From sequence record LR756501.1: a stretch of DNA of 64,000 nt; one strand, given 5' to 3'. Each line of letters starts with the position of its first letter. Positions within the stretch are counted from its first letter, which is position 1. Positions 1 through 64,000 of this stretch are shown one piece after another. A program made the translations under genes and the position numbers. Under the pieces are notes generated by a model. That model searched no databases. It was not told the origin of the DNA and saw only the letters and a list, made by a program, of their open reading frames with translations.

Positions 1-1291
1 CAACAACAGTCTTTATAATACCTCTCCTTATACCCTTCTCTGATAAAAGTTCTACCAACTTCTCTTGCTTAACAATTTTCTCACCTAATTTATCAAACGC
101 TTTACTGTATTTAATGTTTTCACTTTCAAGTAGTTCCACATTTCTATTTAATTCTACGATAGATACTGAATCTGTATTTCTATCGTATTCGTTTCTAAGG
201 TCTTTAATTTTATCTTTAAGGTAATCAAATCTAATCTCTTTTTGATTAAGTTCGTTCATTACTTGTTTTCTTTCATCTACTTTGGCTGATACTTCTATTC
301 TAACTTCGTTGTAACTCTTTTTGAGTTCTATTAAACTATTCTTAGCTTCTTCGTATTCTTGAAGAAGTTTTTTAAGTTCTTTGTCGTGAAAATCGTCTGT
401 TAGTACAGAACCACAGAAAGGGCAACTGCCTTCTTTGAATATATCAATCTTCTTACTTAACTCACCTAATAAGAATTCGTCTTCTGTAATTTTACTTTTC
501 TTAATATTATAAATATCACTTTTACTTCTTATCTCTGGTATTAACCCACTAACAACCTCTTTCAAATCATTTATATCATTCTTTAACGGTATGAATTCAG
601 TCTTATATCCTGTAATTTCTTCTTTAATCTTCTGTTTATCAATACTTCCACTGTTCTCTAATATGATTTGAACGTTATTTTTATAAGTTCCTATTGTATT
701 TGTATTTGTAAGTATGAGTGATTCTAATTTTTCTTTTCTTTTATATGAGTTCTTTAATAGTTCTTTAGCGATGGATAAATAACTATCCATTTCATCTATG
801 TTAAATAATTTATTAAGAAGTTTCTTTTTAGTTTCAGTATCAAGATTAATGAAGTTTGCGAAGTCAGCCAGGTTGAGGGATACAAGAGATTTATAAGTAT
901 TATATTCTATACCAATTATATCATCTTTTTCTTGTTGTTGCATAACTTCATATCTATCAGTTCTATCTGCGCCGTTGATAGATATTTTGAAACCTTTAGG
1001 TGTAAGTCTTCTGTTTATAATAACGTTATCGTTGTTCCAGTTAACAAAATCAATTTCAGTTTCGAGATTTTTATTGGTTCTATTGGGTAGGATATAGTTA
1101 GGAACTCTTTTGGTATTTTTACCTCTAACTATATTAAAGAGGGCAAAGTCAATAGACTCAAGGAGGCTGGACTTACCTTTACCGTTGGTACCAGTAAGCA
1201 GAATAAGTGAGCCTTCTTCTGAGAAGGTTAATTTTTGTAAGTTATTACCATAACTTTTGAAGTTTCTTAACGATATTGAGTTTATTATCAT
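1..1291 (-). CDS. T4 gp46/SbcC/Rad50-like recombination nuclease ATPase subunit (partial, runs off window start)
   Basis: Missing from ORF track; translated by hand from ATG at 1291: MIINSISLRNFKSYGNN..., Walker A GTNGKGKSS, long coiled coil, zinc hook GSCPFCGS. Confidence 0.9.
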   Translation of the reverse strand, partial: MIINSISLRNFKSYGNNLQKLTFSEEGSLILLTGTNGKGKSSLLESIDFALFNIVRGKNTKRVPNYILPNRTNKNLETEIDFVNWNNDNVIINRRLTPKGFKISINGADRTDRYEVMQQQEKDDIIGIEYNTYKSLVSLNLADFANFINLDTETKKKLLNKLFNIDEMDSYLSIAKELLKNSYKRKEKLESLILTNTNTIGTYKNNVQIILENSGSIDKQKIKEEITGYKTEFIPLKNDINDLKEVVSGLIPEIRSKSDIYNIKKSKITEDEFLLGELSKKIDIFKEGSCPFCGSVLTDDFHDKELKKLLQEYEEAKNSLIELKKSYNEVRIEVSAKVDERKQVMNELNQKEIRFDYLKDKIKDLRNEYDRNTDSVSIVELNRNVELLESENIKYSKAFDKLGEKIVKQEKLVELLSEKGIRRGIIKTVV

Positions 1292-1550
1292 TTAATACTT
1301 TATCTATTAATTCTGTTCTAGTTTTATTTTTCCATTCACCAACCGAAATTAAACATTCACCTTCCCAACCACATTTACATGTATAATATATTTTAACTTT
1401 AGATGTTAAATTAAAAATGTAATCAACTGATCCACAAGACGGACAAACGTAATCTTCATTCTTAGCTAATACTGAATAACTTGTAAAAGTACCATCCGTC
1501 CACTCTTCGGGTTTATGTTTATTTAGCATACTATAATAGTCAAATTCCAT
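1245..1550 (-). CDS. Small Zn-ribbon protein with RTxLIDxxL motif
   Basis: CPSC...CKC; KTRTELIDKVL; its 3' end overlaps the gp46-like start. Confidence 0.7.
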   Translation of the reverse strand: MEFDYYSMLNKHKPEEWTDGTFTSYSVLAKNEDYVCPSCGSVDYIFNLTSKVKIYYTCKCGWEGECLISVGEWKNKTRTELIDKVLNDNKLNIVKKLQKLW

Positions 1551-1785
1551 CTAACACCTTGTCTATTAATTTTGTTCTCTTAATATTCTTATATACATTT
1601 TCATTCATTAATTCATTTCCAACGTGTCCACATCCTAAACATTCGTAACTACTTATAACATGAATTTTTACGTTGTCTCTTATTTCTTCCTTACTTTCGA
1701 ATTTCCATTCAGTAGATCCGCAAATAGGACAAACACTACCTACCATACCAAATATTTCAGCGAATAAATTATATTTTTTCTTCAT
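1540..1785 (-). CDS. Small Zn-ribbon protein with C-terminal RTxLIDxxL motif
   Basis: CPIC...CLGC; KRTKLIDKVL. Confidence 0.75.
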   Translation of the reverse strand: MKKKYNLFAEIFGMVGSVCPICGSTEWKFESKEEIRDNVKIHVISSYECLGCGHVGNELMNENVYKNIKRTKLIDKVLDGI

Positions 1786-2053
1786 TTAATACTTTATCTA
1801 TTAATTCTGTTCTTAATATGTTTTGAGTTTCCTCGGGGGTGTAAAAATGTTCGTATCCTTCTTGTTTTGAAAATACCCAATCTGGACCAGTTTTTTGTTT
1901 TATTAAAGTTGATCTATGATTAGGTAATCCCATTGATACAGCACCAGAATCAATATATTCAAATTCAACATCGTATAATTCACCTACTGTTAAAGGGAAA
2001 TAACATTTTCCCTTATAAAGTTTTTCATATGATTTTTTACACAAGGATTTCAT
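1769..2053 (-). CDS. Hypothetical protein with C-terminal RTxLIDxxL motif
   Basis: LRTELIDKVL; overlaps neighbours in a tightly packed array. Confidence 0.7.
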   Translation of the reverse strand: MKSLCKKSYEKLYKGKCYFPLTVGELYDVEFEYIDSGAVSMGLPNHRSTLIKQKTGPDWVFSKQEGYEHFYTPEETQNILRTELIDKVLNEEKI

Positions 2054-2318
2054 TTAGTGCTCTATCTATTAATTTTGTTCTTTTAGTGTTTTTAAATTCT
2101 TCTTCTGTATTAATAAGTTCACGATACTCACCGACCCATTTACATTCTGGGCAAGAGGTTGGGACTTTATCATAAATCCAATCACCTTTTTCATTTTTTT
2201 CTGTCGCTGGGTCTATAAATGTTGTTTCTTTTGAAAAACAATTTGGGCAATATTTACCAATCCATCCTCTAGTCGACATACCTTCTTCTGTTTTTCTATC
2301 TCTCCAATAACATATCAT
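2037..2318 (-). CDS. Small Zn-ribbon protein with C-terminal RTxLIDxxL motif
   Basis: CPNC...CPEC; KRTKLIDRAL. Confidence 0.75.
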   Translation of the reverse strand: MICYWRDRKTEEGMSTRGWIGKYCPNCFSKETTFIDPATEKNEKGDWIYDKVPTSCPECKWVGEYRELINTEEEFKNTKRTKLIDRALNEILV

Positions 2319-2541
2319 CTATTAATTGTGTTCTTTTTCTACACAACATTTCATCTCTATGCAACATGTCTCTATATTCACCTTCCCAATCACAATCATG
2401 ACAATTCACAATGCTACCGTTTTGAGTCTTAAAAAAATCATTACCTAAACAAATAGGACAATATTTGAAATGTCCAACAATTTTCAACATAATTTTCTTA
2501 TGTTCCATATTTATATTTCTCCAATAAACTATAAATAACAA
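2296..2541 (-). CDS. Small Zn-ribbon protein with C-terminal RTxLIDxxL motif
   Basis: CPIC...CHDC; KRTQLIDDML; true start probably the internal MEHKK. Confidence 0.7.
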   Translation of the reverse strand: MLFIVYWRNINMEHKKIMLKIVGHFKYCPICLGNDFFKTQNGSIVNCHDCDWEGEYRDMLHRDEMLCRKRTQLIDDMLLER

Positions 2542-3076
2542 AAGCGTGTCCCATTTTCATGTTAGGATCGTTACAAACCTCTGTTAAATTTTTACCCATT
2601 TCAATATGATTATAACCGTCAAAATCTATCAAATAAATATCTTTCTTTGTAGTACGATAAATCTGTAAAAGTTGTTTAAAAGCTTTCGTTTTTATACAAC
2701 CCCTTGCATATATTGGTATATATATCTTCTTCCTAGCTTCTATGTAAGTTAACTTTTCACCGTCCCACCACGAGTAAAGTGGTTTAACTCCTTTACCCAT
2801 TGGGTACCTGTGAGCGTAACTATCATTCCAAATTCTTTGCGCCCAAAGGAAATAATCTTTGGTTGGTGTGCCGTTGTTATCGTGTTGAGCGTAGACTTTA
2901 CTGGCTTGCCAAGCGTTTTCTACGTTTTTAGCGTAGTATTTACCGTAGAGATGACCACCTTCTATTATGAATGGAGAAAATCCTTTTGTCCAATTATCAC
3001 TTCTAGATGTGGTATCTATAATGATTGCTGTATCTGGCAATCTATCTTTGTTCCAATATTTTTCTACATATAACAT
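2498..3076 (-). CDS. NADAR/DUF6939-like protein (putative ADP-ribose-processing fold)
   Basis: FSPF...NVENAWQASKVY motif resembles the ExxWQxxK motif of NADAR-like proteins; recalled, not searched. Confidence 0.45.
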   Translation of the reverse strand: MLYVEKYWNKDRLPDTAIIIDTTSRSDNWTKGFSPFIIEGGHLYGKYYAKNVENAWQASKVYAQHDNNGTPTKDYFLWAQRIWNDSYAHRYPMGKGVKPLYSWWDGEKLTYIEARKKIYIPIYARGCIKTKAFKQLLQIYRTTKKDIYLIDFDGYNHIEMGKNLTEVCNDPNMKMGHAFVIYSLLEKYKYGT

Positions 3077-3498
3077 TACTTTAACATATTGTCTATCAAC
3101 AATGTTCTTTTCATATTTTTTATTTCGTCTTTATCCATGAACATGTGTTCACTTTTAAAATAGTAAGTCCAAGGTCTTCCAAAAGTTATAACTGGATAAG
3201 TTGTACCTATTGGTACATTTTTTCTAGATTCCTTTTCTTTTGTTACAACTGAAAATTTTAATATTATATTATTCTTATATTTAATATTATAACCATATCC
3301 AGTAAATCCTTTAGATATAAGATCTTCATGTGTTATTTTATTATAAAAAAACACAGGTAATAATTTAACAAATTCTTTATTTCTCCAAGTTATTCTCCTT
3401 AACTCTTTAAGAAGAGCAATTTTTACCTCTACTGTATCATTAATGTCTATAAAATCTGGGAAAGCCTTTAAAAATTTAAAGTAGTCTATTTGTTTCAT
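3076..3498 (-). CDS. Hypothetical protein with C-terminal RTxLIDxxL motif
   Basis: MKRTLLIDNMLK at C-terminus. Confidence 0.7.
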   Translation of the reverse strand: MKQIDYFKFLKAFPDFIDINDTVEVKIALLKELRRITWRNKEFVKLLPVFFYNKITHEDLISKGFTGYGYNIKYKNNIILKFSVVTKEKESRKNVPIGTTYPVITFGRPWTYYFKSEHMFMDKDEIKNMKRTLLIDNMLK

Positions 3499-3538
3499 TT
3501 CTATTATATGACGAAAATCAAAAATGGTTTATAAAAAA

Positions 3539-3548
3539 TAATATATAG
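3539..3548 (+). promoter_or_regulatory. Putative phage late promoter motif TAATATATA (representative of about 20 copies)
   Basis: Also at 9724, 11568, 13582, 15774, 16708, 19401, 20379, 22130, 22662, 29759, 41446, 50639, 55989, 61950 (+) and 5808, 33915, 36565, 41412, 43603, 54301, 59019 (-), usually 4-35 nt before a start codon. Confidence 0.75.
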
Positions 3549-3552
3549 GTTT

Positions 3553-4266
3553 ATGGATTATATGAAGTCATACAAAGACAAGTTAAATGAGGAAGTCAAT
3601 GATATGGATATTGGTTTTGATTTAACCACTATCTTCAATAAAATACCTGATGATCCTAAAAGTCCAGAGGTACAACGTCTTATTGAAATAGCCAAAAAAG
3701 GTAATCTCTATAAATATATCACTACCGGTGAAAGGAAACTCACCTTTGGTATGTTAAAAGCCTTACATGAAGACGCTTTGGCGTTCAAGAAAAAAAGAGA
3801 ATTAACACAAGGTGTAGAAAAAGCCTTATGGAGAATAGTTCCACTTATTCTTGCACCAATTTTCTTACCTATATGGGCAATATCATTCTTACTTGGTGGT
3901 GCTAGAGCTTTAAATAAGGTTATGGTTCAAGTTTCAAAAATGAATAATAGAACATACGATGGTTTCTTACATAATATTATAAATAAAACAATGGACCTAA
4001 CGGAAGGTGAGATTACAAGATTAACTAGTGATGACTGGTTCTATAAATCTTTTGCTATAGAAAAAGGTCTTATTAATATGGTAAGAAAAGAACACATTAT
4101 AGATTTTAGTTTTTATATAGTTAAGAAGATACAATATCAAGATGACTTAGCAATTGTGCCACCATATTTCGTTGAGAATGAATTTAGAAGATGGTTGAAT
4201 AAGAAATTTAGGTTTGAACCCCCATTACCGTTAAAGAAGAAGCCAAATAGGCACGAAAAATTCTGA
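3553..4266 (+). CDS. Hypothetical protein, CTS-like N-terminus, one hydrophobic segment
   Basis: MKSYKDKLNEE; TAATATATAG just upstream. Confidence 0.7.
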   Translation: MDYMKSYKDKLNEEVNDMDIGFDLTTIFNKIPDDPKSPEVQRLIEIAKKGNLYKYITTGERKLTFGMLKALHEDALAFKKKRELTQGVEKALWRIVPLILAPIFLPIWAISFLLGGARALNKVMVQVSKMNNRTYDGFLHNIINKTMDLTEGEITRLTSDDWFYKSFAIEKGLINMVRKEHIIDFSFYIVKKIQYQDDLAIVPPYFVENEFRRWLNKKFRFEPPLPLKKKPNRHEKF

Positions 4267-4305
4267 CGTACAGAGGCTACTTTAATATATAAAGATAAAA
4301 GCCAT

Positions 4306-4726
4306 ATGGGACTAGCACATTTTACAAACATTCACACAGCAAACTGTTATATTGAACCAATATACAAAGCTCTTGCTGAAGCAGAATTTTACGAAGAGAA
4401 TAAAATCAATCCAATTCCTTTATTCACAGAACAAATTTATAAGATAAATGATAATAAAATTTATTTCAATCTTAATTGGGACATTAAAGATAAATAAAGA
4501 GATTATACCACCTTTGGATAAAATTGTAGAATTAATAAAAAATGAAACACCATTAACCGTAAATGTTTCATTTCACGATAGAGAAGGTGTTATAATGTAT
4601 AAAACTAAAATGGAGAAATTCAAATTCACTAAAATTCTGAATGATTTAGATTTCGATTATAATCAAAAAGATTTCAAAGATTTAGTGGTAGAATATACCT
4701 ATGAAAGAAAGGAGATTTTAGTATGA
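4306..4726 (+). pseudogene. Tail-tube (gp19)-like paralog split by a +1 frameshift at about 4492-4497
   Basis: ORF 4306..4497 (MGLAHF...) and ORF 4448..4726 (...FHDREG...) together match neighbour 4723..5073 (MSPLAHF...FYDREG); removing one A in GAT AAA TAA joins them into 139 aa. Confidence 0.5.
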
Positions 4727-5073
4727 GCCCACTAGCACATTTTCCGGGAGGACCAAGATATTGGGGTGATGCCCAGATATACTTAAATCCAATAGTTTTA
4801 TGTTTCGATAATAAAGAATGCGATAAATTATTGAAAATTGAAATACCAAATCCAATAGATAAAAAAACTTCATCAATTAAAGCGTCTTTTAAAGAAGATG
4901 ACGAAATGAGAAATACTCTTTTAAAAGAAAATCCAAAGGATTTAAGAATAGAATTCTATGATAGAGAAGGTAAAACTATAAGAATCATTTACATGCGAGA
5001 ATGTAAATGTGTTGAAATGCCTAATAACGAGGTTGAAATTCAATTAGAATCTTGGGAAGATAAATATTTTTAA
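4723..5073 (+). CDS. Divergent tail-tube (gp19)-like protein
   Basis: IEFYDREGKTIRIIYMREC resembles the YxRxG...hxhxGxxP strand pair of T4 gp19-like tubes. Confidence 0.4.
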   Translation: MSPLAHFPGGPRYWGDAQIYLNPIVLCFDNKECDKLLKIEIPNPIDKKTSSIKASFKEDDEMRNTLLKENPKDLRIEFYDREGKTIRIIYMRECKCVEMPNNEVEIQLESWEDKYF

Positions 5074-5351
5074 TCTAAAGTTAAATCTCTAACGTCATCT
5101 TCGACTTGATCGTAAAAATCTGGATATTCGTCTTCTATAATAGATAGAATTTCGTCTGCTTTATCCATTCTATAATCTAAGTCGTCACTTCCAAGTAATT
5201 TATCTAATTTCTTGTCTATACTCTTGTTTTTCAGAAGTTTAAAGAATCTGATTATATTACCGTCGTATTCTATTTCACCTGACCATTTTTCTTCACCGTA
5301 AGGGTCTAGTTCGCTTTTATCTGCGTTTTCGTTAAATTTCTTTATTTTCAT
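5070..5351 (-). CDS. Hypothetical protein with CTS-like N-terminus and DPYGEExW motif
   Basis: MKIKKFNEN...ELDPYGEEKW. Confidence 0.75.
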   Translation of the reverse strand: MKIKKFNENADKSELDPYGEEKWSGEIEYDGNIIRFFKLLKNKSIDKKLDKLLGSDDLDYRMDKADEILSIIEDEYPDFYDQVEDDVRDLTLD

Positions 5352-5791
5352 ATATATGCTTCGTGTTTGTTGCCTTCTATATCGTAGGCAATTAATTTCA
5401 TACTACTTAAATAACATTTATCTTGAAAATCATTTTGAGGATCGTTTGGAGCGTTGTCTACAAGATCTTGTAAATCATCTTCTATTTCAACATCGGGTCT
5501 TCCACCCCTGTTACTAATAACATTTCTATATTCTCCATTAATTCTTCTAGAACGAATTCTACCACCGTAACTACCACAATCTAAAACTTTCTTGAGTCTT
5601 TTATATTTTTCAATTATTTCTTTGATTTCATCGGCGTGTTCGTCTATTTCAGAATATCTTATTCCCAATGAAATTTCTTCTGGGTGACGAGTATCAGCGT
5701 CTCCGCCTTCGTATAACAACCACAACCAAACTTGGTCTGTTTTACATCTTTCAACTTCTTTAAATTTGAAGCCTTCAAAATTTTTGATCAT
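5348..5791 (-). CDS. Hypothetical protein, CTS-like N-terminus
   Basis: MIKNFEGF; TAATATATA on minus strand at 5808-5816. Confidence 0.7.
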   Translation of the reverse strand: MIKNFEGFKFKEVERCKTDQVWLWLLYEGGDADTRHPEEISLGIRYSEIDEHADEIKEIIEKYKRLKKVLDCGSYGGRIRSRRINGEYRNVISNRGGRPDVEIEDDLQDLVDNAPNDPQNDFQDKCYLSSMKLIAYDIEGNKHEAYI

Positions 5792-5820
5792 AATTTGATT
5801 TTTATTTTATATATTAAAAT

Positions 5821-6411
5821 TTATTTATAACTTCCTCCACCTACCCATAGTACTAAACTTCTTCTACACCCTTTAGTTATTGGAGTAACTCTATGTAACA
5901 AGAAACTTGGAAAAAATATTCCACAACCTTTTATTTTTGGTAAAGTCTTAAAATCACCACCTGTCCATATATCAAAATTACCTCCTTCGTATTCAGATGA
6001 ATCAGATAATTGAATAGTAACACTTATCTTTCTATGATTTATAGGATAGGGTCCAATATCCATATGCCAATCGTAATGTCCACCACCCTCATAATATTCA
6101 GTATATTGAATAGAATCTACAATAGAATGTAAATTATAACCGTAACTCTTATTAGCCTCAATGAACAGATCTTTTAATCTTTCATATACCCAATAAGATT
6201 TATCGTCGTAATGAATCCATTTAATCTTAGATTTCCTAATAGGTTCAACCTCTTCAACTGGCGATCCAACAGTTGTGGCTGTTTGAAATGGGTATAATTC
6301 TTTTAAATTATTAATCCACATCAACTGCTCTTCGTTAAATACTTCATTGATAGCCACAAAACTTGTTTGGTCTATAGCGTTATCAAATTCAAATACAGGT
6401 CTAAAATCCAT
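5821..6411 (-). CDS. 2OG-Fe(II) dioxygenase (prolyl-4-hydroxylase-like)
   Basis: YDWHMD (HxD), EYEGG, LLHRVTPITKGCRRSLVLW (distal His and 2OG-binding Arg). Confidence 0.92.
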   Translation of the reverse strand: MDFRPVFEFDNAIDQTSFVAINEVFNEEQLMWINNLKELYPFQTATTVGSPVEEVEPIRKSKIKWIHYDDKSYWVYERLKDLFIEANKSYGYNLHSIVDSIQYTEYYEGGGHYDWHMDIGPYPINHRKISVTIQLSDSSEYEGGNFDIWTGGDFKTLPKIKGCGIFFPSFLLHRVTPITKGCRRSLVLWVGGGSYK

Positions 6412-9400
6412 TATTTAATCTTACTTTTTAATTCTTGTAACTCACTTAACCAAATAGATTCCTCACTGGTCTGTTCCAACTTCTTTAACTTCTCTCTCAA
6501 TTTATCGTATTCTTCCTTCAACTCCTGCAACCTATCTTTTGTGAAAGACATAATAGACATATTCAAAAGATAACCATATGATTCTTCTACTCTTTCAAGT
6601 TTATGTTTTTCTAAATCCTGCTCAACCAGATCTCTACTTCGCTTGTTAATTATGACTTCACCGTCTATAACCAACTTTAAAAATTTCATTCTATTTTGAT
6701 GTATTCTTATATCCTTTTTTAACTCCTCTAGTTGATAATTTTTTCTCTTCGTGTAATATTCTAATCTCACTTTATAGAAATCATCTATTATATTATATTG
6801 ATCAGTATATTTTTTAATTTTACATTCTTCATCAAAAAGATGCATGTTCTTTGTAGATAAATAAGTCTCCAAACTCAACTTCTTATAAACATTACCGTCA
6901 CCAAGTAATTCTTCCATTTGTTCTTTAGTAAGTATAATCTTTATATCTATAACCTGATCAGTACAATTCTTTACATAATCCTTTATTATCTTATCTTCAA
7001 TTAACTTATCTAACTTCTTAAAATACTCATCGTTCCACATTCCAATAGGAAGCTCAGTCACTCTAATCACATTAGCATTTGGCTTATCATATATACCTCT
7101 TGTTATATATCTTCCACCTTCTTCGTCTCTTATTATCTCACCCTTAAATCCTTTATAATATGGTAAAACTTCTTTTGTTTTCTTACCCTGTATTTTATTA
7201 GCTAAATATGAAATTATCTCTAAAGGATTATACATAGGTACATTACTAGAATATCCAGTTCCTAAACCAAAAGCACCATTCACTAAAACCATTGGTATAA
7301 TAGGAACGTAATATTTTGGCTCAATTGGAGCACCGTCGTCATCTAAATAATCAAGTACATCATTATCTTCTTTCCTAAAAATATAACCACTTATATCACT
7401 TAACTTTGTGAAAATATATCTTGGTGAAGCACTATCTTGTCCACCCTTTATTCTTGATCCAAATTGTCCCTTTGGTGATAATAAATTTATATTGTTTGTA
7501 CCTACAAAAGTCTGTGCCATTCCAACAATGGCTTCTTCGAGTGAAGTGTTGCCGTGATGATAAGCAGCAGACTCAATTACCGCACCAGAAAGTGAACTAA
7601 CTTTTATTTCATTCCTAATGTTCTTCTTAACAAGAGTATAGAAGGCCTTTCTCTGACTTGGTTTAAATCCATCTATTGAGTTCTGTATTTGTCTTACATT
7701 ACTATACATTGAATACTCAATATACTCATTATTAATGAACTTATCATAAGTCTGTTTCACACTAAACTTATCAATAAAATCCACAGGAGCATAAGTCTTT
7801 AACCATTCTTTTCTATCGTCTGCTCTCTTATCATTAAACAACATATCAAGAAGATCCTTAGTCTCAGGCTTATCGTAATGAAACCTAATAAGATGCTTAC
7901 TTATCTTCTTGAAAAACTCTTTCATTTCATCTGGTTGTATAGTGCCCAAACCTTTGTAATACTTTATAAACCAGTCTTTTGTATTAGTTTCAGATTTCCA
8001 TTTCTTGTAATCACCCAGTCTGTAAAAGTACTTATATACTTTACCTTTTTCAATTCTAACAATAGGTGTAATGAATTCGTAAATGAAATCAAGGTGAAGA
8101 AGTTCAGGCCAGAACGTATCAAAAATATTCATAAGTAATCCTTTGATATGTTTACCATCAGCGTCTTCGTCAGACATAAGAACAACTTTACCGTATCTAA
8201 GTTTCTTAGTATCAGTATATTTTTTACCAAATTCAAGACCTAGGATATTAATGATATTTTTAAGTTCGTCATTTTTACCTATGTCTGCCATTGAGGCTCT
8301 TCTAACATTTAGTCCAGATCCTTTTAATGGAAATATACCAAAATAATCAGAATCAACTTCTGAAAGACCAGCAACACAGGATGAAGCTGCAGAGTCACCT
8401 TCTGTTAAGAATAATAAACATTTTTCACTTTCGTTAGTGCCAGCTTTAGCTGCGTCGTCGAGTTTACCTATTTTAACTTTTGATTTGGCTATATCTTTCT
8501 TAGCGTCAAAATCTTCTTTAATCATCAGAAAACGAATTAGTTCGTCAATCATTGCTGATCCAGCGATCTTTTTAATTAGATTATCAGATACTTCTGGAGC
8601 AGTTACTTTACTTATTAAGTTCTCTTTAGATTGTGTGTCGAATAATGGATTAACAACTTTACAATTAACAAATATAAATAAGTGATTTTTAATATCATTT
8701 TGTTTTATATTAAGTTTCTTATTCTTCTTTAATAGGGTTTCAGCAACTTTTTTTGTAATTTGATTACTCACAGAGTTAACGTGGGTACCACCGTTATAAG
8801 TAGATATACCATTAACCATAGATACTTGGTTGAATGAATTATCAAGGGATCTTGATACACCAATTTCCCATTTATCGTCAAGTTTTTCGTAGAATGATTC
8901 TTGTTCACCAACGAACATTTCCATATAGGATTTGAAATTCTTTGTGGGTATATGTATGTTATTGTAATACACTTTAACTTTACTACAATACACGGAAACG
9001 TCTATACAACGTTTTACGATGATTGATTCGATCTCTTCATCTATACCATCTAATTCAAAACGTGCAAAATCAGGATAAAAGGTTATTTTAGTATATTGTT
9101 TCTTTGACGCCTTTATTTTAGGTTTGCCAATTTTATTCATATTGTTTTCGAACTCTTGATGATAATGTTTCTTACCGTCACAAGTTTCTAATATGAATTT
9201 TTTAGAAAAGATATTTGTTAATTTGGCACCAAGTCCGTTTTTTCCACCCCACACTCTATCTATTGTATCGTCAAAATTTTCTCCTGCAAGAAGATGTCCA
9301 AAGATAAGTTCGGGTATATAACATTTTTCTTTTGAGTGCATCTCAACAGGAATACCTGTGCCGTCGTTCTCAATTGATATTGAATCCTTTGTAACATTAA

Positions 9401-9659
9401 CTTTAATATATTTAACGTCACCACTACGTATAGAGTGGTCGGACGCGTTAGTAAGAATTTCGTCAAAAAGTTTTAGAAAGCCTGGATTGAAGTTGATAGG
9501 TTTATTAACTATTTTAATATTGTTTAAGTCCTTTGGATCTTCAACAACGAAGATATTTCTAGTTTCTGTAATGGTTGATCCGACGTATGTATCTGGCCTT
9601 AGAAGGACGTGTTCTTTATGAGTTAATTTTTGATATTTTTCCGAATTAGTTTTAACCAT
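6411..9659 (-). CDS. top2: Type IIA DNA topoisomerase, single polypeptide, eukaryote/NCLDV-like
   Basis: EHVLLRPDTYVGS, EILTNASD, GGKNGLGAKL, TEGDSA, PLKG, DEDADG, KYYKGLGT, DGFKPSQRK, YHHG, ASPRY active-site Tyr; 1082 aa. Confidence 0.97.
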   Translation of the reverse strand: MVKTNSEKYQKLTHKEHVLLRPDTYVGSTITETRNIFVVEDPKDLNNIKIVNKPINFNPGFLKLFDEILTNASDHSIRSGDVKYIKVNVTKDSISIENDGTGIPVEMHSKEKCYIPELIFGHLLAGENFDDTIDRVWGGKNGLGAKLTNIFSKKFILETCDGKKHYHQEFENNMNKIGKPKIKASKKQYTKITFYPDFARFELDGIDEEIESIIVKRCIDVSVYCSKVKVYYNNIHIPTKNFKSYMEMFVGEQESFYEKLDDKWEIGVSRSLDNSFNQVSMVNGISTYNGGTHVNSVSNQITKKVAETLLKKNKKLNIKQNDIKNHLFIFVNCKVVNPLFDTQSKENLISKVTAPEVSDNLIKKIAGSAMIDELIRFLMIKEDFDAKKDIAKSKVKIGKLDDAAKAGTNESEKCLLFLTEGDSAASSCVAGLSEVDSDYFGIFPLKGSGLNVRRASMADIGKNDELKNIINILGLEFGKKYTDTKKLRYGKVVLMSDEDADGKHIKGLLMNIFDTFWPELLHLDFIYEFITPIVRIEKGKVYKYFYRLGDYKKWKSETNTKDWFIKYYKGLGTIQPDEMKEFFKKISKHLIRFHYDKPETKDLLDMLFNDKRADDRKEWLKTYAPVDFIDKFSVKQTYDKFINNEYIEYSMYSNVRQIQNSIDGFKPSQRKAFYTLVKKNIRNEIKVSSLSGAVIESAAYHHGNTSLEEAIVGMAQTFVGTNNINLLSPKGQFGSRIKGGQDSASPRYIFTKLSDISGYIFRKEDNDVLDYLDDDGAPIEPKYYVPIIPMVLVNGAFGLGTGYSSNVPMYNPLEIISYLANKIQGKKTKEVLPYYKGFKGEIIRDEEGGRYITRGIYDKPNANVIRVTELPIGMWNDEYFKKLDKLIEDKIIKDYVKNCTDQVIDIKIILTKEQMEELLGDGNVYKKLSLETYLSTKNMHLFDEECKIKKYTDQYNIIDDFYKVRLEYYTKRKNYQLEELKKDIRIHQNRMKFLKLVIDGEVIINKRSRDLVEQDLEKHKLERVEESYGYLLNMSIMSFTKDRLQELKEEYDKLREKLKKLEQTSEESIWLSELQELKSKIK

Positions 9660-9737
9660 TGATATTAGTTTAGTTTTTCTTATATATAACTTCGACTGGG
9701 TTTTGTTTTTTATAAAAAAATTTTAATATATAGGAGT

Positions 9738-10253
9738 ATGATAAAAGATTATAAATTATTTAGAGTGTTCGAAGAACTGACCGAACCTTGGGACGAAGAA
9801 CCACCTCTTCAATATAATCAATATTTCACTAATAACTGGGTTGGTTTTAAACAGGAGTTATTAGATGATTTGAAACTCAAGTTGATAGGTAAAACAATTT
9901 GTATAGACGCAACAAGACAATATGATTGGAGAGTAAAACAAGAACCTGATCCTATTGATAATATAGTTATTAACGGTACACATGTAAAACCTATTTATAA
10001 AATAACAGTTAAGGATATTCAGTACGATGGTAGTCACAGGCAGGAAGTTTATTACGTTGATATTATAGATGACGAAGGTAAAAGATATAAATTAAAGAAG
10101 ATAGTTACAGATAAAACATATGCTAATTTTGCCAAGAAGGCTGGTAAAGAACTAGAAAGAATGGCGGAAGAAAAGAGAAAGAAGGAAAGATTGAAGTTGA
10201 AGCATTTATATCACGATCCTTACGCCGAAGAACTTTGGGATGAGGACGATTAA
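9738..10253 (+). CDS. Hypothetical protein with CTS-like N-terminus and C-terminal DPYAEELW
   Basis: MIKDYKLFRVFEE...HDPYAEELWDEDD; TAATATATAG at 9724-9733. Confidence 0.75.
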   Translation: MIKDYKLFRVFEELTEPWDEEPPLQYNQYFTNNWVGFKQELLDDLKLKLIGKTICIDATRQYDWRVKQEPDPIDNIVINGTHVKPIYKITVKDIQYDGSHRQEVYYVDIIDDEGKRYKLKKIVTDKTYANFAKKAGKELERMAEEKRKKERLKLKHLYHDPYAEELWDEDD

Positions 10254-10268
10254 AAATAATTTAAAAAT

Positions 10269-10706
10269 ATGATATACAATTTCGAAGAATTTTCATTGAA
10301 CGAAAAATATTACGACGATCTTACACCATATACATACGATGCTATAAGGTGGGCTAAAAATCCTGTTAATATTGGTTGGCTAGATAAAGGACAAGATTAT
10401 ACAAAAGGTGAAGTGCCTGCTGGATTTCTAAACAAATTGGGTAGTGCAGACACTTGTGGTAGGCATAAGGGAAGTCATAATTGTCCTTTCTGTGGGGGAT
10501 CTGATAGTAGTAACGTGTTGTATGTTCAAGGTAAAGGTGTAACTTATGTATTTCCTGAAATGTTATCTCATTATATAAGAAAACACGGATATAAACCACC
10601 ACAAGAATTTATTGACGCAGTAATGGCTTTACCCGATAAGGAAAAAGAAAGATATAAGGGTGGATTTCATCATGGATTCGGTAGTAATTCGCCATGGGGG
10701 TGGTAA
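10269..10706 (+). CDS. Zn-binding domain of unknown function (IGWL...CPFC...HYI..H.Y.PP.EFIDAV), CTS-like N-terminus
   Basis: Paralog of the C-terminal half of 10720..11559; resembles a bacterial DUF (DUF7919-like, from memory). Confidence 0.65.
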   Translation: MIYNFEEFSLNEKYYDDLTPYTYDAIRWAKNPVNIGWLDKGQDYTKGEVPAGFLNKLGSADTCGRHKGSHNCPFCGGSDSSNVLYVQGKGVTYVFPEMLSHYIRKHGYKPPQEFIDAVMALPDKEKERYKGGFHHGFGSNSPWGW

Positions 10707-10719
10707 AAAAATTTAAACT

Positions 10720-11559
10720 GTGAAGAATTATAAACAATTCGTAAACGAATATTACACATGGGATGATGATGTTACTGAAAAAACAATAGATCTTGGTGTT
10801 CTCTATGAACAACAAGAGGGAAACTCTGATCACATATTGCAAATTTTACAATATGAATTTAGACCAATACAATCAAATGATGAATATAAAGTTATCAATT
10901 TAGTCGGTAAGTATAGTAAAGTTAATTTAACATTGGATAATCGTGCGCAATATCCCGGAGGTATAGAAATGGATGAAAAAGGACTCCTATTCTCATCAAG
11001 ATTAAGAGACAGATTAACATTCAGACGTTTAACATTTGATCTTTTTCCCAGATTTCTTTTTAAAATTAAAATATTAAAAAGAAGATTTATCCCTGAAGAT
11101 CCATATGGAGAAGAAGAATGGGATATAAATGAATCCTATTATCCAGATTTATCACCATATAATTATAGTTGGGAGATGCCTGAGTGTGTTAATATTGGTT
11201 GGCTAGATGATAAACACGATTTTGAAAAAGGCGAAGTTCCTGAAGGTTTTGTAGATAAGTTGGTAAAAATGCCAAGGTTTGTACAACATTGTGGTTATCA
11301 CAATTGTCCATTCTGTGAAGGCGGAAGAGATACATGGAGCAGTAGTATTAAATTGGCTATAGGAGACGGTGTAGTTTACCTTTTCCCAGAATTGACGAAG
11401 CACTATATATCTAAACATCATTATAAACCACCACAAGAATTTATTGACGCTGTATTAAAAATGGAAAATATGTCTGATGGTGATGCCCATAGATACATGA
11501 ATAATATCATGTTAAGACATAAGGAACATTTTGATAAAATGTTCCATAGAAAGAGATAG
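10720..11559 (+). CDS. Two-module protein: unknown N-domain, DPYGEEEW linker, paralog of 10269..10706
   Basis: VNIGWLD...GEVPEGF...HCGYHNCPFC...HYISKHHYKPPQEFIDAV shared with the upstream gene. Confidence 0.75.
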   Translation: MKNYKQFVNEYYTWDDDVTEKTIDLGVLYEQQEGNSDHILQILQYEFRPIQSNDEYKVINLVGKYSKVNLTLDNRAQYPGGIEMDEKGLLFSSRLRDRLTFRRLTFDLFPRFLFKIKILKRRFIPEDPYGEEEWDINESYYPDLSPYNYSWEMPECVNIGWLDDKHDFEKGEVPEGFVDKLVKMPRFVQHCGYHNCPFCEGGRDTWSSSIKLAIGDGVVYLFPELTKHYISKHHYKPPQEFIDAVLKMENMSDGDAHRYMNNIMLRHKEHFDKMFHRKR

Positions 11560-11595
11560 ATGACTTTTAATATATACTAGAAAAAACATTTCTAA

Positions 11596-12315
11596 ATGAG
11601 AATAAGTTCACAAAATAATCAATTTATATTCCAATTACCAGTCGATTTTTTAAGTAAATACCTTTACGAAAAATTTCAAATATTTCTGGATAACCAAAGA
11701 ATGCCGTACGATAACGCACTTGATTATCTTAACTCTACAATTAAAGAGGTAGTATTTCCTTCTATTACTTACGAAAATGTAACACAGAGGTTATATGGTG
11801 GTAAAACAGTTGATTATAAATCAGCAAAGAATATATACGACACTTATCAACACGATTTAGATATAACATTTAGAAATGTAGATTCCCATACAAATTACTG
11901 GATGATGCAAGAAATCCTCGCTGAATTTTGGTTGAATACAAGAAAACCTTACGTGCCTTATTTCTCTTTATCAATTTTGGATAAAAACGGTGATTTAATT
12001 TATACTGTGTTATTTAAAAATATATTATTAAAAACACAAGGTGAGAATAGATTTCAATACCAGAAGCAGGACTTTGGTGAACAAACTTTTTCAATTACTT
12101 TCTCATATAACTATTTAGATATTATTTGGGAACTCAGAAAATCTCCAAAAGAAGAAGGTTCAAGTATATTCGATTTGCCTTACGGTCAAGGTTATTGGGA
12201 AAGACAGAGTAAACCAGATTGGGAAAATTTACCTGATATTTCAACAACAAAGGAAAGAAAAAATCCTATAATCTTTCCTGATGAGAGACCAACGTGGGGA
12301 TCGACACAGGTATAA
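11596..12315 (+). CDS. Tail-tube/tube-initiator-like protein (gp19/gp48/gp54 superfamily)
   Basis: LSILDKNGDLIYTVLFKNI...TFSITFSYNYLDI pattern; TAATATATA at 11568-11576. Confidence 0.5.
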   Translation: MRISSQNNQFIFQLPVDFLSKYLYEKFQIFLDNQRMPYDNALDYLNSTIKEVVFPSITYENVTQRLYGGKTVDYKSAKNIYDTYQHDLDITFRNVDSHTNYWMMQEILAEFWLNTRKPYVPYFSLSILDKNGDLIYTVLFKNILLKTQGENRFQYQKQDFGEQTFSITFSYNYLDIIWELRKSPKEEGSSIFDLPYGQGYWERQSKPDWENLPDISTTKERKNPIIFPDERPTWGSTQV

Positions 12316-12392
12316 TCATAAATATTTAATTACGCGCATTTTTTAAAACTTATGATTTTTCGTCGCCTATAAATCTGTATAAATCTAAAACT

Positions 12393-13559
12393 ATGATAGA
12401 AACATTAACGCAACCCAAAGGAATGGTCTTGGAGGACGATTTCTTTGAAAAATTAAAGAATGAAAACAAAGTTTTCAAGTACAAGAACAAAGACAAACAC
12501 GCTTCCCTAACCGATGATTACTTATTCTTCCTTAAAAAATTAGAAGAGTCAACGACTACTTTTAAACAAATTGAAGAAGGAGAAGTAGTTGAAGGTAACA
12601 TTGTTAGTATCGATAAGAAAGAAATTATTATTGATATTAATTTCAAAGATACTGTATTCGTAGAAACGAAAACTATTGACCAAAACATGTTTGATAACTT
12701 ACATGTTGGCGACCCTATTAACGTTATGATCACTGAAATTAGTGATACTCCGTACTTCATCAAAGGATCTCTTAACGATCTTCTAAAACTCAATATTTCA
12801 AATATTGTTAAGGAACATTTTAATGAGAACAGATGTTTGTACGCTACTGTGAAAGAATCACAACCAGCAGGTTATTATCTCAACTTAGAGGTTGAAGGAC
12901 AAATAATTGACGCATTTATGCCAAACACACTAGCTGGTGTTAATAAACTTCACGACCCAAGTGCCATTGTTGGACAAAGATTCGAAGTTATGATTGAAAC
13001 TTTGGAACAAGACAAAGGTATTTATGTTGTTAGTCGTAAAAAATTCCTTGAAGATCAAATTCCTGAGAAGATCAAGATTTTGAAAAAGGAATGGATTAAA
13101 GACAAAAATAAAGTCTATTACGGACATATCACTGGCACAACTCCATTTGGAGCATTTGTTGAATTCCAAGGCGAGCCTTTAACATGTATGATACATCGTT
13201 ATAACATTCAAGAAGACTGGCAAACAGATGAAAAATGGGCACAGTTGAAACCAGGAATGATGGTAAACTTTTATGTGAAGGATATTATCACACGTAAGAA
13301 CAAGATTATTTCAACTCAAATTCTACGTGATTCTTTATGGGACACTATTAAAGTTGACGATACTGTAAAAGGTAAAGTTATAGCTATCAAGCCATTCGGT
13401 GCACTCATTCAATTGGATGAAGAAACAAATGGACTTATACAAAATACCTATCTTCAAAAGAATAAGATTGAATTGAAACTTGGACAGGAAATTGAAGTGA
13501 AGGTAACAAGTATTATGAAAGATGAAAGAAAAATTAATTTATCTCTAGTGAGTAAATAA
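12393..13559 (+). CDS. rpsA: Ribosomal protein S1-like protein (multiple S1 domains)
   Basis: EGEVVEGNIVSI, DAFMPNT...VVSRKK, ITGTTPFGAFVEF, VIAIKPFGALIQL...ERKINLSL; 388 aa. Confidence 0.85.
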   Translation: MIETLTQPKGMVLEDDFFEKLKNENKVFKYKNKDKHASLTDDYLFFLKKLEESTTTFKQIEEGEVVEGNIVSIDKKEIIIDINFKDTVFVETKTIDQNMFDNLHVGDPINVMITEISDTPYFIKGSLNDLLKLNISNIVKEHFNENRCLYATVKESQPAGYYLNLEVEGQIIDAFMPNTLAGVNKLHDPSAIVGQRFEVMIETLEQDKGIYVVSRKKFLEDQIPEKIKILKKEWIKDKNKVYYGHITGTTPFGAFVEFQGEPLTCMIHRYNIQEDWQTDEKWAQLKPGMMVNFYVKDIITRKNKIISTQILRDSLWDTIKVDDTVKGKVIAIKPFGALIQLDEETNGLIQNTYLQKNKIELKLGQEIEVKVTSIMKDERKINLSLVSK

Positions 13560-13596
13560 GAAAAAACTAACATCTATACATTAATATATAAGAAAT

Positions 13597-13620
13597 GATA
13601 GCATATAATAATGTGCTATC
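13597..13620 (+). terminator. Hairpin after the S1 gene, followed by a T-tract
   Basis: GATAGCATAT-AATA-ATGTGCTATC then ATTTTTTT. Confidence 0.55.
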
Positions 13621-13671
13621 ATTTTTTTATATGAAATAAAATTCATAATTTAGCAAAAATAAATTAATTCA

Positions 13672-14154
13672 ATGAAAGACTTTAAACTTTTTGGTGGGCA
13701 AGAATTGAAGGACCTTGGTGAATATCTACGGGAATATTACGCATTATATCCTGATATACAGATATTTATTGGGACGGACTCTGCTCAACACGGTAAAGTC
13801 ACAAAATACGCTACTGCTATTTCTTTGTTACATCCAGGTAAAGGTGTGCATGTTATTTTCAATAGACATAATATCAAGAGGGAACGTGATATGTTTACAC
13901 GTCTATGGAACGAAGTAGAATATACACGTGAAGTAGCTGATTACGTTCACGATATAATGGTTGATATTTATCCACATAAGGAAGATACTAAAATTCCAGT
14001 ACTTCACTTGGACTTTAATAAACAACCACGTCATAAGTCAAACGTAGTTCACGACTTATCAGTTGGATATTTGAAAGGATTTGGTTACGAAGTTCATACA
14101 AAACCAGATTCATGGTGTGCTACGTTCTGCGCAGACATGTTAGTTAAAAACTAG
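13672..14154 (+). CDS. RNase H-like YkuK/DUF458 family protein
   Basis: IFIGTDSAQ, LWNEV, LHLDFN, KSN, TKPDSWCATFCAD. Confidence 0.88.
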   Translation: MKDFKLFGGQELKDLGEYLREYYALYPDIQIFIGTDSAQHGKVTKYATAISLLHPGKGVHVIFNRHNIKRERDMFTRLWNEVEYTREVADYVHDIMVDIYPHKEDTKIPVLHLDFNKQPRHKSNVVHDLSVGYLKGFGYEVHTKPDSWCATFCADMLVKN

Positions 14155-14173
14155 ATTTCCTTGACCTTGGCTA

Positions 14174-14202
14174 AAAAGGGGGCTTAACGCCCTCTTTTTT
14201 TT
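14174..14202 (+). terminator. Rho-independent terminator
   Basis: AAAAGGGGGC-TTAAC-GCCCTCTTTTTTTT. Confidence 0.8.
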
Positions 14203-14228
14203 GTTCAAAAATATTTATATATAGTGGC

Positions 14229-14927
14229 ATGAAAAAGTACAATGAATATCTTTTAGAGGAAAAATTTAATCAAACCAATACTGATCTAATTTTAGAAAAA
14301 TCCGCTTTCGCTGCTTATAAAGACGTTCAACACCTTGTGTTAAAACAATATGGATCACAACTTTATTTTATAGCAACATTCAATTCAGCTATTGTATCTT
14401 TATATCCTATTGTTAAACATGTAATATACAATTCAAATCTTGATATAAACATATCAACTTATCAAATAGCTTTATTAACTATATTTGCTATTGCTGAAAT
14501 CTTACACGTTAACAACGACGCTGTTAAAGATATTAAAAGAAAATTGATAGAAGATCATTTTCTTATTCACGTTCAGGCTGTTAAGAAAACATTATTCTCA
14601 GTAGAGAAAATAGTTAGAGTAGTAGCAAAAACAGTTGGTAAGACTATATCTTTATTTATTGATATGTTAGCGTATGTAACTATTCTTGTACCTATTAATG
14701 ATGCACTTATAGAAATAATAAATAAGGACGGATTAGATATGAATACTTTGCCACATAAGGTATTAGGATTAGGTATAGGATTAGGTATTTTGACTTTTAA
14801 AAATATAATTGTTAGGATATTAGATAAAATAGGATTACATACATCTATATCTAAGGTTGATGATGTTATAGAAGATGAAAAGAAGAATGTCTATCACAAA
14901 ATGAGAACCAAAGAAAAAATGAAGTGA
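14229..14927 (+). CDS. Hypothetical multi-pass membrane-like protein, CTS-like N-terminus
   Basis: MKKYNEYLLEE; several hydrophobic segments. Confidence 0.7.
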   Translation: MKKYNEYLLEEKFNQTNTDLILEKSAFAAYKDVQHLVLKQYGSQLYFIATFNSAIVSLYPIVKHVIYNSNLDINISTYQIALLTIFAIAEILHVNNDAVKDIKRKLIEDHFLIHVQAVKKTLFSVEKIVRVVAKTVGKTISLFIDMLAYVTILVPINDALIEIINKDGLDMNTLPHKVLGLGIGLGILTFKNIIVRILDKIGLHTSISKVDDVIEDEKKNVYHKMRTKEKMK

Positions 14928-14930
14928 TAG

Positions 14931-15776
14931 ATGAAAGTTAAGAAACTACAAGAATATAACACTAAAAGAATAATGGTCTTTAGTGGCTCAGCTAGATGTA
15001 TGGACAATTGTCCTGGTCAAGATGGTAAGACTAATTATATTGTAGAACAAGCAATTAAAGACTTACCAAAAGACATAGAAATTGATCTGGTTGATCTTTC
15101 AGTTGAAACTGATAAACCTATTATTCAACCTTGTAAGGGCTGTATATCAACCGCTGGTGGTGCTCACTGCCATTTTCCATGTGATTGTTACTTTAAAAAG
15201 AATAAAGATTATCCAGATTTAATGCACGATTTTGATATTTACAAAAGACTTTTAAAAGCTGACGCTTTCATAGTATTTACTCCTATTAATTGGTGGAGTG
15301 TACCTACACAAGTTAAAGCAATGTTTGATAGATTAGTATGTGGTTCTCTTACCATTACAGATAAACAAGCACAAGAACTTTGGCCCGATGACGTTAAGAA
15401 TCCTAAAAAGACAAAACCATTTTCAGACACAGAAAAATACAAAGAGATGGTAAAGAATCATTATGAAGGAAAGGTTGGAGCATTTTATGTTCACGGAGAT
15501 GACGGAGCGGATGATTACAAGAACAGAGAAATGCCAGACTCTTATAAGAAATATGAAATAGGTAAATTTGACGAACCTATAAATACTATTAAACCTATTA
15601 TCTGGCAATGTAGATATATGGGAATAGATGTACCTGATGAATTGGTTGAGGCTTTTTATATGAATGAAGATATAAGTTATAGTGACGCTAATGATAAGTT
15701 AAAGGAAGGTAAGTTGAATTTTGCTGTGAAGAAGGCTAGGAAATTAATTTTAGATACTTTTGATTATATAAAATAA
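14931..15776 (+). CDS. Iron-sulfur flavoprotein / NADPH-dependent FMN reductase family
   Basis: VFSGSAR, PCKGCIS...CHFPCDC, ADAFIVFTPINWWSVPTQVKAMFDRL. Confidence 0.9.
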   Translation: MKVKKLQEYNTKRIMVFSGSARCMDNCPGQDGKTNYIVEQAIKDLPKDIEIDLVDLSVETDKPIIQPCKGCISTAGGAHCHFPCDCYFKKNKDYPDLMHDFDIYKRLLKADAFIVFTPINWWSVPTQVKAMFDRLVCGSLTITDKQAQELWPDDVKNPKKTKPFSDTEKYKEMVKNHYEGKVGAFYVHGDDGADDYKNREMPDSYKKYEIGKFDEPINTIKPIIWQCRYMGIDVPDELVEAFYMNEDISYSDANDKLKEGKLNFAVKKARKLILDTFDYIK

Positions 15777-15787
15777 TATATAGTGAT

Positions 15788-16360
15788 ATGTTAACGAAAT
15801 TTGAATTATTTTTGGAAGGTAAATGGTTTGGAGGCGGTAGAGCAGCAAAGGCTGGCCCTAATGCTCCAGTTGTTGTTCCTAATCAAGAGCAAGCAAAGAA
15901 AAAAGTTTACGATAAACCAGATGATGATATAATAGAATGGATGATTAACTATCTTAAAAAGACTGGTGTTGATGAGACAAAATTAACTGATGATTATAAT
16001 TTATCTCCAAAAACTTTTGAACCTAAACAATGGTGGGAATATAAATTTATAAAACAAGGAAAGACTAATCCATTGGATCCTTACGGTGAAGAAGATTGGC
16101 CAGGAGCTACTGGTAATAAACAGATTAATATAAGAATAGAAAAGAGATCTCTACTTGGTGACAAATATGAATATTATTATAGGTTCAAAGTTAATGATAA
16201 TGATTTAGATGTATCTGAAAAATATATTAAAAGAATAGTAGAATTACTTGACGCCCCAAAAGAAGCAAGAAGGTTGGCGAGAGAAAAAAGGGAGGCTGAA
16301 GCTAAGAAATCCAAGAATGACGCAATAAGAAGAGATTTATTTGAAAAAAGATCGAAATAA
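15788..16360 (+). CDS. Hypothetical protein with CTS-like N-terminus and DPYGEEDW
   Basis: MLTKFELFLEG...LDPYGEEDW; TAATATATAG at 15774-15783. Confidence 0.75.
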   Translation: MLTKFELFLEGKWFGGGRAAKAGPNAPVVVPNQEQAKKKVYDKPDDDIIEWMINYLKKTGVDETKLTDDYNLSPKTFEPKQWWEYKFIKQGKTNPLDPYGEEDWPGATGNKQINIRIEKRSLLGDKYEYYYRFKVNDNDLDVSEKYIKRIVELLDAPKEARRLAREKREAEAKKSKNDAIRRDLFEKRSK

Positions 16361-16384
16361 TTTTTTTATTCGAACTCGTCGCAG

Positions 16385-16392
16385 TATCTTTG
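16385..16392 (+). promoter_or_regulatory. Bacteroidota-type -7 promoter element TAnnTTTG (representative)
   Basis: Also at 19144, 49915, 52202 (+) and 26776, 28431, 47412, 48131 (-), all intergenic and pointing into the downstream gene or RNA. Confidence 0.7.
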
Positions 16393-16411
16393 TGTTATCA
16401 AATCAAAAACA

Positions 16412-16687
16412 ATGGCTGGAGAGAAAATGTTTACCAACTTTCAAGTTTTAAGAAATAAATTCAACACCGTTGAAGATTTTGCAGACGGTTTGAAGAAAAT
16501 GACTAAAGATAAAGACGCTATATTTGTTAGTCCTGGCAAACGTCGTGAATCACGTGCTGGAAACAAATTTTGGGAACATAAAATTGATAGTGAAGATATT
16601 AGATTACAAAATAATGTTATTTGGGTATCCGATAAACATTATTTATCATTAAATGATTTAGATCAGTGGTACATTAGAATAAAATAA
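16412..16687 (+). CDS. Hypothetical protein
   Basis: Clean ORF downstream of TATCTTTG (16385-16392). Confidence 0.65.
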   Translation: MAGEKMFTNFQVLRNKFNTVEDFADGLKKMTKDKDAIFVSPGKRRESRAGNKFWEHKIDSEDIRLQNNVIWVSDKHYLSLNDLDQWYIRIK

Positions 16688-16738
16688 TTAAAACAAATTT
16701 CAATTATTAATATATAAATAAAAAAGGAGAAACAAACA

Positions 16739-17122
16739 ATGTCGTAGATTTACAAATTAATCGTAGTAACAAGACAAGATCTTACCCCTGGCTATCAAGC
16801 CACACAGGCAACTCACGCCGCATTATTATTCGCACAAGAATTTCCATAGATTTATGAGCAGTGGTCAAAAGACCCTTATTTAGCTTTGCTTTCTGTTAAG
16901 AATGAGCAAGAGCTTCGTATTCTCATATCCAAATTAGAAAAATCCAAAATCAAATTTTCAGTATTCAGGGAACCTGATATTAACAATCAGATTACCGCTA
17001 TCTGTATTGAACCTTCTGAAGCATCCAGAAAGGCTACTAGCTCTTTGCCCCAAATGTTAAGAGACTTGAAGACTGAGAATCAGATTGATAAAAATAATTA
17101 CGTAAAGGAGGAAGTATTATGA
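16739..17122 (+). CDS. PTH2-fold (peptidyl-tRNA hydrolase 2 / PTRHD1-like) protein with two in-frame amber codons
   Basis: AAAAGGAGA SD, ATG 16739; MS*IYKLIVVTRQDLTPGYQATQATHAALLFAQEFP*IYEQWSKDPYLALLSVKNEQEL...FREPDINNQITAICIEP; TAG at 16745-47 and 16847-49, in frame with track ORF 16886..17122. Confidence 0.82.
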
Positions 17123-17385
17123 AAGAAATTAAATGTTACACATGTAAAAGTAGAAACTTAGATCCTGTTCCAGAAGATTTACCGTGTGTTGATTGTTGGA
17201 ATGAAATGGACTATGTTAATTATGAACCTAAAACAACAGAAGAATTAAAAAAACAATTTGAAGATAGAAGATGGGATCTTTTAGATTGGTTGAACTCAGC
17301 GAGAGAAATAGACGATGAGGTATTAACAATATCAGATGAAATGGAATCAATATTAAACGAACTTAAAGAAAGGAAAACAAAATGA
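17119..17385 (+). CDS. Hypothetical protein (CxxC...CxxC)
   Basis: CYTC...CVDC; ATGA overlap; AAGGAGG upstream. Confidence 0.7.
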   Translation: MKEIKCYTCKSRNLDPVPEDLPCVDCWNEMDYVNYEPKTTEELKKQFEDRRWDLLDWLNSAREIDDEVLTISDEMESILNELKERKTK

Positions 17386-17729
17386 AAAAATTAGAATTAG
17401 AAATTAAGAATTGTAGTGGATGTCCATACTTGACTTATGATAGTCATTATTCAATGAGTAGAGATAGTGGATATGATTGTAAAAAATCACACAGAAGGGT
17501 TATTGATGATTGGGATTACAATAATACCAATAATCCTAAAAGATTAGTCCAAGATTGGGATAACAGTTATCCAATTCCATCGCCTGATTGGTGTCCATTA
17601 GAAGATAAATTGGAATTTGATTTTGGTAATCCAATGGAAGGAAAAGAATTAGAAATATTAAAAAAGACAGCAAGTAGATTGATTTCAAATAAACCAACAA
17701 CATTAAATAAAAAGGGGGAAACAAAATGA
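17382..17729 (+). CDS. Hypothetical Cys-rich phage protein
   Basis: IKNCSGCPY...DC...IPSPDWCPL. Confidence 0.7.
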   Translation: MKKLELEIKNCSGCPYLTYDSHYSMSRDSGYDCKKSHRRVIDDWDYNNTNNPKRLVQDWDNSYPIPSPDWCPLEDKLEFDFGNPMEGKELEILKKTASRLISNKPTTLNKKGETK

Positions 17730-18190
17730 AAACTTATAAAGAAAAAACAACAACTTACGTCCCTAAAGAAATTGAGGTAGATGTTTGGAAAACAGATGAT
17801 GGTAGAACTTTCAGAAATGAAAATGAAGCTATTAAACACGAAGAATGGCTCAACAAAAGAAAATCAATATCAAATAAATATAAATGTAAAGATATTTATA
17901 CAGACGATTATGGTATCTCAGTTGATAGTGGTTGGGAAACATCAGCAAAAATGATGTACATTGAAAAACTTGACGATGAAACTATTAAAGATTTGATGGA
18001 ATTATATGAATATTTAAAATATAATGGAAGACAATTAAAGGATATGAAACCAGGTTGGAATATTTTTGTCGAATCTGAATATGATTCAAACTCTTGTAGC
18101 AGATGGGGAGGTTATGATTTAAGTATCTATAATGTTAACGATGTTATGGAACAAAAAATAAAACAAATAGAAAGGTTAAAAGAATTATGA
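17726..18190 (+). CDS. Hypothetical protein
   Basis: WKTDDGRTFRNENEAIKHE, a common phage N-terminal motif; ATGA overlap. Confidence 0.7.
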   Translation: MKTYKEKTTTYVPKEIEVDVWKTDDGRTFRNENEAIKHEEWLNKRKSISNKYKCKDIYTDDYGISVDSGWETSAKMMYIEKLDDETIKDLMELYEYLKYNGRQLKDMKPGWNIFVESEYDSNSCSRWGGYDLSIYNVNDVMEQKIKQIERLKEL

Positions 18191-18567
18191 AAGAATTAGA
18201 AAATGTTAAAATGTTGTATGGGTCAGGTTGGTGGGACGGCCCTTTAAGTGGGCTTTGTGAATATGAAAATAAAATGTATTGGTTTAGTGTTCATCAAGAA
18301 GAAGAGTATGACGAAGAGAAAGAAGAATGGGGATATAGAATTCACAAACTTATTGAAATAGAACCTTGGCAATTAGCTTATGAATTATATTGGCATAGTG
18401 TGTTTGTGAGTAATGTTTACAGAAATGCAAAATGCAGAACTCAATTTGAAGAAAATCTAAAAAATGAAAGATTCTATATGAAAGAAGATTTCTACAAGAA
18501 AAGGAAAAAAGAACATAAAGAGATAGATTATAGTAATAATAATGTTATTGGAACATTTAAATTTTAA
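18187..18567 (+). CDS. Hypothetical protein
   Basis: WWDGPLSGLCEYENKMYWF; ATGA overlap. Confidence 0.7.
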   Translation: MKELENVKMLYGSGWWDGPLSGLCEYENKMYWFSVHQEEEYDEEKEEWGYRIHKLIEIEPWQLAYELYWHSVFVSNVYRNAKCRTQFEENLKNERFYMKEDFYKKRKKEHKEIDYSNNNVIGTFKF

Positions 18568-18583
18568 AAGAAAGGAGAACGAT

Positions 18584-18607
18584 ATGTCGTAGAGTAGGCC
18601 GCCTTAA
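18584..18607 (+). promoter_or_regulatory. Amber-containing leader mini-ORF (M-S-amber-S-R-P-P-ochre)
   Basis: AAAGGAGA SD at 18571-78, then ATG TCG TAG AGT AGG CCG CCT TAA; same first 10 nt as the PTH2-like gene. Confidence 0.7.
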
Positions 18608-18640
18608 AGGTGATACAGAAAACCAGCAAAACAAGTTTAA

Positions 18641-18671
18641 TCACTATCGACTTGTAAATAAAAGATAGTGA
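18641..18671 (+). promoter_or_regulatory. Hairpin downstream of the amber leader, with competing pairings
   Basis: TCACTATC(18641-48)/GATAGTGA(18664-71); ACAAGT(18631-36)/ACTTGT(18650-55); GGTGAT(18609-14)/ATCACT(18640-45). Confidence 0.5.
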
Positions 18672-18703
18672 ATATAAAACAACAAAAAATAAAATATAAA
18701 ATT

Positions 18704-19120
18704 ATGGAAACAACATTAAAAGCTGGTGTTACGTACACCTATAATAGAAGTGAATTAGACAAGAAAATCTGTGATACTATTAATTTTATCAAAGAAGTAA
18801 TCGCGAAGAATGATTACCAAGTAAAAGGAAACATTGAAGAACTTTACGTTCTTGAGTACCCTAACTTATCAATGAATCAGATGAAGAAGATTCAGAAATA
18901 TTGTTACTGGATTCAGAGGAATCCTTCTTTGAAGAAGATCAATACTTTCTTTAGTTTATTATCAAAACTCTTTGGGGTTGAGAGAGTACAAGTGAAAATT
19001 TCTTTGAAAGAAGAAGCTATCCAGAAAGCTAAGAAAGAATGGATCAAATCTAGAAATGAAGCCGATAGACTTTTAAAGGCTTATAAGGATGAAAAAGGTG
19101 ATTTTTACAAAAGAAAATAA
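18704..19120 (+). CDS. Hypothetical protein behind the amber leader
   Basis: Probable start METTLKAG at 18704 (track GTG at 18668 lies inside the hairpin); C-terminal EEAIQKAKKEWIKSRNEAD...EKGDFYK helix. Confidence 0.75.
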   Translation: METTLKAGVTYTYNRSELDKKICDTINFIKEVIAKNDYQVKGNIEELYVLEYPNLSMNQMKKIQKYCYWIQRNPSLKKINTFFSLLSKLFGVERVQVKISLKEEAIQKAKKEWIKSRNEADRLLKAYKDEKGDFYKRK

Positions 19121-19147
19121 TTTTTTAGTTTAAAAATTATATGTATA

Positions 19148-19172
19148 TTTGTGGAGTGAAATTCTCCACAAA
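19148..19172 (+). promoter_or_regulatory. Perfect 9-bp hairpin abutting the first tRNA, overlapping a TAnnTTTG element
   Basis: TTTGTGGAG-TGAAATT-CTCCACAAA; TATATTTG at 19144-19151. Confidence 0.6.
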
Positions 19173-19173
19173 T

Positions 19174-19246
19174 CCCTCGTTAGCTCATTTGGAAGAGTGT
19201 CAGATTCTAGCTCTGACGGTAGTAGGTTCGAATCCTACACGGGGGT
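19174..19246 (+). tRNA. Amber suppressor tRNA (anticodon CUA), copy 1
   Basis: Acceptor CCCTCGT/ACGGGGG, D arm GCTC/GAGT, anticodon arm TCAGA-TTCTAGC-TCTGA (CTA at 19207-09), T arm GTAGG-TTCGAAT-CCTAC. Confidence 0.9.
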
Positions 19247-19251
19247 CAAAA

Positions 19252-19326
19252 CGGATAGTAGCTTAGCCAGGCCAAAAGCATCGGTCTCTAAAACCGATAT
19301 CGAGGGTTCAAATCCCTCCTATCTGA
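19252..19326 (+). tRNA. Amber suppressor tRNA (anticodon CUA), copy 2
   Basis: Acceptor CGGATAG/CTATCTG, D arm GCTT/AAGC, anticodon arm TCGGT-CTCTAAA-ACCGA (CTA at 19288-90), T arm GAGGG-TTCAAAT-CCCTC. Confidence 0.92.
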
Positions 19327-19418
19327 CTAAAAATAATCACCCTGATTATCAACGTCTTCTTACGTTTGCCCCCATTTTAGAAAAAACTAGTAAAAAAGTT
19401 TAATATATACTCAGGTAT

Positions 19419-20342
19419 ATGATTAAGCGTACTTTATTCAAAACAAAAAAGCCAGGTGTATCTCAAAGGGATAAATCTGGTTTTTTTATTGCGAACAAAA
19501 AAACATCAGTTACTATGGGAAAACGTAAGAACAACATGCTTTCACCAATCAACGCTGACGAAGATGTCCTTGATGCTGTTTGCAACCACCGACGCTTTAC
19601 ATCAGATGCTATCTTTACCAAGAAACAATACGGTGAAGTCCTTCTTAAAAAAGTAAATTTGAAATGTAAAAATCAAAAACAGAAGGAATTCGTCAACATG
19701 ATCGAGGAAAAAGAGATCATCATCTGTGTAGGAGAATCGGGTGTGGGTAAAAGCTATTTATCAATAGCTAAAGCATTAGAGTTATTAAAAGACTCGTCTA
19801 AGGGGTATGAAAAAATCTTCATAATCACGCCAATCGTTGAATCAGAAGATAATATTGGGTTTTTGAAAGGATCACTCACAGAAAAAATGGATCCTTATTT
19901 ATACTCAATCTATTATCTTATTGATAAAATGGTAGGTGAGGATACTAGAAAAAAGTTGGTTGATAACGAAATTATTGCACCATTGTGTATATCATACTTG
20001 AGGGGGGTGAATATAGACAACGCTATTTTAATTTCAGACGAAACGCAAAACATGACCATAAAAGGAATTAAGACATTACTTACACGTATAGGTTTTAATT
20101 CGAAGTTTATTCTTTCTGGGGATATTAACCAGATAGATAGGTTTAAAAATGAGAACGAGTCAGGTCTAAAATATGCTTATGAGAATTTGAAGGATATTGA
20201 AGGAGTCGGTCTATTTGAATTTACCAAAGAAGATATTGTGAGAAATAAAATCATAGGTCAAATTCTAGACAAATTTAAACCAAAACCCATTGAAGTAACA
20301 CCACCTGTGGTAGTCAAAAAGAAAAAGGAAAAAATAGAGTAA
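19419..20342 (+). CDS. phoH: PhoH family ATPase
   Basis: GESGVGKSYLS, YLRG, ISDETQN, LTRIG, SGDINQID, DIVRN. Confidence 0.93.
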   Translation: MIKRTLFKTKKPGVSQRDKSGFFIANKKTSVTMGKRKNNMLSPINADEDVLDAVCNHRRFTSDAIFTKKQYGEVLLKKVNLKCKNQKQKEFVNMIEEKEIIICVGESGVGKSYLSIAKALELLKDSSKGYEKIFIITPIVESEDNIGFLKGSLTEKMDPYLYSIYYLIDKMVGEDTRKKLVDNEIIAPLCISYLRGVNIDNAILISDETQNMTIKGIKTLLTRIGFNSKFILSGDINQIDRFKNENESGLKYAYENLKDIEGVGLFEFTKEDIVRNKIIGQILDKFKPKPIEVTPPVVVKKKKEKIE

Positions 20343-20344
20343 GC

Positions 20345-20372
20345 AAAAGGGGAGAAAAAATTCTCCCCTTTT
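20345..20372 (+). terminator. Rho-independent terminator
   Basis: AAAAGGGGAGAA-AAAA-TTCTCCCCTTTT. Confidence 0.8.
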
Positions 20373-20392
20373 CTTTTTTAATATATAATACC

Positions 20393-20770
20393 ATGATAAC
20401 AGAATTCACCCAATTTAAAAAGACTATCACTATACCCAATCTAGAAAAGTTCATTGGTAAATCTAGAGATGAAATTACTGAGAAAGCCATAGTGTACCTA
20501 CAAAATAAATTCAAAGAGAGAATTAAAGGTCAACAAGTCAAAATCAAAACATTATGGGATCAAGATATAGAAGGAAAAGTAGTCAACGTTATTTTCCACA
20601 TTCACTCAAATAGAGATATGGGTGTTATAAATAGAATTACTGTTAAACTTTATATGGAAGATGGTAATAATCATAATGTTAGACAGGGTGGTAAAATGTA
20701 TATTATTCCAGAACCACCACCTAGAATAAGATGGTTTAATAGAGGAGAGTTAGGAGAAAGAAATTGGTAA
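20393..20770 (+). CDS. Hypothetical protein
   Basis: TAATATATA at 20379-87; MITEFTQF start. Confidence 0.7.
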   Translation: MITEFTQFKKTITIPNLEKFIGKSRDEITEKAIVYLQNKFKERIKGQQVKIKTLWDQDIEGKVVNVIFHIHSNRDMGVINRITVKLYMEDGNNHNVRQGGKMYIIPEPPPRIRWFNRGELGERNW

Positions 20771-20771
20771 T

Positions 20772-21209
20772 TTATACTACCTTTGTGTGTGTTCTACCGT
20801 CCTGCCAGTAATTATCACCACCGTAATAAGTACAAATCTCTTCGTCTTTTTTAATATCTTTAATAGAAGAAAAAACAAATAATTCATTTTCAACGTCTGT
20901 TTCCCAAGTTGCGTTTGGTGTATTGGAGTGATTATAAATACAAGCAAATCCAAAAGGTATGGTTTGATATTTCCAATTAGTTCTAGGAAAATTAAATCTA
21001 TAATCTATGAATATGGAAGAGCCTTCGTTCTGAGCTGTTGGTATTTTTAAAAAATAAATCTCTTCTAAAATTTCACCAGCTTTTATATCACTGGTGGCAA
21101 ACACTCCCCAACCGTGTATAGGAGAACGTCTAACCTCCATATTCTTATTAAAAATTAATTTATCTTTCATTTTAAAAGATGATTTTGTTTTTTTATATAT
21201 AGCAAACAA
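20772..21209 (-). CDS. SET-domain lysine methyltransferase
   Basis: SPIHGWGVFATSDIKAGE, IYNHSNTPN, DIKKDEEICTYYG. Confidence 0.92.
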   Translation of the reverse strand: MFAIYKKTKSSFKMKDKLIFNKNMEVRRSPIHGWGVFATSDIKAGEILEEIYFLKIPTAQNEGSSIFIDYRFNFPRTNWKYQTIPFGFACIYNHSNTPNATWETDVENELFVFSSIKDIKKDEEICTYYGGDNYWQDGRTHTKVV

Positions 21210-21239
21210 GGTGATTGTTTTAAAAAAAGTGAAAATAAT

Positions 21240-22112
21240 ATGGCATTCGAAAAATTTGAAGACGCTAAAGAGTTTGGTAAATTGTTTGGAAACCCAAGAT
21301 TTAAAAGATCTTATTCAGACTATATCAACGGACTAATGCAAAGATTATACCAAAAAGAAGGTAATTGGGGAAGACTTCTTGGTATAGAAGGAAATTACGG
21401 TATTATTAACACAAATTACTCATTAGCCAAAGCCCCAATGAGCAAAGAAATTAGAGAATTTTACTTAACAGTACATGATGATATAGATCCTAAATGGTCT
21501 TTATTAAATTACGTTAATACACACTGGACCAGTTTCATGCACGTTGTGAATACAATAAATTACTGGATTTCAACTAATCAAGTAAAGAATGAAGAACCAT
21601 TCACATTTAAGAACGATCATATGAAAGAACTTGATAGACTTAAATCTGTATTAAATAGAACAGGACAATTTATATTTATGCCACAAGAAAACCTAAATGT
21701 CTTCTGGAAAATAATGGGGGCAATTGCCACGTCAACTTATATTGGTAATTTAGGGGAATGTATGACTCTTGAAAGTTTGACTAACCTGGGTGACGTAAGT
21801 GATGTTATAAAGAGTAAACCAGGTCAGAGAGTTGATACACATGGAGGTGTGGATATAAGTTTTAAACTTGATGGAGTAAATAAAACTCTACAATGTAAAT
21901 CTTTCACAAGTGCAGAGCTCAGAGACGGTCAGTATATATTTAGTAATATAAGTAACTCAGGTTATTATAACGTGGATTTCTTCTCATTTGTAAATAGAAG
22001 AAATGTATATGTATTTGATACAAGGAAGAACGGATTAGTTTACAGGTATAATGAAGGATCTCAATCTTATATTTTTGATCAAAGGTTATTAAAATATAAA
22101 TTAGATGTATGA
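21240..22112 (+). CDS. Hypothetical protein with possible PD-(D/E)xK nuclease-like C-terminus
   Basis: GNLGE...DTHGGVDISF...LQCK pattern. Confidence 0.4.
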   Translation: MAFEKFEDAKEFGKLFGNPRFKRSYSDYINGLMQRLYQKEGNWGRLLGIEGNYGIINTNYSLAKAPMSKEIREFYLTVHDDIDPKWSLLNYVNTHWTSFMHVVNTINYWISTNQVKNEEPFTFKNDHMKELDRLKSVLNRTGQFIFMPQENLNVFWKIMGAIATSTYIGNLGECMTLESLTNLGDVSDVIKSKPGQRVDTHGGVDISFKLDGVNKTLQCKSFTSAELRDGQYIFSNISNSGYYNVDFFSFVNRRNVYVFDTRKNGLVYRYNEGSQSYIFDQRLLKYKLDV

Positions 22113-22143
22113 AAAAAGAAAATAAAAATTAATATATAGTGGT

Positions 22144-22650
22144 ATGGAAAACTTAAAGAATTATAACGATTTTAATAAAATCAACGAAGAATTCCAAATC
22201 TTCGGAATGGATGTAGTCATCACACTTGGAGAATTAGTGGGAGCAGCCACAACTTTATTTGCTATTGCAGGAGTTGGAGCATTTTTTGGTTACATTAGTT
22301 TGAAATCGTGGATAAGAGAATTATTATCAGATAGAAAAAGAATCAAAGCCTTGAAAAAACTTGGTATGTTCTTAGAGAAATATAAAGACGAAACTATAAA
22401 TGATTATATGCATACTATTAATACTCAAATACATAGAATAAAAAAAGATATGGGTAGAGATAAAAGTATTGAGAATTATTATACAAAGTTGGCTACGTAT
22501 TTAAGAGAGAAAATGACGGATGAAGATAAGATGGAATATGACGCTCTTATGGATGAAATTGGAATGTGGAGTAGGGATTATAAAGTAGGAAGCGAACAAG
22601 GTAAAGGTAGATATTCACATCTTCCTAATAATTTTGGAGGTTCTTTTTAA
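22144..22650 (+). CDS. Hypothetical membrane-anchored protein, CTS-like N-terminus
   Basis: MENLKNYNDFNKINEE, then one hydrophobic helix; TAATATATAG at 22130-39. Confidence 0.75.
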   Translation: MENLKNYNDFNKINEEFQIFGMDVVITLGELVGAATTLFAIAGVGAFFGYISLKSWIRELLSDRKRIKALKKLGMFLEKYKDETINDYMHTINTQIHRIKKDMGRDKSIENYYTKLATYLREKMTDEDKMEYDALMDEIGMWSRDYKVGSEQGKGRYSHLPNNFGGSF

Positions 22651-22676
22651 TAAATAAAATTTAATATATAGAGTAT

Positions 22677-23180
22677 ATGGAAATTAAAAATTGGTCAAAA
22701 TATTTTGAAAGTTTAGTAATACCAGGACTCCAAATAGGTGAGTTCTTAAATGGTTTAGAGCCAGCTGGTAAAGCACACAAAAATATACTGTCTATATTCT
22801 TCAACACTTACGAGAATTATGTTGATTTAGATGATCCTCAAAAACACATTTTCAAAGTAAATGACCTCACTGGTGATATACTTGGAAATGGTAGAGTTCA
22901 ATTTAACGCTATGGTTTTTGGAAAACAAGAATTAGAAACAGTTGTACGTAACAACATTGTTAATCTTGCTATGATTGAATTTTACAGTAATTTACCTAAT
23001 AATATCAATATTTATGGCATAGATATAAAACCTATATCTTTCATACACAAAGACGATTTAAAGTTCACTTTCGAAAACATGTTAACCATAGATGAGCTTA
23101 AAAGAATAGTAACAGCAGTTTCAGGCTATACCTTTAGTGGTGAGCGTGATGGTTATTATATTTGGAGAAAGAATCTCTAA
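22677..23180 (+). CDS. Hypothetical protein, CTS-like N-terminus
   Basis: MEIKNWSKYFES; TAATATATAG at 22662-71. Confidence 0.75.
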   Translation: MEIKNWSKYFESLVIPGLQIGEFLNGLEPAGKAHKNILSIFFNTYENYVDLDDPQKHIFKVNDLTGDILGNGRVQFNAMVFGKQELETVVRNNIVNLAMIEFYSNLPNNINIYGIDIKPISFIHKDDLKFTFENMLTIDELKRIVTAVSGYTFSGERDGYYIWRKNL

Positions 23181-23492
23181 TCACCACTTATCCTTTATTT
23201 TCACTACAACTTCAACAAGCCCGTGTATTTGTGCGTACTGATGTAACGCGTCGTAGGCTTGATCCCTTGAGCTAAAAGTGGCAATCTCTTTACTAAGGAC
23301 GTAATCACCGTAATTGGTTAAATCACCAATGAATTCGTTTTTGGTCATTGTCCTCATTTCGTAAAGAGGAGGCAGTAACCAAGCTTTACGCTTGATTACG
23401 TACCTCTTAACTCCTTCTCTTTCTATCTTAAACTTTGGTATCATCTTTCTTTGTAAAAGAAGACTTAATAACCCAAACCAGTGATCCCACAC
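23181..23492 (-). CDS. Hypothetical protein
   Basis: ORF in minus-strand operon; true start probably the internal MIPKF. Confidence 0.6.
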   Translation of the reverse strand: MWDHWFGLLSLLLQRKMIPKFKIEREGVKRYVIKRKAWLLPPLYEMRTMTKNEFIGDLTNYGDYVLSKEIATFSSRDQAYDALHQYAQIHGLVEVVVKIKDKW

Positions 23493-23613
23493 AAAGCATG
23501 ATCAATCCTAAGAGGATCAATACTGGCATAATGAAACTGACGGTCTTAACAAAAACGTAACACAGTATGATAATAACTAAAATCAACACTGCAATAGTTG
23601 TTCCTTTTTTCAT
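23428..23613 (-). CDS. Small two-helix membrane protein
   Basis: Two hydrophobic segments. Confidence 0.65.
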   Translation of the reverse strand: MKKGTTIAVLILVIIILCYVFVKTVSFIMPVLILLGLIMLCVGSLVWVIKSSFTKKDDTKV

Positions 23614-23625
23614 GTTTTTAATTTA

Positions 23626-23838
23626 TTAGAAGTTAAATTTTTTGTCCTTTTTCTTTGGTTTAAAATCATCACTCTTTAAGAGATCAATAGCCGACTTGAG
23701 AGACATAGCGTCCGATACAAGATATTTACCAGCTATAATTCCGTAAAGTCCGCTGACTTTTTCGTTCTTCATAAGAGGAACCACTTTGTAACCTTTGTCT
23801 TTGAATTCGACTCTTCCGAATTTTTTTGCTTTTCCCAT
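23626..23838 (-). CDS. Small basic hypothetical protein
   Basis: Clean ORF, Lys-rich. Confidence 0.65.
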   Translation of the reverse strand: MGKAKKFGRVEFKDKGYKVVPLMKNEKVSGLYGIIAGKYLVSDAMSLKSAIDLLKSDDFKPKKKDKKFNF

Positions 23839-23840
23839 TG

Positions 23841-24329
23841 TTAATTGTTTTTTAAATTGTTGTTTTTACTTTGTTTGTTTTTCTTATTATACTCTTTTAA
23901 AGTTTCCTTTTCCTTGTCTGTTAAAGAATTGAAACCAGAGATTTTCATTTTTTGAACTAACACATTAATCAAAGAAGATTTATTTTTAGCGACGTACATT
24001 ACTGCTTCATTACTATTATCAAATAACATTCTATCACCTTTATCATTTAATATAACCCCTCTTTCGTCGTCTTTAATCCAATATTGATGAATATTAAAAT
24101 ACACTTCACCTGTTTCGTCGTCTTCAATAAAGATTTCTAATCTATAAATGGTACCTGTTCTTAAATGAACACCCGTGTGAATATCAGCTTGAACGTAACC
24201 AGCGCATGGTAATTCTTCTTCTACTTCTTTATAGATAGTTCCCATAGGTTGAAGTCGCGTTGTACCAATTAACGTAATTATCGAATGTATAGGTATATGT
24301 ATCACCTGTATGTTCACCGAAGTAAACAT
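23841..24329 (-). CDS. Hypothetical protein
   Basis: C-terminal KISGFNSLTDKEKETL motif; true start probably downstream of the track start. Confidence 0.6.
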   Translation of the reverse strand: MFTSVNIQVIHIPIHSIITLIGTTRLQPMGTIYKEVEEELPCAGYVQADIHTGVHLRTGTIYRLEIFIEDDETGEVYFNIHQYWIKDDERGVILNDKGDRMLFDNSNEAVMYVAKNKSSLINVLVQKMKISGFNSLTDKEKETLKEYNKKNKQSKNNNLKNN

Positions 24330-24374
24330 ATACTGTCTTATTTCCTGTTGTTGTATAAGAATATCCCCACATAA

Positions 24375-24782
24375 TTATAGTTTATTTTTTAGTTTATTTA
24401 TAATTCTTTCCTGTTCGTCAATTAATCTTTCACGTGCTTTTCTTTCTTCATACATATCAGTTAAAATTTCGTTCACCTTAGCCATAATCTCTGATTTTGT
24501 ATTATAACCATCTGGTGATATATTATATGGTCTGATGGTTTCGGGATAAAGTCCTATAAAATCAAGATATGGATGAATTGTATCTAACTCTTCGTCCCAG
24601 TTTTCCTCACCGTAAGGATCTTCTTTAGATGCATGTCTTTTAAGAGATCTTAAAGCAATTTGTCTAATTTCTTCAGCGTTAGTAATAAAACCAAGTTCTG
24701 GGTCGAACGGACTAACACTATCAACTCCTCTTTTAATTTTGAGGATTTCCATTCTTCTTTCTAATGTTTCTCTTCTGTCCAT
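24375..24782 (-). CDS. Hypothetical protein with internal DPYGEENW
   Basis: SKEDPYGEENWDEE. Confidence 0.75.
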   Translation of the reverse strand: MDRRETLERRMEILKIKRGVDSVSPFDPELGFITNAEEIRQIALRSLKRHASKEDPYGEENWDEELDTIHPYLDFIGLYPETIRPYNISPDGYNTKSEIMAKVNEILTDMYEERKARERLIDEQERIINKLKNKL

Positions 24783-24952
24783 TATTCGTCGTTTAGTCTT
24801 TTCAAATAATCTTTTTCGGATTCAATCCATTTTTGTAGATTATATTTTAATCTTTCTGAAATTTCAAATTCGTATTTTTCCATACCAATTTCAAGAATCT
24901 CAATGAATTCTTCAAGATATTCTTCCTTTATTGCTAATGTTTCGCTTGCCAT
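24782..24952 (-). CDS. Small acidic protein (56 aa, not in track)
   Basis: MASETLAIKEEYLEEFIEILEIG...; TAATG overlap with the next gene. Confidence 0.65.
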   Translation of the reverse strand: MASETLAIKEEYLEEFIEILEIGMEKYEFEISERLKYNLQKWIESEKDYLKRLNDE

Positions 24953-24955
24953 ATT

Positions 24956-25126
24956 TTATAAAAATTTCCAATGATTAGTATGCCAACCACATTTCTTACA
25001 ACGCATGTAAACTTTTCTGTCTGTCTTTACAAACCTACCGTTATTAGTAATTTCTACTTGATTTTCGTCTACTATAAAATCGTGTTTACAGAATACCTGT
25101 CTAAAATATTGTACAATTGTTCTCAT
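24956..25126 (-). CDS. Small Zn-finger protein (56 aa, not in track)
   Basis: VFCKHDF...MRCKKCGW (CxH...CxxC). Confidence 0.7.
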   Translation of the reverse strand: MRTIVQYFRQVFCKHDFIVDENQVEITNNGRFVKTDRKVYMRCKKCGWHTNHWKFL

Positions 25127-25359
25127 ATATTTTCTTTTATTATTTGGTAACCGTTGAATATATCAACTTCATCACTCCATTCGTCTTTTATTGAAATAGC
25201 GTCTTCGTACCTTGCCGCGTCATATCCTTCCCAAAACAATTTAGCTTCACGTGATCCTTCAAAATAAGGACAGTCATTAATGCGCATTTTATACCTTTCT
25301 ATTCCTTTAAGAATAGGATCTACATCTTTTAACGATATTGATAGTATAATTTTTGGCAT
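25123..25359 (-). CDS. Hypothetical protein
   Basis: ATGA overlap; NDCPY...WEGY. Confidence 0.65.
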   Translation of the reverse strand: MPKIILSISLKDVDPILKGIERYKMRINDCPYFEGSREAKLFWEGYDAARYEDAISIKDEWSDEVDIFNGYQIIKENI

Positions 25360-25364
25360 TTGTT

Positions 25365-25790
25365 TTATGTTACATCGTAATAAGTACTACCTCTTGTTGA
25401 CTCATATATTATTATAGGTTTAATAGCTTTCTTTATTGTTTCTACGTCATTATCGTCGTAACAATAACAACCTACAGCATTAGACCATTTAATCAATTTC
25501 TTTCTTTTTAACTTACGTAATTTACTTCTATCAACGTAAAAGATTTCACCACTTGGGAATCCTACAACATAAATCTCGTACCTTACTTTTATAATAGTTT
25601 CTTCGTAATCTGGATAACTCAATTGAAACCATCCTAATCTTGTACACGTATAAATGTTTACTAACCAATCTAAAAAATTTATACCAAGAGATATAAGTGT
25701 TAAAAATAACACAGATAAGCTAATAGTAAAAATTATAGCCTTTGGTATAGTGATCTCACCTATTACATTATATAACCAATCTAACATCAT
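25365..25790 (-). CDS. Membrane protein with C-terminal GxPSGE domain
   Basis: N-terminal TM helix; VVGFPSGEIFYV. Confidence 0.7.
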   Translation of the reverse strand: MMLDWLYNVIGEITIPKAIIFTISLSVLFLTLISLGINFLDWLVNIYTCTRLGWFQLSYPDYEETIIKVRYEIYVVGFPSGEIFYVDRSKLRKLKRKKLIKWSNAVGCYCYDDNDVETIKKAIKPIIIYESTRGSTYYDVT

Positions 25791-26185
25791 TTAGCGTCAT
25801 TATAATCTGTAAGCTTTTCGATATTTTTATCACTATCCCAATGTTCTTTACCGTCTCTCCAAAGGACCTTTCCGTTCTCATCTACAACAGGGAAAAAATT
25901 GACGTAATTTTGAATTATTCTATAAATCATCCAAGAAGGAATAAACAAACAAAGAAGGGTTATTCTAACCCACATGTGTTCAACGGGATTGAACATGTGA
26001 AAAGCGTAGACAAAAGGAGATACATCCCATTTTATCAACGCGATAATAGAAGTAATAAAACCAGAGATAAAAATAAATACCTCCATAATAGTTAACCAAT
26101 ATTCAAACGTGCATCTTAACGCACCGCGAAAAGAGTTGAAATATTCTCTCTCCTCTACTTTAGTCATGTCTTTAAATTTCTTCAT
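25787..26185 (-). CDS. Hypothetical membrane protein
   Basis: Two hydrophobic segments; ATGA overlaps. Confidence 0.7.
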   Translation of the reverse strand: MKKFKDMTKVEEREYFNSFRGALRCTFEYWLTIMEVFIFISGFITSIIALIKWDVSPFVYAFHMFNPVEHMWVRITLLCLFIPSWMIYRIIQNYVNFFPVVDENGKVLWRDGKEHWDSDKNIEKLTDYNDAK

Positions 26186-26406
26186 TTTTCCCAGTTTTCT
26201 TCCCCGTAAGGGTCTTCTTTTGAAATAACTCTTTTAATTTCTTTCTTTTTTGGTTCTTCTTCTCTTCTACGGTGTTCTCTTTCTCTTTCAAAATCTGCTC
26301 TCTCGAAATCACCACGTCTAAGTTTTTCGAAATAAATATCCACAATCATCCACGTCATATAAAAGACAACAGGAAGAAATAATAATAACCATATCATATC
26401 GTTCAT
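26182..26406 (-). CDS. Small membrane protein with C-terminal DPYGEENW
   Basis: TM helix, charged linker, KRVISKEDPYGEENWEK. Confidence 0.75.
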   Translation of the reverse strand: MNDMIWLLLFLPVVFYMTWMIVDIYFEKLRRGDFERADFEREREHRRREEEPKKKEIKRVISKEDPYGEENWEK

Positions 26407-26754
26407 TTATTTATCCCAATCTTCTTCTCCGTAAGGATCTTCCTTAGTGAATACCCTTTTTATTGATTTAGGAACACTCCACCCGTAAGGATTATCAACA
26501 ACAACATCATTAAAATTTAAAATAACCCTATTATGAGCGTTTCTTTCCCTTTCTCTTTCCATTTTTCTTTCTTTATTATATTCACTAATAGCAGTCCCAA
26601 ATGTAACTACAAGGAATAAAACTATTAAAGACGAAATGAAAATAATACCAGTTAAAGCATAATTATTACCGATAAAGTGAGAAGCAACGAAGAATGGTAT
26701 TAAACCAAACAGTATCACTAATAACTTACCTAGTGTAGTTAGCTTGTTCCACAT
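26407..26754 (-). CDS. Membrane protein with C-terminal DPYGEEDW
   Basis: Two TM helices, KRVFTKEDPYGEEDWDK. Confidence 0.75.
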   Translation of the reverse strand: MWNKLTTLGKLLVILFGLIPFFVASHFIGNNYALTGIIFISSLIVLFLVVTFGTAISEYNKERKMERERERNAHNRVILNFNDVVVDNPYGWSVPKSIKRVFTKEDPYGEEDWDK

Positions 26755-26808
26755 TTTATATAAATTTTAAGAGAACAAATATATGAATAATTTTTAGAAA
26801 TAAAAAAA

Positions 26809-27849
26809 TTATTGATGAAATATGCTGTCTTTTGTGTCCCACTTTGTATAAAGATGGCAGTCACTCCTTAATATGAGATACCTTATATCCCCAGGATTTG
26901 TTTCAGCCATACAATCTTTATCTAACACAACAGTCAAATTTCCCATTTGATATTTTGGATAATGCCCACCCAAGTCTTTACCTCTATCTAAACAATACAT
27001 TTCAATATCATCTATAAACCTATCAGCAACCTTATTACCCTTTATCCACCTACTTATTTCACTATCATCGTGCCCAGCCCAAAGAACTCTGAAAGTAGCC
27101 TGATCTACACCTAACTCCTGTAATCTATTAATAACTTCTTCTGGTGACTTTTTATCGTAAACATTCACAAGATTTAAACTCAATCTCAATATAAACCCTT
27201 TCTGTTTAATCCTTTGGCATAAATCCTTCATATTAAACTGAACCCTTGGATGCATTCTTATAATACCAGCATTTGATTTATCATCAAATATATCTGATAC
27301 TGAAAGAGATATAAGATAAACACCAACTACATGTCTAAGAAAATGTAAATTATCATCGTTGAGCATTACACCACTTGTTTGTATTTCAAGTTTAAATGGT
27401 TTTTCAAGTCTGTTATTCATTTCACCTATCATTTTAAGGAAAGGTTTATTTTGAATAGGTTCGCCTGTACCTGTGAGGATAGCGTAATCACAACCCATTT
27501 TTCTTACTTGTTCGAACTTTTTGAAATACATTTCAGTAAAAAGTTCTTCATTAGATTTATCTTTATAAGTATCTTTTAACTGTGATATTTTAGATACACA
27601 AAATTTACAAGAATTAATACAACCGTGTGTTGGAACAAGAATAGACATACTCCTAACATCCACATTATATCGCGGCATTTCTCTTCTGTGATGCCTTGTT
27701 TTAGATTTAACTACAACTCCTAAATCTTTATCATCCTCAATATCAACGCTTTCAAAGACACCGTTAGTTTTCAACATATCTAAATAGTTATTAAGACAGT
27801 ATGGGCAGATTGTATTTTTATTAATATATTGGTTGAATTTGTCTATCAT
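26809..27849 (-). CDS. Radical SAM enzyme with N-terminal extension
   Basis: GCINSCKFC (CxxxCxxC), LTGTGEP, IQTSG. Confidence 0.9.
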   Translation of the reverse strand: MIDKFNQYINKNTICPYCLNNYLDMLKTNGVFESVDIEDDKDLGVVVKSKTRHHRREMPRYNVDVRSMSILVPTHGCINSCKFCVSKISQLKDTYKDKSNEELFTEMYFKKFEQVRKMGCDYAILTGTGEPIQNKPFLKMIGEMNNRLEKPFKLEIQTSGVMLNDDNLHFLRHVVGVYLISLSVSDIFDDKSNAGIIRMHPRVQFNMKDLCQRIKQKGFILRLSLNLVNVYDKKSPEEVINRLQELGVDQATFRVLWAGHDDSEISRWIKGNKVADRFIDDIEMYCLDRGKDLGGHYPKYQMGNLTVVLDKDCMAETNPGDIRYLILRSDCHLYTKWDTKDSIFHQ

Positions 27850-27855
27850 TCATAT

Positions 27856-28380
27856 TTACTTTAATTTTAAAACACACAGGGCTAGTAGTGTTTTACCGTC
27901 AACGAAATCAGTTCTTTTGATTTCTTCTTTTGTGAGTTCGACTATTTCAATTTCTTCGTTTTCACTTTCTAATCCACCACCTTGTCCAATCTTTTTTGAT
28001 ACTGTAGCGAAGAAAGTGGACATTCTTTCGTTTGTCTTACCTGGTGTAGTGTAATATGTTTTGACTATATTATTAATGGTATCAACGGCGTAACCGAGTT
28101 CTTCTTCAATTTCCCTTTTCATTGTTTCAACTTCGTTTTCACCAGCGTGATCAATCATTCCTGCTGCTAGTTCTATAATTTTCATTTTAGGACCAGGACG
28201 GAATTGTTTAACAAAGATATATTTATTCTTCACAGTATCAAAGACTACACAACAAACAGCGTCTTTAGAATTAAGATATTCTCTATTAACTTGTTGACCT
28301 TTTTTACCTTGTAAAGTTAGAGTATGAACTTTCATGTAACCTTGCTGGTTGGCAGGTGGGTTATCTGATATGATTTTCAT
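27856..28380 (-). CDS. Nudix hydrolase, ADP-ribose pyrophosphatase-like
   Basis: VKQFRPG, ELAAGMID...REIEEELGY Nudix box, YTTPG, EEIEIVE. Confidence 0.92.
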   Translation of the reverse strand: MKIISDNPPANQQGYMKVHTLTLQGKKGQQVNREYLNSKDAVCCVVFDTVKNKYIFVKQFRPGPKMKIIELAAGMIDHAGENEVETMKREIEEELGYAVDTINNIVKTYYTTPGKTNERMSTFFATVSKKIGQGGGLESENEEIEIVELTKEEIKRTDFVDGKTLLALCVLKLK

Positions 28381-28442
28381 AAGGAAATATTAGTTTTATG
28401 CTATATATAAAATTTCAATTTTAATTATCGCAAAGATAAGAA

Positions 28443-29615
28443 TTATTCTTTTACAAAAATAATTCTATCTGGAAATCTTTTATAGTACTCTTTTTCATCA
28501 GCTACAAAACATAAATTATATTCCTGATTAAACATAGCCTCTCCACCAACCATTGCAGTTTCTTCTTCCCTCCAATTAGTTATATGTGCTATATCACTCA
28601 AAGGAACACGATTCATATCTATCTGTCTTATATTCCAAATGTGTGTTTTTTCGTTATCTGCTACATATTTAATGAAATAATAAGTATCTGTTCCTATAAT
28701 TCTCTCGTAAATATCTAACCCCATATCTTTTAAATTTTCTAACACCCTTTCTTTAGTAATCCCGTATCTATTTAATTTAATATCAATGAATTTGAATTTA
28801 GTATCTTGTCTACCAGGCACTTGCCACCAATATAATCTCGATGTTTTGAACATATTTTTATCTGGGTGTGGTGAAGGTAGTTCTGATCTTTGGATTAAAT
28901 CGTAGAAGAAATTGAATCCGTTTGGTCCTGATGCTATTATAAATTTAGCACTTTCTTTCATATATTTAATTATATCTAAATAGATAGGTACGATAATATG
29001 TTGTGGAATATGTGAAAATTCATCAATATAAATTACGTCACCTTCTTTATAGATAGGATTTGGTTCAATCGATCTGGACATTGCTTGAATTCTTGAACCA
29101 CTTTCAAATACTATTTGTTTCTCGTTCCAGCAAGTTACACCTTGTTTCAAATAGAAAGGTAATAATTTATAAATATCTTTGAACTTTCTCATTATTTCTT
29201 TTGCTGTTTCACCCTTGTTAGCCATTAAAATAATGCTCTTGTTATCGTTAAATAAAAGAAAATGTAAAAATAACATACATAGGGCAGCAGTTATACCCAT
29301 TTGTCTGCTTTTGAAAATAATAGAATACTTATTATCAAACTGTTTTAGTATCTCTTTTTGGTAATCTCTTAATTCAACTCTACCAATACTACCGTCAAGT
29401 TGTTTTATCTTACAAAAATTATCAACAAAATATTCAACACTATTAGCACACCTAACGTACTCTCTTAACTCGTGTCCGTCTAATAAAAACTTAATACCAG
29501 CCTTTCTTGTACCTGGTATATTCTGAAACCAGATAGTCTCAGATCTGGATAGTTTCTCAGCATTTTTATACTTTTCCTCTATCTCTAAAATATCTTTTGT
29601 CGTGTAAACTTTCAT
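28443..29615 (-). CDS. Terminase large subunit (T4 gp17-like), ATPase domain only
   Basis: LRDYQ adenine motif, KSRQMGIT, MANKGETAKEIM, YIDEF Walker B, SGPNG, FNQEYNLCF; ends where the nuclease domain normally begins. Confidence 0.85.
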   Translation of the reverse strand: MKVYTTKDILEIEEKYKNAEKLSRSETIWFQNIPGTRKAGIKFLLDGHELREYVRCANSVEYFVDNFCKIKQLDGSIGRVELRDYQKEILKQFDNKYSIIFKSRQMGITAALCMLFLHFLLFNDNKSIILMANKGETAKEIMRKFKDIYKLLPFYLKQGVTCWNEKQIVFESGSRIQAMSRSIEPNPIYKEGDVIYIDEFSHIPQHIIVPIYLDIIKYMKESAKFIIASGPNGFNFFYDLIQRSELPSPHPDKNMFKTSRLYWWQVPGRQDTKFKFIDIKLNRYGITKERVLENLKDMGLDIYERIIGTDTYYFIKYVADNEKTHIWNIRQIDMNRVPLSDIAHITNWREEETAMVGGEAMFNQEYNLCFVADEKEYYKRFPDRIIFVKE

Positions 29616-29772
29616 AGCAATTTCTTTTTATGTTTATATATTGAACAAATTAAGTCCAAAACTTACAAAATTAGAATAAAATGAGATTATTTTGTACATT
29701 TTTAATACACAGTGAAATTATATACTGTTTTAGAATTAAAAAAATTGTTTTTTTAGTTTAATATATAGGGTT

Positions 29773-30780
29773 ATGAAGATGGAATTTTTAAAAACTTACG
29801 AAGAGTTTAATTTCAAGAATTTTGATCATTTATTCAAAAAAAGGGCTTACACTTTTGGTGGTAAGTACGACACAATATATTTATCTAATAATGTATTGAA
29901 CGCTATGCAGAACGTTGAGAATAATTCTATATCTTCTTTATTTATATCGTTGAAAAATATATCTAAAGAAAAACTTGTTGATGGTTACGCTAATTATTTG
30001 GATTTAGATGAGAAGGGCACTATATCTTATTTGGATGGTAGATATTTAAAAGAAGAAACAGAATATAAAGGAGCTTTCTTCACAGACCAAAGAAGACAAA
30101 ACATTAAAGTTACTAAGGTTCTTGCAAAAATATTAAAGCCTGAATATTTACCAACTAATCAAGTTGATGTTGAAAGATTTGCAAATGCTTGGAAGGTAAT
30201 ATTTGATAATAGATTTAGAGTAGAAGAAATGATAGGTGAAGAACTTTTAAGGGCATATAACTACAAAGATGAAGTTAAAAACTCTGGTGGTTCTTGTGCT
30301 TTATTCCCTAATTGTGGAAGTGTAGGTAGATTTGATATATTAGTTAAAAATCCAGATATTTTTTCAGCTATGGTAGTGTTTGACGGTCCTGATATTATAG
30401 GTAGAAGAATTGCAGTAAAAGGTACACAAATAAAAGATCAAGGATATTTCAAAGAAGGACAATATTACAAATTCTTAAACAATTACTACGGGCAAGGTGG
30501 ATCTGGATCAGCTGTAGATCAAATGATTTTAAAATTCGCTAAGAACGTGGAATTTGACGCTGGTTGGGGATATGACGGATTATATAGTTATAAAGATGAT
30601 AAAAAATTAGATCCTGCTAGAGATATATTCAGAATAAAATTACCAAATTTTAAACAAAAAGACAGGTACCCATCTTTTGATATATTCAGAGTTAATTTCC
30701 AATTAGAAGAAATAGCTTCAAGTAAACCAGCAGGAGAAGTAGGCTGGCAAGATTTCTACGGTGCCTATCCTCCACAATAA
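29773..30780 (+). CDS. Hypothetical protein, CTS-like N-terminus
   Basis: MEFLKTYEEFN; TAATATATAG at 29759-68. Confidence 0.75.
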   Translation: MKMEFLKTYEEFNFKNFDHLFKKRAYTFGGKYDTIYLSNNVLNAMQNVENNSISSLFISLKNISKEKLVDGYANYLDLDEKGTISYLDGRYLKEETEYKGAFFTDQRRQNIKVTKVLAKILKPEYLPTNQVDVERFANAWKVIFDNRFRVEEMIGEELLRAYNYKDEVKNSGGSCALFPNCGSVGRFDILVKNPDIFSAMVVFDGPDIIGRRIAVKGTQIKDQGYFKEGQYYKFLNNYYGQGGSGSAVDQMILKFAKNVEFDAGWGYDGLYSYKDDKKLDPARDIFRIKLPNFKQKDRYPSFDIFRVNFQLEEIASSKPAGEVGWQDFYGAYPPQ

Positions 30781-31716
30781 TTAAATCAAATTACAAAGTA
30801 CTAATTCGTCGTAGGTAGATTTTATACCTTCTTCTAAACTTATTTTAGGCTTCCAACCTAACTCTCTAAGTTTTGTACTATCTATGAACTTTCTTGGTGT
30901 ACCATCTGGATATTCAGAGTTAAATTTAACTTCACCTTTATATCCCACAATATCTTGTATAATCCAAGCTAATCTTCTAATACTAACTTCTACACCACTA
31001 CCAACATTAATTATATCTCCACTTTTATAATTTTCCATCAGGAACAAAGCAGCGTCAGCCAAATCAGACACGTGAAGGAATTCTCTTAATGGTTTACCAG
31101 TACCCCACAATTCAACAGATTCAGCGTTGTTCATTTTAGCGTCGTGAAATTTACGTATCATACCTGGTAAAACGTGTGAATTCTTTGGATCGTAGTTATC
31201 GTTAATACTACCGTAGAGATTCGTAGGCATTAATGAAATGAAATTAGTACCGTGTTGTTTATTATATTTTTGGCACATAATAATACCAGCGATTTTTGCT
31301 ATAGCGTAACCGTCATTAGTCTTCTCTAAAGGACCACTTAAAAGATATTCTTCTTTAATTGGTTGAGGACAATCTCTGGGATAAATACAAGAACTACCTA
31401 AGAATAAGAGTTTTTTAACACCGAATTCATGGCAACTATTAACAACGTTGCATTCAACCATAAGATTATCATAGGTGAAGTCTGCTGGGTATGTTGAATT
31501 AGCGTAGATACCACCCACTTTTGCTGCGGCCAAAAACACGTAATCTGGACGTTGAACATCAAAGAAATGTTCTACTTCATTTTGACGAGTAAGATCTAAT
31601 TCTTTATGTGTTAATGTAATTATATTATTAAATCCGTTTTCTTTGAGTTTCTTTACTATTTCAGAACCAACTAATCCTCTGTGTCCTGCAACGTAAATCT
31701 TATCAGTCTTATTCAT
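30781..31716 (-). CDS. fcl: GDP-L-fucose synthase
   Basis: VAGHRGLVGS, AAAKVGGIYAN, LGSSCIYP, YAIAK, PTNLYG, REFLHVSDLA, DGTPRK. Confidence 0.96.
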   Translation of the reverse strand: MNKTDKIYVAGHRGLVGSEIVKKLKENGFNNIITLTHKELDLTRQNEVEHFFDVQRPDYVFLAAAKVGGIYANSTYPADFTYDNLMVECNVVNSCHEFGVKKLLFLGSSCIYPRDCPQPIKEEYLLSGPLEKTNDGYAIAKIAGIIMCQKYNKQHGTNFISLMPTNLYGSINDNYDPKNSHVLPGMIRKFHDAKMNNAESVELWGTGKPLREFLHVSDLADAALFLMENYKSGDIINVGSGVEVSIRRLAWIIQDIVGYKGEVKFNSEYPDGTPRKFIDSTKLRELGWKPKISLEEGIKSTYDELVLCNLI

Positions 31717-31733
31717 TCCATAATTCTTATTTT

Positions 31734-32153
31734 TTATCTTATAGTGTCCATCATTTCGTTGTACCTGGTTTGATTGATTGTACCTTCAGCCAATAAATTA
31801 TTAAGATACACTATATATTTATCAATTTGTTCTTGTTTTCTTTTACTTGGTGGTGTTGCTTGCTCACAAGATTGTTTTAAAGTTGCAATAATCTTTTTTT
31901 CGGCATCTGATAAACTCTCTGTATATTCATCAGTTTTTTTCTGTATATATTCTTCTTGTTCTTTAGTTAATTTTATTTCACTATAATGAATAGCGTCAAA
32001 ATATACTTCGTTCCATAATCCTGCTGTATCGTCGTTTGTTTTAAAACTTTCACCAACGTAATATTCTCCTAATCCTACAAATTTATCACCGTGTCCTTCT
32101 TTTTCAAGAAATTCTAATTGTGATCTCATTTGTGATACTGTTGTTCTTTCCAT
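31734..32153 (-). CDS. Hypothetical protein
   Basis: Clean ORF in operon. Confidence 0.65.
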   Translation of the reverse strand: MERTTVSQMRSQLEFLEKEGHGDKFVGLGEYYVGESFKTNDDTAGLWNEVYFDAIHYSEIKLTKEQEEYIQKKTDEYTESLSDAEKKIIATLKQSCEQATPPSKRKQEQIDKYIVYLNNLLAEGTINQTRYNEMMDTIR

Positions 32154-32157
32154 AATA

Positions 32158-32610
32158 TTAAATTAATTTTTCTGCTGATTTTTCGAAATATTCTTCAGCA
32201 CTCGTAAAATTACCAGATTTCACTGCGGCCTTCATTTCTTTAACTTGTTCTAAAGGTCTCTTTGTCCATCCACTGTTCCAATAATCATCTGGGTATTTAT
32301 GTTCTTTTTCTTGTTTAACCACTCTTTTTTGAATTCTATTAACAATATCCCTATTGGATAAAGCGATCTTTCTAGATTCTTCGTAATTCTTATTGTCCAT
32401 ATTATCAATTAGATATAATAAATACCACTCAACATTTTCTATAACATCAAATTTATGTTGTTTACAATAGTTTATAAAGTTGATAATATTATCAACGTTA
32501 TGCTTACATAAATTCACACCGTGTAGGCTGTAAATCAAATCTTTTAACTCTTGTCTTGTTGGCTCTTCGTCAATAGCGAATGTACCATCTAATATTTCCT
32601 GTGTCGTCAT
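32158..32610 (-). CDS. Hypothetical protein
   Basis: Clean ORF in operon. Confidence 0.65.
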   Translation of the reverse strand: MTTQEILDGTFAIDEEPTRQELKDLIYSLHGVNLCKHNVDNIINFINYCKQHKFDVIENVEWYLLYLIDNMDNKNYEESRKIALSNRDIVNRIQKRVVKQEKEHKYPDDYWNSGWTKRPLEQVKEMKAAVKSGNFTSAEEYFEKSAEKLI

Positions 32611-33002
32611 TATTCAAATTTATTAAGTTTCTTCATTTCGTTCTTTAAATCTTCTTCGTAGAATTTTTCAAGATATTTAATTTCGTTATCACTCAGTTCT
32701 TCTCTCTCTTTTATAGCGTTGTAGTTACTTTTCTTAGATGCTTTAGTTACCTTTCTATCTTTAGGATCCCAGTACCACCCTGGCAATTTACTGCCTCTAT
32801 AATTTTTAAAATGTTCAGCCCACATATCAATAGCAGAAGCTTTATCGACGTTTTTATGATTAAACTTCTTTGCTATTTCTGGGTATTGTTTACCAAATTT
32901 ACGGTTGATCTTGAAGAACGCAGCAATTTTGTCCTCATCAGTTACTTGCTGGTAAAGGTCTTTATTAAGAAAAATTCTATCTACTATTTGTATGAAATCC
33001 AT
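32610..33002 (-). CDS. Hypothetical protein
   Basis: TAATG overlap. Confidence 0.65.
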   Translation of the reverse strand: MDFIQIVDRIFLNKDLYQQVTDEDKIAAFFKINRKFGKQYPEIAKKFNHKNVDKASAIDMWAEHFKNYRGSKLPGWYWDPKDRKVTKASKKSNYNAIKEREELSDNEIKYLEKFYEEDLKNEMKKLNKFE

Positions 33003-33041
33003 TAGACATTATATCGGAGAGATAATAAATTGTTTGAAAAA

Positions 33042-33485
33042 TTACATATGAACATTTCCACTAAATGACTTGTAAGAGAACACATTTTTCTTTTCTTTTG
33101 GTGGTGGTTCAATCAATCCCTTTTTAATTTTTAATTCTATTTCTGCTTTTTCTCTATCTTCTTTTGTTCTTCTATACATAAATTCATCAATTTCGTAAAG
33201 ACAATCCCTGAGACATGTAACTTTCTTTTCAATGATGATAGGATTAAATGGACCACTAACATCTTTTCTTATTCTATATAAGAAATCGTTAGATTTATAT
33301 TTATAAATTGAAATTATATATTTTACTGATGTACATATAGCTTTATTTTTTAAAACTATCTTAAATTTAAAACCCTCATTGTTTTCAAGCGCTGATATCT
33401 CTCTTGGCGTAAAATTTTCCTGTGGTTCTTCCTTTTGTACCTTCATTTCATATATAAAGTTGTTATATTTTTTTATATTATCCAC
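33042..33485 (-). CDS. Hypothetical protein, CTS-like N-terminus
   Basis: MDNIKKYNNFIYE. Confidence 0.65.
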   Translation of the reverse strand: MDNIKKYNNFIYEMKVQKEEPQENFTPREISALENNEGFKFKIVLKNKAICTSVKYIISIYKYKSNDFLYRIRKDVSGPFNPIIIEKKVTCLRDCLYEIDEFMYRRTKEDREKAEIELKIKKGLIEPPPKEKKNVFSYKSFSGNVHM

Positions 33486-33501
33486 AACTCTATATATAAA
33501 A

Positions 33502-33870
33502 TTATTTTAATAAAATTTCGAAATTGTAACCTTTGATTACGAAGTTCAAATATAGAATATCTCTGTATGAACCTTCGTATAGATCTATTGTGAATTCGTA
33601 TCCTAATTCATTCAACTCTGGAATGTATGTTGTAATTTGATCTACTACTAAACTTCTTATATCTGATACTGGCACTTTAGTTTCCCATAAAAAATATTCT
33701 AAATTACTACCAAGATTTGGCTCACCGTATAGAGATCCTTTATTTACAAATAATACCATTTCTAATTTTTGAACGATAACCTCAACAATATCATCTTCTA
33801 TAATTCTATCAGAATGAAATCTTGGATGGCCTTCGTATTTGATATACATATCTTTAAAATCTAGTACCAC
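33502..33870 (-). CDS. Baseplate wedge protein gp25/GpW-like
   Basis: EMVLFVNKGSLYGEPNLGSNLEYFLWE...ITTYIPEL; TAATATATA on minus strand at 33915-23. Confidence 0.75.
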   Translation of the reverse strand: MVLDFKDMYIKYEGHPRFHSDRIIEDDIVEVIVQKLEMVLFVNKGSLYGEPNLGSNLEYFLWETKVPVSDIRSLVVDQITTYIPELNELGYEFTIDLYEGSYRDILYLNFVIKGYNFEILLK

Positions 33871-34210
33871 ATCAATATATTATTTTTTGGAAAAAACGAA
33901 CTCTCATTTAACTATATATATTAAAAACACAAGCACCGAAAAAGTGGTAAGTATATCAGTAATCGATTATATAGGTAAAGTTAAAGAAGGAGTAGCAATA
34001 CTAATGTCCATCAATATAGATGATACAATATACCAATTCGTCTTCTGGTTCAATAAAGAATGTAAATACGTTTTATCAGTAGAAGAGAGACTCACAAAAC
34101 TCTTGAAAGTCAATACTATATATGAATACGAACATTTAGAAGAACTACTTAAAAAGATATTCTTGGCACTTCCTCCTGTTAAGGAATTATTCGAAAAATT
34201 CGAAATTTAA
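33839..34210 (+). CDS. Hypothetical protein
   Basis: ORF; true start probably downstream of the overlap with the gp25-like gene. Confidence 0.55.
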   Translation: MIYISLKSSTTSIYYFLEKTNSHLTIYIKNTSTEKVVSISVIDYIGKVKEGVAILMSINIDDTIYQFVFWFNKECKYVLSVEERLTKLLKVNTIYEYEHLEELLKKIFLALPPVKELFEKFEI

Positions 34211-34233
34211 ATAAAATCTATTATTTAAAAAAT

Positions 34234-34947
34234 CTAAATATATTCTATTTTCCACCCTTTATGGGCATTAGATTTTCCGCAAAGAACGTAACAAACATTT
34301 CTTCTGCATAAATTGTGATCTTCACAGAATTGTTTAACTGAATGTTCCTCGATGTAAATATTACCATCCGGATCAGTAAATCTAACAGGTCTAACTGTGG
34401 AGTTTGTAACTTTTTTTAAACTTTCAATTCTTTTCTTTTTATGTTCTTCTGACTGTTTCTTGCCTTTCAAATGATCATTTTCTTTCTTCTTTAAAGACAT
34501 TTTAATTTTAGATTCATCTGAATGGTGGAAATTCAGCTTTTTATGTGATTCTGATATATTTTTTTTATGTTCTTCTGTTAAATTTTGACCTCTATTCCAT
34601 CCCATTTTTAATCTAGATTCATCGGATGGTGGAACATAATCCCATTCACTTGCTCCACCTGGTTTTATATTATAACCCTTATCTGTTTGAGTGGTTTCAA
34701 ACTTTATGATATATTCTTTTTCTTTTTCATTTAATAGATATTCAGGAAATTCAAATTCATCAATTTTGAATCCATCTATTCCATATTTTTTAATGGCCCT
34801 ATGAAATGGAAGTTTGCTTCTTTTAACATCTTTAACGTGATCCTTTATTCTCTCATCAACAGTTCTTCTTGTTTGACCTACATATTTTTTATTATTAGTA
34901 AGATTTGTAGCCAAATATATAAATCCAATTTTATTACATATATCCAT
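34234..34947 (-). mobile_element. Free-standing GIY-YIG homing endonuclease with NUMOD3-type repeats
   Basis: GFIYLATNLTNNKKYVGQT...GYNI; TEEHKKNISES, SDESKIKMS, SEEHKKK repeats. Confidence 0.9.
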
Positions 34948-34980
34948 GTGATTATATATAATAAAAAAATAATCATATAT

Positions 34981-36021
34981 TTACAATTTATAATTAACTA
35001 TTTTACCATCGAAACTTTTCAATTTTATGTAATTATCATCTCTACTAATAATATTATCTGGGTAAACTGGAATTTTACCAGACTCAGTATCAATTATAAA
35101 AGTAGGTATAGCATAACCAGAAGTCCATCCACGTAAACCATTTATTATATCAATACCTTTATCTATTGTTGATCTAAAATGTGAAGAACCTATTATTTTA
35201 TCTGTTTGGTAAATATAATATGGATTTACTCTGTTAATTAACAACTTATGCATTAAATTTTTCATTGTTTCGATGTTATCGTTTATACCTTTGAGAAGAA
35301 CTGTTTGGCTTCTCATTACGATACCAGCGTTAGCAATTTTGTTTAACGCTTTAGAGCACTCTTCTGTTATTTCATCTGGGTGAATGAAATGAATAGAGAA
35401 ATAAACAGGATGATATTTTTTAATCATAACAAGAAGTTTATCAGTTATACGTGATGGTAGAACCACAGGCACTTTAGTGCCAATTCTAATCATTTCAACG
35501 TGTGGTATTGCTTTGAGTTTACTTAATAAGTATTCAAGTTTATCATCTGGTAAAGTAAGTGGATCACCACCTGATATGAGGACGTCTCTGATCTCTGGAT
35601 GCTGGGATATATATTCGATACCTTCGTCCCATTGATCTGTTTTATAATTCTTTTGGTCAAATATTCTTGATCTGACGCAATATCTACAATTAGTAGAGCA
35701 GAAGTTTGTTACTATGAACAGAACTCTATCTGGGTATTTATGTATGATGCAGTCAGTCTTTTTGTAGCGGTCTTCCGCTAGGGGGTCTTCCGCCTCTTCG
35801 GGAGATATATTAAACTCTTCCACACTAGGAACCACAGTTCTTCTAAGAATATCATTATTCTTAATAACGTCTAAAAAATATGGGGTGATTCTAAGTGGGA
35901 GATTCTTTACATCTGTTTTTTCTTCTTTCCTTAATTCTAATCTTTCTTTTAATTGTTGCGTGTTCTTTATCGAGGTGGCAACTTCTTTGAGCCAGACGTC
36001 CTCAGCATCAATTGTTTTCAT
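34981..36021 (-). CDS. kamA: Lysine 2,3-aminomutase family (KamA/EpmB) radical SAM enzyme
   Basis: HKYPDRVL, FCSTNCRYC, LISGGDPL, HFIHPDE, QTVLLKGIND, PYYIYQ, SGYAIP...GKIP. Confidence 0.92.
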   Translation of the reverse strand: MKTIDAEDVWLKEVATSIKNTQQLKERLELRKEEKTDVKNLPLRITPYFLDVIKNNDILRRTVVPSVEEFNISPEEAEDPLAEDRYKKTDCIIHKYPDRVLFIVTNFCSTNCRYCVRSRIFDQKNYKTDQWDEGIEYISQHPEIRDVLISGGDPLTLPDDKLEYLLSKLKAIPHVEMIRIGTKVPVVLPSRITDKLLVMIKKYHPVYFSIHFIHPDEITEECSKALNKIANAGIVMRSQTVLLKGINDNIETMKNLMHKLLINRVNPYYIYQTDKIIGSSHFRSTIDKGIDIINGLRGWTSGYAIPTFIIDTESGKIPVYPDNIISRDDNYIKLKSFDGKIVNYKL

Positions 36022-36221
36022 TTAATGTATGTTATCTCTCCTTTCATTTATTTTTATTAATGTTTCGGTAGTTATATACCAAAATTTTTAAAAGTTGTGC
36101 GTATATATCTCAATCAATATATCATTTTTTTCCAAAATTTGATACAGCATCAACCGTTATACCAATAAAATCAATGATTGTATTAAAATATTAGACGTAA
36201 AAAAAGTGAAAAATTTTCACT

Positions 36222-36542
36222 TTATTTTGATGTAAATTCGTCGTAATCGTCCAAGTTACTTTCCTCTTGTGGGTTATCTTTTTCGAAGTATATTCTATCC
36301 ATTAAGACTCTATAAAAAAGTAGATCATATACTTGACTTTCAAATGATATAGGATATTTACCTTCGTCGTATATGTGTTTTAAATCACCGAGACCCATTA
36401 AAATTCTTTTGAAATTTTTTTTAATCAGAAAATATTTCCTAATTTCGTCAGACTTAAGTCCCTTTTTTCGATAAATACCATCAACTATATGTTTAATCCT
36501 ATTATATAACTCTGTAATTGTTGAATCGCTCCTGCCTATCAT
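36222..36542 (-). CDS. Hypothetical protein
   Basis: TAATATATA on minus strand at 36565-73. Confidence 0.65.
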   Translation of the reverse strand: MIGRSDSTITELYNRIKHIVDGIYRKKGLKSDEIRKYFLIKKNFKRILMGLGDLKHIYDEGKYPISFESQVYDLLFYRVLMDRIYFEKDNPQEESNLDDYDEFTSK

Positions 36543-36621
36543 TTAAACTTACGATTTTTTTACTTATATATTAAATAAATATTATAAGATTTTTATATAT
36601 ACTCAAAACCAATATAACGTT

Positions 36622-37848
36622 ATGAATATTAGAGAAATGTTTTTGAATTTAACAAAATTCACAGTTCCACACGGTTACGAAGATAGCCTTAAACAATACA
36701 TGCCTAAAGGATCAACAAGAGACGAATTTGGCAACTATTCTATCACAATAGGCAATAGTGAAACTCTTTTTACTTCCCATCTCGATACAGTTAGTCGTGA
36801 AGTAGAAAAGGTAAATCATATCATAGAAGGTGATATTATTAAAACTGATGGTACAACCATACTCGGTGGAGATAATAAAACTGGTGTCTGCATATTGCTT
36901 AATATGATAGAACACAACATACCTGGCACATATTATTTCTTCGCTGGTGAAGAACCTACCGCTAAAGAAGGTGGATTATACGGTTCGAAACACGCTTTAG
37001 CAGCCAACCCTGATTTCTTTAAGAAATTTAAAAGAGCAGTTTGCTTCGATAGAAAATATCAAGGTTCAATTGTTACAAGACAAATGGCTAGGTTCACTTG
37101 TAGTAACGAATTCGTTGACGCTCTAATAAAAGAATTTGCAGGACAAGGATTACCATTTCAACCAGATGAAACTGGTTGGTACACAGATACAGCAGTATTT
37201 ATTAACGTTATACCAGAGGTTACTAACTTATCATCAGGCACTTATAAAGAACATTCCCCAGAAGAATATGTTGATATGAGTTATCTTGAGAAGGTTGCTG
37301 ACGCCGCTCTTCATATCGATTGGGAGAATTTACCAACAGTAAGAGTCGCAAAAAGAGAAACATCAAGAACTGAGAACGCTGTACATAAATTTGATAAGTT
37401 CAAAAATTTAAAATCAGATCAGAAAATCTTTAATATCATTAACGGTTACTTGAGTAATTTCAATTATCTTTGTTTGAACGACGACGAATTCGAACCAGGA
37501 CTTAACATGATATTCTCACAATGGCACAAAGAACAAAGAGTTCTAGTTAAAGTCCAAGACGGTATCATTTCCCTAAACAACGAAAGAATAGGCAATCTGA
37601 AAGAATTCGAAGAATACGTTGGAATTGGTTTCGAACAAAAGATTGATGTTGAACAACTTATGGAGATAATAGATAATTTATCTGATAAGTTAGAGACTGA
37701 TACATTCAGTATTGATAGGTTGGCTAAGGTGTTTGCTCATTTCAACGTGACTATTCAGGATTTTGCTGATTATATGGTTAGTAAAGACTGCCAGTTAAAG
37801 GATTATTTAAGATATAATCCAAGGACGCAAAAAGTAACACTTAAATAA
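36622..37848 (+). CDS. M28/M20-family zinc peptidase with C-terminal extension
   Basis: TSHLDTV, LGGDNKTG, FAGEE, FDRK, YTDT, EHS. Confidence 0.82.
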   Translation: MNIREMFLNLTKFTVPHGYEDSLKQYMPKGSTRDEFGNYSITIGNSETLFTSHLDTVSREVEKVNHIIEGDIIKTDGTTILGGDNKTGVCILLNMIEHNIPGTYYFFAGEEPTAKEGGLYGSKHALAANPDFFKKFKRAVCFDRKYQGSIVTRQMARFTCSNEFVDALIKEFAGQGLPFQPDETGWYTDTAVFINVIPEVTNLSSGTYKEHSPEEYVDMSYLEKVADAALHIDWENLPTVRVAKRETSRTENAVHKFDKFKNLKSDQKIFNIINGYLSNFNYLCLNDDEFEPGLNMIFSQWHKEQRVLVKVQDGIISLNNERIGNLKEFEEYVGIGFEQKIDVEQLMEIIDNLSDKLETDTFSIDRLAKVFAHFNVTIQDFADYMVSKDCQLKDYLRYNPRTQKVTLK

Positions 37849-37861
37849 ACTTTTCTAGTTT

Positions 37862-37919
37862 AATTTGATATATTTTCTAAATGGTGCTTAATTGTGCTAT
37901 TTAAAAAATATATCAAATT
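37862..37919 (+). promoter_or_regulatory. Long hairpin immediately 5' of the polymerase start codon
   Basis: 15-bp perfect inverted repeat AATTTGATATATTTT/AAAATATATCAAATT plus imperfect inner stem; ends 3 nt before ATG 37923. Confidence 0.6.
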
Positions 37920-37922
37920 TTA

Positions 37923-39623
37923 ATGGCTGATGTTGCTTTAACTAACAGGACATATAATGAAACTATAAAGCGTGCTGATCAATACTGTAAAAGTAAAGAG
38001 TATGACGAAGCATTAAGCCTGTATAAGAAAGCTTACACCCTCAAATCTGATTTAGAATACGCCCCAAAACAAATTGCTAAACTCAATAGAATTTTAGAAT
38101 TAAAATCTAAAATATCAGAGAAGTCTGCTTCCTACTCTTACAACAAGGCAATGCAAATGGCACTTAAAACAGTGCTTAACGCCACATACGGTGCATTTGC
38201 TAACAAATATTTCGTACTTTCTAATTCAAAGATCGCCAACGCCATCACAGCTATGGGCAGAGATCTTATTAGATATATGATTATTTGCTCAGAAGATTAT
38301 TTCTATAATAAATGGCACCTTGATATTGATAAACATTCTTTACTTGGTATGGAATACATCGCCAAAGGTAAAACAGATGGTAAGTATTATTTTCTCAATA
38401 AAGAATACAAGAAAACAGATAGACCTTATTCGTCTTTTAATACAAACGAATTAGGTGATATTCTTTTATCTAGAAAAATTTCAATAGATAGACTAAAGAA
38501 AATAGAAGGAGAAGTTGGTGATTACGAGTTAATGTACGAATACAAAATATTCGACCTAACAGATATTAAACCACTAGACCTAAAACCTAAATGGAAACAC
38601 GATTTAGATAATGGTGTTGATTTCTATGACGGTCCTAATAAAATTAGTATGTACGGAGATACTGATTCCTATTACCTTTCATATAAACCTATTATGGATT
38701 CGGTTGGATATAAAGGCGACGAGCTTGAGTTTATTCTTCACTTTGATAAGATTGTTATGAAGAAGATTCACGGTGAGTTCTTACAGATCTATGCTGATAA
38801 ATACGGTGTTGTTAATAAACAAGACTTTGAGTTGGAAACCATCAGTAAATCAATTCTTTTCTTTGAGAAGAAAAACTATCTCAAAAACGTAGTGTGGGAA
38901 GACGGTATATTTTTTGAACCTTTATCTTACTTCTCACCAACAGGTATTAGAATTGTAAGAAGTGAAACTCCACCATTTGTGCGTGGTAAAGATCAGAAAG
39001 GTGGAGTCTGGGAGTTTATAAAATATTTGTTTATAGACCCCGAGAACTTAAATATCAAGGACATTCTAAAGATTGTAAAACAAATTAGAAAAGAATTTGA
39101 TTTGGAAGAGATTGATAATATATCAAGTCAAGTAGGATGTTCGAATTACAGGGATAAGATTATTAACGATACAACTGGTATTGAAGTGGTGGATCACGCA
39201 CACTACGCTGTAAAGGCTGCAGGTTTCTACAATTACTTATTGAATAAGAACTCTGAATATAAAACAAAATACGATATGATTAGAGGCGGTGGTAGAATAA
39301 AATATTACTACTGTAAACACGACAAACACAACGTGTTTGGATATTTAAGAGGAATGCATCCAACAGAGATAACTGAGAAAGAAGCAGTTATGTTTGATTA
39401 CGACGCACAATTTGATAAGACTGTACTTTCTATTTGTAATAGTTTCTTGAAGGCTTTGGATTTACCGATGATTAATAAGAGAATGTCTATTCTTGGATCG
39501 TTATTTGCTTTCAAATTAAAACAACCTAAAATTGAAGATCCACAAGAGGAAGATGAAGGACCAGTAGTAGGTATGTTATTTGACGCCGATGATTACGTAG
39601 ATGAGGATGATTTATTAGATTAA
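37923..39623 (+). CDS. Family B DNA polymerase, C-terminal subunit of a split enzyme
   Basis: Motif B QMALKTVLNATYG, motif C YGDTDS, KKNY; no exonuclease motifs or motif A. Confidence 0.9.
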   Translation: MADVALTNRTYNETIKRADQYCKSKEYDEALSLYKKAYTLKSDLEYAPKQIAKLNRILELKSKISEKSASYSYNKAMQMALKTVLNATYGAFANKYFVLSNSKIANAITAMGRDLIRYMIICSEDYFYNKWHLDIDKHSLLGMEYIAKGKTDGKYYFLNKEYKKTDRPYSSFNTNELGDILLSRKISIDRLKKIEGEVGDYELMYEYKIFDLTDIKPLDLKPKWKHDLDNGVDFYDGPNKISMYGDTDSYYLSYKPIMDSVGYKGDELEFILHFDKIVMKKIHGEFLQIYADKYGVVNKQDFELETISKSILFFEKKNYLKNVVWEDGIFFEPLSYFSPTGIRIVRSETPPFVRGKDQKGGVWEFIKYLFIDPENLNIKDILKIVKQIRKEFDLEEIDNISSQVGCSNYRDKIINDTTGIEVVDHAHYAVKAAGFYNYLLNKNSEYKTKYDMIRGGGRIKYYYCKHDKHNVFGYLRGMHPTEITEKEAVMFDYDAQFDKTVLSICNSFLKALDLPMINKRMSILGSLFAFKLKQPKIEDPQEEDEGPVVGMLFDADDYVDEDDLLD

Positions 39624-39625
39624 AC

Positions 39626-39655
39626 AAAAAAGAGGACTTAGAGTCCTCTTTTTTT
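39626..39655. terminator. Bidirectional terminator between convergent genes
   Basis: AAAAAAGAGGACT-TAG-AGTCCTCTTTTTT. Confidence 0.85.
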
Positions 39656-40748
39656 ATTTTTTCACATTTAAAATTGGCTTACCAGCCATTTTATTTATTC
39701 CTTTCTTAACTTTAGTTGATAATCTTCTATCATAGTCAAGTTTATTGTTAGTGTGATAACTACCACCCATATCTTCCCATCCAGTATCTAATTTTCTAAA
39801 ATCAGCCTCAACAGAAGAAACAAAATTATAAAGCGATCTCTTAGGATTGAATGGTTTATAATCATACCACCATTCTTTTAATTGCCAGTCTGGTGAGTCT
39901 CTTAAAACTTGTTCTGATCTAAAGGGTTGATCTTCTAAATTCATTAGGTAATTTATAATTTTTTCTTTCTTTTCTGGTTCTAAAACCAAATCGTAATCTA
40001 ATCTTCTTCTTGAAAGACGACTGGCTCCTAAATCTATCTCTTCAAACATTTGAAATGATTGAACGTGATTAAGACTATCAAAAACGGATGAATCAGTAGA
40101 ATATCTAATTTTATCAGTTTTATATCCGCCTTTTATACCACCAACTTTATCTTCTCTATAAGCGTCTTTCTGTTGCTTTAGTTTCAATAGAAATTTAATA
40201 ACGCTTTCAAAATCGTGACGATTCATAGCTTTTGGATTACCAAGTGGATCACCAGCTGGTTCTATGTTTTCTCTATGTGGGAATTTTTCAATTTTTTGAT
40301 GTTTCATAATTTCTTTCCTATCATCCATAACCATATTCTTTCCTAGATTCTTTCTACCTACTTCCATATAAGGAGGTAAGTATCTGATTTCATCATAACC
40401 CCTCTTTCTAAAACACACCATTATTCTATATCCATCAACACACCAAGTATAAGAATTAAGATCGGGATCGTTAGTTCTATTAACTATTATATCAGAAGGG
40501 TTTAAATGAATATCAGATAAAATCTTTTTGGCTTCTATAAATTCATCGTAATCTATTCCTACTGGCGCTAACATTTCAGTAGTATCTTTCTTCGTTTTAT
40601 AATCCCATTTATTTTTTATAAAAAATGGTTCGTTTGGATCTTTTACATTTTTTTTAGTTGGATCTAAAACAGATCCAATAGGAGATCCAAGATATTGATT
40701 AGTTCCTTTAAAATATCTATATTCTTCGTTTGTTTTAACGTGGTTCAT
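39654..40748 (-). CDS. Hypothetical multi-module protein starting MNHVKTNEE
   Basis: Start reassigned to 40748 by identity with the start of the upstream paralog. Confidence 0.75.
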   Translation of the reverse strand: MNHVKTNEEYRYFKGTNQYLGSPIGSVLDPTKKNVKDPNEPFFIKNKWDYKTKKDTTEMLAPVGIDYDEFIEAKKILSDIHLNPSDIIVNRTNDPDLNSYTWCVDGYRIMVCFRKRGYDEIRYLPPYMEVGRKNLGKNMVMDDRKEIMKHQKIEKFPHRENIEPAGDPLGNPKAMNRHDFESVIKFLLKLKQQKDAYREDKVGGIKGGYKTDKIRYSTDSSVFDSLNHVQSFQMFEEIDLGASRLSRRRLDYDLVLEPEKKEKIINYLMNLEDQPFRSEQVLRDSPDWQLKEWWYDYKPFNPKRSLYNFVSSVEADFRKLDTGWEDMGGSYHTNNKLDYDRRLSTKVKKGINKMAGKPILNVKK

Positions 40749-40764
40749 AATGGTGTTATTTTTT

Positions 40765-41388
40765 TTATCTGTGTTTAGATTTATATCTGTAAGAATCAAA
40801 GGCTGATTTATCCATTGAATGTTCGTCATCTAATGGTGGTTCGTCTTCTGTTGTTAGGTATTTATATCTATCACTTTTTCCTTTTTTTCTTAGTTCAACG
40901 TATTCAGATCTTTTATTTTTTTCTAAATTAATTAAATAGTTAGCAATAGTATTTAAATCTGGTTTCCCATCATAAATTCTATTTTTAAATATCTTCTTTT
41001 TACCTCCGATTGTAACAGTAACTATATTTTTATCTGGGATAAAGAAAATACGTTCGTCTTGGTCTTCATTTCCAGTTAAATACGTCCAATAATATTCACT
41101 ATTACTATCATATGTTCCTATTCCTTTATCATTCCATAATTTTGCGCCTCTGATTGAGTAATAAAAAACTCCTACATCTTCACAGAATTTTTCAAATTCG
41201 CTGTAAGACATATTCAAAGCGGCACAAATTTCTTCTTGATCTTTTTTTCTTTTGTAAGCCCCTTTATTCACATTAAAAAATGGTTCATCTGGATCTTTTA
41301 CATTAGGTCTTGGATTAGCCCATGAAGTATCATTGGTTGATTTAACTTTGAGGAATTTATATTCTTCGTTTGTCTTAACGTGGTTCAT
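40765..41388 (-). CDS. Hypothetical protein starting MNHVKTNEE (paralog)
   Basis: Shares MNHVKTNEEY and NVKDPxEPFF with 39654..40748. Confidence 0.75.
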   Translation of the reverse strand: MNHVKTNEEYKFLKVKSTNDTSWANPRPNVKDPDEPFFNVNKGAYKRKKDQEEICAALNMSYSEFEKFCEDVGVFYYSIRGAKLWNDKGIGTYDSNSEYYWTYLTGNEDQDERIFFIPDKNIVTVTIGGKKKIFKNRIYDGKPDLNTIANYLINLEKNKRSEYVELRKKGKSDRYKYLTTEDEPPLDDEHSMDKSAFDSYRYKSKHR

Positions 41389-41472
41389 ATGTCTGGATAT
41401 TATTTTTTATGTATATATTAATTATATTTTTTGATTTTTTTAATTTAATATATAAAAGAAAAATATAATTCA

Positions 41473-42210
41473 ATGCCGTTAACATTTCAAAAATTCTTTG
41501 AAGAATATACTAACTACCATTCTTTTATAGATTTACTTAATTTCTGTAAAGAAGTGGCTGACTACGTTTATAATAATCAAATCACCAAAAGTGATTTCTT
41601 TGATGAGTTTAAAGAAACAGATAAAGGGTACGAAATTATTTTTAACAGAAGTGGTAAGAAGAATTATTTTGTTGACGCTAAAAAGGAAAAAGTAAAAGAC
41701 GAAAAAGGTGACGATCAATTAATTGATAATGTATATCAAGACATTGAAACACTTTATAATATAATTAAAAATTACGAAATTGAAATAAATATAAAACAAA
41801 TAGACGAAGAAGTGAAAACATTTAATCAAATTATTCCAAACGAACCTTCTGTAAATGAAGGATTTGATGATGAACTTAAAGGTAAATTATCAGATAAATA
41901 CACCAGTCTTAAAAGGGGTATATTAGAATTACTTGATAAGACATTGAATGGTGATACTACAAAACTACAAAGTTTTATAGATGCTTACGTTGATCCAAAT
42001 TCAGATGAAATACTTGATGGATTTGTAGAAGACGCAGACATATTTGATTTTTATTTAAAATATCAAAGTGACGTAGACCAAATTCTTCTTGATCAAAATT
42101 ATTACGAAGATTCCCCAGAGGTTGAGAGTCTATATGATTACGTAATAGACGGCACATTTGACGCTGTCGTTTATTGTATGGAGGATATGCAAAAAGAAAT
42201 ATATGGATAA
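41473..42210 (+). CDS. Hypothetical acidic protein with CTS-like N-terminus and internal SVNE|G site
   Basis: MPLTFQKFFEE; TAATATATA at 41446-54. Confidence 0.75.
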   Translation: MPLTFQKFFEEYTNYHSFIDLLNFCKEVADYVYNNQITKSDFFDEFKETDKGYEIIFNRSGKKNYFVDAKKEKVKDEKGDDQLIDNVYQDIETLYNIIKNYEIEINIKQIDEEVKTFNQIIPNEPSVNEGFDDELKGKLSDKYTSLKRGILELLDKTLNGDTTKLQSFIDAYVDPNSDEILDGFVEDADIFDFYLKYQSDVDQILLDQNYYEDSPEVESLYDYVIDGTFDAVVYCMEDMQKEIYG

Positions 42211-42212
42211 AT

Positions 42213-42240
42213 AAAAAACCACTCATTTGAGTGGTTTTTT
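42213..42240. terminator. Bidirectional terminator
   Basis: AAAAAACCACTCA-TT-TGAGTGGTTTTTT between convergent genes. Confidence 0.85.
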
Positions 42241-42243
42241 GTT

Positions 42244-42645
42244 TTAATTAGGATTTATTTTTGTTTCTGGTGGGCCTCCTCCTGATGGAGTTAATCTAAC
42301 AATCATTAACTTTTTGATACATAACATATCACCGTCTTCTGATCTATATCTCTTTTCTGGATTTGTTAAATAACGAATCATAGCGTCTATTTCGTCTTGA
42401 GCTTTTTCTTCTGTTATAAATAATTTTATTTGTTTATAACCCACCTCATTATCTCTAACAATGTTATCATTATTGTTGGGCCTTGGCATTCCAGCTAAAT
42501 AACCTTGTCTATCGGGTGACCAAATTGCGTATAACGGAAAAGGGAGTCCTCCAAAATTATCCATTCCTGGTTTTACTTTTAAAGGTGCTTCAACGTAAGT
42601 AGCGTCAAATTTTTCTTTTTCTAATAGATTCTTCATATTAACCAA
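42244..42645 (-). CDS. Hypothetical protein
   Basis: Clean ORF; true start probably MKNLL at 42636. Confidence 0.65.
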   Translation of the reverse strand: MVNMKNLLEKEKFDATYVEAPLKVKPGMDNFGGLPFPLYAIWSPDRQGYLAGMPRPNNNDNIVRDNEVGYKQIKLFITEEKAQDEIDAMIRYLTNPEKRYRSEDGDMLCIKKLMIVRLTPSGGGPPETKINPN

Positions 42646-42811
42646 TCATTTCAGAAGTCCATTTCATTTTCTTCTGTTTCTTTTCTTTCTTCTTTTTCTT
42701 ACCACAAGAGCAAGCCGGCATATCACCTGAACCCATTTCCTCAAAAGTTTTTACGCTATTTTCTTCTTTGAGATCTTTTCCCCATTCTTCGTACATCTGT
42801 AAATTATTCAT
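42638..42811 (-). CDS. Small basic protein (57 aa, not in track), CTS-like N-terminus
   Basis: MNNLQMYEEW...VKTFEE...CSCGKKKKKEKKQKK. Confidence 0.65.
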   Translation of the reverse strand: MNNLQMYEEWGKDLKEENSVKTFEEMGSGDMPACSCGKKKKKEKKQKKMKWTSEMIG

Positions 42812-42813
42812 AG

Positions 42814-43137
42814 TTATACTTTATATTTTTCGTTTAAACTATCAATATGTTCATTGATGTTTTTAACATTGAAAGAACCAATTGCAGCATTAAGTTTCAC
42901 TTGTTCGAGAGTTAACACTTCTTGTTTGGCTTTTTCTTGTTGAACGTAGTTATAAAGAACGTCTGTGAGTTCTTCAAAACCATCTAAAGAAATATCAGGT
43001 GTACCATCGATATAACCAACGTTACCATCAATTTTAACTGTGATATTTTCTTTTATGAAAGTGTAGATATCGTTCTTGGTTTTATCCGTGAATTTACGTT
43101 CATCAAACTTTCCAATTTTCTGTGTGAATTTATCCAT
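42814..43137 (-). CDS. Hypothetical protein
   Basis: Clean ORF. Confidence 0.65.
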   Translation of the reverse strand: MDKFTQKIGKFDERKFTDKTKNDIYTFIKENITVKIDGNVGYIDGTPDISLDGFEELTDVLYNYVQQEKAKQEVLTLEQVKLNAAIGSFNVKNINEHIDSLNEKYKV

Positions 43138-43163
43138 TGTATAAATGTCTTATTTTTTGAAGA

Positions 43164-43580
43164 TTATTCTTTATCTTCTTTTTCCTTTTTACCTTTTTTG
43201 CCCTTATTGATCATTTCCATAAACCTAGCTCTTGCTGCTTTTTGTTTAGCTGAAGCTGCCTTCTTTTCAAGAACTAAACTTTCGTTTTCTTTCTTTTCTT
43301 CTTCTGGTTGTGCTTCTGGTTTTTCAGCTTTTTCAGTTGGTTTACCTGTCTTAACCTTATTCATACCAATAAGTTTCTTCAACTTCTTAGGTGATAAGTT
43401 TTTCAATTCTTTCTTGCTTTTGCCCGATTTTTGAGCAGCGAGTTTAATGAGTTCTTTTACTGAAACTCCTTCTAACACTGCAAAACCACCAATTTCAGTA
43501 TTCTTTGTTGGTTTTTGGTGTGGTTGAAGATGATCGTATTCAGTGAACTTCAATAAATTATTTAATTTGTCTTTTGCCAT
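43164..43580 (-). CDS. Lys-rich putative DNA-binding internal protein
   Basis: NNLLKFTEY, VLE|G and VLE|K sites, very basic; TAATATATA on minus strand at 43603-11. Confidence 0.65.
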   Translation of the reverse strand: MAKDKLNNLLKFTEYDHLQPHQKPTKNTEIGGFAVLEGVSVKELIKLAAQKSGKSKKELKNLSPKKLKKLIGMNKVKTGKPTEKAEKPEAQPEEEKKENESLVLEKKAASAKQKAARARFMEMINKGKKGKKEKEDKE

Positions 43581-43633
43581 GGCTTTAATCTTATTTTTTA
43601 TGTATATATTAATAATTTAATTCAAAATATTTC

Positions 43634-43777
43634 TTAATCAGCAATACCCTTTTTATTTGTTACTCTCATCAACCAATCTCTCTCACCTTCTACTCTGTAC
43701 ATCACATAAAGAATGTAAGCAATAGATAAAAATCCAACAAATATAATTGACGCTAATATAATAAGGAAAGTAATCAT
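43634..43777 (-). CDS. Small membrane protein (47 aa, not in track)
   Basis: MITFLIILASIIFVGFLSIAYILYVMY... Confidence 0.55.
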   Translation of the reverse strand: MITFLIILASIIFVGFLSIAYILYVMYRVEGERDWLMRVTNKKGIAD

Positions 43778-43904
43778 AAGGTATAGTATTTTTGTTCTAT
43801 ATATTATTTATTAAAAACCGATTTTTTTAAACTCGATAAAAATGTGGGCATATAATATTAGAGAGATGATTAATTAATAAGTACTAATTTTAAACTAAAC
43901 AAAG

Positions 43905-44198
43905 ATGGAAAACAAAGATTTAATGCTAGATGTAGTTGAAAAATGGGGAGAAGAAGCACAGATGGATATGATTATCGAAAAGAGTCTCCTCTTAGCTATT
44001 GCTATCCAAAAGTTAAAAAGAGTCGAACGCAGAGAAGATCAATTATCGTACAACACTTCATATAACGAAGTATGCGAAAGAGTTGCCGATATGCGTTTAA
44101 TGGTAGAACAAGCTGAATTCTTATTCAACACAACTGAAATTAACAACCATTACAAAAACAAGGTGGAACATCTCATCCTAGCCTTGAATGAGTTTTAA
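43905..44198 (+). CDS. MazG-like all-alpha NTP pyrophosphohydrolase fold with degenerate acidic motifs
   Basis: KWG...Q...IIEKSLLLAIAIQK...ERVADMRLMVEQ versus canonical EExxEL...EExAD. Confidence 0.55.
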   Translation: MENKDLMLDVVEKWGEEAQMDMIIEKSLLLAIAIQKLKRVERREDQLSYNTSYNEVCERVADMRLMVEQAEFLFNTTEINNHYKNKVEHLILALNEF

Positions 44199-44201
44199 CA
44201 A

Positions 44202-44236
44202 TTAAAAGAGGGAGACTAAACCACTCCCTCTTTTAA
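44202..44236 (+). terminator. Terminator-like hairpin
   Basis: TTAAAAGAGGGAG...CTCCCTCTTTTAA. Confidence 0.7.
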
Positions 44237-44246
44237 TAATCTAATT

Positions 44247-44933
44247 ATGGCACAATCAAATAAACATTTACCAAAAATGATAAGTAATTTCAATGAGTTT
44301 GAAGGCGAAATCATTAAATATTCTGATTACGTTGGTGAAACACTAGACGCAAGTTTAAATCAATTAAACGAAGTTCCTCAAAAAACATGGACTGTTGAAG
44401 ATAGCCAACAACTATCCTCACAATTAGTTGGTGTTAAACACCCCTGGACAAGAGACCAATACGAAAAATTCGCTCATCCAGACGTTAAAAAAGATATAAA
44501 CTACGAAGCTTATATAGCTATGTGGAACACACATGCCCCAGAAGATCAAAGAGTTATTCTCGAGAAATCACCAGCCAGAGGGTTTAATGTTGATAGAAGA
44601 CCTAAAAATGAAACACAGAAACCAACCCCAAAACAAAAAAGAGAAGCTGGTAAAACAAATCCATATGGGAGTTATCCTGTGAGTTATGGCACAGGTGGTT
44701 ATGGTACAAGTGGTGGTTCAGGTGTAATCGATGATTTTGAAAAGAAATATCCAGCTCCTGCTTCTTATCCATATACTTATGAAAAATCAAATAAAGAAAT
44801 AGAAAAAGTGAAAGATAGTTCTGAAACATCAACGTGGAGTAAAATTAAAATCGAAACACGTATAATGATAGTAACAATGATTATAGGTGTTATATTATCT
44901 TTTATAACAGTTTTAATTTTAATGCTTAAATAA
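44247..44933 (+). CDS. Hypothetical protein with C-terminal TM anchor
   Basis: STWSKIKIETRIMIVTMIIGVILSF tail. Confidence 0.7.
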   Translation: MAQSNKHLPKMISNFNEFEGEIIKYSDYVGETLDASLNQLNEVPQKTWTVEDSQQLSSQLVGVKHPWTRDQYEKFAHPDVKKDINYEAYIAMWNTHAPEDQRVILEKSPARGFNVDRRPKNETQKPTPKQKREAGKTNPYGSYPVSYGTGGYGTSGGSGVIDDFEKKYPAPASYPYTYEKSNKEIEKVKDSSETSTWSKIKIETRIMIVTMIIGVILSFITVLILMLK

Positions 44934-44934
44934 A

Positions 44935-45165
44935 ATGAGTGCTTACGACGAATACCTCAGAGAAGAAATGAATAAAACAAGGGCATATTCAGAATATGTT
45001 GCTAGTTATGTTAATCAATTAGTAGATAAAAAAGAGACTAAAATTAAACAATTGAAAACTCCCAATCAGTCAATTTGGGACAGACTTAAAATTGAAGCCA
45101 AAATATCAATTATCATTGGTATCGCTGGCCTTGTATTATCATTCTTAACACTTATTACAAAATGA
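44935..45165 (+). CDS. Short paralog of 44247..44933 with C-terminal TM anchor
   Basis: SIWDRLKIEAKISIIIGIAGLVLSF tail; YSEYV resembles YSDYV. Confidence 0.7.
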   Translation: MSAYDEYLREEMNKTRAYSEYVASYVNQLVDKKETKIKQLKTPNQSIWDRLKIEAKISIIIGIAGLVLSFLTLITK

Positions 45166-45362
45166 ACTTAAATGAATTAGATCCTTACGGGGAAGAAAAT
45201 TGGTCTGATGAATTACGTCAAGAACCAGATTATAAAGGAATATGTCTTCACCTTGAAGAGTGGGAAAAGAAAGGAATTCCTCATAGTTTATCAGATATGA
45301 TATATTTAGCCAATAAATATAATATTCCCGTTCCAGTTAAAAAAGTAATTAGATATATATGA
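45162..45362 (+). CDS. Small protein with N-terminal DPYGEENW
   Basis: MNLNELDPYGEENW. Confidence 0.7.
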   Translation: MNLNELDPYGEENWSDELRQEPDYKGICLHLEEWEKKGIPHSLSDMIYLANKYNIPVPVKKVIRYI

Positions 45363-45856
45363 AAAATTTAAATATAATAGTGTCCATAGCCAAAAATAGT
45401 TGTATTGGTGGTAACAATACTCTTCTATGGAAACAATCAAACGACCTTAAAAGATTTAAAGAATTAACAACCAATAAAGTTGTTATAATGGGACAAAATA
45501 CCTACGATTCTTTACCTATTAAACCACTACCAAATAGAACCAATATAGTGATCACAGATGATACAGAACAAGTGTTCGAAAATTGTATTACAGCACATTC
45601 AATCGAAGACGCTATTCAGAAATCAATATATCATACTGACGGTGAAGTATTTGTAATAGGTGGTGGATCAATTTATAAACAATTCATGCCTTACGCTAAT
45701 AAACTTTATATTACTAGGATAGATGCTGATATAGAGGGAGATACTTACTTCACAGATATAGATGAGGACGAGTGGACTATAATGTTCAAGGAGCGACACG
45801 AAAAGGACGAAAAGAATCAATATAATTACACTTACGAGATTTACGAAAGAGCATAG
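45359..45856 (+). CDS. folA: Dihydrofolate reductase
   Basis: IGGNNTLLW, DLKRFKELT, VIMGQNT, KPLPNRTNIV, VIGGGSIY, GDTYF. Confidence 0.96.
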   Translation: MKNLNIIVSIAKNSCIGGNNTLLWKQSNDLKRFKELTTNKVVIMGQNTYDSLPIKPLPNRTNIVITDDTEQVFENCITAHSIEDAIQKSIYHTDGEVFVIGGGSIYKQFMPYANKLYITRIDADIEGDTYFTDIDEDEWTIMFKERHEKDEKNQYNYTYEIYERA

Positions 45857-46630
45857 TTAGTATATTTCTTTGTACATTAAAGATGAATCTTCTATGAAAT
45901 TTATAATCTCTTCCATCACTGATCCTCTATTATTTTGATATTTATCATCGCTTATTCTTAGTAATTTAATATTGTTTATATTACAATATTCTTTTAACAA
46001 TCTATCTTTTTCAATTACTTTTTCAAAAGATTTATCTTTTGTTATTATCTTTTTATATAATTTATCATTGAAATGCCATTCACCATCATATTCGATGATT
46101 GTGTTATATTTTTTAATTGTTATATCTACAGCCTTTAATTTATCATCAGATAGTTTAACAATTCTATGTGCGCTTACATTTTCATCACCATAGATTTTTT
46201 TCAAAGTGTTTCTTATTTCTCTTTCGCCTTTACTGGAAAATCTATCGTTTTTCATTCCATTTTTTATGCAGGAGCGAGCGTAAGATTCGTCTTTCCATTT
46301 CTCTTTATTACCATTACTTATTTTAATTAGAGTTTCAATACTATGTTGCCTAGAATTGGCACACCCCCTAGAACAATAATATTTTTCTTTCTCTGGAAAT
46401 CTTTTACTTCTTTCTTTGATTTGAAAGATTTTTCCACAATTTGCACATTTTACATCAAACTCCTGGAAATCGCCAAATTTTTTAATATAAACATTTTTAG
46501 TTGATTGACTCATTGTGTCTTTAAAATCTATATAATATTGATCGTCTTTATGCTTCCATCTCATGTGATTAGCATATAAACCATGATTATCAAATTCTAA
46601 ACCACATATTTTACATTTCAATTCATCCAT
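45857..46630 (-). mobile_element. Free-standing homing-endonuclease-like gene (C2H2 finger, Zn ribbon, Vsr/DUF559-like nuclease)
   Basis: CKICG...H...H, CANC...CSRGC, VDITI...IIEYDGEWH...KDRL...LLRI. Confidence 0.8.
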
Positions 46631-46649
46631 ACCATTATATATAAAAACA

Positions 46650-46714
46650 AAAGGGGGAGAAAATCTTTCGATCTCTCCCCCTTTAAATTAAAACCTCACC
46701 CACTTGGGATGAGG
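46650..46714 (-). terminator. Two tandem hairpins downstream of the tmRNA
   Basis: CCTCATCCCA-AG-TGGGTGAGG-TTT and AAAGGGGGAGA...TCTCCCCCTTT on the minus strand. Confidence 0.7.
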
Positions 46715-46722
46715 AAATTAAG

Positions 46723-47337
46723 TGGACCCGCAGGGATTCGTGAAATACTATTAATTTCTTAATAGACTAGACTATATCATCAACCATTACTGGTTGTTGG
46801 GAGCTTATGTGGTTATTAAGAAGACTATACTTCTCCACTAGTCGTTGAACCTTCATAAAGTGTACTCTATGCTTGGCTGCTGATTGCCATATATCTTACG
46901 ATACTTAGGGTTCCAGCAATTCACCCAATTTTCACATCTATGTTACCATAGAAGTGGTCCGATTTATCAAACCCTGTTCCAACAAAACTTTTAAGAAATG
47001 TACTACAAGTTTATTTGATTTTTCTGAATCAACAAAATATTAAGTTTGATAGATCTAACTTAAAAACCCCGAATCCGTTATGTTTAAGAACTCCCAACGG
47101 AATTTATCAAATGGAGTTTAACTGAATTTTGCTTCGGCTTACGCTAAAACAAGATCTTCGACAAAAGATTCAGTTGCAACTTTGCCTGTCAAAGAAGTTG
47201 GGATACTCATCATATCCTCAGCGTTCATTTTATAGTCGCCATTTATTGTTTACCTACATATTTATTAATCGTATTATAGACATTACGATACTTGCAATTT
47301 CGCTATTACACATTGCTGTCTAAAGCCTGTCGAGCCC
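46723..47337 (-). ncRNA. ssrA: tmRNA (one-piece) interrupted by a group I intron
   Basis: 5' GGGCTCGACAGG; 3' CGGGTCC-A giving G3:U70 and A73 Ala identity; T stem CAGGG/CCCTG; ATAAAT resume context and tag frame 47139..47240 ending VLA*. Confidence 0.92.
46741..46969 (-). mobile_element. Group I intron (229 nt, no ORF) in the tmRNA T-loop
   Basis: P AATTGCTGGAA, Q AATCAGCAGCC, R GTTCAACGACTAG, S ATGATATAGTCT, P9 CTATTAA-GAAA-TTAATAG; P1 GGUU/GACC with U.G at the 5' splice site. Confidence 0.9.
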
Positions 47338-47444
47338 ATATCTTCAAAGAACGTTTTATTGTGAAATTTATATATTGTTTATTTATACCCTGTTTTTTCC
47401 ATTTTGTTTTACAAAGATATAAATAATTTTTCAATTAAAAAAAT

Positions 47445-47663
47445 TTATTCGTTATCAATTTCCTCTACTTCACCGTAAGCTTCATTTACATATTCCATTG
47501 CTTCATCAAATGATTTGAATTCATCGACGTAGTCCCAATCAGTAACGTAGGCTTCTCCACCTTCAAATGGATCGTGCCACACAGTATATGCTTTCTTACC
47601 GTTCTCTTGTATTGATACCCCTTGTTCGGAGTTATTTACCAGTTTATAAATCCAAATCTTCAT
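47445..47663 (-). CDS. Small acidic hypothetical protein
   Basis: ATGA overlap with the YqeY-like gene. Confidence 0.65.
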   Translation of the reverse strand: MKIWIYKLVNNSEQGVSIQENGKKAYTVWHDPFEGGEAYVTDWDYVDEFKSFDEAMEYVNEAYGEVEEIDNE

Positions 47664-48106
47664 GATAACATATTTTTAACAAGTCCACCAACCATTTTCA
47701 TATCAGCCTTACCAAGTAATTCCTTATTAGCAATAGCCATCACTTTACCCATATCACGCACTGATGTAGCACCAACTTGAGCGATGAAATCTTTTACTCT
47801 GAAAGTAACTTCATCTTCTGAAAGTTGTTCGGGTAAATAAGTTTTGTAAACAGTAGCGTTGAACATTTCTTTATCAACCAAGTCAATTCTTCCACCCTGC
47901 GCGTACTGCACAGCGGATTCAGTGCTTTGACTAACTAATTTCTGAATAATTTTAGTAACTTCAGCGTCAGTAAGTTCGTCCTTACCTTCTTTAGCCTTTT
48001 CTACTTGAATAGCAGATTTAATAAGACGAATAGCGTCAAGGGTTTCCTGACGTTTTTCAAGCATTGTTCTCTTGATTTCTAAATCAATAATTTGTTCCAG
48101 TTTCAT
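47660..48106 (-). CDS. GatB/YqeY domain protein
   Basis: IRLIKSAI, QYAQGGRIDL, YLPEQLSEDE, DMGKVM, GKADMK. Confidence 0.92.
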   Translation of the reverse strand: MKLEQIIDLEIKRTMLEKRQETLDAIRLIKSAIQVEKAKEGKDELTDAEVTKIIQKLVSQSTESAVQYAQGGRIDLVDKEMFNATVYKTYLPEQLSEDEVTFRVKDFIAQVGATSVRDMGKVMAIANKELLGKADMKMVGGLVKNMLS

Positions 48107-48161
48107 TTACGTGTGTATTAAAGTACATTACAAATATACGAACATTTAATGAATAAAAAAA

Positions 48162-48494
48162 TTAAAAATTAATTTTAAGTTTAAAATTTTGGAGATTCTC
48201 TCCTGTGAAAGTAACTTCATCAACAGTTTGAAGAGGATCTAAAAATACCTGAAAATTTAACAAGTTTCCAACTTTAGTCACCTCTTTTATTTCGTCCAAT
48301 ATACCAACACCAGCAGAATATACAAAATTAATCTCTGTTATATAATCTAATACTTTTAGATTCATTATAAGTGATTTATAATCAATTGGTTCGTCTATGA
48401 ATAAAAAATCATCTCTAATTTCGTATATTTTAGTAACAATATGATAACCTATCATATCTTCTTTAATATCTTTAAGATCAAGTATTTCTTCCAT
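48162..48494 (-). CDS. Hypothetical protein
   Basis: Clean ORF. Confidence 0.6.
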   Translation of the reverse strand: MEEILDLKDIKEDMIGYHIVTKIYEIRDDFLFIDEPIDYKSLIMNLKVLDYITEINFVYSAGVGILDEIKEVTKVGNLLNFQVFLDPLQTVDEVTFTGENLQNFKLKINF

Positions 48495-48496
48495 AT

Positions 48497-48850
48497 TTAA
48501 AATTTAATTTCCATCAAATGAGGTATGAGCTCTTTTTGTACGTCTTCTGTTGTTAACGTTGGGTGTTTCTCTTTTATATTATCAAAGAGTTTATCAGCGT
48601 CTTTTTCAAGTTGTTTAATTTTAACGTTGTATGGTTCTAATATTTTCTCTATGGCTTTGATATTTTTCTCTACTTGAACAAGTTTTTCGTGAATTGTTTG
48701 ATCGTCCATTTTATCACTTAGTTCGTCGTGAATTTTATTAAGATCTTCTTTATAGATTATAATTCTTTCTTCACACTTAACTATTTCCTTAGCGTTCTTT
48801 ATGAACTCACGTCTTATTTGTTTAGCTTGTTCTATAAATATTTTATCCAT
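48497..48850 (-). CDS. Hypothetical coiled-coil protein
   Basis: Heptad-like helix. Confidence 0.65.
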   Translation of the reverse strand: MDKIFIEQAKQIRREFIKNAKEIVKCEERIIIYKEDLNKIHDELSDKMDDQTIHEKLVQVEKNIKAIEKILEPYNVKIKQLEKDADKLFDNIKEKHPTLTTEDVQKELIPHLMEIKF

Positions 48851-48869
48851 ATAGATTTATATATTATTT

Positions 48870-49820
48870 TTACTCAACTCCAGGACCAAGTCTTTCTCTA
48901 TCTTGTTTTGGAACTGGTGGAATTGTAATCTTTTTCTTTGGTGCTGGTGAAGGTTTTTTAGTAGCTTTTGTGGTTCTTGGTTTCTTCTCTTTCTTTTCTC
49001 CATCCATAAATACTATTTCTCTTAACTTATCATAAATCTTATTTTCCAAGAAACCAGGATCGTTGTAGATTCTATTCATAAACTCTTTTGTATAGAATTT
49101 AATAATATCACCCTTATAATTTACAGCCATCATCTTAATAAAACCAGGTTCTGCAATCTTTTCATCGAAATCAACAGATAATTTAATAGGATATATCTTA
49201 TTGAAAGATTTAAAAAACTTAAAAGATTCTTCCTCTGGTGATACATAAGAAGGAATCATATCACCTTGTGGTTGTTGATATTGTGGTTCTTGATATTGTG
49301 GCTCTTGATACGGTTGCTGAGGCTGTTGATATTGTGGTTCTTGATATTGTTGCTGAGGTGGTTGTGGACGAGGCCTTGTAGGAGGTGGAGCTTGTTGAGT
49401 TCTTCTTTCGAAATCATTTGCAGCGTCATCGTCATTTTCATATACTTTATACTGCGATAAATCTTTATGAGATTGTTCTTGTTCGAATCTACGTAATAAC
49501 ATTTCTCTGTATTCTGGTGGTGCAGCAACTTGTTCACTTATAGCTTCTTGTCTATATTTAACAGTTGGTGGTATTTGTCCACCAATATCTGGAACATTTC
49601 TTGTGTCTAATGACTTCATTTGTTCTGTTAAACTTTGTAAACCAGCCGCTGATTGTTGTTGAAAGAAATTGGTTGCGTCAACCATTTCTGAATATTTTTG
49701 AAAGAAAATATCTTTTTTAATGTTTGCACCGTTACTTAAATTATAGAAAACACCATTGTCTGCCATTACTGTAACAATTTCTTGTGTTTCATTACTTTGA
49801 AATCTTTTGTTCTGTAACAT
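48870..49820 (-). CDS. Hypothetical protein with Gln/Pro-rich repeat linker
   Basis: PQQQYQEPQYQQPQQPYQEPQYQEPQYQQPQ. Confidence 0.75.
   Translation of the reverse strand: MLQNKRFQSNETQEIVTVMADNGVFYNLSNGANIKKDIFFQKYSEMVDATNFFQQQSAAGLQSLTEQMKSLDTRNVPDIGGQIPPTVKYRQEAISEQVAAPPEYREMLLRRFEQEQSHKDLSQYKVYENDDDAANDFERRTQQAPPPTRPRPQPPQQQYQEPQYQQPQQPYQEPQYQEPQYQQPQGDMIPSYVSPEEESFKFFKSFNKIYPIKLSVDFDEKIAEPGFIKMMAVNYKGDIIKFYTKEFMNRIYNDPGFLENKIYDKLREIVFMDGEKKEKKPRTTKATKKPSPAPKKKITIPPVPKQDRERLGPGVE
49267..49365. repeat. Coding tandem repeat, about 15-nt unit (YQEPQ)
   Basis: Repeated TTGATATTGTGG(T/C)TC units. Confidence 0.8.
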
Positions 49821-49938
49821 AGTTATACGTTTATTTTCTTGTATTTATATATAAATCAAGCTAAAGTTTAAATTAATTTATTTTCAGATATTATTTTCTT
49901 AACAAAATTTTTTGTATATTTGTAAAAATTAATGCAAA

Positions 49939-50424
49939 ATGCAATATTTTAAACAAGAAAAAGACTATACTTGTGGTTGTGCCTGCTTCAGAATGGTACT
50001 ATCCGCCCAAGGTTTGTCCGATGTTGACGAGCAAACTCTTGAGGACACTATGGGTACAACCTGGGACTCGGGCACGTCTTACGATAAAATGGTCGCTGCT
50101 GGAGATAAATTTGGTTTAACTACACTTCACGGACAACGAGTTACATTAGATTTTGTTGATCAATTAGCAAAAGGTGGTTGGACAGTTGTACTGGCTTATA
50201 GTCTTGATGTTCCTCATTACTCACTTTTTACTAAACTTGATAGTGGACAAGTGTTCCTTTGTGATCCTCATTTGGGTGAAAAAGTTACATTCCCAACGCA
50301 TAAATTCGAAAGGGCTTTATGGTCAATCGAATTATCAAAGTATAAAAGTGCTATAGCAGATCTTGATTTAAAATTTGACTCAAGTGACGAATCCAAATGT
50401 TGGTACGTTGCTTATAAAAAATAA
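49939..50424 (+). CDS. Papain-like C39 family cysteine peptidase
   Basis: KQEKDYTCGCACFRMVL (Q...C), PHYSL (H), FLCDP (D). Confidence 0.82.
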   Translation: MQYFKQEKDYTCGCACFRMVLSAQGLSDVDEQTLEDTMGTTWDSGTSYDKMVAAGDKFGLTTLHGQRVTLDFVDQLAKGGWTVVLAYSLDVPHYSLFTKLDSGQVFLCDPHLGEKVTFPTHKFERALWSIELSKYKSAIADLDLKFDSSDESKCWYVAYKK

Positions 50425-50428
50425 TAAA

Positions 50429-50641
50429 ATGAAAACATATTGCATTCATACAGACTACGAATACATCGGGGAAATAACAGGTGAACTAAAGGGAAATGGT
50501 AAATTTCCTGATCAATGGGGCATCTTTTGGTACGGTGGAAGACAGTTAGATAAATTACCTTATCACTATTGGAACGATAAAGATAAGATAGTCATTATCA
50601 CAGAAGAAGATAGAAACGATTTTATGGAAAATAAAATTTAA
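50429..50641 (+). CDS. Small hypothetical protein
   Basis: Start reassigned to MKTYCIH. Confidence 0.6.
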   Translation: MKTYCIHTDYEYIGEITGELKGNGKFPDQWGIFWYGGRQLDKLPYHYWNDKDKIVIITEEDRNDFMENKI

Positions 50642-50672
50642 TATATACAATAACAATTAAAAAGATAAAATT

Positions 50673-51008
50673 ATGGCAAAATTTGTAGCATACATTAAGC
50701 AGGCAGGTGATGGTTGTGATTACACAATCGCTTGTGGTTATAAACTAGTTCATTTGAAATCTGATAATTACGACGACGCAATGTTGGAAATCAGAAAACT
50801 CTTAGGTGAAGACGGTCAAGAAGACGCTTACACTGGTGATATTGCTTTAGAGAGTGTTCGTCTTATTGAAGTGGCAAACTCTTGGAAAGTAGATGTAGCT
50901 AAAATCTACGGGGAAATCGCCGCTGTTGAAAAGACTAGGAAAGATGAAGCCAAACGTCTCAGAGATTATAATGAATACCAGAGACTTAAAAATCAATTTG
51001 AGAAATAA
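50673..51008 (+). CDS. Hypothetical protein
   Basis: GDGCDYTIACG motif; TAATATATA at 50639-47. Confidence 0.7.
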   Translation: MAKFVAYIKQAGDGCDYTIACGYKLVHLKSDNYDDAMLEIRKLLGEDGQEDAYTGDIALESVRLIEVANSWKVDVAKIYGEIAAVEKTRKDEAKRLRDYNEYQRLKNQFEK

Positions 51009-51026
51009 AAAATAAGTAAATATGAA

Positions 51027-51572
51027 GTGAAAAGATACAAAGAACTAAAGTTCGAAGACAAAACATATACTGAAGCTTATAAGATTGATGAAATCCTCGT
51101 CAAGAATAAGTTTGAATGGTTCCTTGATTGTGAGGTAGAAAACGCCAGAATAGAAATTCTTAAAAACACTTTAGTGTTCAACTCAGGTGTATTCTTCAAT
51201 GGTACATGGGTTTACGGTGTTTTCAGAGACGGTCAGTGGAAATATGGAACATGGGAAGGTGGTGTTTGGTATAATGGAACTTGGTACAACGGTATCTTTA
51301 AAAACGGTATCATCTTCGGTGGTAGATTTATTGCAGGTAAAATAGAAGGCGGTGAAATTAGAGGCGGTGAAATATTTGACGTTCAAATTAGTCAAGACGT
51401 CGTAAACAATACCATATCTAAAATGGAACAACCAAAGAAAGCACAAAAAGGAGAACCCCAAAATAGGGGAGTACAACAAAAAGAACCTCAAGCAGAATTA
51501 CCACAGGTAATACAACCTGAAAAAATAGAAGAATCTCACAGAATTAAAAGATTTAACGAATATGCAGGATAA
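51027..51572 (+). CDS. Protein with Gx(W/F)xx pentapeptide repeats (beta-helix-like)
   Basis: SGVFFNGTWVYGVFRDGQWKYGTWEGGVWYNGTWYNGIFKNG. Confidence 0.75.
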   Translation: MKRYKELKFEDKTYTEAYKIDEILVKNKFEWFLDCEVENARIEILKNTLVFNSGVFFNGTWVYGVFRDGQWKYGTWEGGVWYNGTWYNGIFKNGIIFGGRFIAGKIEGGEIRGGEIFDVQISQDVVNNTISKMEQPKKAQKGEPQNRGVQQKEPQAELPQVIQPEKIEESHRIKRFNEYAG

Positions 51573-52170
51573 TATATTTGATAGAGCTTATAGATATGTA
51601 TTAGCAAACAATACAGGAGACTCTAACCCTTACCATAACAATAAACACTTACTTTTTGTTTTCGAACAATCTGTATTTGTTTTATTCGAAAAATATAGAA
51701 AACAATACGGTCTTAAATCAACTGATAAAATTGAACTAGGACTAGCAGCTATATTCCACGATTTTAACCACTCAGGAGGTAAATTAAAAGACTCAGAAAA
51801 TATTGAAATAGCAATATCTGGTCTAAACGATTTCTTAGACGAAAATCCTGATATTGATGTAAATAGAGAAAATATAGCCAATATAATTAGAGCCACAGAG
51901 TACCCCCATAAAGATATGGAACTCAACGAATTACAAAAGATTATCATGGATGCTGATATGATTGGTGGTATATCTGATAATTGGTTTGATATTATAAATA
52001 GGATGGCTAGTGAGTTTGGTAAAACTCTTATAGATTTTATTCCAATACAGATAGGGTTTTTGGACGCTGTTAAGTATAACACACCTTATTGTAATATCCT
52101 TCTAAATGAAAGGAAAGAAAAGATTAAAAAAGATCTCTTGAAGATACAGACAGACTTGATGTTCCAATAA
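51562..52170 (+). CDS. HD-domain phosphohydrolase, class I PDE-like
   Basis: NPYHNNKH, LAAIFHDFNHSG, ATEYPH, IMDAD. Confidence 0.85.
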   Translation: MQDNIFDRAYRYVLANNTGDSNPYHNNKHLLFVFEQSVFVLFEKYRKQYGLKSTDKIELGLAAIFHDFNHSGGKLKDSENIEIAISGLNDFLDENPDIDVNRENIANIIRATEYPHKDMELNELQKIIMDADMIGGISDNWFDIINRMASEFGKTLIDFIPIQIGFLDAVKYNTPYCNILLNERKEKIKKDLLKIQTDLMFQ

Positions 52171-52232
52171 AAATTTAATTTTTTATCAGGAAAAATTGTT
52201 GTATCTTTGTACTAATCTAAAAACTAAAATAT

Positions 52233-52709
52233 ATGCCAAATAATATTTCAACGACCTTGAATGAGTTCGTAAATGAGAATATTAACAAGACTAAAAGAGT
52301 GAATAAAACAGACGTTAAATTAGCAGTGTTAGAGTGCTTATCTAAATCAGATAAGAAACTAAACATGAGCGAAATATCAAAACTTACAGGTTTCAAAACA
52401 GATAATATCTACGTTGCTATTACTGAAATAAAAGAAGCCAAATCCAAAAAAATTAACGATATATCTTATTGGTACATCAATGAGAACCAGGTAGATCCAG
52501 CTAAAAAAGTTGTTGTTGGGGCTAAGACTGTTGATCCTATTTTCATGCAAATATATGAGGATGATAAGAATAATCCGTCTGGTAGAAAGATATTTTTATC
52601 AATGGAAGAGCACAAGGCTTATGTTCAGAAACAAAACGGCATTACTGTTAAACCAAGAGAAAAGAAAACTGCCACCAAAGGTGTGAGCAGAACCAGAAGG
52701 AAAAAATAA
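52233..52709 (+). CDS. Putative winged-helix DNA-binding protein
   Basis: AVLECL...LNMSEISKLTGFKTDNIYVAITEI; basic tail; TATCTTTG at 52202-09. Confidence 0.55.
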   Translation: MPNNISTTLNEFVNENINKTKRVNKTDVKLAVLECLSKSDKKLNMSEISKLTGFKTDNIYVAITEIKEAKSKKINDISYWYINENQVDPAKKVVVGAKTVDPIFMQIYEDDKNNPSGRKIFLSMEEHKAYVQKQNGITVKPREKKTATKGVSRTRRKK

Positions 52710-52726
52710 TATATAAAGGAAAAAGA

Positions 52727-52924
52727 TTGTTGATGAAATACGATCTCTCACTTGAAAGAGTAAACGCATTAATAAACAATTTACAAGGATTATATAATAT
52801 TTTAGAAACCAGTAATCATTCTACTGAACATATTAAAACTTCCACAACGCTTCTAAAGAATTCTATATTGGAGTTAAAGAACCATAGAACAAAATTAAAG
52901 AAAATGAATGAAGACAAAATTTAA
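52727..52924 (+). CDS. Small helical protein
   Basis: Clean ORF. Confidence 0.55.
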   Translation: MLMKYDLSLERVNALINNLQGLYNILETSNHSTEHIKTSTTLLKNSILELKNHRTKLKKMNEDKI

Positions 52925-53615
52925 AGAATATTCTAATGAAGTGATGAAATCTACTGTTATAATTTCAGAAGTAGTTCAATTCGAATATTTCCATTTTCAT
53001 CATCTATTTAAAGGTAAACTTAAAGCCTTGTATGAAGGTTACGCCAAGTTAGTAGATGATATTAATGAAGAATATAAAGATGTTTTTTACGTTCCAGGTG
53101 AAACCGTTGCCTTCTCCACTCAATTCGCAATAAAGGGAAAAAATTTTAAATTAGCAAAAGAAATAGCCGATAAACTATATAGTTTCATTAAAGATAGAGC
53201 ACCAGAATTAACTTTTAAGATTGGTATTGGTTACGGTGATGTAACTGTGTTTGGTAAAACTTCTATACATCTTTCTAACGGACCTGTTTGGTGGAAGGTA
53301 GGAAGATCAGTAGATAGTAGAAAAACTGACGGTATAGAGATAATTGAAGGAGAATGGAACGCTGAGAATATGAAAGATCAAAAACTGAAAAAAAGACTTC
53401 TCTCAGTAGTTGACGAAAAAACTATGGAAGATACTATATCTATCATAGACAAATTTAATAATAACGAAAATAAAGACACTTACTTAAATTTAATGAAATT
53501 CGTTGACGATACTATAAAGAAAATCAAAAAAGAAAACGATAAAGATTATTACATGAGTCTTATATGGAGAGAAACTGGACTTGACCATAAGAACGAGTTC
53601 GAAAAATATGATTAA
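52908..53615 (+). CDS. SatD-like / class III nucleotide cyclase fold, divergent
   Basis: IISEVVQF, PGETVAF, FKIGIGYG, NGPVWWKVGRSVD align to the SatD pattern GDIV/GDE/RIGIG/GPA. Confidence 0.5.
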   Translation: MKTKFKEYSNEVMKSTVIISEVVQFEYFHFHHLFKGKLKALYEGYAKLVDDINEEYKDVFYVPGETVAFSTQFAIKGKNFKLAKEIADKLYSFIKDRAPELTFKIGIGYGDVTVFGKTSIHLSNGPVWWKVGRSVDSRKTDGIEIIEGEWNAENMKDQKLKKRLLSVVDEKTMEDTISIIDKFNNNENKDTYLNLMKFVDDTIKKIKKENDKDYYMSLIWRETGLDHKNEFEKYD

Positions 53616-54096
53616 ACCCCTCAAAAGACTTCACTATATTTTCCTTTTGTGTACCACCCATAGCACATTGATATGCGTATTTTGTTGGTGGCCATTCTAA
53701 TACAATACCCAACTGTTTCATTGTTTCTGTTATATTTACACCCATAGCCTCAGGTCCAGTAGTAACAACAAGATCAGGATGTTCCTCTTTAAACTCTTCT
53801 ATATTTTTCTTTAACTGTGCTCTTGCTGTTCCTTGCCAGTAAAGTACACATCTTAACTGGTAATCAGTCCAATCTGGATGATTGGATCTTGTTTTTTCTA
53901 TGTGCTTACCAATATCAAATCTATTCCATATCATATAGAGTGGTTTAGTAGTATCAAAGAAATCTTCTAACTTTGGAAGTTTTGGGGGACATTTATCCTT
54001 ACCCCAATTAGGACAACCTTTTGGATGATTATGATAAGGTTTTCTACATAAACCTCTAACCGCGTAATCTATAACTGGATCTACTCTAGCGTACAT
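53560..54096 (-). CDS. DUF2284-like predicted metal-binding protein
   Basis: GLC...GCPNWG...CPP, PEAMGVNITETM. Confidence 0.72.
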   Translation of the reverse strand: MYARVDPVIDYAVRGLCRKPYHNHPKGCPNWGKDKCPPKLPKLEDFFDTTKPLYMIWNRFDIGKHIEKTRSNHPDWTDYQLRCVLYWQGTARAQLKKNIEEFKEEHPDLVVTTGPEAMGVNITETMKQLGIVLEWPPTKYAYQCAMGGTQKENIVKSFEGFNHIFRTRSYGQVQFLSI

Positions 54097-54279
54097 TTAA
54101 AATGGTTGATTCTTCCAAATCTTGTAAGCTAAGAGACCAAGAAATGATACTCCAATTAATAAAGCAACAGCCCATTTTGGTAGAAAAACAACAATACATA
54201 TTAAAGCAATTACTATTAATAAGGTTGCTAAGAAGTTGTTTAGATGTTCTTTAAACCAAGTTTTAATTTTGTTCCACAT
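54097..54279 (-). CDS. Small two-helix membrane protein
   Basis: Two TM segments; TAATATATA on minus strand at 54301-09; holin-sized, function unsupported. Confidence 0.65.
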   Translation of the reverse strand: MWNKIKTWFKEHLNNFLATLLIVIALICIVVFLPKWAVALLIGVSFLGLLAYKIWKNQPF

Positions 54280-54314
54280 AACGTAAGATTTATTTTTAAC
54301 TATATATTAAAAAT

Positions 54315-55934
54315 TTATCTCAGGATTTTTATCGCGTCTACAAAATATTTTGGCATCATCTTTCTATTAAATTTTAACAAATCCCCGAACGAACTATCCA
54401 ATATAAAAGTGTGACTCCAATCTGTTTCACTCCTTGTTGACCTACCATAAGCCTGCACTATATCAACAATAGTTCTCCAAGTGTACCACTTCTTATTAGA
54501 AGCCTGCCTAGCCTTAACCTTATTACTGGAAATATTTGGATAAGGAACCTTCATCAATACCTGAAATCTACTCAAATCTTCATCCATTGATATACCAGAA
54601 ACCATTGAAGGTGAAACAATTATACCGTTCTTTTTCTTTTTCATCTTATCTAATTGTTCTTCTCTGTTCTCAGTTTCGTGGAATATGAGTCTTTTATCTT
54701 TTACAGCGTCGTGTAACCATTTGGCTATCTCGTAGTTTGTAGTGTGTATGATTCCTCTATTGTCTTTATATTTCTTTAATATTTTTTCTATAACTAGTAC
54801 TTGTTTTTTGAAAGTCGCTTCTCTTTGGTCGTAAGTCATTTTACCAGATTGTACGTAATATAGAGGTCTATTAGCAACTGGGAATGTAGAATCTACTTCG
54901 TAATAATCTGTTAATTCTTCGTCAAATCCGTTAAGATAAGAGAACATGTTTTTATCAAGAATTGATCCACTCATAAATATAACGTGGTCGTACATTGACC
55001 ATATAACGTCGTCGAGATAAACATTGCCCCAAATAGGTTGCATATTAAGTTCGACTTCGTTTGTTTTTGATTTAGTTATATCAAGAGTCCAATTATATTC
55101 ATTCTTTTCAAAATCTTTAAGTAATCCATCAAATTTTTCTACAGCGGTATCAATGTTATCAATATAACCAACATATACTTGTTTTAACTTCTCATTTGGA
55201 GCGTCATTCAAAGAATCTTCGAATTGTTGTCTTACTTCAGCAATATAAGGGATGAAGTCATTAGATATGAAATTTATGAAATTACCAGCAGTTTTAATAT
55301 CACTAAATTTTCTCTCATATACTTCTATCATTTGTTGTTCTATACCGTAATTCTTTAATATTCTTGGACTTAACTTAACTGAAATGAAATCACAAAAAAC
55401 AGATTCAAAATCGTGTGCTTCATCTACAATAAGCACATTTGCCCCTCTTTCTATTAAAACTGATTGTACGAAGAAGGCAAAACTATTAAAGAGGTGAAAA
55501 TTTGTAAGACTCACGTCGCCATCTATCCAAGCGTCTCTAGCTGCGTCGTACGGACAACTGCCACATGGCATTTGTTTAGCAGCCTTATTTAATTCCTTTC
55601 CTGTTCTACAATCTGTGTGATGTCTGGCGCATTTATAATTTGATTGTCCTCTAAGGTCTTTTATAATATCAAATTCGTCTTTATATTGTTGTTGTAGGAG
55701 TTTACTGTTAGTTATAATATCGAATTTGGCGGAAGTATTAACGTAATTTTTGTACCAATTCATAAACATCATAGCGAAGTATGATTTCCCACTACCAGTG
55801 GGGGCGTTAAGCAGTACAAACTTCTTACCATTATTTATGGACTCTTTGGTCAAATTGAATATTTCAATTTGTTGGTCACGTGGTTTGAATTTTAGGGGAT
55901 AATAAATCTTTAGTTCTTCGTCAATAGAAATCAT
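54315..55934 (-). CDS. DinG/YoaA/XPD-family SF2 helicase
   Basis: NAPTGSGKS, Fe-S cysteines (C..H..C...C..C), VDEAH, MSGS, QAYGRSTRS; probable start MISID at 55934. Confidence 0.88.
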   Translation of the reverse strand: MISIDEELKIYYPLKFKPRDQQIEIFNLTKESINNGKKFVLLNAPTGSGKSYFAMMFMNWYKNYVNTSAKFDIITNSKLLQQQYKDEFDIIKDLRGQSNYKCARHHTDCRTGKELNKAAKQMPCGSCPYDAARDAWIDGDVSLTNFHLFNSFAFFVQSVLIERGANVLIVDEAHDFESVFCDFISVKLSPRILKNYGIEQQMIEVYERKFSDIKTAGNFINFISNDFIPYIAEVRQQFEDSLNDAPNEKLKQVYVGYIDNIDTAVEKFDGLLKDFEKNEYNWTLDITKSKTNEVELNMQPIWGNVYLDDVIWSMYDHVIFMSGSILDKNMFSYLNGFDEELTDYYEVDSTFPVANRPLYYVQSGKMTYDQREATFKKQVLVIEKILKKYKDNRGIIHTTNYEIAKWLHDAVKDKRLIFHETENREEQLDKMKKKKNGIIVSPSMVSGISMDEDLSRFQVLMKVPYPNISSNKVKARQASNKKWYTWRTIVDIVQAYGRSTRSETDWSHTFILDSSFGDLLKFNRKMMPKYFVDAIKILR

Positions 55935-56003
55935 ACACCATATACGTCGAAATATATTTTTTGTTTTTTTAAATCTGTTTTTAATTTTTAATATATAAGG
56001 AAT

Positions 56004-56525
56004 ATGATAAAAACTTTTGAAGCTTTCGAAATGGACAATAGTAAAGTCTATATTATTGGAATACCAAGTGGGGAAGCTTTGCAAGTAAAAAGAGACGACC
56101 TCGAAGCATTATATAAAGAAGGATTAATAAGATATGATACGTCTTACGTACAAACTGGATTTTACGCTTTTGACGACATTGATGTTGATATTGTTATGAG
56201 ATATGTTGAAAAACCTTTAAAAGTGGTCCCAGCAGGTAGAAAAGCTAATAAAGATATTACTATATTTGATCACGAGTTTGACGAAATAATGATTGACGCT
56301 ATACTTGGTATGATTGATCAATATCCAAACGATATAGAGATATATATTCAAGAAGATTGTATGGGTATATCTTACGGTGATTTTTACATGGAAATAACTA
56401 TGAATTCTACTATTAACCCGAAATATAAATTTATAAAAAGACATAAGGGAAAAGTTATAGATAAATATGGAATTGTAAATGACTCAATGTTGGTAAATCG
56501 AATAGACCACGAGTTATATAACTAA
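56004..56525 (+). CDS. Protein with CTS-like N-terminus and GxPSGE domain
   Basis: MIKTFEAFE...IIGIPSGEAL; TAATATATA at 55989-97. Confidence 0.75.
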   Translation: MIKTFEAFEMDNSKVYIIGIPSGEALQVKRDDLEALYKEGLIRYDTSYVQTGFYAFDDIDVDIVMRYVEKPLKVVPAGRKANKDITIFDHEFDEIMIDAILGMIDQYPNDIEIYIQEDCMGISYGDFYMEITMNSTINPKYKFIKRHKGKVIDKYGIVNDSMLVNRIDHELYN

Positions 56526-56551
56526 AAACCCAGACTTTCATCTGGGTTTTT
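56524..56551. terminator. Bidirectional terminator
   Basis: AAAAACCCAGA-CTTTCA-TCTGGGTTTTT between convergent genes. Confidence 0.85.
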
Positions 56552-56555
56552 TATT

Positions 56556-57263
56556 TTATAGATTTTGAAACATTTGTATTAACTCTGGTTGAGGCATCAT
56601 ATCTGATTTATCTGGTCTATAACTAACATGTGTCCAAACACCTGGTTTGCTTCCCAAAGCATTTTTAGAAACGTCCCACATATCGGGATTATAAGCCTTA
56701 GGTATTCCAAATTTATCACATAAATAAACAACCATTCTGTTTATTGATAAAATCTGCGCTGGTGTGTATTTCTCAAAATATAAGAAATCTCTAAATGGTT
56801 TAGGGAAACTTTGTACGTTCTCTTCGGGTATAGTTACCTTCATATAAGGAACATATTTCTTCAAAGTTGTGTCCCACTTAGCAGGATGGAAAGTGCCGTC
56901 ATCAGCTTTAACCAAACCACCCCAGTTACAAACTTCTATACCTACTGTACTCTTATTCAATAAAGTATTTCTTGTTCCGTAATCAGCGAATCCTAATTTC
57001 TTTAAAAAGTCTGCTTTTACTCCAAGATGATGTGCCCAATATTTACTAGAGTACAATTGGAAAATTGTACCATCAGCCTGAATTATAAAATGTGTTGCAA
57101 TTCTCTGTGGATCAGTGTTCCACCAATCTATAACACCTTGTGCAAATCCACCCGAAACTGTGTGGTGTACAACCACCTGGTTCTTAGGTGTTTCTTCTCT
57201 ATAATATTGAGTTTCAGAGAAATCAACTTGCACTATTTCTGATAAGTTTAAAGGTTCAGCCAT
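56556..57263 (-). CDS. N-acetylmuramoyl-L-alanine amidase (Amidase_2), probable endolysin
   Basis: VVVHHT, THFII, WAHH, GIEV, WTHVSYRPDKSD. Confidence 0.9.
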   Translation of the reverse strand: MAEPLNLSEIVQVDFSETQYYREETPKNQVVVHHTVSGGFAQGVIDWWNTDPQRIATHFIIQADGTIFQLYSSKYWAHHLGVKADFLKKLGFADYGTRNTLLNKSTVGIEVCNWGGLVKADDGTFHPAKWDTTLKKYVPYMKVTIPEENVQSFPKPFRDFLYFEKYTPAQILSINRMVVYLCDKFGIPKAYNPDMWDVSKNALGSKPGVWTHVSYRPDKSDMMPQPELIQMFQNL

Positions 57264-57267
57264 AATT

Positions 57268-57774
57268 TTAATATTTATTTTTGTAAGGGTTGACGTTCAT
57301 TTTAGCCATTTCTTCCCTCATTTCCCTGTGTTTTTGTATGAATTCACCTTGTGGAAGATCCTTATCCATTCTAAATTCTATATCTTCTTCGAGATTCATA
57401 CTTAGATTAACTGGTACAATTTCTTCATTTAGTATTTTATCTAGTAAGTCTGATAGATAAGCTCTTACGTCACCTGTATTTTTATAAACAAATTCGTATT
57501 CTCTATCTTCGTCGTATATCGCAAATTTATCACCAGACATTGAATTATCTACAAAGAAACTAAGTGATCCAATATTGCCTGCTTTAACTATATAGTTCTC
57601 TTTTTCAAGACTATATCTTTTAACGAATGGGTCTTTAATTTTAATAACAATTTGACCTGGGCCTTTGTTTCCTTCTTTTTGAACTTCGTTTGTTTTGGAT
57701 ATACCAAGGTCCATAGTAAATTCTTTTATTGTTCTGAATTTACGCATGACCAAACTGGATGCTACAACTTCCAT
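57268..57774 (-). CDS. Hypothetical protein
   Basis: Clean ORF upstream of the amidase. Confidence 0.65.
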   Translation of the reverse strand: MEVVASSLVMRKFRTIKEFTMDLGISKTNEVQKEGNKGPGQIVIKIKDPFVKRYSLEKENYIVKAGNIGSLSFFVDNSMSGDKFAIYDEDREYEFVYKNTGDVRAYLSDLLDKILNEEIVPVNLSMNLEEDIEFRMDKDLPQGEFIQKHREMREEMAKMNVNPYKNKY

Positions 57775-57811
57775 AAGATGTTTTTATTGTATATATAATT
57801 AAGGTGTTGGC

Positions 57812-58372
57812 TTAATCGTCACTATCACTATATTTTCTATAATGTTTAGTATTTGGTTTTTCACCAGTATATAAAGTATTGATAGACATTTCTTTAAAAG
57901 ATGGAATACATTTTTCGTAACCGTTCTCCATTAACCATTGACCTAATACCTTTTTAAATTTGATTGCGTCTTGTCTGTTTGTGAATAAACGGTGTGTAGT
58001 TTCTTCACCGTCAAAATCGCTAGATGAAGAGCTAAAATGGAAACTTTCATCTCCGTTACTTTCGATGTAAACAAACTCAAACTTATCGTCATTAAAATAT
58101 CCTTCTCTGGCTATATCAGTAAAAGTAACGTCGAAATAAATCAAACTGTGCTTCTCTTTTGCTGTAATACTTTTCAATTTCACTGGCGAATCTGGCCATA
58201 TGAAATATTCTGCGTCATTTTTCAATTGATTTCTCTTCATATCTAACGCATGGTTAACTAATTCTTTGGCTCTACCTTCGTGCCCGTGAGCATTTAATCT
58301 CTTGGCTGCGTTTGTATATGTGTCGAACTTTAGTTCTTCGTTAAACTTATCAAATTTTTTAAGGTTGTTCAT
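57812..58372 (-). CDS. Hypothetical protein, CTS-like N-terminus
   Basis: MNNLKKFDKFNEE. Confidence 0.75.
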   Translation of the reverse strand: MNNLKKFDKFNEELKFDTYTNAAKRLNAHGHEGRAKELVNHALDMKRNQLKNDAEYFIWPDSPVKLKSITAKEKHSLIYFDVTFTDIAREGYFNDDKFEFVYIESNGDESFHFSSSSSDFDGEETTHRLFTNRQDAIKFKKVLGQWLMENGYEKCIPSFKEMSINTLYTGEKPNTKHYRKYSDSDD

Positions 58373-58389
58373 CTCTCTTATTTTATTTT

Positions 58390-58995
58390 TTAAAAAGTTG
58401 GTGGTGCTTGTGCTCCACCTGCTGCTGGTTGTGGAAAAGCTCCAGCCTGTTGTGCTGGTGGCATTTGTGCTCCTGGAGGAGGAGCCATACCGCCTTCTGG
58501 TGGTGCGCCTCCTGCTGGGGGTGCTCCTTGTGCTGGTTGTTGTGCTTCTTTCTCTTTAGGTACATCTATCTTATTCTCATCTGGATTTTCACTATGATCG
58601 TCATCCATTTTCGAAATCTTTTCTGTAATAAAGTCTTCTTTAATATCGTCTATTTTAACTTGTTTATCGTTTGTTAATTCTATTGTCCAGATTGGTTCAC
58701 CACCGTTAGTTTCGTCTATTTTAGCAGGGTCGTATTTCTTAATAATTACGTCACAATTTTCTAAGTCTTCTATATTAAATCTGATTATCATTTGAAAATA
58801 GAATTCAGCACTGGCAAAATTTGTAATGATTGATCTCTTTGCGGCGTTAGGAGTAGAACTTTTAGATTGATCAACTGGCATAGAGCTTAAAGAAAATGAA
58901 CCTTTCTGAAACCAATATGTGATACGCTCAATTACCTTTTTAATGATTTGGTCCATTTCATAGTCTGCCTGCATGAACTCTTCGAACATTTTCAT
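58390..58995 (-). CDS. Hypothetical protein with CTS-like N-terminus and Pro/Gly/Ala-rich tail
   Basis: MKMFEEF...QGAPPAGGAPPEGGMAPPPGAQMPP. Confidence 0.75.
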   Translation of the reverse strand: MKMFEEFMQADYEMDQIIKKVIERITYWFQKGSFSLSSMPVDQSKSSTPNAAKRSIITNFASAEFYFQMIIRFNIEDLENCDVIIKKYDPAKIDETNGGEPIWTIELTNDKQVKIDDIKEDFITEKISKMDDDHSENPDENKIDVPKEKEAQQPAQGAPPAGGAPPEGGMAPPPGAQMPPAQQAGAFPQPAAGGAQAPPTF

Positions 58996-59045
58996 ATTTT
59001 AACGATTTTATTTTTATATATATATTAAAAGAAATAAACCGAAAA

Positions 59046-59300
59046 ATGAAAAGAGTAATTACATTTACAGAATACCTTAATGAGAGTGATGGAGGCGGTG
59101 GAGTGGCTTTTGCTACAGCTAACGGAAACGGTATGGGAAATATTGTAGCACCTACTGTTGGTTCTGTCCCAGGTTCTGTAAGTCAAAATGGATCAGGTAC
59201 AGTGGGTAGTGGTGATAAAGTGGCATATGACTACAACATGGGATATAAGTATATGAATAAAAAGAATAAAAAGAAAATTAAAAAGAGCTTCAAAAAATGA
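59046..59300 (+). CDS. Small Gly-rich protein, CTS-like N-terminus, basic tail
   Basis: MKRVITFTEYLNES|DGGGG. Confidence 0.75.
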   Translation: MKRVITFTEYLNESDGGGGVAFATANGNGMGNIVAPTVGSVPGSVSQNGSGTVGSGDKVAYDYNMGYKYMNKKNKKKIKKSFKK

Positions 59301-60064
59301 TATTAACCGAAAAAGTTTCAATGTTTATTAATTATAGATATGTTAAATATTATATAGATTTGGGGTATAACGTTAAAGGTGGTGAGATTATAGATGTACT
59401 AGTTAATCATTTATCTAGAAATAGTCACGCAAAAATTGATGTAAAGTGCGATATCTGTAATAAAACAATGAAAAAAACATATCAGAACTATACATCTAAT
59501 ATTGAATATGACGGGAAATATTATTGTTCAAAATGTTCAATAATAAAACAACAAAATGTCATGATAGATAGACACGGTGTTAAAAATCCAATGTTTAAAA
59601 AAGAATTTAAAGATAAAATTGTTAAAACCAATTTGGAAAGACATGGTGTAGAATACCCATCGCAAAATAAAGATATTTATAATAAAACAAAGAAATCATT
59701 TTTTGATAAATATGGTGTAGAATATATTTCTCAAAGCGAATATTGGAGAGATAAAATAGGATTTTTAGAAGATAATAACAATTTCTATAAATATAAAAGG
59801 CTTATTAAAAATTTAACCCATAGAGTGAAAGAAGAATTATTTGAGAAATGGGACGGAAAAGATTATTACGATGGAGAATACATTAAAGATAATTTAATAT
59901 TAAATTATAATCATATATTGTATCCAACTATAGATCATAAAATTAGCATCTTTCATGGGTTTAAAAATAATATTAGTATCGAAACCATAGCCAATATTGA
60001 TAATTTATGTATAACTAAAAGAACTACAAATTCTTCTATGAAAAAAGATAAAATATCACTATGA
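59297..60064 (+). mobile_element. Free-standing HNH-type homing endonuclease-like gene
   Basis: CDIC...CSKC, GVKNP/GVEYPSQ/GVEYISQ repeats, TIDHKISI...NLCITKRTTN; ATGA overlaps on both sides. Confidence 0.75.
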
Positions 60065-60498
60065 TCAAAAAATTCAATGAGAATTGGGATACCTTTCAAG
60101 ATTTTTTAGACGCTAACGAACCAAGAAGTAATCCTAATATGGACGGTGAAATTGAAATGGATACAATAGCGGATTACGCTAAACGTAAAAACATTAGTTA
60201 CGACCACGCTAAAACACTACTAGCCACTAAAATAACATCAGAAATAAAACCAAACGAACTAACAAGAAAAATTGAATGGGATAACGGTTATGAAGTCATT
60301 GGATTACCAAGCGGTCAAGTTATATATATGAGTACTAAACAAATAGCTTATTTCAAAGCAAGAAATCTTGTAATGTGGAAAGCAACTTGGAAGAAACCTT
60401 TAGCTGGTGGATTTGTGCCAATTAAAATAGAAAAACATTGTTTTGAAGACAAACTACTTCCAAATATTTTAGATCAAATGAATTTAATAGTATGGTAA
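60061..60498 (+). CDS. Protein with CTS-like N-terminus and GxPSGE domain
   Basis: MIKKFNEN...VIGLPSGQVI. Confidence 0.75.
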   Translation: MIKKFNENWDTFQDFLDANEPRSNPNMDGEIEMDTIADYAKRKNISYDHAKTLLATKITSEIKPNELTRKIEWDNGYEVIGLPSGQVIYMSTKQIAYFKARNLVMWKATWKKPLAGGFVPIKIEKHCFEDKLLPNILDQMNLIVW

Positions 60499-61121
60499 TA
60501 AAGAGCTTTAAATTATTCGAACGTGGAGACGGTATTGAAGACGAAGATGATATTCCAACACATCGTCAAATGGTACTGGATTTAGACGGTAACTACACGC
60601 TGAAAAAACAACCAGAAATAGCTATGGATTATATACTTGGTGTACCTAGTGGTGAAGTTGTTTTAATAGATAATATTAATGATTTTAAAGCTGTGGTAGA
60701 TAGAAAGTTAGCTCATTATACTTATTCATTTAGAGGTACAATATTAAATTGTTATTGTGCACCAGATAATAATCTTAAAGTCATAAAATCTTTTGTTAAT
60801 GATTTACAGATAAGTAAGACTGGTGAAGAAAAATACGATATGATCTGTAAAGATTACAGACAAGAAATGAGTAGAATAACTAAAAAGAAACACGTAGTAG
60901 CATATATTCCAAAATTAAATGGTGTAGATTATTATTATATTATACTTCCAGATCTAACAATGAACAAAGCTTTTTATAAAGCTAAAATAAATGATATGGT
61001 TGGAGTAACTAAAATTATGAAAATGAAACATCCTGATTCAGTTTTTTCTTTCACAGAAAGATTAACCAAACCAGGAATTGAAGTTAAATATTACGGATTA
61101 CCCAAAGCTTACGTAGATTAA
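60492..61121 (+). CDS. Protein with CTS-like N-terminus and GxPSGE domain
   Basis: MVIKSFKLFE...ILGVPSGEVV. Confidence 0.75.
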   Translation: MVIKSFKLFERGDGIEDEDDIPTHRQMVLDLDGNYTLKKQPEIAMDYILGVPSGEVVLIDNINDFKAVVDRKLAHYTYSFRGTILNCYCAPDNNLKVIKSFVNDLQISKTGEEKYDMICKDYRQEMSRITKKKHVVAYIPKLNGVDYYYIILPDLTMNKAFYKAKINDMVGVTKIMKMKHPDSVFSFTERLTKPGIEVKYYGLPKAYVD

Positions 61122-61897
61122 GGATTACTAAATGGTTCTTGATTCACTGAACCGACCGATCCATTAATTCCACCAGTTCCAAACCCCTGTCCTTGTAGTA
61201 ATGTAGGATCTTTCTTAAAATCTTCGATTATTTTATTCCATTTTCTTTGGTCAAAAATAACTAAATCGTCTGTTACTTTTTGTTCTTCGATTTGTAATTG
61301 TTGTTCTTCTACTTTTTGTTGTTCGTTAATCTCTTTATGTTCGTATTCGTCTCTTAATTCTTTATAAAAAGATTTCATTTTAGTAGATAAATCATTTATC
61401 ATTTTCGAACTATCTCTAATCTCTTTCTGGTAAGCATTTACAGCCACGTGCATTTCGGGGTCGTTTGCACCAGCATCTATTTGTTTCATACAATTTACAA
61501 GTCCTCTTTTAGCACAAGATAACGAGAATTTAATATCACTAATGGTTTCAGCGTCATTTTTAATGATACTCATTACGTTCTTCTTTCTCATTAACGTATC
61601 ATTGAGGTATAAACTGGATAGACACTCTAGGGTTTCTGCGGCGTCTTCTTTTATCATTTCTATATCTTTTTCGTAGTCGTATTTTGAGTATTCAAAATCA
61701 AGACCAGGTAGTAAGTCCTTTGGTGGGATTAGGTCTTGTGGTAATGTATCTATCTCATCTAACATAGAATTTATTTCGTCTTGTAGATTTGATATATTTC
61801 CTAATTTTTTATTTATGTATTCTTTTTCTTCTGATTTATCTGTCCAAACCTTTTCTGTTTTTTCTGTTTTCTTTGGACGACCTCTTTTTCCTGGCAT
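61118..61897 (-). CDS. Hypothetical helical protein with N-terminal AT-hook-like motif
   Basis: MPGKRGRPKK; coiled-coil core. Confidence 0.7.
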   Translation of the reverse strand: MPGKRGRPKKTEKTEKVWTDKSEEKEYINKKLGNISNLQDEINSMLDEIDTLPQDLIPPKDLLPGLDFEYSKYDYEKDIEMIKEDAAETLECLSSLYLNDTLMRKKNVMSIIKNDAETISDIKFSLSCAKRGLVNCMKQIDAGANDPEMHVAVNAYQKEIRDSSKMINDLSTKMKSFYKELRDEYEHKEINEQQKVEEQQLQIEEQKVTDDLVIFDQRKWNKIIEDFKKDPTLLQGQGFGTGGINGSVGSVNQEPFSNP

Positions 61898-61982
61898 AAC
61901 GTATTCTTATTTTTTGAATAAGTATATATAGAAATATAAATTGTAATTTTAATATATAGCATTATATAAAAAAAACCAACCA

Positions 61983-63692
61983 ATGTTTAATATTTTAACC
62001 TTTAAGCAGTTATTCGAAAACGAAGCAAAACCTTTTTACTGGAGACCTGTTCCTTTACCACAAGTATATCCAAGTAGAAATCAAGTAGATGTATGGATAA
62101 ATAATAACGAAGATTTGAAAGATAATATGATTAGATTCATGGCTAAAGATTGGGACTTCAAAACAAATGATTACGAAATAGATCCAATTGAAAAAGTCAT
62201 AGTTGATATGTACGAAGGTGAAGGTTACATATATTTCGTTGACGAAAATTACAAGACATATAAAATAGAAGGCGAAGAAATAGAAGTTAAAGTAAACGGT
62301 GAGAGAAAATTCAATAAAGAAGACCCTTACGGAGAAGAGGTCTGGGAGAATAAAAGATTGAATGAAATCTTTGATTCTAATGTTACTTACGAATATAAAT
62401 TCGTAAAATCTAGAAAAATGGTACAATTTACTGATCTTGTTTATACATTCACATCAAAAGATAATGTCGAATATTTTGTTACTGTATCTTATAATAAAGA
62501 TTTTCACTCAATGAGTGTTAAATTTACAGATAAGGCTAATTTCAAAGGATTAATGAATAAAGTAAAAGATAAATATGTCGATCTTGAAAACTTTGACGCC
62601 ATTAATGTTCTGAATACAGTTGTTAAGATATGTAAAGATTTTTACGATAAGAACATGGATAAAGTTAAAATGTTTACCACTTCTACTTTAGATGAAAAAA
62701 GATTAAGAGTATATAAATACATATTAAGAAAATATTTTAAAGGGTGGGAAGTTGATTCATATGTTGATCCAAGAGGTGATATAGTAATTGAAGCGGAGCC
62801 ACCAAAGGAACAAGTGAATGAAGGTTGGAAATTTCAATTAGGTGAATTAGCTTTATTCTTAACTTATTTATTTAGTAGTATTGGTAGTGATGTTAGTCAT
62901 AAACGTTTTACCCGTGAGTATTTTGATCATTACGCTAAAACAATGAACATTGCTAATAACAATCAAATTGTTCAAATGGTTGTGAAAGATTTTAAAGCCA
63001 AGATTGCTACAGATCCTAAAATAATGAATAAACAAGAAGTTTATAATGTGATAGACAATACTCCTATTGTATTTAGAAAGAATGACGAAGTATGTTATAT
63101 TTTATATAATCAAGCAAGACTTAATAATCCAGGTATAACTCCGAGCTGTTGGTGTACAACAATGTTAAAAGACGGTGAGAAAACTAAAAAGGGCGGTAAG
63201 TCTGTTATATTTTTAGCTCAAAACGCTTCTTATAGTGATATTTTACACGAGTTATCACACGCCATTGAAACAGTAGTTGAAGTAGATCCTAAGATTTTAG
63301 ATATGTTCAATTTCAATTATACTTTTAAACAACAGGGACTTTTATATATGATGCTTACTAATTTTGAATACGAATTGAAAACTCCTGTTAACGCATCTAC
63401 GATAACATATTTAAAAAATCCAAGTGAAGTTTATTCAAGGTTGAACAATCTTAAAATGTTTTTATTTAAGAATGGTAAACTAAGATCTGTCGGTCAGGAA
63501 ATATCAGAAGATCTCTTGTATAGTTTAATAACTGGACAAGTTTATAAGTCTTTAAATGAAAAGGCAAAGGAAGAATATAGAAAATCTGATTTTATGGAAA
63601 TATTAATGTTTATAAGTGTAAAGAAAAGTAGAAAGATAAATCAATACGTTCAAAACGTATCACAATCAAGATTAAAAAATAATATGGCGTAA
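61983..63692 (+). CDS. Putative multi-module polyprotein (CTS-like start, DPYGEEVW, xNE junctions, HExxH)
   Basis: MFNILTFKQLFEN...EDPYGEEVWENKRLNE|IFD...EQVNE|GWK...ILHELSHAIE...EVYSRL. Confidence 0.75.
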   Translation: MFNILTFKQLFENEAKPFYWRPVPLPQVYPSRNQVDVWINNNEDLKDNMIRFMAKDWDFKTNDYEIDPIEKVIVDMYEGEGYIYFVDENYKTYKIEGEEIEVKVNGERKFNKEDPYGEEVWENKRLNEIFDSNVTYEYKFVKSRKMVQFTDLVYTFTSKDNVEYFVTVSYNKDFHSMSVKFTDKANFKGLMNKVKDKYVDLENFDAINVLNTVVKICKDFYDKNMDKVKMFTTSTLDEKRLRVYKYILRKYFKGWEVDSYVDPRGDIVIEAEPPKEQVNEGWKFQLGELALFLTYLFSSIGSDVSHKRFTREYFDHYAKTMNIANNNQIVQMVVKDFKAKIATDPKIMNKQEVYNVIDNTPIVFRKNDEVCYILYNQARLNNPGITPSCWCTTMLKDGEKTKKGGKSVIFLAQNASYSDILHELSHAIETVVEVDPKILDMFNFNYTFKQQGLLYMMLTNFEYELKTPVNASTITYLKNPSEVYSRLNNLKMFLFKNGKLRSVGQEISEDLLYSLITGQVYKSLNEKAKEEYRKSDFMEILMFISVKKSRKINQYVQNVSQSRLKNNMA

Positions 63693-64000
63693 TGGATGGT
63701 TGTATGGATGGCGGTATGAATGTTATAAGACACGACCCCGCAAACGATTTAATGATAATGAATGATTTTCAAAGTAACGTTAATTTGGTTATTAACGGTG
63801 AAGTATTAACACAAGAACAACTTGTTAATAAATTATACTACGAAAATAACGGTTACGATAGAATGAGAAATAACGAATTTGTAGCCAATAAACAAAGACC
63901 TAAGAAAATTCACGAAATTCCAGATGAACCTAAACCAATAGAGCCAGGACAAGTTGATCCTGCTTCGTTCTTTGGTAATAGTATGAAAGGTTTGTTTTAA
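63692..64000 (+). CDS. Hypothetical protein
   Basis: TAATG overlap; TAA at the window end. Confidence 0.6.
   Translation: MDGCMDGGMNVIRHDPANDLMIMNDFQSNVNLVINGEVLTQEQLVNKLYYENNGYDRMRNNEFVANKQRPKKIHEIPDEPKPIEPGQVDPASFFGNSMKGLF

What the first reader, a model, noticed from the sequence alone, without database searches (positions are those of the whole stretch)
3553..62020. About 25-30 proteins start with a T4 capsid-targeting-like sequence, including enzymes
Seen: N-termini of the type M-(K/N)-x-(I/L)-K-x-(F/Y)-x-x-(F/Y)-x-(N)E. Examples are MKNYKQFVNE, MIKKFNEN, MNNLKKFDKFNEE, MKRVITFTEYLNES, MIKTFEAFE, MPLTFQKFFEE, MKKYNEYLLEE and MENLKNYNDFNKINEE. Most follow a TAATATATA promoter. Established: T4 internal proteins carry the CTS MKTYQEFIAE, cleaved by gp21 after (I/L)xE. 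Inference: a large cargo is packed in the head and injected, possibly including the flavoprotein (14931), radical SAM (27849) and SatD-like protein (52908). Similar motifs also appear near C-termini (RIKRFNEY in 51027..51572, IVKSFEGF in 53560..54096).
Basis: partly seen in the sequence, partly recalled or inferred. Interest (0 to 1): 0.68.

Follow-up and report, generated by a model that had tools for sequence, protein, structure and literature searches.

The report
T4-type capsid-targeting tags, massively expanded
In the largest known phage genome of its 2020 study (735 kb), one protein in seven to ten starts with the same short tag that phage T4 uses to load proteins into its head, and the phage's own scaffold is built from twelve copies of that tag, so this virus may carry a very large protein cargo into its host.

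Summary
The window is the last 64 kb of LR756501.1, the 735-kb "Mahaphage". A weight matrix trained only on the rest of the genome finds 18 window ORFs (25 at a looser cut) that start with [ILMV]-K-x-[FY]-x-x-[FY]-[IL]-[NK]-E; 0.2 are expected. Genome-wide there are 96-149 such proteins out of 965, against about 4 after permuting each N-terminus. The same matrix picks out T4 ipII, ipIII and ipI in T4. Its conserved positions are the ones that mutagenesis showed to govern T4 CTS targeting (4, 7) and cleavage (8, 10). The phage has a T4-like head module. Its protease-scaffold fusion carries 12 tandem 14-residue units whose core, YSEYIAE, equals the tag core. Tagged genes sit behind the TATATATA box that also precedes the portal, protease, capsid and terminase genes. 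In enzymes the tag is an add-on placed before the domain. Best reading: genuine T4-type capsid-targeting propeptides, greatly expanded. Packaging and cleavage are untested. The flavoprotein is not tagged, "SatD-like" is unsupported, and C-terminal copies are near chance. A second invariant motif, DPYGEExW, occurs 109 times in 94 proteins, co-occurs with the tag, and is unexplained.

The parts
3553..4266 (+). tagged ORF, 237 aa, no Pfam or PHROG match
   Evidence: 14.0 bits with the out-of-window matrix. Late box at 3539-3547. Orthologs in L028 and L054 keep the tag.
5348..5791 (-). tagged ORF, 147 aa
   Evidence: 14.5 bits. Late box at 5808-5816.
9738..10253 (+). tagged ORF, 171 aa, first gene of a three-gene tagged run
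   Evidence: 12.5 bits. Late box at 9724-9732. The ortholog in L039 has a different sequence but keeps the motif.
10269..10706 (+). tagged ORF, 145 aa: tag followed by DUF7919
   Evidence: 12.8 bits. DUF7919 profile position 2 aligns to residue 14, so the tag lies outside the domain.
10720..11559 (+). tagged ORF, 279 aa, GTG start: tag, unknown module, DPYGEExW, DUF7919
   Evidence: 20.3 bits. DUF7919 at residues 140-246. DPYGEExW at 11098-11121.
14229..14927 (+). tagged ORF, 232 aa
   Evidence: 20.6 bits. Late box at 14215-14223. In homologs the tag region does not align, yet each carries a tag.
15788..16360 (+). tagged ORF, 190 aa, with an internal DPYGEExW
   Evidence: 15.6 bits. Late box at 15774-15782. 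DPYGEExW at 16076-16099.
22144..22650 (+). tagged ORF, 168 aa
   Evidence: 15.3 bits. Late box at 22130-22138.
26809..27849 (-). tagged radical SAM protein, 346 aa
   Evidence: 12.0 bits. Radical_SAM domain starts at residue 72. Orthologs in L082 and L134 keep the tag.
29773..30780 (+). tagged ORF, 335 aa
   Evidence: 14.4 bits. Late box at 29759-29767. Three orthologs are tagged.
33042..33485 (-). tagged ORF, 147 aa, GTG start
   Evidence: 12.6 bits. Late box at 33491-33499. Three orthologs are tagged.
44277..44933 (+). tagged ORF, 218 aa when read from the second ATG of ORF 44247-44933
   Evidence: 12.0 bits from that start. The choice of start is uncertain.
51027..51572 (+). tagged ORF, 181 aa, GTG start (weaker, atypical tag)
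   Evidence: 12.2 bits, but 8.6 bits.
   Evidence: 13.6 bits. No Pfam family at E<=0.01.
57812..58372 (-). tagged ORF, 186 aa
   Evidence: 16.6 bits. Lies downstream of 58390-58995 in the same unit.
58390..58995 (-). tagged ORF, 201 aa
   Evidence: 16.6 bits. Shares the palindromic box at 59015-59026.
59046..59300 (+). tagged ORF, 84 aa: tag, then a copy of the capsid protein's N-terminal arm, then a basic tail
   Evidence: 14.4 bits. BLASTP to capsid protein residues 32-81 gives 41% identity, E 4e-10.
60492..61121 (+). tagged ORF, 209 aa
   Evidence: 13.6 bits. Orthologs in L121 and L093 are tagged.
20393..20770 (+). weakly tagged ORF, 125 aa
   Evidence: 6.4 bits. Late box at 20379-20387, 13 nt before the ATG.
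44935..45165 (+). weakly tagged ORF, 76 aa
   Evidence: 8.9 bits.
59015..59026 (.). palindromic TATATATATA box between two divergent tagged genes; candidate bidirectional late promoter
3539..3547 (+). example of the late-type box TAATATATA, 5 nt before the ATG (short-leader class)
   Evidence: 56% of short-leader genes are tagged.
5283..5306 (-). DPYGEExW motif in ORF 5070-5351
11098..11121 (+). DPYGEExW motif at a module junction
16076..16099 (+). DPYGEExW motif, internal
24597..24620 (-). DPYGEExW motif, internal
26191..26214 (-). DPYGEExW motif, 2 residues before the stop
26416..26439 (-). DPYGEExW motif, 2 residues before the stop
45180..45203 (+). DPYGEExW motif near an N-terminus
62322..62345 (+). 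DPYGEExW motif, internal, in the 569-aa ORF

Best explanation
The N-terminal motif is a T4-type capsid targeting sequence, that is, a cleavable propeptide. It is a 9-19 residue amphipathic helix, [ILMV]-K-x-[FY]-x-x-[FY]-[IL]-x-E. Its core has the same pattern as the 14-residue unit that is repeated 12 times in the phage's own protease-scaffold protein. Inferred mechanism: tagged proteins are made late, dock onto the scaffolding core of the prohead by imitating a scaffold unit, and are enclosed by the gp23-like shell. The gp21-like protease then cuts after the Glu of [LI]-x-E, which dismantles the scaffold repeats and releases the cargo inside the head. The cargo is presumably ejected with the DNA. 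Shown here: the motif, its restriction to N-termini, its match to the T4 CTS, the T4-like head module, the scaffold repeats, the promoter link, and the add-on position of the tag. Inferred: binding, cleavage, presence in virions and injection.
For: 1. The motif is N-terminus-specific and far above chance.
2. The matrix trained on this phage scores T4 ipII at 19.8 bits, ipIII at 17.5 and ipI at 9.0.
3. In T4 IPIII, targeting depends on residues 4 and 7 and processing on residues 8 and 10 (PMC9026906). These are the two aromatics, the aliphatic residue and the Glu that carry the information here.
4. 105 of 147 tags have a hydrophobic-x-E site right after the aromatic pair. P3 is L or I in 73%, P1' is Ala in 20% (five times background), and the predicted propeptide has a median of 11 residues. 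T4 propeptides are 10-20 residues (PMC5694885).
5. The head module is T4-like: portal; an 807-aa ORF whose N-terminus matches the head maturation protease (phrog_207, E 5e-27; PF03420, 24 bits); and a Gp23 capsid protein at 83 bits.
6. That ORF holds 12 tandem units ending in YSEYIAE. The units are conserved in 13 relatives down to 52% identity and in LR756502 and LR756504.
7. The [AT]ATATATA box precedes the portal, protease, capsid and terminase genes but not seven replication and recombination genes and ligase. Among genes with their own upstream gap, 41 of 51 tagged genes have the box against 117 of 314 untagged (odds ratio 6.9, p 1e-8).
8. Synonymous codon use at the conserved positions equals the genome average, so selection acts on the peptide.
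9. Only 36 of 149 tagged proteins have a paralog, so the tag is not a family domain.
10. The tag precedes complete Pfam domains in GluRS (domain from residue 27), CoaE (14), DHH (35) and DUF7919 (14).
11. Orthologs keep the motif while its sequence drifts.
12. Tagged proteins rarely have membrane-like segments: 5% against 13%.
Against: There is no virion proteome or N-terminal sequencing, because the phage is uncultured. 100-150 cargo species is far beyond any phage studied. Some tagged proteins are enzymes with ordinary cytoplasmic roles (GluRS or GlnRS, CCA or polyA polymerase, PPK2, CoaE), and packaging of such enzymes has no precedent. 42 of 147 tags lack a hydrophobic-x-E site. Some hits are natural N-termini, for example the SbcC-like and RNaseH-like proteins. 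PF03420 is below Pfam's cut-off. Topoisomerase II also has the box, so the box is not exclusive to virion genes. T4 internal proteins are basic, whereas tagged proteins here do not differ in pI from the rest. The tag-scaffold docking test could not be run.
Confidence: 0.6

Rival explanations
1. The tag is a coiled-coil-like docking helix for some other late assembly, such as a cytoplasmic factory or hub built on a scaffold-like protein. Tagged enzymes would be concentrated there rather than packed in the head. The likeness to the T4 CTS would then reflect a shared structural principle only.
For: The tagged set includes enzymes that are useful in the cytoplasm. About 200 proteins carry the tag and/or the second motif, DPYGEExW, which suggests a general sorting system. 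Proteins that carry DPYGEExW alone show no link to the late box.
Against: The only protein found with matching repeats is the prohead protease-scaffold fusion. The cleavage-type features (P3 L/I, P1 Glu, P1' Ala/Ser/Gly) have no role in a pure docking model. The matrix retrieves the T4 internal proteins specifically.
Confidence: 0.2
2. The tag is a cleavable pro-sequence that keeps late proteins inactive until the phage protease, or its stand-alone paralog, removes it. No packaging would be involved.
For: A second gp21-like protease, 178 aa and 45% identical, is encoded at 11314-11850 of the genome. [LI]-x-E sites follow most tags.
Against: In T4 the same residues 4 and 7 act in targeting, not in inhibition. 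The aromatic pair is the most conserved part of the tag and is not needed for a cleavage site. The scaffold repeat mimicry would be left unexplained.
Confidence: 0.1
3. The pattern is an artefact of AT-rich composition or of selection on the mRNA around start codons, for example in leaderless transcripts behind the box at -13.
For: The genome is 32% G+C, and K, N, F, Y, I and E are common. 56% of genes with the box at -13 are tagged.
Against: Permuting each N-terminus leaves 3.8 hits against 149. Only the i,i+3 aromatic spacing is enriched. Synonymous codon use at the motif positions is that of the genome. F and Y interchange freely. 86 of 149 tagged genes have no box nearby.
Confidence: 0.02
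4. The proteins belong to one or a few paralogous families that share an N-terminal domain.
For: One 22-member family next to the portal gene has 13 tagged members. Tagged genes are clustered, with 55 adjacent pairs where 22.7 are expected.
Against: 113 of 149 tagged proteins have no paralog once the first 22 residues are removed. The tag sits on unrelated Pfam folds.
Confidence: 0.03

Closest known systems
Capsid targeting sequence (CTS) of phage T4 internal proteins IPI, IPII and IPIII (Mullaney and Black 1996, as reviewed in PMC9026906 and PMC5694885)
   Same: The position is the N-terminus and the length is 10-20 residues. The pattern is the same: K, aromatic, x, x, aromatic, aliphatic, x, Glu. 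The matrix from this phage scores ipII at 19.8 bits and ipIII at 17.5 bits. The genome also has a gp21-like protease, a gp23-like shell protein and late expression.
   Different: T4 has three to a handful of such proteins, which are small, basic and act against host defence. Here there are 96-149, or 10-15% of all proteins. They range up to 1233 aa, have ordinary pI, and include metabolic and translation enzymes. P2 is usually Asn rather than Ala. The scaffold carries the motif as 12 tandem repeats and is fused to the protease.
Propeptides of ejection and inner-head proteins of giant phages phiKZ, 201phi2-1 and SPN3US
   Same: Many head-internal proteins are loaded through N-terminal propeptides that a T4-related prohead protease removes after Glu. 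The heads hold more than 50 proteins and tens of MDa of ejected protein (PMC5694885, PMC7411985).
   Different: Those propeptides are mostly longer than 100 residues and lack a shared short consensus. The number of processed proteins is about 8-19, not over 100. No scaffold made of tag-like repeats has been described there.
Cargo-loading peptides of encapsulins (from my own knowledge)
   Same: A short terminal peptide is enough to load unrelated enzymes into an HK97-fold shell.
   Different: Those peptides are usually C-terminal, bind the shell protein directly and are not cleaved. Encapsulins are not viruses. The comparison is functional only and was not tested here.

Membership tests
T4-type capsid targeting sequence / gp21-cleaved propeptide | Located at the extreme N-terminus, about 10-20 residues long | tested here: met
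   The first aromatic is at residue 4-7. The predicted propeptide is 9-19 residues with a median of 11. Internal matches are near the shuffle level.
T4-type capsid targeting sequence / gp21-cleaved propeptide | Targeting determinants at the positions of T4 IPIII residues 4 and 7 (two aromatics three residues apart) | tested here: met
   These are the two most informative columns, at 2.9 and 3.0 bits. The T4 rule comes from PMC9026906. T4 ipII and ipIII score 19.8 and 17.5 bits.
T4-type capsid targeting sequence / gp21-cleaved propeptide | Processing determinants: aliphatic residue at P3 and Glu at P1 ([LI]-x-E) | tested here: met
   105 of 147 tags have the site. P3 is L or I in 73%. P1' is enriched for Ala, Ser and Gly. 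42 tags lack it.
T4-type capsid targeting sequence / gp21-cleaved propeptide | The genome encodes a gp21-family prohead protease, a scaffolding core and a gp23-family shell protein | tested here: met
   phrog_207 E 5e-27. PF03420 24 bits, below its cut-off of 27. PF07068 83 bits. Portal and TerL are found by BLASTP to T4.
T4-type capsid targeting sequence / gp21-cleaved propeptide | Expressed late, together with the prohead proteins | tested here: inconclusive
   The tagged genes share the promoter-like box with the head genes (odds ratio 6.9). No expression data exist, and topoisomerase II has the box too.
T4-type capsid targeting sequence / gp21-cleaved propeptide | The propeptide is removed after Glu in mature virions | not testable with these tools
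   This needs virion N-terminomics.
T4-type capsid targeting sequence / gp21-cleaved propeptide | The protein is present inside the head and the tag is sufficient to package a foreign protein | not testable with these tools
   This needs virion proteomics or reporter fusions.
Paralogous protein family with a shared N-terminal domain | Similarity extends beyond the tag | tested here: not met
   113 of 149 tagged proteins have no paralog at E<=1e-5 once residues 1-22 are removed.

The most novel reading that the evidence does not exclude
This phage and its relatives use one short T4-type tag, a mimic of the scaffold's own repeat unit, to load more than 100 different proteins into the prohead. 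That is 10-15% of the proteome and includes a Glu/Gln-tRNA synthetase, a CCA/polyA polymerase, PPK2, CoaE, radical SAM enzymes and methyltransferases. The phage would then inject them as a ready-made starter proteome. The T4 CTS would be a single surviving unit of an ancestral repeat scaffold.
Probability: 0.35. Interest if true: 0.88.

Novelty: new variant of a known kind. Interest (0 to 1): 0.75.

Why it matters
Why phages with 0.5-0.7 Mb genomes carry so many genes, including translation and metabolic genes, is an open question. If 10-15% of the proteins are packed in the head and delivered with the DNA, these phages would begin infection with working enzymes instead of waiting for gene expression. 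That would change how their gene content is read. The result also gives a concrete molecular idea for how the T4 CTS works, a point that is still unresolved: the tag would act as one unit of the scaffold's repeat. Finally, it provides a simple sequence rule for predicting head cargo in uncultured T4-related phages. The tags are close enough to the T4 CTS that packaging can be tested in T4 itself.

Tried and rejected
1. Unanchored EM motif search on N-terminal 25-mers. It converged on a diffuse K-K-hydrophobic pattern that covered about 80% of proteins and was of little use. I replaced it with a matrix anchored on the aromatic pair.
2. Composition or mRNA artefact: rejected.
3. Single paralogous family: rejected for most proteins.
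4. C-terminal copies of the motif: at or near chance.
5. 'SatD-like' for 52908-53615: no Pfam match.
6. Flavoprotein as a tagged protein: under 6 bits. FMN_red starts at residue 13 after a weak 12-residue extension.
7. PHROGs on nine tagged proteins: no informative match, apart from one weak partial hit to an antiterminator-Q-like family.
8. Basic pI as in T4 internal proteins: not seen.
9. Co-variation between tags and scaffold repeats across phages: not usable, because the repeat core is nearly invariant.
11. crAssphage as an AT-rich control: the accessions were not in the collection. The permutation control and the T4 control were used instead. Only 130 of 169 kb of T4 were scanned.
12. Literature: no paper mentions DPYGEE in phages, and none describes these tags in huge phages.


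Full report
IDENTITY OF THE WINDOW. The terminase and topoisomerase II ORFs are 100% identical to LR756501.1/LR756503.1, an 'uncultured phage' of 735,411 bp. The window is bases 671412-735411 of that record. This is the 735-kb genome of Al-Shayeb et al. 2020. It belongs to the Mahaphage clade and its predicted host is Bacteroidetes (PMC7162821). The record carries no annotation. I fetched the whole record, rebuilt it and called 974 ORFs that cover 92% of it. The window contains no N.

THE OBSERVATION. At N-termini, F is enriched at residues 5 and 8 and E at residues 9-14. Of all aromatic pair spacings, only i,i+3 is enriched in the first 16 residues: 26.6% of proteins against 15.3% of internal windows. 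With a following Glu the figures are 13.1% against 3.6%. When sequences are anchored on the first aromatic, it sits at residue 5 in 87 proteins where 12 are expected, and there are smaller peaks at residues 4 and 7. The position three residues before it is I, L, V or M in about 90% of the proteins that match the motif. The resulting matrix is [ILMV]-K-[KN]-[FY]-x-x-[FY]-[ILE]-[NK]-E.

It finds 149 of 965 proteins at >=10 bits, where the internal rate predicts 1.7. Two-fold cross-validation gives 96. Permuting residues 2-20 inside each protein gives 3.8 +/- 1.8. A matrix built only from proteins outside the window finds 18 window ORFs at >=10 bits and 25 at >=6 bits, where 0.2 are expected. The claim of C-terminal copies is not supported.

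WHAT IT IS NOT.
- Synonymous codon use at the conserved F, Y, E and N positions is that of the genome, and F and Y interchange. Selection therefore acts on the peptide and not on the mRNA.
- After removal of the first 22 residues, only 36 of 149 tagged proteins have any paralog. The tag is not a family domain.
- About 85% of tagged proteins have no Pfam match. The rest span unrelated folds: class I Glu/Gln-tRNA synthetase, PPK2, CoaE, polyA/CCA polymerase, DeoC, methyltransferases, radical SAM, GNAT, deaminase, HD, DHH and TonB_C.
- Where a domain is known, it starts right after the tag: GluRS at residue 27, CoaE at 14, DHH at 35 and DUF7919 at 14. The tag is an add-on.
- Orthologs in related contigs keep the motif while its letters change, even where the region can no longer be aligned.

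LINK TO T4. I applied the matrix to 130 kb of T4. ipII scores 19.8 bits, ipIII 17.5 and ipI 9.0. The only other strong hit is the 54-aa gp61.1, at 23.0 bits. According to the review PMC9026906, amber-suppressor mutagenesis of the IPIII CTS placed targeting mainly at residues 4 and 7 and processing at residues 8 and 10. These are the two aromatics, the aliphatic residue and the Glu of the motif found here. Of 147 tags, 105 carry a hydrophobic-x-E site directly after the aromatic pair. P3 is L or I in 73% and P2 is Asn in 47%. P1' is Ala in 20%, which is five times background, and otherwise mostly Ser, Glu or Gly. The predicted propeptides are 9-19 residues with a median of 11. T4 propeptides are 10-20 residues (PMC5694885).

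HEAD MODULE AND SCAFFOLD. At 72-78 kb of the genome lie three genes in T4 order.
- A portal gene, found by BLASTP to gp20.
- An 807-aa ORF whose first 250 residues match the head maturation protease (phrog_207, E 5e-27; PF03420, 24 bits, under the cut-off).
- A Gp23-family capsid protein (83 bits).

Residues about 305-485 of the 807-aa ORF are 12 tandem 14-residue units of the form x-L-D-K-S-I-x-Y-S-E-Y-I-A-E. Tandem Repeats Finder shows the matching 42-nt period. The unit core, YSEYIAE, has the spacing and chemistry of the tag core and differs from the T4 YQEFIAE at two positions. The hydrophobic spacing fits a coiled coil; this is my inference. Each unit ends in I-A-E, the T4 gp21 site type.

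The repeats are conserved, with 11-14 units, in 13 IMG/VR relatives down to 52% identity and in the 636-kb and 642-kb Mahaphages. T4 gp22 also begins with a CTS-like LIAE-A and carries several IAE sites. This suggests a mechanism: the tag is a single scaffold unit, so it co-assembles with the core and is cut by the same protease. That step is inferred.

TIMING. An [AT]ATATATA box lies 27-30 nt before the portal, protease-scaffold, capsid and three terminase-fragment genes, and before topoisomerase II. It is absent before primase, helicase, UvsX, DNA polymerase, clamp loader, gp46 and UvsW. Ligase instead has a host-type TAnnTTTG element. Among genes with an upstream gap of at least 40 nt, 41 of 51 tagged genes have the box against 117 of 314 untagged genes (odds ratio 6.9, p 1e-8). 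Tagged genes also cluster, with 55 adjacent pairs where 22.7 are expected. A 22-member family with 13 tagged members sits just upstream of the portal gene. Late co-expression with the head genes is thus likely but not shown.

SPREAD. In 608 kb of IMG/VR contigs from many metagenomes, 131 of 782 ORFs are tagged. In 100-kb samples, LR756504 has 7 of 104 and LR756502 has 10 of 124. T4 has 6 of 184, of which 2 are true internal proteins and the rest lie at 10-12 bits. The tag is therefore a trait of the clade and is most expanded in the 735-kb lineage.

FEASIBILITY. One copy of each tagged protein adds up to 3.9 MDa. Giant phage heads are reported to hold more than 40 MDa of ejection proteins (PMC7411985). 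T4 packs 20-200 copies of CTS fusions. The proposed cargo is therefore physically possible.

SECOND MOTIF. DPYGEExW occurs 109 times in 94 proteins. DPYGEE is invariant in all 109 copies and W is present in 103, while synonymous sites vary. 41 copies lie within a few residues of the C-terminus, 22 lie just after the N-terminal tag and 46 are internal, with up to four per protein, often at module junctions. The motif co-occurs with the tag (odds ratio 4.2, p 8e-9). It ends a stand-alone second gp21-like protease. Proteins that carry only this motif show no late-box enrichment. The motif is abundant in related viral contigs. It was absent from the samples of the other two Mahaphages, and in 596 Gb of cellular genomes it appears only at chance level. 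Its role is open. It could be a second docking or processing signal, since Y-G-E also fits hydrophobic-x-E.

VERDICT. The motif is real, is restricted to N-termini, and by sequence is a T4-type CTS, in a phage that has the matching protease, scaffold and shell protein. The scale, the enzyme cargo and the repeat scaffold are new. Packaging, cleavage and injection remain to be shown. My confidence in the capsid-targeting reading is 0.6.

Noticed in passing
window 5283-5306, 11098-11121, 16076-16099, 24597-24620, 26191-26214, 26416-26439, 45180-45203, 62322-62345; genome-wide 109 sites: DPYGEExW is an invariant short peptide motif found in 94 proteins. It is often the last residues before the stop codon or sits at junctions between modules. 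It co-occurs with the N-terminal tag, is specific to this phage lineage, and is not described in the searched literature.
   Followed up: partly
LR756501.1 73913-76336 (L002:23913-26336), outside the window: The prohead protease is fused to a scaffold that holds 12 tandem 14-residue units ending in YSEYIAE. The units are conserved across the Mahaphage clade. I found no description of them.
   Followed up: yes
LR756501.1 11314-11850 (L001), outside the window: A second, stand-alone gp21-like protease (178 aa, 45% identical to the fused one) ends in the DPYGEExW motif.
   Followed up: partly
window 3539-3547, 9724-9732, 14215-14223, 15774-15782, 22130-22138, 29759-29767, 33491-33499: In one class of genes the T[AT]ATATATA box ends only 5 nt before the start codon (24 genes have the box starting exactly at -13). 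This implies leaderless or nearly leaderless late mRNAs. 56% of these genes are tagged.
   Followed up: partly
window 59015-59026: A palindromic TATATATATA run lies between two divergent tagged genes. It looks like a bidirectional late promoter.
   Followed up: no
window 59046-59300; genome 497197, 542326 and 552409 ORFs: Small ORFs copy pieces of the major capsid protein: the N-terminal arm, residues 140-219 and residues 365-517. Several of them end in DPYGEExW or carry the tag. Neighbouring small ORFs at 552-556 kb resemble sheath fragments.
   Followed up: partly
window 28443-29615 (-), plus genome 609226-611493 and 623865-624410: The large terminase is present as three separate T4 gp17-like pieces, each preceded by the late box. 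The window ORF holds only the N-terminal ATPase part. The family B DNA polymerase also appears in fragments (window 37923-39623; genome 90179-91693).
   Followed up: no
window about 16370-16410, 26755-26800, 47660-48150, 49900-49938, 52190-52232: A second promoter class resembles the Bacteroidetes -7 element TAnnTTTG (for example TATCTTTG and TATATTTG). It is found before untagged genes and is likely the host-type early class.
   Followed up: partly
T4 NC_000866 18966-19130 (gene 61.1): The 54-aa hypothetical protein gp61.1 of T4 starts with a near-perfect CTS. At 23 bits it is the best hit in the scanned part of T4, which suggests an unrecognised head-internal protein.
   Followed up: no
window 6411-9659 (-): Topoisomerase II is a single fused 1082-aa protein, whereas in T4 it is split (gp39, gp52, gp60). 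It carries the late-type box 29 nt upstream.
   Followed up: no

Follow-up and report, generated by a model that had tools for sequence, protein, structure and literature searches.

An eight-residue peptide, DPYGEExW, is attached unchanged to the ends and domain junctions of about 90 otherwise unrelated proteins of the 735,411-bp uncultured phage LR756501.1, and also occurs on proteins of related uncultured phages. It looks like a portable recognition tag, and our searches identified no partner. The peptide belongs to no named family: no Pfam or PHROGs model covers it, the PDB contains no match, and no paper was found that mentions it. The stretch of DNA analyzed first (the window) comprises the last 64 kb of this genome, and a first-pass annotation of it had pointed out the motif in nine unrelated soluble and membrane proteins, at N-termini, C-termini and domain junctions. 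This observation is correct and larger than first described. All nine sites lie in frame in ORFs of 66 to 569 aa (Table 1); eight read DPYGEExW and one reads DPYAEELW, and two sites are N-terminal, three C-terminal and four internal. Two of the carriers have N-terminal transmembrane segments. The degenerate DNA pattern for DPYGEExW matched eight times in the window, and zero times in each of 100 dinucleotide-preserving shuffles.

Table 1 Copies of the tag in the 64-kb window of LR756501.1.
Position	Strand	Tag	ORF	Location in ORF	Remarks
5283-5306	-	DPYGEEKW	5070-5351(-), 93 aa	residues 16-23, N-terminal type	follows the leader MKIKKFNENADKSEL
10215-10238	+	DPYAEELW	9738-10253(+), 171 aa	residues 160-167, C-terminal type, 4 residues before the stop	only Gly-to-Ala variant in the genome; preceded by a Lys/Arg-rich helix-like stretch
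11098-11121	+	DPYGEEEW	10969-11559(+)	5 residues before the DUF7919 domain (residues 57-163)	ATG start; a GTG start at 10720 is also possible
16076-16099	+	DPYGEEDW	15788-16360(+), 190 aa	residues 97-104, internal	
24597-24620	-	DPYGEENW	24375-24782(-), 135 aa	residues 55-62, internal	upstream context SLKRHASKE
26191-26214	-	DPYGEENW	26182-26406(-), 74 aa	2 residues before the stop	membrane protein, one N-terminal TM segment, tag on the side predicted cytoplasmic; context IKRVISKE
26416-26439	-	DPYGEEDW	26407-26754(-), 115 aa	2 residues before the stop	membrane protein; context IKRVFTKE; stop codon abuts the ATG of the next tagged gene; AlphaFold2 predicts a small hairpin-like loop for the last 20 residues
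45180-45203	+	DPYGEENW	45162-45362(+), 66 aa	residues 7-14, N-terminal type	
62322-62345	+	DPYGEEVW	61983-63692(+), 569 aa	residues 114-121, between an N-terminal region and DUF6934 (residues 150-256)	homologues in other phage contigs exist both with and without the tag

Across the whole 735-kb genome we counted 104 copies in 90 ORFs, corresponding to about 9% of its genes, whereas 1.3e-4 exact matches are expected from amino-acid composition and only 10 one-mismatch variants exist. Of the 104 copies, 19 lie within 26 residues of the N-terminus, 42 are C-terminal and 43 are internal. The first-pass annotation had inferred from synonymous codon variation that selection acts on the peptide rather than on the DNA, and this was borne out at the genome scale, where all synonymous codons are used at every position. 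The apparent TAC/CCT preference matches the genome-wide codon-context bias: Tyr before a G-starting codon is TAC in 66% of cases, and Tyr-Gly dipeptides outside the motif use TAC in 69%.

Background-level occurrence of the motif, or carriers that were fragments of one homologous domain, had been set beforehand as grounds for rejecting it as a tag, and neither was found. With the motif and its flanks masked, all-against-all BLASTP gave 87 clusters for 90 carriers, and Pfam identified different domains in different carriers. These include GNAT, methyltransferase, dCMP-deaminase plus CCA-adding enzyme, nucleotidyltransferase, phosphoribosyltransferase, DUF7919, DUF6934, leucine-rich-repeat and membrane proteins, as well as a paralogue of the head maturation (prohead) protease (phrog_207, E 3e-19). 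All 15 tags in the nine carriers with Pfam hits lie outside the Pfam domains. The tag is gained and lost as a discrete indel, since one orthologue has a 19-residue insertion carrying the tag that two others lack, and 94 tagged ORFs have tag-less homologues. Moreover, it sits where genes fuse or split: the same modules occur fused in one phage and as adjacent genes in another, each ending right after the tag, and in bead-on-a-string proteins with up to 12 tags a copy follows nearly every module of about 100 residues.

The distribution of the tag is phage-specific. It is multi-copy on many AT-rich viral contigs, at least 35 in IMG/VR, and a profile search of 1.84 billion representative proteins found 476 hits at E<=1e-3, some with up to 12 tags. 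In 596 Gb of cellular genomes, by contrast, the pattern gave 72 single hits against about 70 expected by chance. One divergent syntenic relative has a different variant, DPF[AD]E[ED]DW, at all three of its sites, as expected if the tags track one partner.

We interpret DPYGEExW as the invariant core of a portable tag of about 17 residues, consisting of a short basic, strand-like stretch (typically K-R-[VI]-[FY]-[ST]-x-[LE]), D-P-Y-G-E-E-x-W, and two acidic or polar residues. A lineage of huge, AT-rich phages related to the 735-kb genome, which was placed in the Mahaphage clade with a predicted Bacteroidetes host, attaches it to the N-terminus, the C-terminus or the inter-domain junctions of many unrelated, cytoplasm-facing proteins and protein modules. 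The enrichment, the peptide-level purifying selection, the unrelated carriers, the placement outside Pfam domains, the gain and loss as an indel and the restriction to this group of viral contigs are demonstrated by the analysis, whereas it is by inference only that we regard the tag as a recognition handle read by one common phage-encoded factor and acting in the finished protein. The latter, as a docking tag would act, is suggested by the 42 stand-alone C-terminal tags, which are kept perfect although nothing lies downstream to be cut off, and in 28 of which the stop comes exactly two residues after the Trp. AlphaFold2 gave coil for an N-terminal tag, and for a C-terminal tag a small hairpin-like loop in which the RV upstream pairs with the EE of the motif (pLDDT about 81), although these models rest on shallow or pseudo-alignments and have modest confidence. 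The first-pass interpretation, a docking tag for one common partner such as a phage scaffold, capsid or portal protein, a protease or a host hub, is partly supported: it remains the best reading, but a host hub used by host proteins through the same motif is unlikely given the chance-level occurrence in cellular genomes. The tag has the features of a short linear docking motif in being short, outside folded domains, on unrelated proteins, and gained and lost between orthologues, whereas a defined partner domain would be an inference. Overall we consider the common-factor reading about as likely as not. Seven invariant positions out of eight is far stricter than typical docking motifs and resembles the recognition site of a specific enzyme, and a protein with 10 to 12 tags, one at every module boundary, carries more than docking would need.

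Our preferred version, which is only weakly supported, is that the tag gathers proteins at the head-assembly site or prohead core and would then work like the T4 capsid-targeting sequence or an encapsulin cargo-loading peptide; in fused multi-module proteins the same handle may also direct cleavage. Indirect hints in this direction are the tagged protease paralogue, a tagged protein carrying the 14-residue repeats of the protease-scaffold protein, and tagged fragments of capsid, portal and protease proteins. However, membrane proteins are not depleted among the carriers (7 of 90 against 88 of 958), a tail-sheath domain fragment is tagged, about 9% of all genes carry the tag, and the true portal, protease-scaffold and capsid proteins carry none.

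The main alternative, which the first-pass annotation did not consider and which we regard as possible but less likely, is that the tag is a processing site or module delimiter for a dedicated phage protease. The multi-tag proteins, the interchange of fused and split modules and the strictness of the motif, which is typical of specific viral proteases, are consistent with this view, and the only Gly substitution in the genome is Ala. A candidate enzyme is a retropepsin-like protein with the D-T-G motif encoded in the 735-kb genome (Asp_protease_2 E 1.2e-12, RVP above its cut-off), which lies next to a multi-tag protein in an arrangement conserved in two relatives, but this adjacency is inherited synteny and not independent evidence. 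The prohead protease is another candidate, as G-E-E resembles the S/A/G-x-E sites of phiKZ-type phages; however, variants in related contigs also show D, N or S at the Gly position, and the scaffold repeats contain I-A-E, suggesting a T4-like L/I-x-E specificity (PMC5694885) that the tag does not fit. Cleavage alone cannot explain the 42 C-terminal tags, and not all domain boundaries in a 1179-aa carrier have a tag.

The remaining explanations appear less likely still. The tag could be a self-contained element, either a small acidic-aromatic hairpin capping module ends or a partner for the basic N-terminal leader (M-I-K-K-F-K-x-F-E) of another module, so that tagged proteins join tail-to-head without a separate receptor. 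In line with this unlikely view, the predicted hairpin-like loop pairs the conserved basic residues with the two Glu, leader and tag co-occur (odds ratio 4.65, p = 4e-5), and operons of tag-ended ORFs and fused versions are interchangeable. Yet the model comes from a pseudo-alignment with no true covariation, the N-terminal tag is predicted as coil, most carriers lack the leader, and a purely structural cap would not need seven invariant residues across unrelated folds. A degron or modification site, marking proteins for timed degradation or for a post-translational modification by a phage or host enzyme, is improbable: the mostly terminal location (61 of 104 copies), the cytoplasmic orientation predicted in membrane carriers and a strictness compatible with an enzyme recognition site would fit, but host proteins do not use the motif, no modifying enzyme or adaptor is linked to it, and multi-tag bead-on-a-string proteins are hard to explain as degradation substrates. 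Finally, it is very unlikely that the motif is no functional peptide but a remnant of one homologous domain or an in-frame selfish or recombinogenic DNA repeat (such as Rickettsia palindromic elements). Copies do cluster in tandem gene arrays, and an SH3-like module follows the tag in 10.5% of non-C-terminal cases against 0.5% background, but there is no similarity outside the tag, the ratio of 103 exact copies to 10 one-mismatch variants excludes neutral decay, the DNA varies freely at synonymous sites without motif-specific codon bias, and all copies are in frame and in sense.

Among known systems, the T4 capsid targeting sequence of internal head proteins and Alt is likewise a short peptide shared by otherwise unrelated phage proteins, and is sufficient in T4 to send them into the prohead core (PMC5694885). 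It is, however, strictly N-terminal, 10-20 residues long, removed at L/I-x-E and carried by a handful of proteins, whereas the present tag occurs at either end or internally, is often repeated and has a different sequence; the separate leader in this genome, ending in I/L-x-E, looks more like such a sequence than the tag does. Encapsulin cargo-loading and microcompartment encapsulation peptides are portable terminal peptides of about 10-20 residues that address unrelated cargo enzymes to the inside of a protein shell, and encapsulin shells share the HK97 fold of phage capsids. An HK97-type capsid protein is present here, but the encapsulation peptides have a different consensus, are degenerate and are carried by few cargo proteins, and the tags described here, for which shell binding would be conjecture, also lie between domains and in arrays. 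The prohead-protease motifs of giant phages (phiKZ S/A/G-x-E; SPN3US A-x-E) agree by sequence with G-E-E, and with A-E-E in the one variant, and giant-phage heads hold 50 or more proteins, many of them processed, in phages that also have a diverged protease paralogue (PMC5694885); those motifs have only two constrained positions, include no invariant D-P-Y before or W after, and are not found at extreme C-termini. Cleavage sites of viral polyproteins (retropepsin or potyvirus NIa type) are highly specific sites of about 7-8 residues separating independently functional units; here too the tags lie between units that also exist as independent proteins, and a retropepsin-like gene is present in this phage lineage, but such processing is not known in tailed phages, most tagged units here are separate genes, and cleavage at the tag is hypothetical. 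Multi-copy eukaryotic docking motifs, for example the DP[FW] motifs that bind the AP-2 appendage, are short acidic-aromatic motifs repeated in several proteins and bound by one hub; this is an analogy only, as they have three fixed residues, lie in long disordered regions and are unrelated in origin.

A more far-reaching possibility, which we consider rather unlikely but which is not excluded, is that these huge phages run a proteome-wide peptide code in which one invariant tag marks about a tenth of their proteins, including deliberately kept fragments of their own capsid, portal, protease and sheath proteins. Such a code would have no precedent in phages, and it could take the form of assembly of the tagged proteins into a single supramolecular body or compartment, of tail-to-head joining of modules through acidic tag and basic leader, or of retrovirus-style maturation of polyproteins by a phage retropepsin. 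The small tagged ORFs carrying fragments of structural proteins, conserved between phages, form a separate puzzle and may bear on assembly control or on interplay with host sensors of phage structural proteins. Being short, portable and tolerated at either end of a protein, the tag could become a tool for loading or processing proteins, as the T4 capsid-targeting sequence has. If one tag addresses or processes about 90 proteins, it organizes a large, otherwise unannotated share of the largest known phage genomes, and finding its reader would assign a common fate to hundreds of "hypothetical" proteins at once, which could be head cargo, an assembly site, a compartment or proteolytic maturation.

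The window is the last 64 kb (record positions 671412-735411) of LR756501.1, a 735,411-bp 'uncultured phage' record without annotation, and bases 5000-27000 of the window match both LR756501.1 and LR756503.1 at 100% identity. A 735-kb genome, presumed to be this one, is described as the largest of the Mahaphage clade, with a predicted Bacteroidetes host (PMC7162821). The window has a G+C content of 31% and encodes, among other things, a fused type II topoisomerase, a DinG-like helicase, a terminase large-subunit N-terminal domain, an S1-domain protein and two radical-SAM proteins. It also contains two adjacent tRNA genes with an anticodon that reads the amber codon TAG, while TAG ends only 5 of 98 long ORFs in the window and 4 of 90 tag carriers, pointing to possible amber suppression or stage-specific recoding. 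In a related phage contig, a TonB-dependent-receptor-like gene was found, which fits a Bacteroidota host.

Coordinates of features in the window, in the 735-kb genome and in other analysed stretches (L handles designate individual stretches of DNA: L006 is equated with the 735-kb genome locus on its row, L114 is a contig, L207 a related phage contig and L210 a divergent relative)
Sequence	Coordinates	Strand	Feature
Window	19174-19247 and 19252-19327	+	Adjacent tRNA genes, anticodon CTA, labelled tRNA-Pyl by ARAGORN
Window	6414-9659	-	Single 1082-aa ORF fusing GyrB-like ATPase, Toprim and GyrA-like (DNA_topoisoIV) domains; one-chain type II topoisomerase
Window	28446-29615	-	390-aa ORF matching only the N-terminal ATPase domain of the T4-type large terminase; the nuclease half may be encoded separately
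Window	12393-13556 (+); 26812-27849 (-); 34984-36021 (-)		Protein with three S1 RNA-binding domains, like ribosomal protein S1, and two radical-SAM proteins, one with a lysine-2,3-aminomutase C-terminal domain
Window	26407-26754	-	Protein with a degenerate tag-like stretch (DNPYGWSVP) at residues about 88-96, 18 residues upstream of the true C-terminal tag
Window	9738-10253 (+); 15788-16360 (+); 5348-5791 (-)		Examples of genes with the N-terminal leader peptide
735-kb genome	5558-7420	+	621-aa protein matching a PHROG family of unknown function very strongly and, more weakly, an actin-like partition protein family; it may be a phage cytoskeletal element
735-kb genome	73913-76336	+	Head maturation protease fused to a long repeat-containing tail
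735-kb genome = L006	283618-284037 (-) = L006:34121-34537		Retropepsin-like aspartic protease gene
L207	14142-14555	-	Retropepsin-like aspartic protease gene
L210	7379-7807	+	Retropepsin-like aspartic protease gene
L210	7841-9049 and nearby	-	Variant tags, no canonical copy
L207	836-4060	+	1074-aa TonB-dependent-receptor-like gene (CarboxypepD_reg plus an outer-membrane beta-barrel)
L114	75-3256	+	Array of abutting small tag-ended ORFs
735-kb genome	552104-556034	-	Array of abutting small tag-ended ORFs

The first-pass annotation had described DPYGEExW as a short motif recurring in nine unrelated proteins of the window, and this observation was confirmed, with all nine sites present and in frame. 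The degenerate DNA pattern for DPYGEExW matched 8 times in the window and 0 times in each of 100 dinucleotide-preserving shuffles. A six-frame scan of the whole genome identified 104 copies, 103 of DPYGEExW and one of DPYAEELW, and a relaxed pattern allowing conservative substitutions added none. All 104 copies lie in ORFs of 55-1179 aa, 90 ORFs in total, which corresponds to about 9% of the 958 genes obtained with a crude gene call. From amino-acid composition 1.3e-4 exact copies and 0.02 one-mismatch copies are expected, whereas 103 and 10 were observed; 6 of these 10 keep DPYGEEx and differ only at the Trp.

Every synonymous codon is used at each position of the motif; Gly, for example, is encoded by GGT (68), GGA (14), GGG (14) and GGC (7), and Pro uses all four codons. 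An excess of TAC and CCT initially resembled a motif-specific, DNA-level signal, but this was rejected since the excess equals the genome-wide context bias: Tyr before a codon starting with G is TAC in 66% of cases, Tyr-Gly dipeptides outside the motif use TAC in 69% of cases, and Pro before Tyr is CCT in 55% of cases. The same bias holds in related contigs. Selection therefore acts on the peptide, as the first-pass annotation had proposed, and synonymous sites look equilibrated.

Beyond the eight core residues of the tag, which spans about 17 residues, preferences were observed for a hydrophobic residue or Glu just before the Asp, for Asp, Glu or Asn at the two positions after the Trp and, in the C-terminal class, for an upstream K-R-[VI]-[FY]-[ST]-x-[LE], while position x is mostly Asn, Asp or Glu. 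Of the 104 copies, 42 are C-terminal (at most 4 residues after the Trp, exactly 2 in 28 cases), 19 are N-terminal (within 26 residues of the start, an approximate class because gene starts were set crudely at the first ATG) and 43 are internal. Structural models gave only weak evidence, being of low to moderate confidence. AlphaFold2 predicted coil for the tag in a 75-aa protein in which it is followed by a small beta domain (13-sequence alignment; pLDDT about 57-59 over the tag). For the last 40 residues of the window protein 26407-26754(-), run with a pseudo-alignment of 57 C-terminal tails, the final 20 residues reached pLDDT about 81, with a predicted two-residue bridge between the R-V upstream and the E-E of the motif, giving a small hairpin-like loop.

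The carriers do not form one family. With the motif and its flanks masked, all-against-all BLASTP at E<=1e-3 left 87 clusters among the 90 carriers. Pfam and PHROGs identified, in different carriers, DUF7919, DUF6934, a GNAT acetyltransferase, a methyltransferase, a nucleotidyltransferase, a phosphoribosyltransferase-like stretch, a 1179-aa protein with a dCMP-deaminase domain, three small modules and a CCA-adding enzyme, a tail-sheath C-terminal domain, and a 178-aa paralogue of the head maturation protease with the tag at its C-terminus (Peptidase_S77, E 1.9e-5; phrog_207, E 3.4e-19). In related contigs, a family of leucine-rich-repeat proteins carries the tag after an N-terminal leader. In every carrier with a Pfam hit, the tag lies outside the domain. 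Membrane proteins are neither enriched nor depleted (7 of 90 carriers against 88 of 958 genes), and by the positive-inside rule their tags face the cytoplasm. Moreover, a second recurrent peptide was observed in the 735-kb genome, where 49 of 958 genes start with M-[IV]-K-K-[FY]-K-x-F-[EN], often ending in I/L-x-E, and 14 of these genes also carry the tag (odds ratio 4.65, p = 4e-5). This leader resembles the T4 capsid-targeting sequence, although it could equally be an AT-rich start-region preference.

The DNA pattern occurs in at least 120 stretches of IMG/VR, on contigs of 12-243 kb and often several times per stretch. In 935 kb of DNA retrieved from loci chosen because they contain the tag, 261 peptide copies were counted, with G+C from 20 to 42% and the same three contexts. 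In contrast, in 596 Gb of bacterial and archaeal genomes the pattern occurs 72 times, always once per contig, where about 70 hits are expected from its information content (15 fixed and 4 two-fold positions, both strands, uniform base composition). Host proteins thus do not share the motif beyond the chance rate, and mimicry of a host hub was rejected. A profile of 115 tag segments searched against 1.84 billion representative proteins identified 476 proteins at E<=1e-3, mostly with several tags because a single tag scores too low. The top hits are bead-on-a-string proteins of 1162 aa with 10 tags, 1537 aa with 12 and 912 aa with 7, in which a tag follows almost every module of roughly 100 residues and each protein also ends in a tag. 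A 325-aa protein with four tags was also found.

Comparison of tagged ORFs with all ORFs of the genome and the retrieved contigs revealed how the tag moves. In one orthologue of a protein of about 750 aa, a 19-residue insertion carries the tag and is absent from two other orthologues that align on both sides of it. A 275-aa protein with an internal tag in one contig corresponds, in the 735-kb genome, to a 131-aa gene that ends two residues after its tag, plus the next gene. Finally, 94 tagged ORFs have tag-less homologues. The tag is therefore a discrete, portable unit, and 'module-tag-stop-module' and 'module-tag-module' are interchangeable encodings.

The head module, at 72-78 kb of the 735-kb genome, comprises the portal protein (phrog_213), an 807-aa head maturation protease and the major head protein, and carries no tag. 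The long C-terminal part of the protease holds about 13 tandem repeats of a 14-residue unit (Y-I-A-E-x-[LV]-D-K-S-I-x-Y-[SA]-E), each containing an I-A-E that fits the T4-type protease site, so this is probably a self-digesting scaffold. Many small tagged ORFs, however, are fragments of these proteins and of the tail sheath, covering capsid residues about 24-45, 81-124, 139-299, 322-386, 459-515 and 517-565, portal residues 279-334, protease residues 39-156, the scaffold repeats, and sheath residues 273-362. In contig L114, nine abutting small ORFs each end in ...KR[IV]YS[DE][IL]DPYGEExWE[EKD] followed directly by the stop codon, and their bodies are such fragments, of the phage's own major capsid protein, prohead protease and tail sheath, in scrambled order; the 735-kb genome has a similar array. 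The intact structural genes carry no tag. A tail-sheath gene split and joined by tags was considered and rejected, since the order and content of the ORFs do not fit. The ORFs are intact and their tags are perfect in several phages, so these arrays, conserved between phages, appear to be maintained.

A candidate enzyme is encoded next to the 10-tag protein, whose contig contains a 137-aa retropepsin-like protein. The 735-kb genome has an orthologue with 50% identity and the L-V-D-T-G active-site motif, which matches Asp_protease_2 at E 1.2e-12 and RVP at 24.3 bits against a cut-off of 20.7, and lies beside a multi-tag protein. A search for loci related to the protease returned nothing in IMG/VR, while a stricter DNA pattern found one orthologue. 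The gene, of about 139 aa, lies beside a multi-tag protein in three related phages, but the whole region is syntenic between the first two, so that the adjacency is inherited rather than independent evidence and was rejected as a sign of functional linkage. The third, more divergent relative keeps the same arrangement, but its neighbouring protein has DPFAEEDW and DPFDEDDW instead of DPYGEExW, and the locus has three such variant sites and no canonical one, suggesting lineage-wide co-variation of the tag. The lineage-specific tag variants include DPYGEE, DPYGED and DPF[AD]E[ED]. A scan for DPF[AD]E[ED]xW returned almost only single, scattered hits, which serves as a control for the multi-copy behaviour of the true motif, but not as evidence for a second widespread variant.

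The enrichment of the motif, selection on the peptide, the unrelatedness of its carriers, its position outside Pfam domains, its portability and its chance-level occurrence in cellular genomes follow directly from the analysis, whereas action in the finished protein, binding to a partner, destination and cleavage are inferred. The first-pass annotation's interpretation, a docking tag for one common partner, is partly supported. Two internal candidates for a receptor were rejected: an SH3-like domain follows the tag 20 times more often than background but only in 10.5% of cases, and AlphaFold2 did not dock the tag onto it with any confidence, while the protease-scaffold repeats are acidic like the tag and therefore an unlikely receptor. 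The tagged protease paralogue, the tagged scaffold-repeat protein and the enzyme-rich carrier set recall the T4 capsid-targeting sequence and the many packaged proteins of giant phages (PMC5694885), but simple head loading is argued against by the lack of depletion of membrane proteins among carriers, by the tagged sheath fragment, and by the presence of the tag in 9% of all genes. The strictness of the motif, the multi-tag proteins and the retropepsin-like gene keep a processing model alive, although it is the less likely reading. Self-association of the acidic tag with the basic leader is doubtful, and a degron or modification site is weaker still. The readings of the tag as part of one homologous domain or as selfish DNA, the former having been set beforehand as a ground for refutation together with a lack of enrichment, are excluded by the tests presented here.

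No Pfam or PHROG model covers the tag, no PDB chain matches it (weak EF-hand-like hits are not significant), and DPYGEE appears in no phage paper of the literature library searched. It is closest to the targeting peptides of T4 and of encapsulins, from which it differs in position-independence, number of carriers, invariance and array formation. The main point is carried by the C-terminal tags, since 42 stand-alone genes keep a perfect tag with nothing downstream to be cut off, from which we infer that the tag acts in the finished protein. Together with its portability, its placement outside domains, its presence on unrelated cytoplasm-facing proteins and its occurrence in cellular genomes only at the chance rate, this supports, with moderate confidence, a recognition handle that would be read by one phage-encoded factor. 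The docking and processing models can also be combined, with docking first and then cleavage where something lies downstream.

Follow-up and report, generated by a model that had tools for sequence, protein, structure and literature searches.

The 735-kb huge phage genome LR756501.1, which otherwise uses the standard genetic code, carries two in-frame TAG codons within a single small gene whose product has a predicted PTH2 fold, and two tRNA genes with the matching CUA anticodon lie 2.4 kb downstream on the same strand. An early in-frame stop codon is present in all of 61 representative relatives of this gene, and a same-strand suppressor tRNA accompanies 27 of the 31 representatives with enough flanking sequence. 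This pairing gives phage suppressor tRNAs a clear target gene. We analysed a 64,000-nucleotide stretch, referred to here as the window, which is 100% identical to the last 64 kb of the unannotated 735,411-bp record LR756501.1 of an uncultured phage (Al-Shayeb et al. 2020, PMC7162821); that paper does not mention suppressors. The features of the locus are as follows.

16707..16717 (+), promoter-like motif TTAATATATAA, 21 nt before the ATG.
16724..16730 (+), Shine-Dalgarno sequence AAGGAGA, 8 nt before the ATG.
16739..16747 (+), the gate, ATG TCG TAG, with the amber codon at codon 3 (16745-16747).
16748..16846 (+), piece 1, 33 sense codons predicted to hold strand beta-1 (KLIVVTRQDL) and helix alpha-1 (YQATQATHAA) of the PTH2 fold.
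16847..16849 (+), second in-frame amber codon, codon 37.
16850..17122 (+), piece 2, 90 sense codons plus the TGA stop (17120-17122), predicted to hold the rest of the PTH2 fold with the invariant FREPDINNQITAI..EP motif.
19174..19247 (+), tRNA-CUA 1, an amber suppressor (C1-G72, U73, G37; no encoded CCA).
19252..19327 (+), tRNA-CUA 2, an amber suppressor (C1-G72, A73, A37; no encoded CCA).

The first-pass annotation of this locus was made from the sequence alone, and each of its sequence statements proved correct. A Shine-Dalgarno sequence precedes ATG-TCG-TAG, a second TAG lies in the same frame, both TAG codons are followed by ATT-TA, and the conserved N-terminal third lies upstream of the longest standard ORF, which starts only at TTG 16886. 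The terminal TGA overlaps the ATG of the next gene (17119) as ATGA. The motif TTAATATATAA had been labelled a late-type promoter. It is a genuine recurrent element, with 8 exact copies in the window against 0.66 expected (none of 100 shuffles reached 8), and all copies are intergenic, co-oriented with and just upstream of a gene start. Among the related loci that we collected, numbered L001 onwards, the same motif precedes the homologous gene in L001-L004, L008 and L011, and the Shine-Dalgarno sequence is conserved in L001-L003. Nevertheless, all of the genes behind the motif are of unknown function, so that no timing class could be assigned from them and the late-type label is not supported.

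Scanning the whole genome with TAG read either as a stop or as a sense codon, we found that the non-overlapping ORF set covers 0.890 of the sequence in both cases, with a stop usage of 680 TAA, 172 TGA and 40 TAG. A codon-score scan for coding sequence on both sides of an in-frame TAG returned 43 candidates, which on inspection were antisense frames or TAG terminators followed by the start of the next gene. One candidate was left unresolved, an HNH endonuclease whose TAG is followed by 86 in-frame codons with no ATG. As a control, a 20-kb stretch of the code-15 phage Lak-B5 rises from 0.526 to 0.889 when TAG is read as sense, with 57 internal TAG codons. The phage therefore uses the standard code, and the gated gene is essentially its only amber-interrupted gene, the only clear case found in 735 kb. 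The flanks of related loci are also standard-code. Additionally, TAG-terminated genes of this phage show no extra backup stops, which were sought as a sign of life with suppression (median 10 codons against 9 and 8; p = 0.76).

ARAGORN identified only two tRNA genes in the window, both with the anticodon CUA, whereas the other 57 tRNA genes of the phage lie in three arrays more than 300 kb away. Rfam confirmed both as full-length canonical tRNAs, with 57.8 and 63.8 bits, respectively, against a threshold of 29, and found no other RNA family, such as theta ribozymes, between 16 and 20 kb. ARAGORN labels them tRNA-Pyl, a class characterized by a small D loop without GG, a 3-nt variable loop and a 6-bp anticodon stem. 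However, both align end to end with the general tRNA model and show a 5-bp anticodon stem, a GG-containing D loop and a 4-5-nt variable region; thus, the label only reflects the CUA anticodon. To assign tRNA identity, they were compared with the other tRNAs of the phage, to which they are at most 70% (tRNA-CUA 1) and 75% (tRNA-CUA 2) identical, so that no close relative was found. Orthologous pairs occur in L003.

A comparison with PTH2 profiles and structural models had been proposed in advance as a check on the identity of the product, and its outcome supports the PTH2 fold. The two pieces, searched separately, match the Pfam PTH2 profile (PF01981) collinearly at positions 1-31 (13.1 bits) and 42-103 (16.8 bits), each below the gathering score of 23 bits; the joined read-through protein was not submitted, and by this measure the gene of the window is placed neither inside nor outside the family. 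Piece 2 has 32 homologues. Relatives with only the N-terminal gate give an uninterrupted domain behind it, and these score 27.3, 29.7, 32.0, 39.9 and 35.9 bits. A profile of 56 such pieces, searched against the PDB, hits archaeal Pth2 structures at 3e-9 to 7e-6 and human Bit1 at 2e-5. The AF2 model of the closest uninterrupted relative, L004 (62% identical to piece 2), has a pLDDT of 91.7, and in it the segment corresponding to piece 1 forms E4-9 and H14-31. The top 14 Foldseek hits of this model in the PDB all belong to the Pth2/Bit1 family, with TM 0.56-0.77 and E down to 9e-7; its only significant PDB neighbours are Pth2 and Bit1 structures, and the TM values are 0.70-0.77 to the Pth2 structures 2zv3, 3erj and 1xty and to Bit1.

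The family is divergent, and while we regard the fold as established, the activity is not. The catalytic residues of characterized Pth2 reportedly include, from work on Sulfolobus Pth2, a Lys in the GKGK loop and the Asp of the DAG motif. In the profile alignment to 2zv3 and 1rzw, the GKGK loop falls in a gap, and the Asp of the 'RDAG' motif aligns with an invariant Glu in FREPD; the loop is missing, and 'RDAG' is replaced by the invariant 'FREPD'. A conserved acidic residue remains, so that catalysis is possible but not assured; hydrolysis of peptidyl-tRNA was not assayed. A further hint ties the family to tRNA 3'-end chemistry. In Tenacibaculum phage pT24 and in L006, L198 and L203, the gated PTH2 domain is fused to a roughly 190-aa HD-like domain with invariant HD...H...H...D...H residues, whose AF2 model has a pLDDT of 94.8. 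Its best structural neighbours are class II A/CCA-adding 'tRNA processing enzymes', at TMq about 0.6 and E = 4e-3. The same domain also stands alone beside pairs of tRNA-CUA genes, although a tblastn search gave no hit to it in the 735-kb phage.

Whether TAG is kept while other sites drift, and whether CUA tRNAs co-occur, had been set out beforehand as the comparative test of the amber gate, and homologs with sense codons together with other signs of decay, or assembly errors, as what would speak against it. Loci were collected from IMG/VR, from JGI and ENA metagenomes (the best 80 of 246 relatives), from MAG contigs and from GenBank phages. Some database homologues, which read MSQIYK...EFPQIYE, appeared to carry a Q at both sites, which might have named the inserted amino acid, but their DNA has TAG at both places and the Q is an artefact of code-15 gene calling. 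Among 61 representatives under 90% identical to one another (about 50% mean identity), the early in-frame stop is TAG in 60 and TAA in 1. It is codon 2 in 4, codon 3 in 30, codon 4 in 9, codon 5 in 15 and codon 10-11 in 3 of them, and it always lies 1-8 codons before the first beta-strand (KLxVVTRRDL). The base after the stop is always a purine (A 48, G 13), and the next codon is ATT in 40. Behind the gate these genes use CAA 305 times, CAG 70 times and TAG 0 times, so TAG is not a general Gln codon here. None of the 61 has ATG, GTG or TTG between the gate and the first strand, and no conserved RNA structure that might stimulate read-through was predicted at the gate. A second, independent IMG/VR scan gave the same picture, and the four largest curated huge phages all have the gate.

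The second TAG is kept in L001, L002, L003/L163, L172 and L177, at the same alignment site in L170 and in the distant L012/L183, while L161/L162 carry a second TAG at another site. Relatives with a sense codon at this site have E, D, H, K, V or T. Both TAG codons are kept in relatives whose synonymous sites differ by 20-58%, which is more than chance. Against L001-L003, the 33 codons between the two TAG codons show a pN/pS of 0.06-0.26, with a synonymous divergence of 0.22-0.58, while the part after them shows 0.13-0.37 (pS 0.2-0.58 overall). The inter-TAG segment is thus in the same regime of purifying selection as the remainder, indicating that it is translated in this frame; no expression, proteomic or tRNA-charging data were available, and read-through is inferred from conservation only.

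Of the 31 representatives with at least 1.5 kb upstream and 1.9 kb downstream, 27 carry a suppressor tRNA, always on the same strand as the gene, with offsets clustering at about -130 nt (immediately upstream of the gate) and at +350 to +1300 nt. The other 4, and three of the largest phages, show no suppressor tRNA within 3-5 kb. The only TAA-gated gene (L011, ATG ACG TAA GTA) lies beside a tRNA-UUA, although this copy also has a mid-gene frameshift and the covariation rests on this single locus. L168 pairs a TAG gate with a tRNA-UUA, which can read UAG by wobble. More distant, ungated relatives still have a suppressor immediately after the gene, namely CUA at +303 to +313 in L178, L181 and L183, UCA in L185 and UUA in LR745208, while in Lak-B5 a tRNA-UUA lies about 600 nt upstream of the gene. 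The linked suppressor tRNAs are very diverse, with 67 unique sequences in about 25 unrelated backbone clusters at 65% identity, too diverse to assign the inserted amino acid, which may differ between phages.

Based on these results, we propose with fairly good confidence a two-part translational lock, in which a presumed hydrolase of the ester bond between tRNA and a peptide or acyl group is made only when the linked suppressor tRNA outcompetes RF1. Without a charged, functional tRNA-CUA, host RF1 would end translation after Met-Ser and no enzyme would be made. With it, the full protein would be made at a rate proportional to the product of read-through at the two TAG codons, and the amount of enzyme would track the balance between suppressor tRNA and RF1. 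Since the tRNA and the gate are adjacent and co-oriented, the gate would add little timing information, but rather information on whether the tRNA is processed, charged and winning against RF1. What our data show is the gate and its conservation, the lack of any alternative start, selection on the gated segment, the tRNA linkage, the PTH2 fold and the standard code elsewhere in the genome; full-length protein requires decoding of TAG at codon 3 and codon 37, and the phage supplies cognate tRNAs next door. The competition with RF1 and the need for the enzyme in proportion to suppression are our inference. The usefulness of this coupling is not shown, and we lean towards a feed-forward clean-up role, most simply the recycling of peptidyl- or aberrant acyl-tRNAs that accumulate when ribosomes pause at or read through stop codons. 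The N-terminal position of the gate was probably favoured because any inserted amino acid is tolerated there, which fits the diverse tRNAs, and because the aborted product is harmless.

The interpretation given in the first-pass annotation is thus supported in part. Gating by amber read-through, the PTH2 fold, the conservation of both TAG codons, the co-occurrence of CUA tRNAs and the standard code elsewhere all hold, whereas it did not recognize that the tRNA and the gated gene form a conserved, physically linked module. Its proposal that the unsuppressed Met-Ser minigene causes peptidyl-tRNA drop-off, like the lambda bar minigenes, so that the locus makes Pth substrate when off and Pth when on, is not supported and appears unlikely. 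The gate is indeed very early, at codon 2-5 in 58 of 61 representatives, the range in which drop-off is frequent. However, the pre-gate peptide varies from 1 to 10 residues with 18 different last sense codons, and one locus appears to read ATG-TAG directly, with no elongator tRNA to sequester; bar toxicity depends on starving one rare tRNA, and nothing here points to a particular tRNA. Its suggestion of a feedback sensor was not tested, nor was the direction of any such feedback.

A serious, though tentative, alternative is a governor in which the gating is the same but the PTH2-like enzyme strips the amino acid or peptide from the suppressor tRNA itself, so that more suppression makes more enzyme, which lowers suppression. 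Such a negative-feedback loop would set the level of amber read-through. The adjacency and co-orientation of gate and tRNA, often within about 130 nt, are typical of a self-contained loop rather than a timing cascade, ungated family members also sit directly beside CUA, UUA or UCA suppressors, the divergent active site leaves room for a different substrate, and a second TAG, which steepens the response, has arisen in several lineages. Nevertheless, there is no evidence on substrate specificity, the diversity of the linked tRNAs argues against recognition of one specific tRNA body, and relatives in mycobacteriophage tRNA arrays have no clear suppressor partner. In a related and equally tentative reading, the tRNA and the gated gene would form a self-contained circuit that measures and sets the level of stop-codon read-through in the infected cell, the tRNA licensing synthesis of an enzyme that acts on the suppressor tRNA or on its by-products, and such single-gene recoding would be the first step from which whole-genome code change (code 15) evolves in phages.

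It is also unlikely that ATG-x-TAG is a tiny upstream ORF after which ribosomes re-initiate at a non-canonical codon without suppression. ATT, a rare bacterial start codon (as in infC), follows the gate in 40 of 61 representatives, and termination-reinitiation at overlapping or adjacent codons is common in phages. However, the other 21 have AAC, GTT, GTA, GTC, AGC, ATA or GGC, none has a canonical start before beta-1, and the TAG at codon 37 cannot be bypassed in this way, yet the segment before it is under purifying selection. Moreover, this model does not explain the linkage to suppressor tRNAs or the TAA/UUA pairing, nor the use of TAG in 60 of 61 gates when TAA is by far the commonest stop in these AT-rich phages. 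General recoding of late genes, as in code 15, could be suggested by the presence of tRNA-CUA genes, by the rarity of TAG as a terminator (4.5%) and by the translation of some relatives under code 15 by gene callers, but it is contradicted for this genome by the identical coding coverage under both codes and by the behaviour of the Lak-B5 control, and is very unlikely. Finally, a pseudogene or assembly error might be suspected from two stops inside a short gene and from the frameshift in L011, but it is refuted by the recurrence of the same stops in independent assemblies from many samples and in manually curated genomes, and by purifying selection on both sides of the TAG codons.

These results supply a specific, conserved target gene for suppressor tRNAs of standard-code phages, which have had no known targets. 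They show a natural key and lock made of a tRNA and one gene, a minimal and portable example of expression control by genetic-code manipulation, and they tie a translation-quality-control enzyme family to stop-codon suppression, which suggests what recoding costs the cell and how phages pay for it. They also offer a plausible intermediate between standard-code and fully recoded phages. The module is directly testable, since Tenacibaculum phage pT24 is a cultured carrier; its gate, ATG AAA TAG ATA, is at positions 2953-2964 of the locus L113, and an annotated tRNA-Sup lies 2.5 kb upstream on the same strand. Its annotated CDS starts only at 3088, 129 nt too late, illustrating that standard gene callers truncate or miss this gene, while code-15-aware callers silently write Q at the gate.

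Phage suppressor tRNAs, whole-genome TAG recoding, PTH2-like genes in mycobacteriophage tRNA arrays and orphan CUA tRNAs in jumbo phages have been described. In contrast, full-text searches found no description of a stop-gated PTH2 gene linked to a suppressor tRNA within the literature covered, and searches on PTRHD1 and Pth2 found nothing that bears on phage function. In the recoded Lak and crAss-like phages (code 15; Ivanova 2014; Borges et al., preprint 10.1101/2021.08.26.457843; Peters et al., PMC9523058), a phage-encoded tRNA-CUA also reads TAG in phage genes inside a standard-code host, and the genomes are likewise low in GC and poor in TAG terminators. However, tens to hundreds of mostly late genes carry in-frame TAG codons there and code-11 coding density collapses, whereas here one gene in 735 kb is recoded, always the same gene family, at the same N-terminal place and next to the tRNA. 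The Borges preprint contains neither 'hydrolase' nor 'PTH'. The standard-code jumbo Xanthomonas phage XacN1 (PMC5852040) carries two tRNA-CUA genes, for which its authors searched for target genes and found none; its own PTH2 domain is the C-terminal part of a 279-aa protein with no gate beside the domain, so that this case remains open.

Archaeal and eukaryotic Pth2 (PF01981; PDB 2zv3, 3erj, 1xty, 1wn2; human Bit1 1q7s) share the fold and the R-x-D-L and Q..HA motifs with the phage family, but the sequence identity is only 18-26%. The PTH2-like genes in the tRNA arrays of cluster C mycobacteriophages (PMC5966550) belong to the same protein family (35-42% identity by tblastn) and are also embedded among phage tRNA genes, but they are annotated as uninterrupted and no suppressor partnership has been described, Myrna showing only a weak, doubtful tRNA(cta) call. 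The lambda bar minigenes likewise connect a very short ORF with peptidyl-tRNA hydrolase biology, although the features that define bar toxicity, a fixed two-codon ORF whose last sense codon sequesters one particular tRNA, are not conserved here. In prfB (RF2) autoregulation, as in the gated gene, an early in-frame stop codon (UGA in prfB) makes the yield of a translation-factor gene depend on how efficiently that stop is decoded, and the governor described above would be analogous to it in logic. In prfB, the product itself reads the stop and escape is by a +1 frameshift, whereas here, where no ORF containing the class I release-factor motif GGQH[VI]N exists in the genome, escape is by a separately encoded suppressor tRNA and the product is a PTH2-fold protein, not a release factor.

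In addition to the gated gene, we identified a possible second amber read-through gene in this phage, located outside the window at positions 185104-185661 (-) of the LR756501.1 record, corresponding to 38107-38676 of L017, a segment of the same record. At this site, an HNH endonuclease ORF ends in TAG and is followed in frame by 86 codons with a positive coding score and no ATG, and the ORF lies next to a tRNA array. A search of the tail against PHROGs found nothing. Where the PTH2-like gene family itself ends in TAG, as at the end of the gene in the related loci L061 and L074, a TGA follows as the very next codon, forming a tandem stop, which fits with TAG being leaky in these phages. Additionally, an SmpB-like ORF (MKNKLSIKNKKAFFNYEI...) was found near position 199,994 (-) of the record, also outside the window; therefore, the phage carries other ribosome-rescue functions besides the PTH2-like gene.

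The motif TTAATATATAA occurs 8 times in the window, against 0.66 expected, at positions 4282, 5807 (-), 13581, 16707, 20378, 36564 (-), 41445 and 55988. Every copy lies 5-166 nt upstream of a gene start and is co-oriented with it; the motif is probably a phage promoter class of unknown timing. Other features observed in the window are as follows:

1245-2556 (-), an array of small paralogous zinc-ribbon ORFs sharing the pattern CPxC ... C.C.WEGEY.
5070-5351 (-), 10969-11559 (+) and 15788-16360 (+), and also near record position 553798, a 'DPYGEE.W' motif that recurs in several otherwise dissimilar ORFs.
19151-19169, a perfect hairpin, GTGGAG-N7-CTCCAC, directly in front of tRNA-CUA 1, which may be a terminator of the preceding gene or a processing signal.
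34234-34947 (-), a GIY-YIG homing-endonuclease-like ORF, terminated by TAG.
1-1244, 40830-41472, 46631-47444, 51009-51561 and 53616-54096, stretches of 480-1240 bp without an ORF of 50 aa or more in an otherwise tightly packed genome, in which no tRNA was found.

In Mycobacterium phage Myrna (L114), the PTH2-like gp84 starts in the context GTG TAG GTG (1480-1488), and ARAGORN calls a weak tRNA(cta) with a poor D arm just downstream (1972-2043), which the record annotates as tRNA-Ser. This arrangement may or may not be a degenerate version of the same module. A further domain was observed in a set of loci comprising Tenacibaculum phage pT24 (L113), L006/L193, L198 and L203; the phages XacN1 and RAS14 (L111/L112); and L196 and L205. 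This HD-like domain, of roughly 190 aa, is fused to the gated PTH2 domain, sits N-terminal to it in XacN1 and RAS14, or stands alone beside pairs of tRNA-CUA genes, while it is absent from the 735-kb phage. The domain has an invariant HD...H...H...D...H pattern, and its best structural neighbours are class II A/CCA-adding enzymes.
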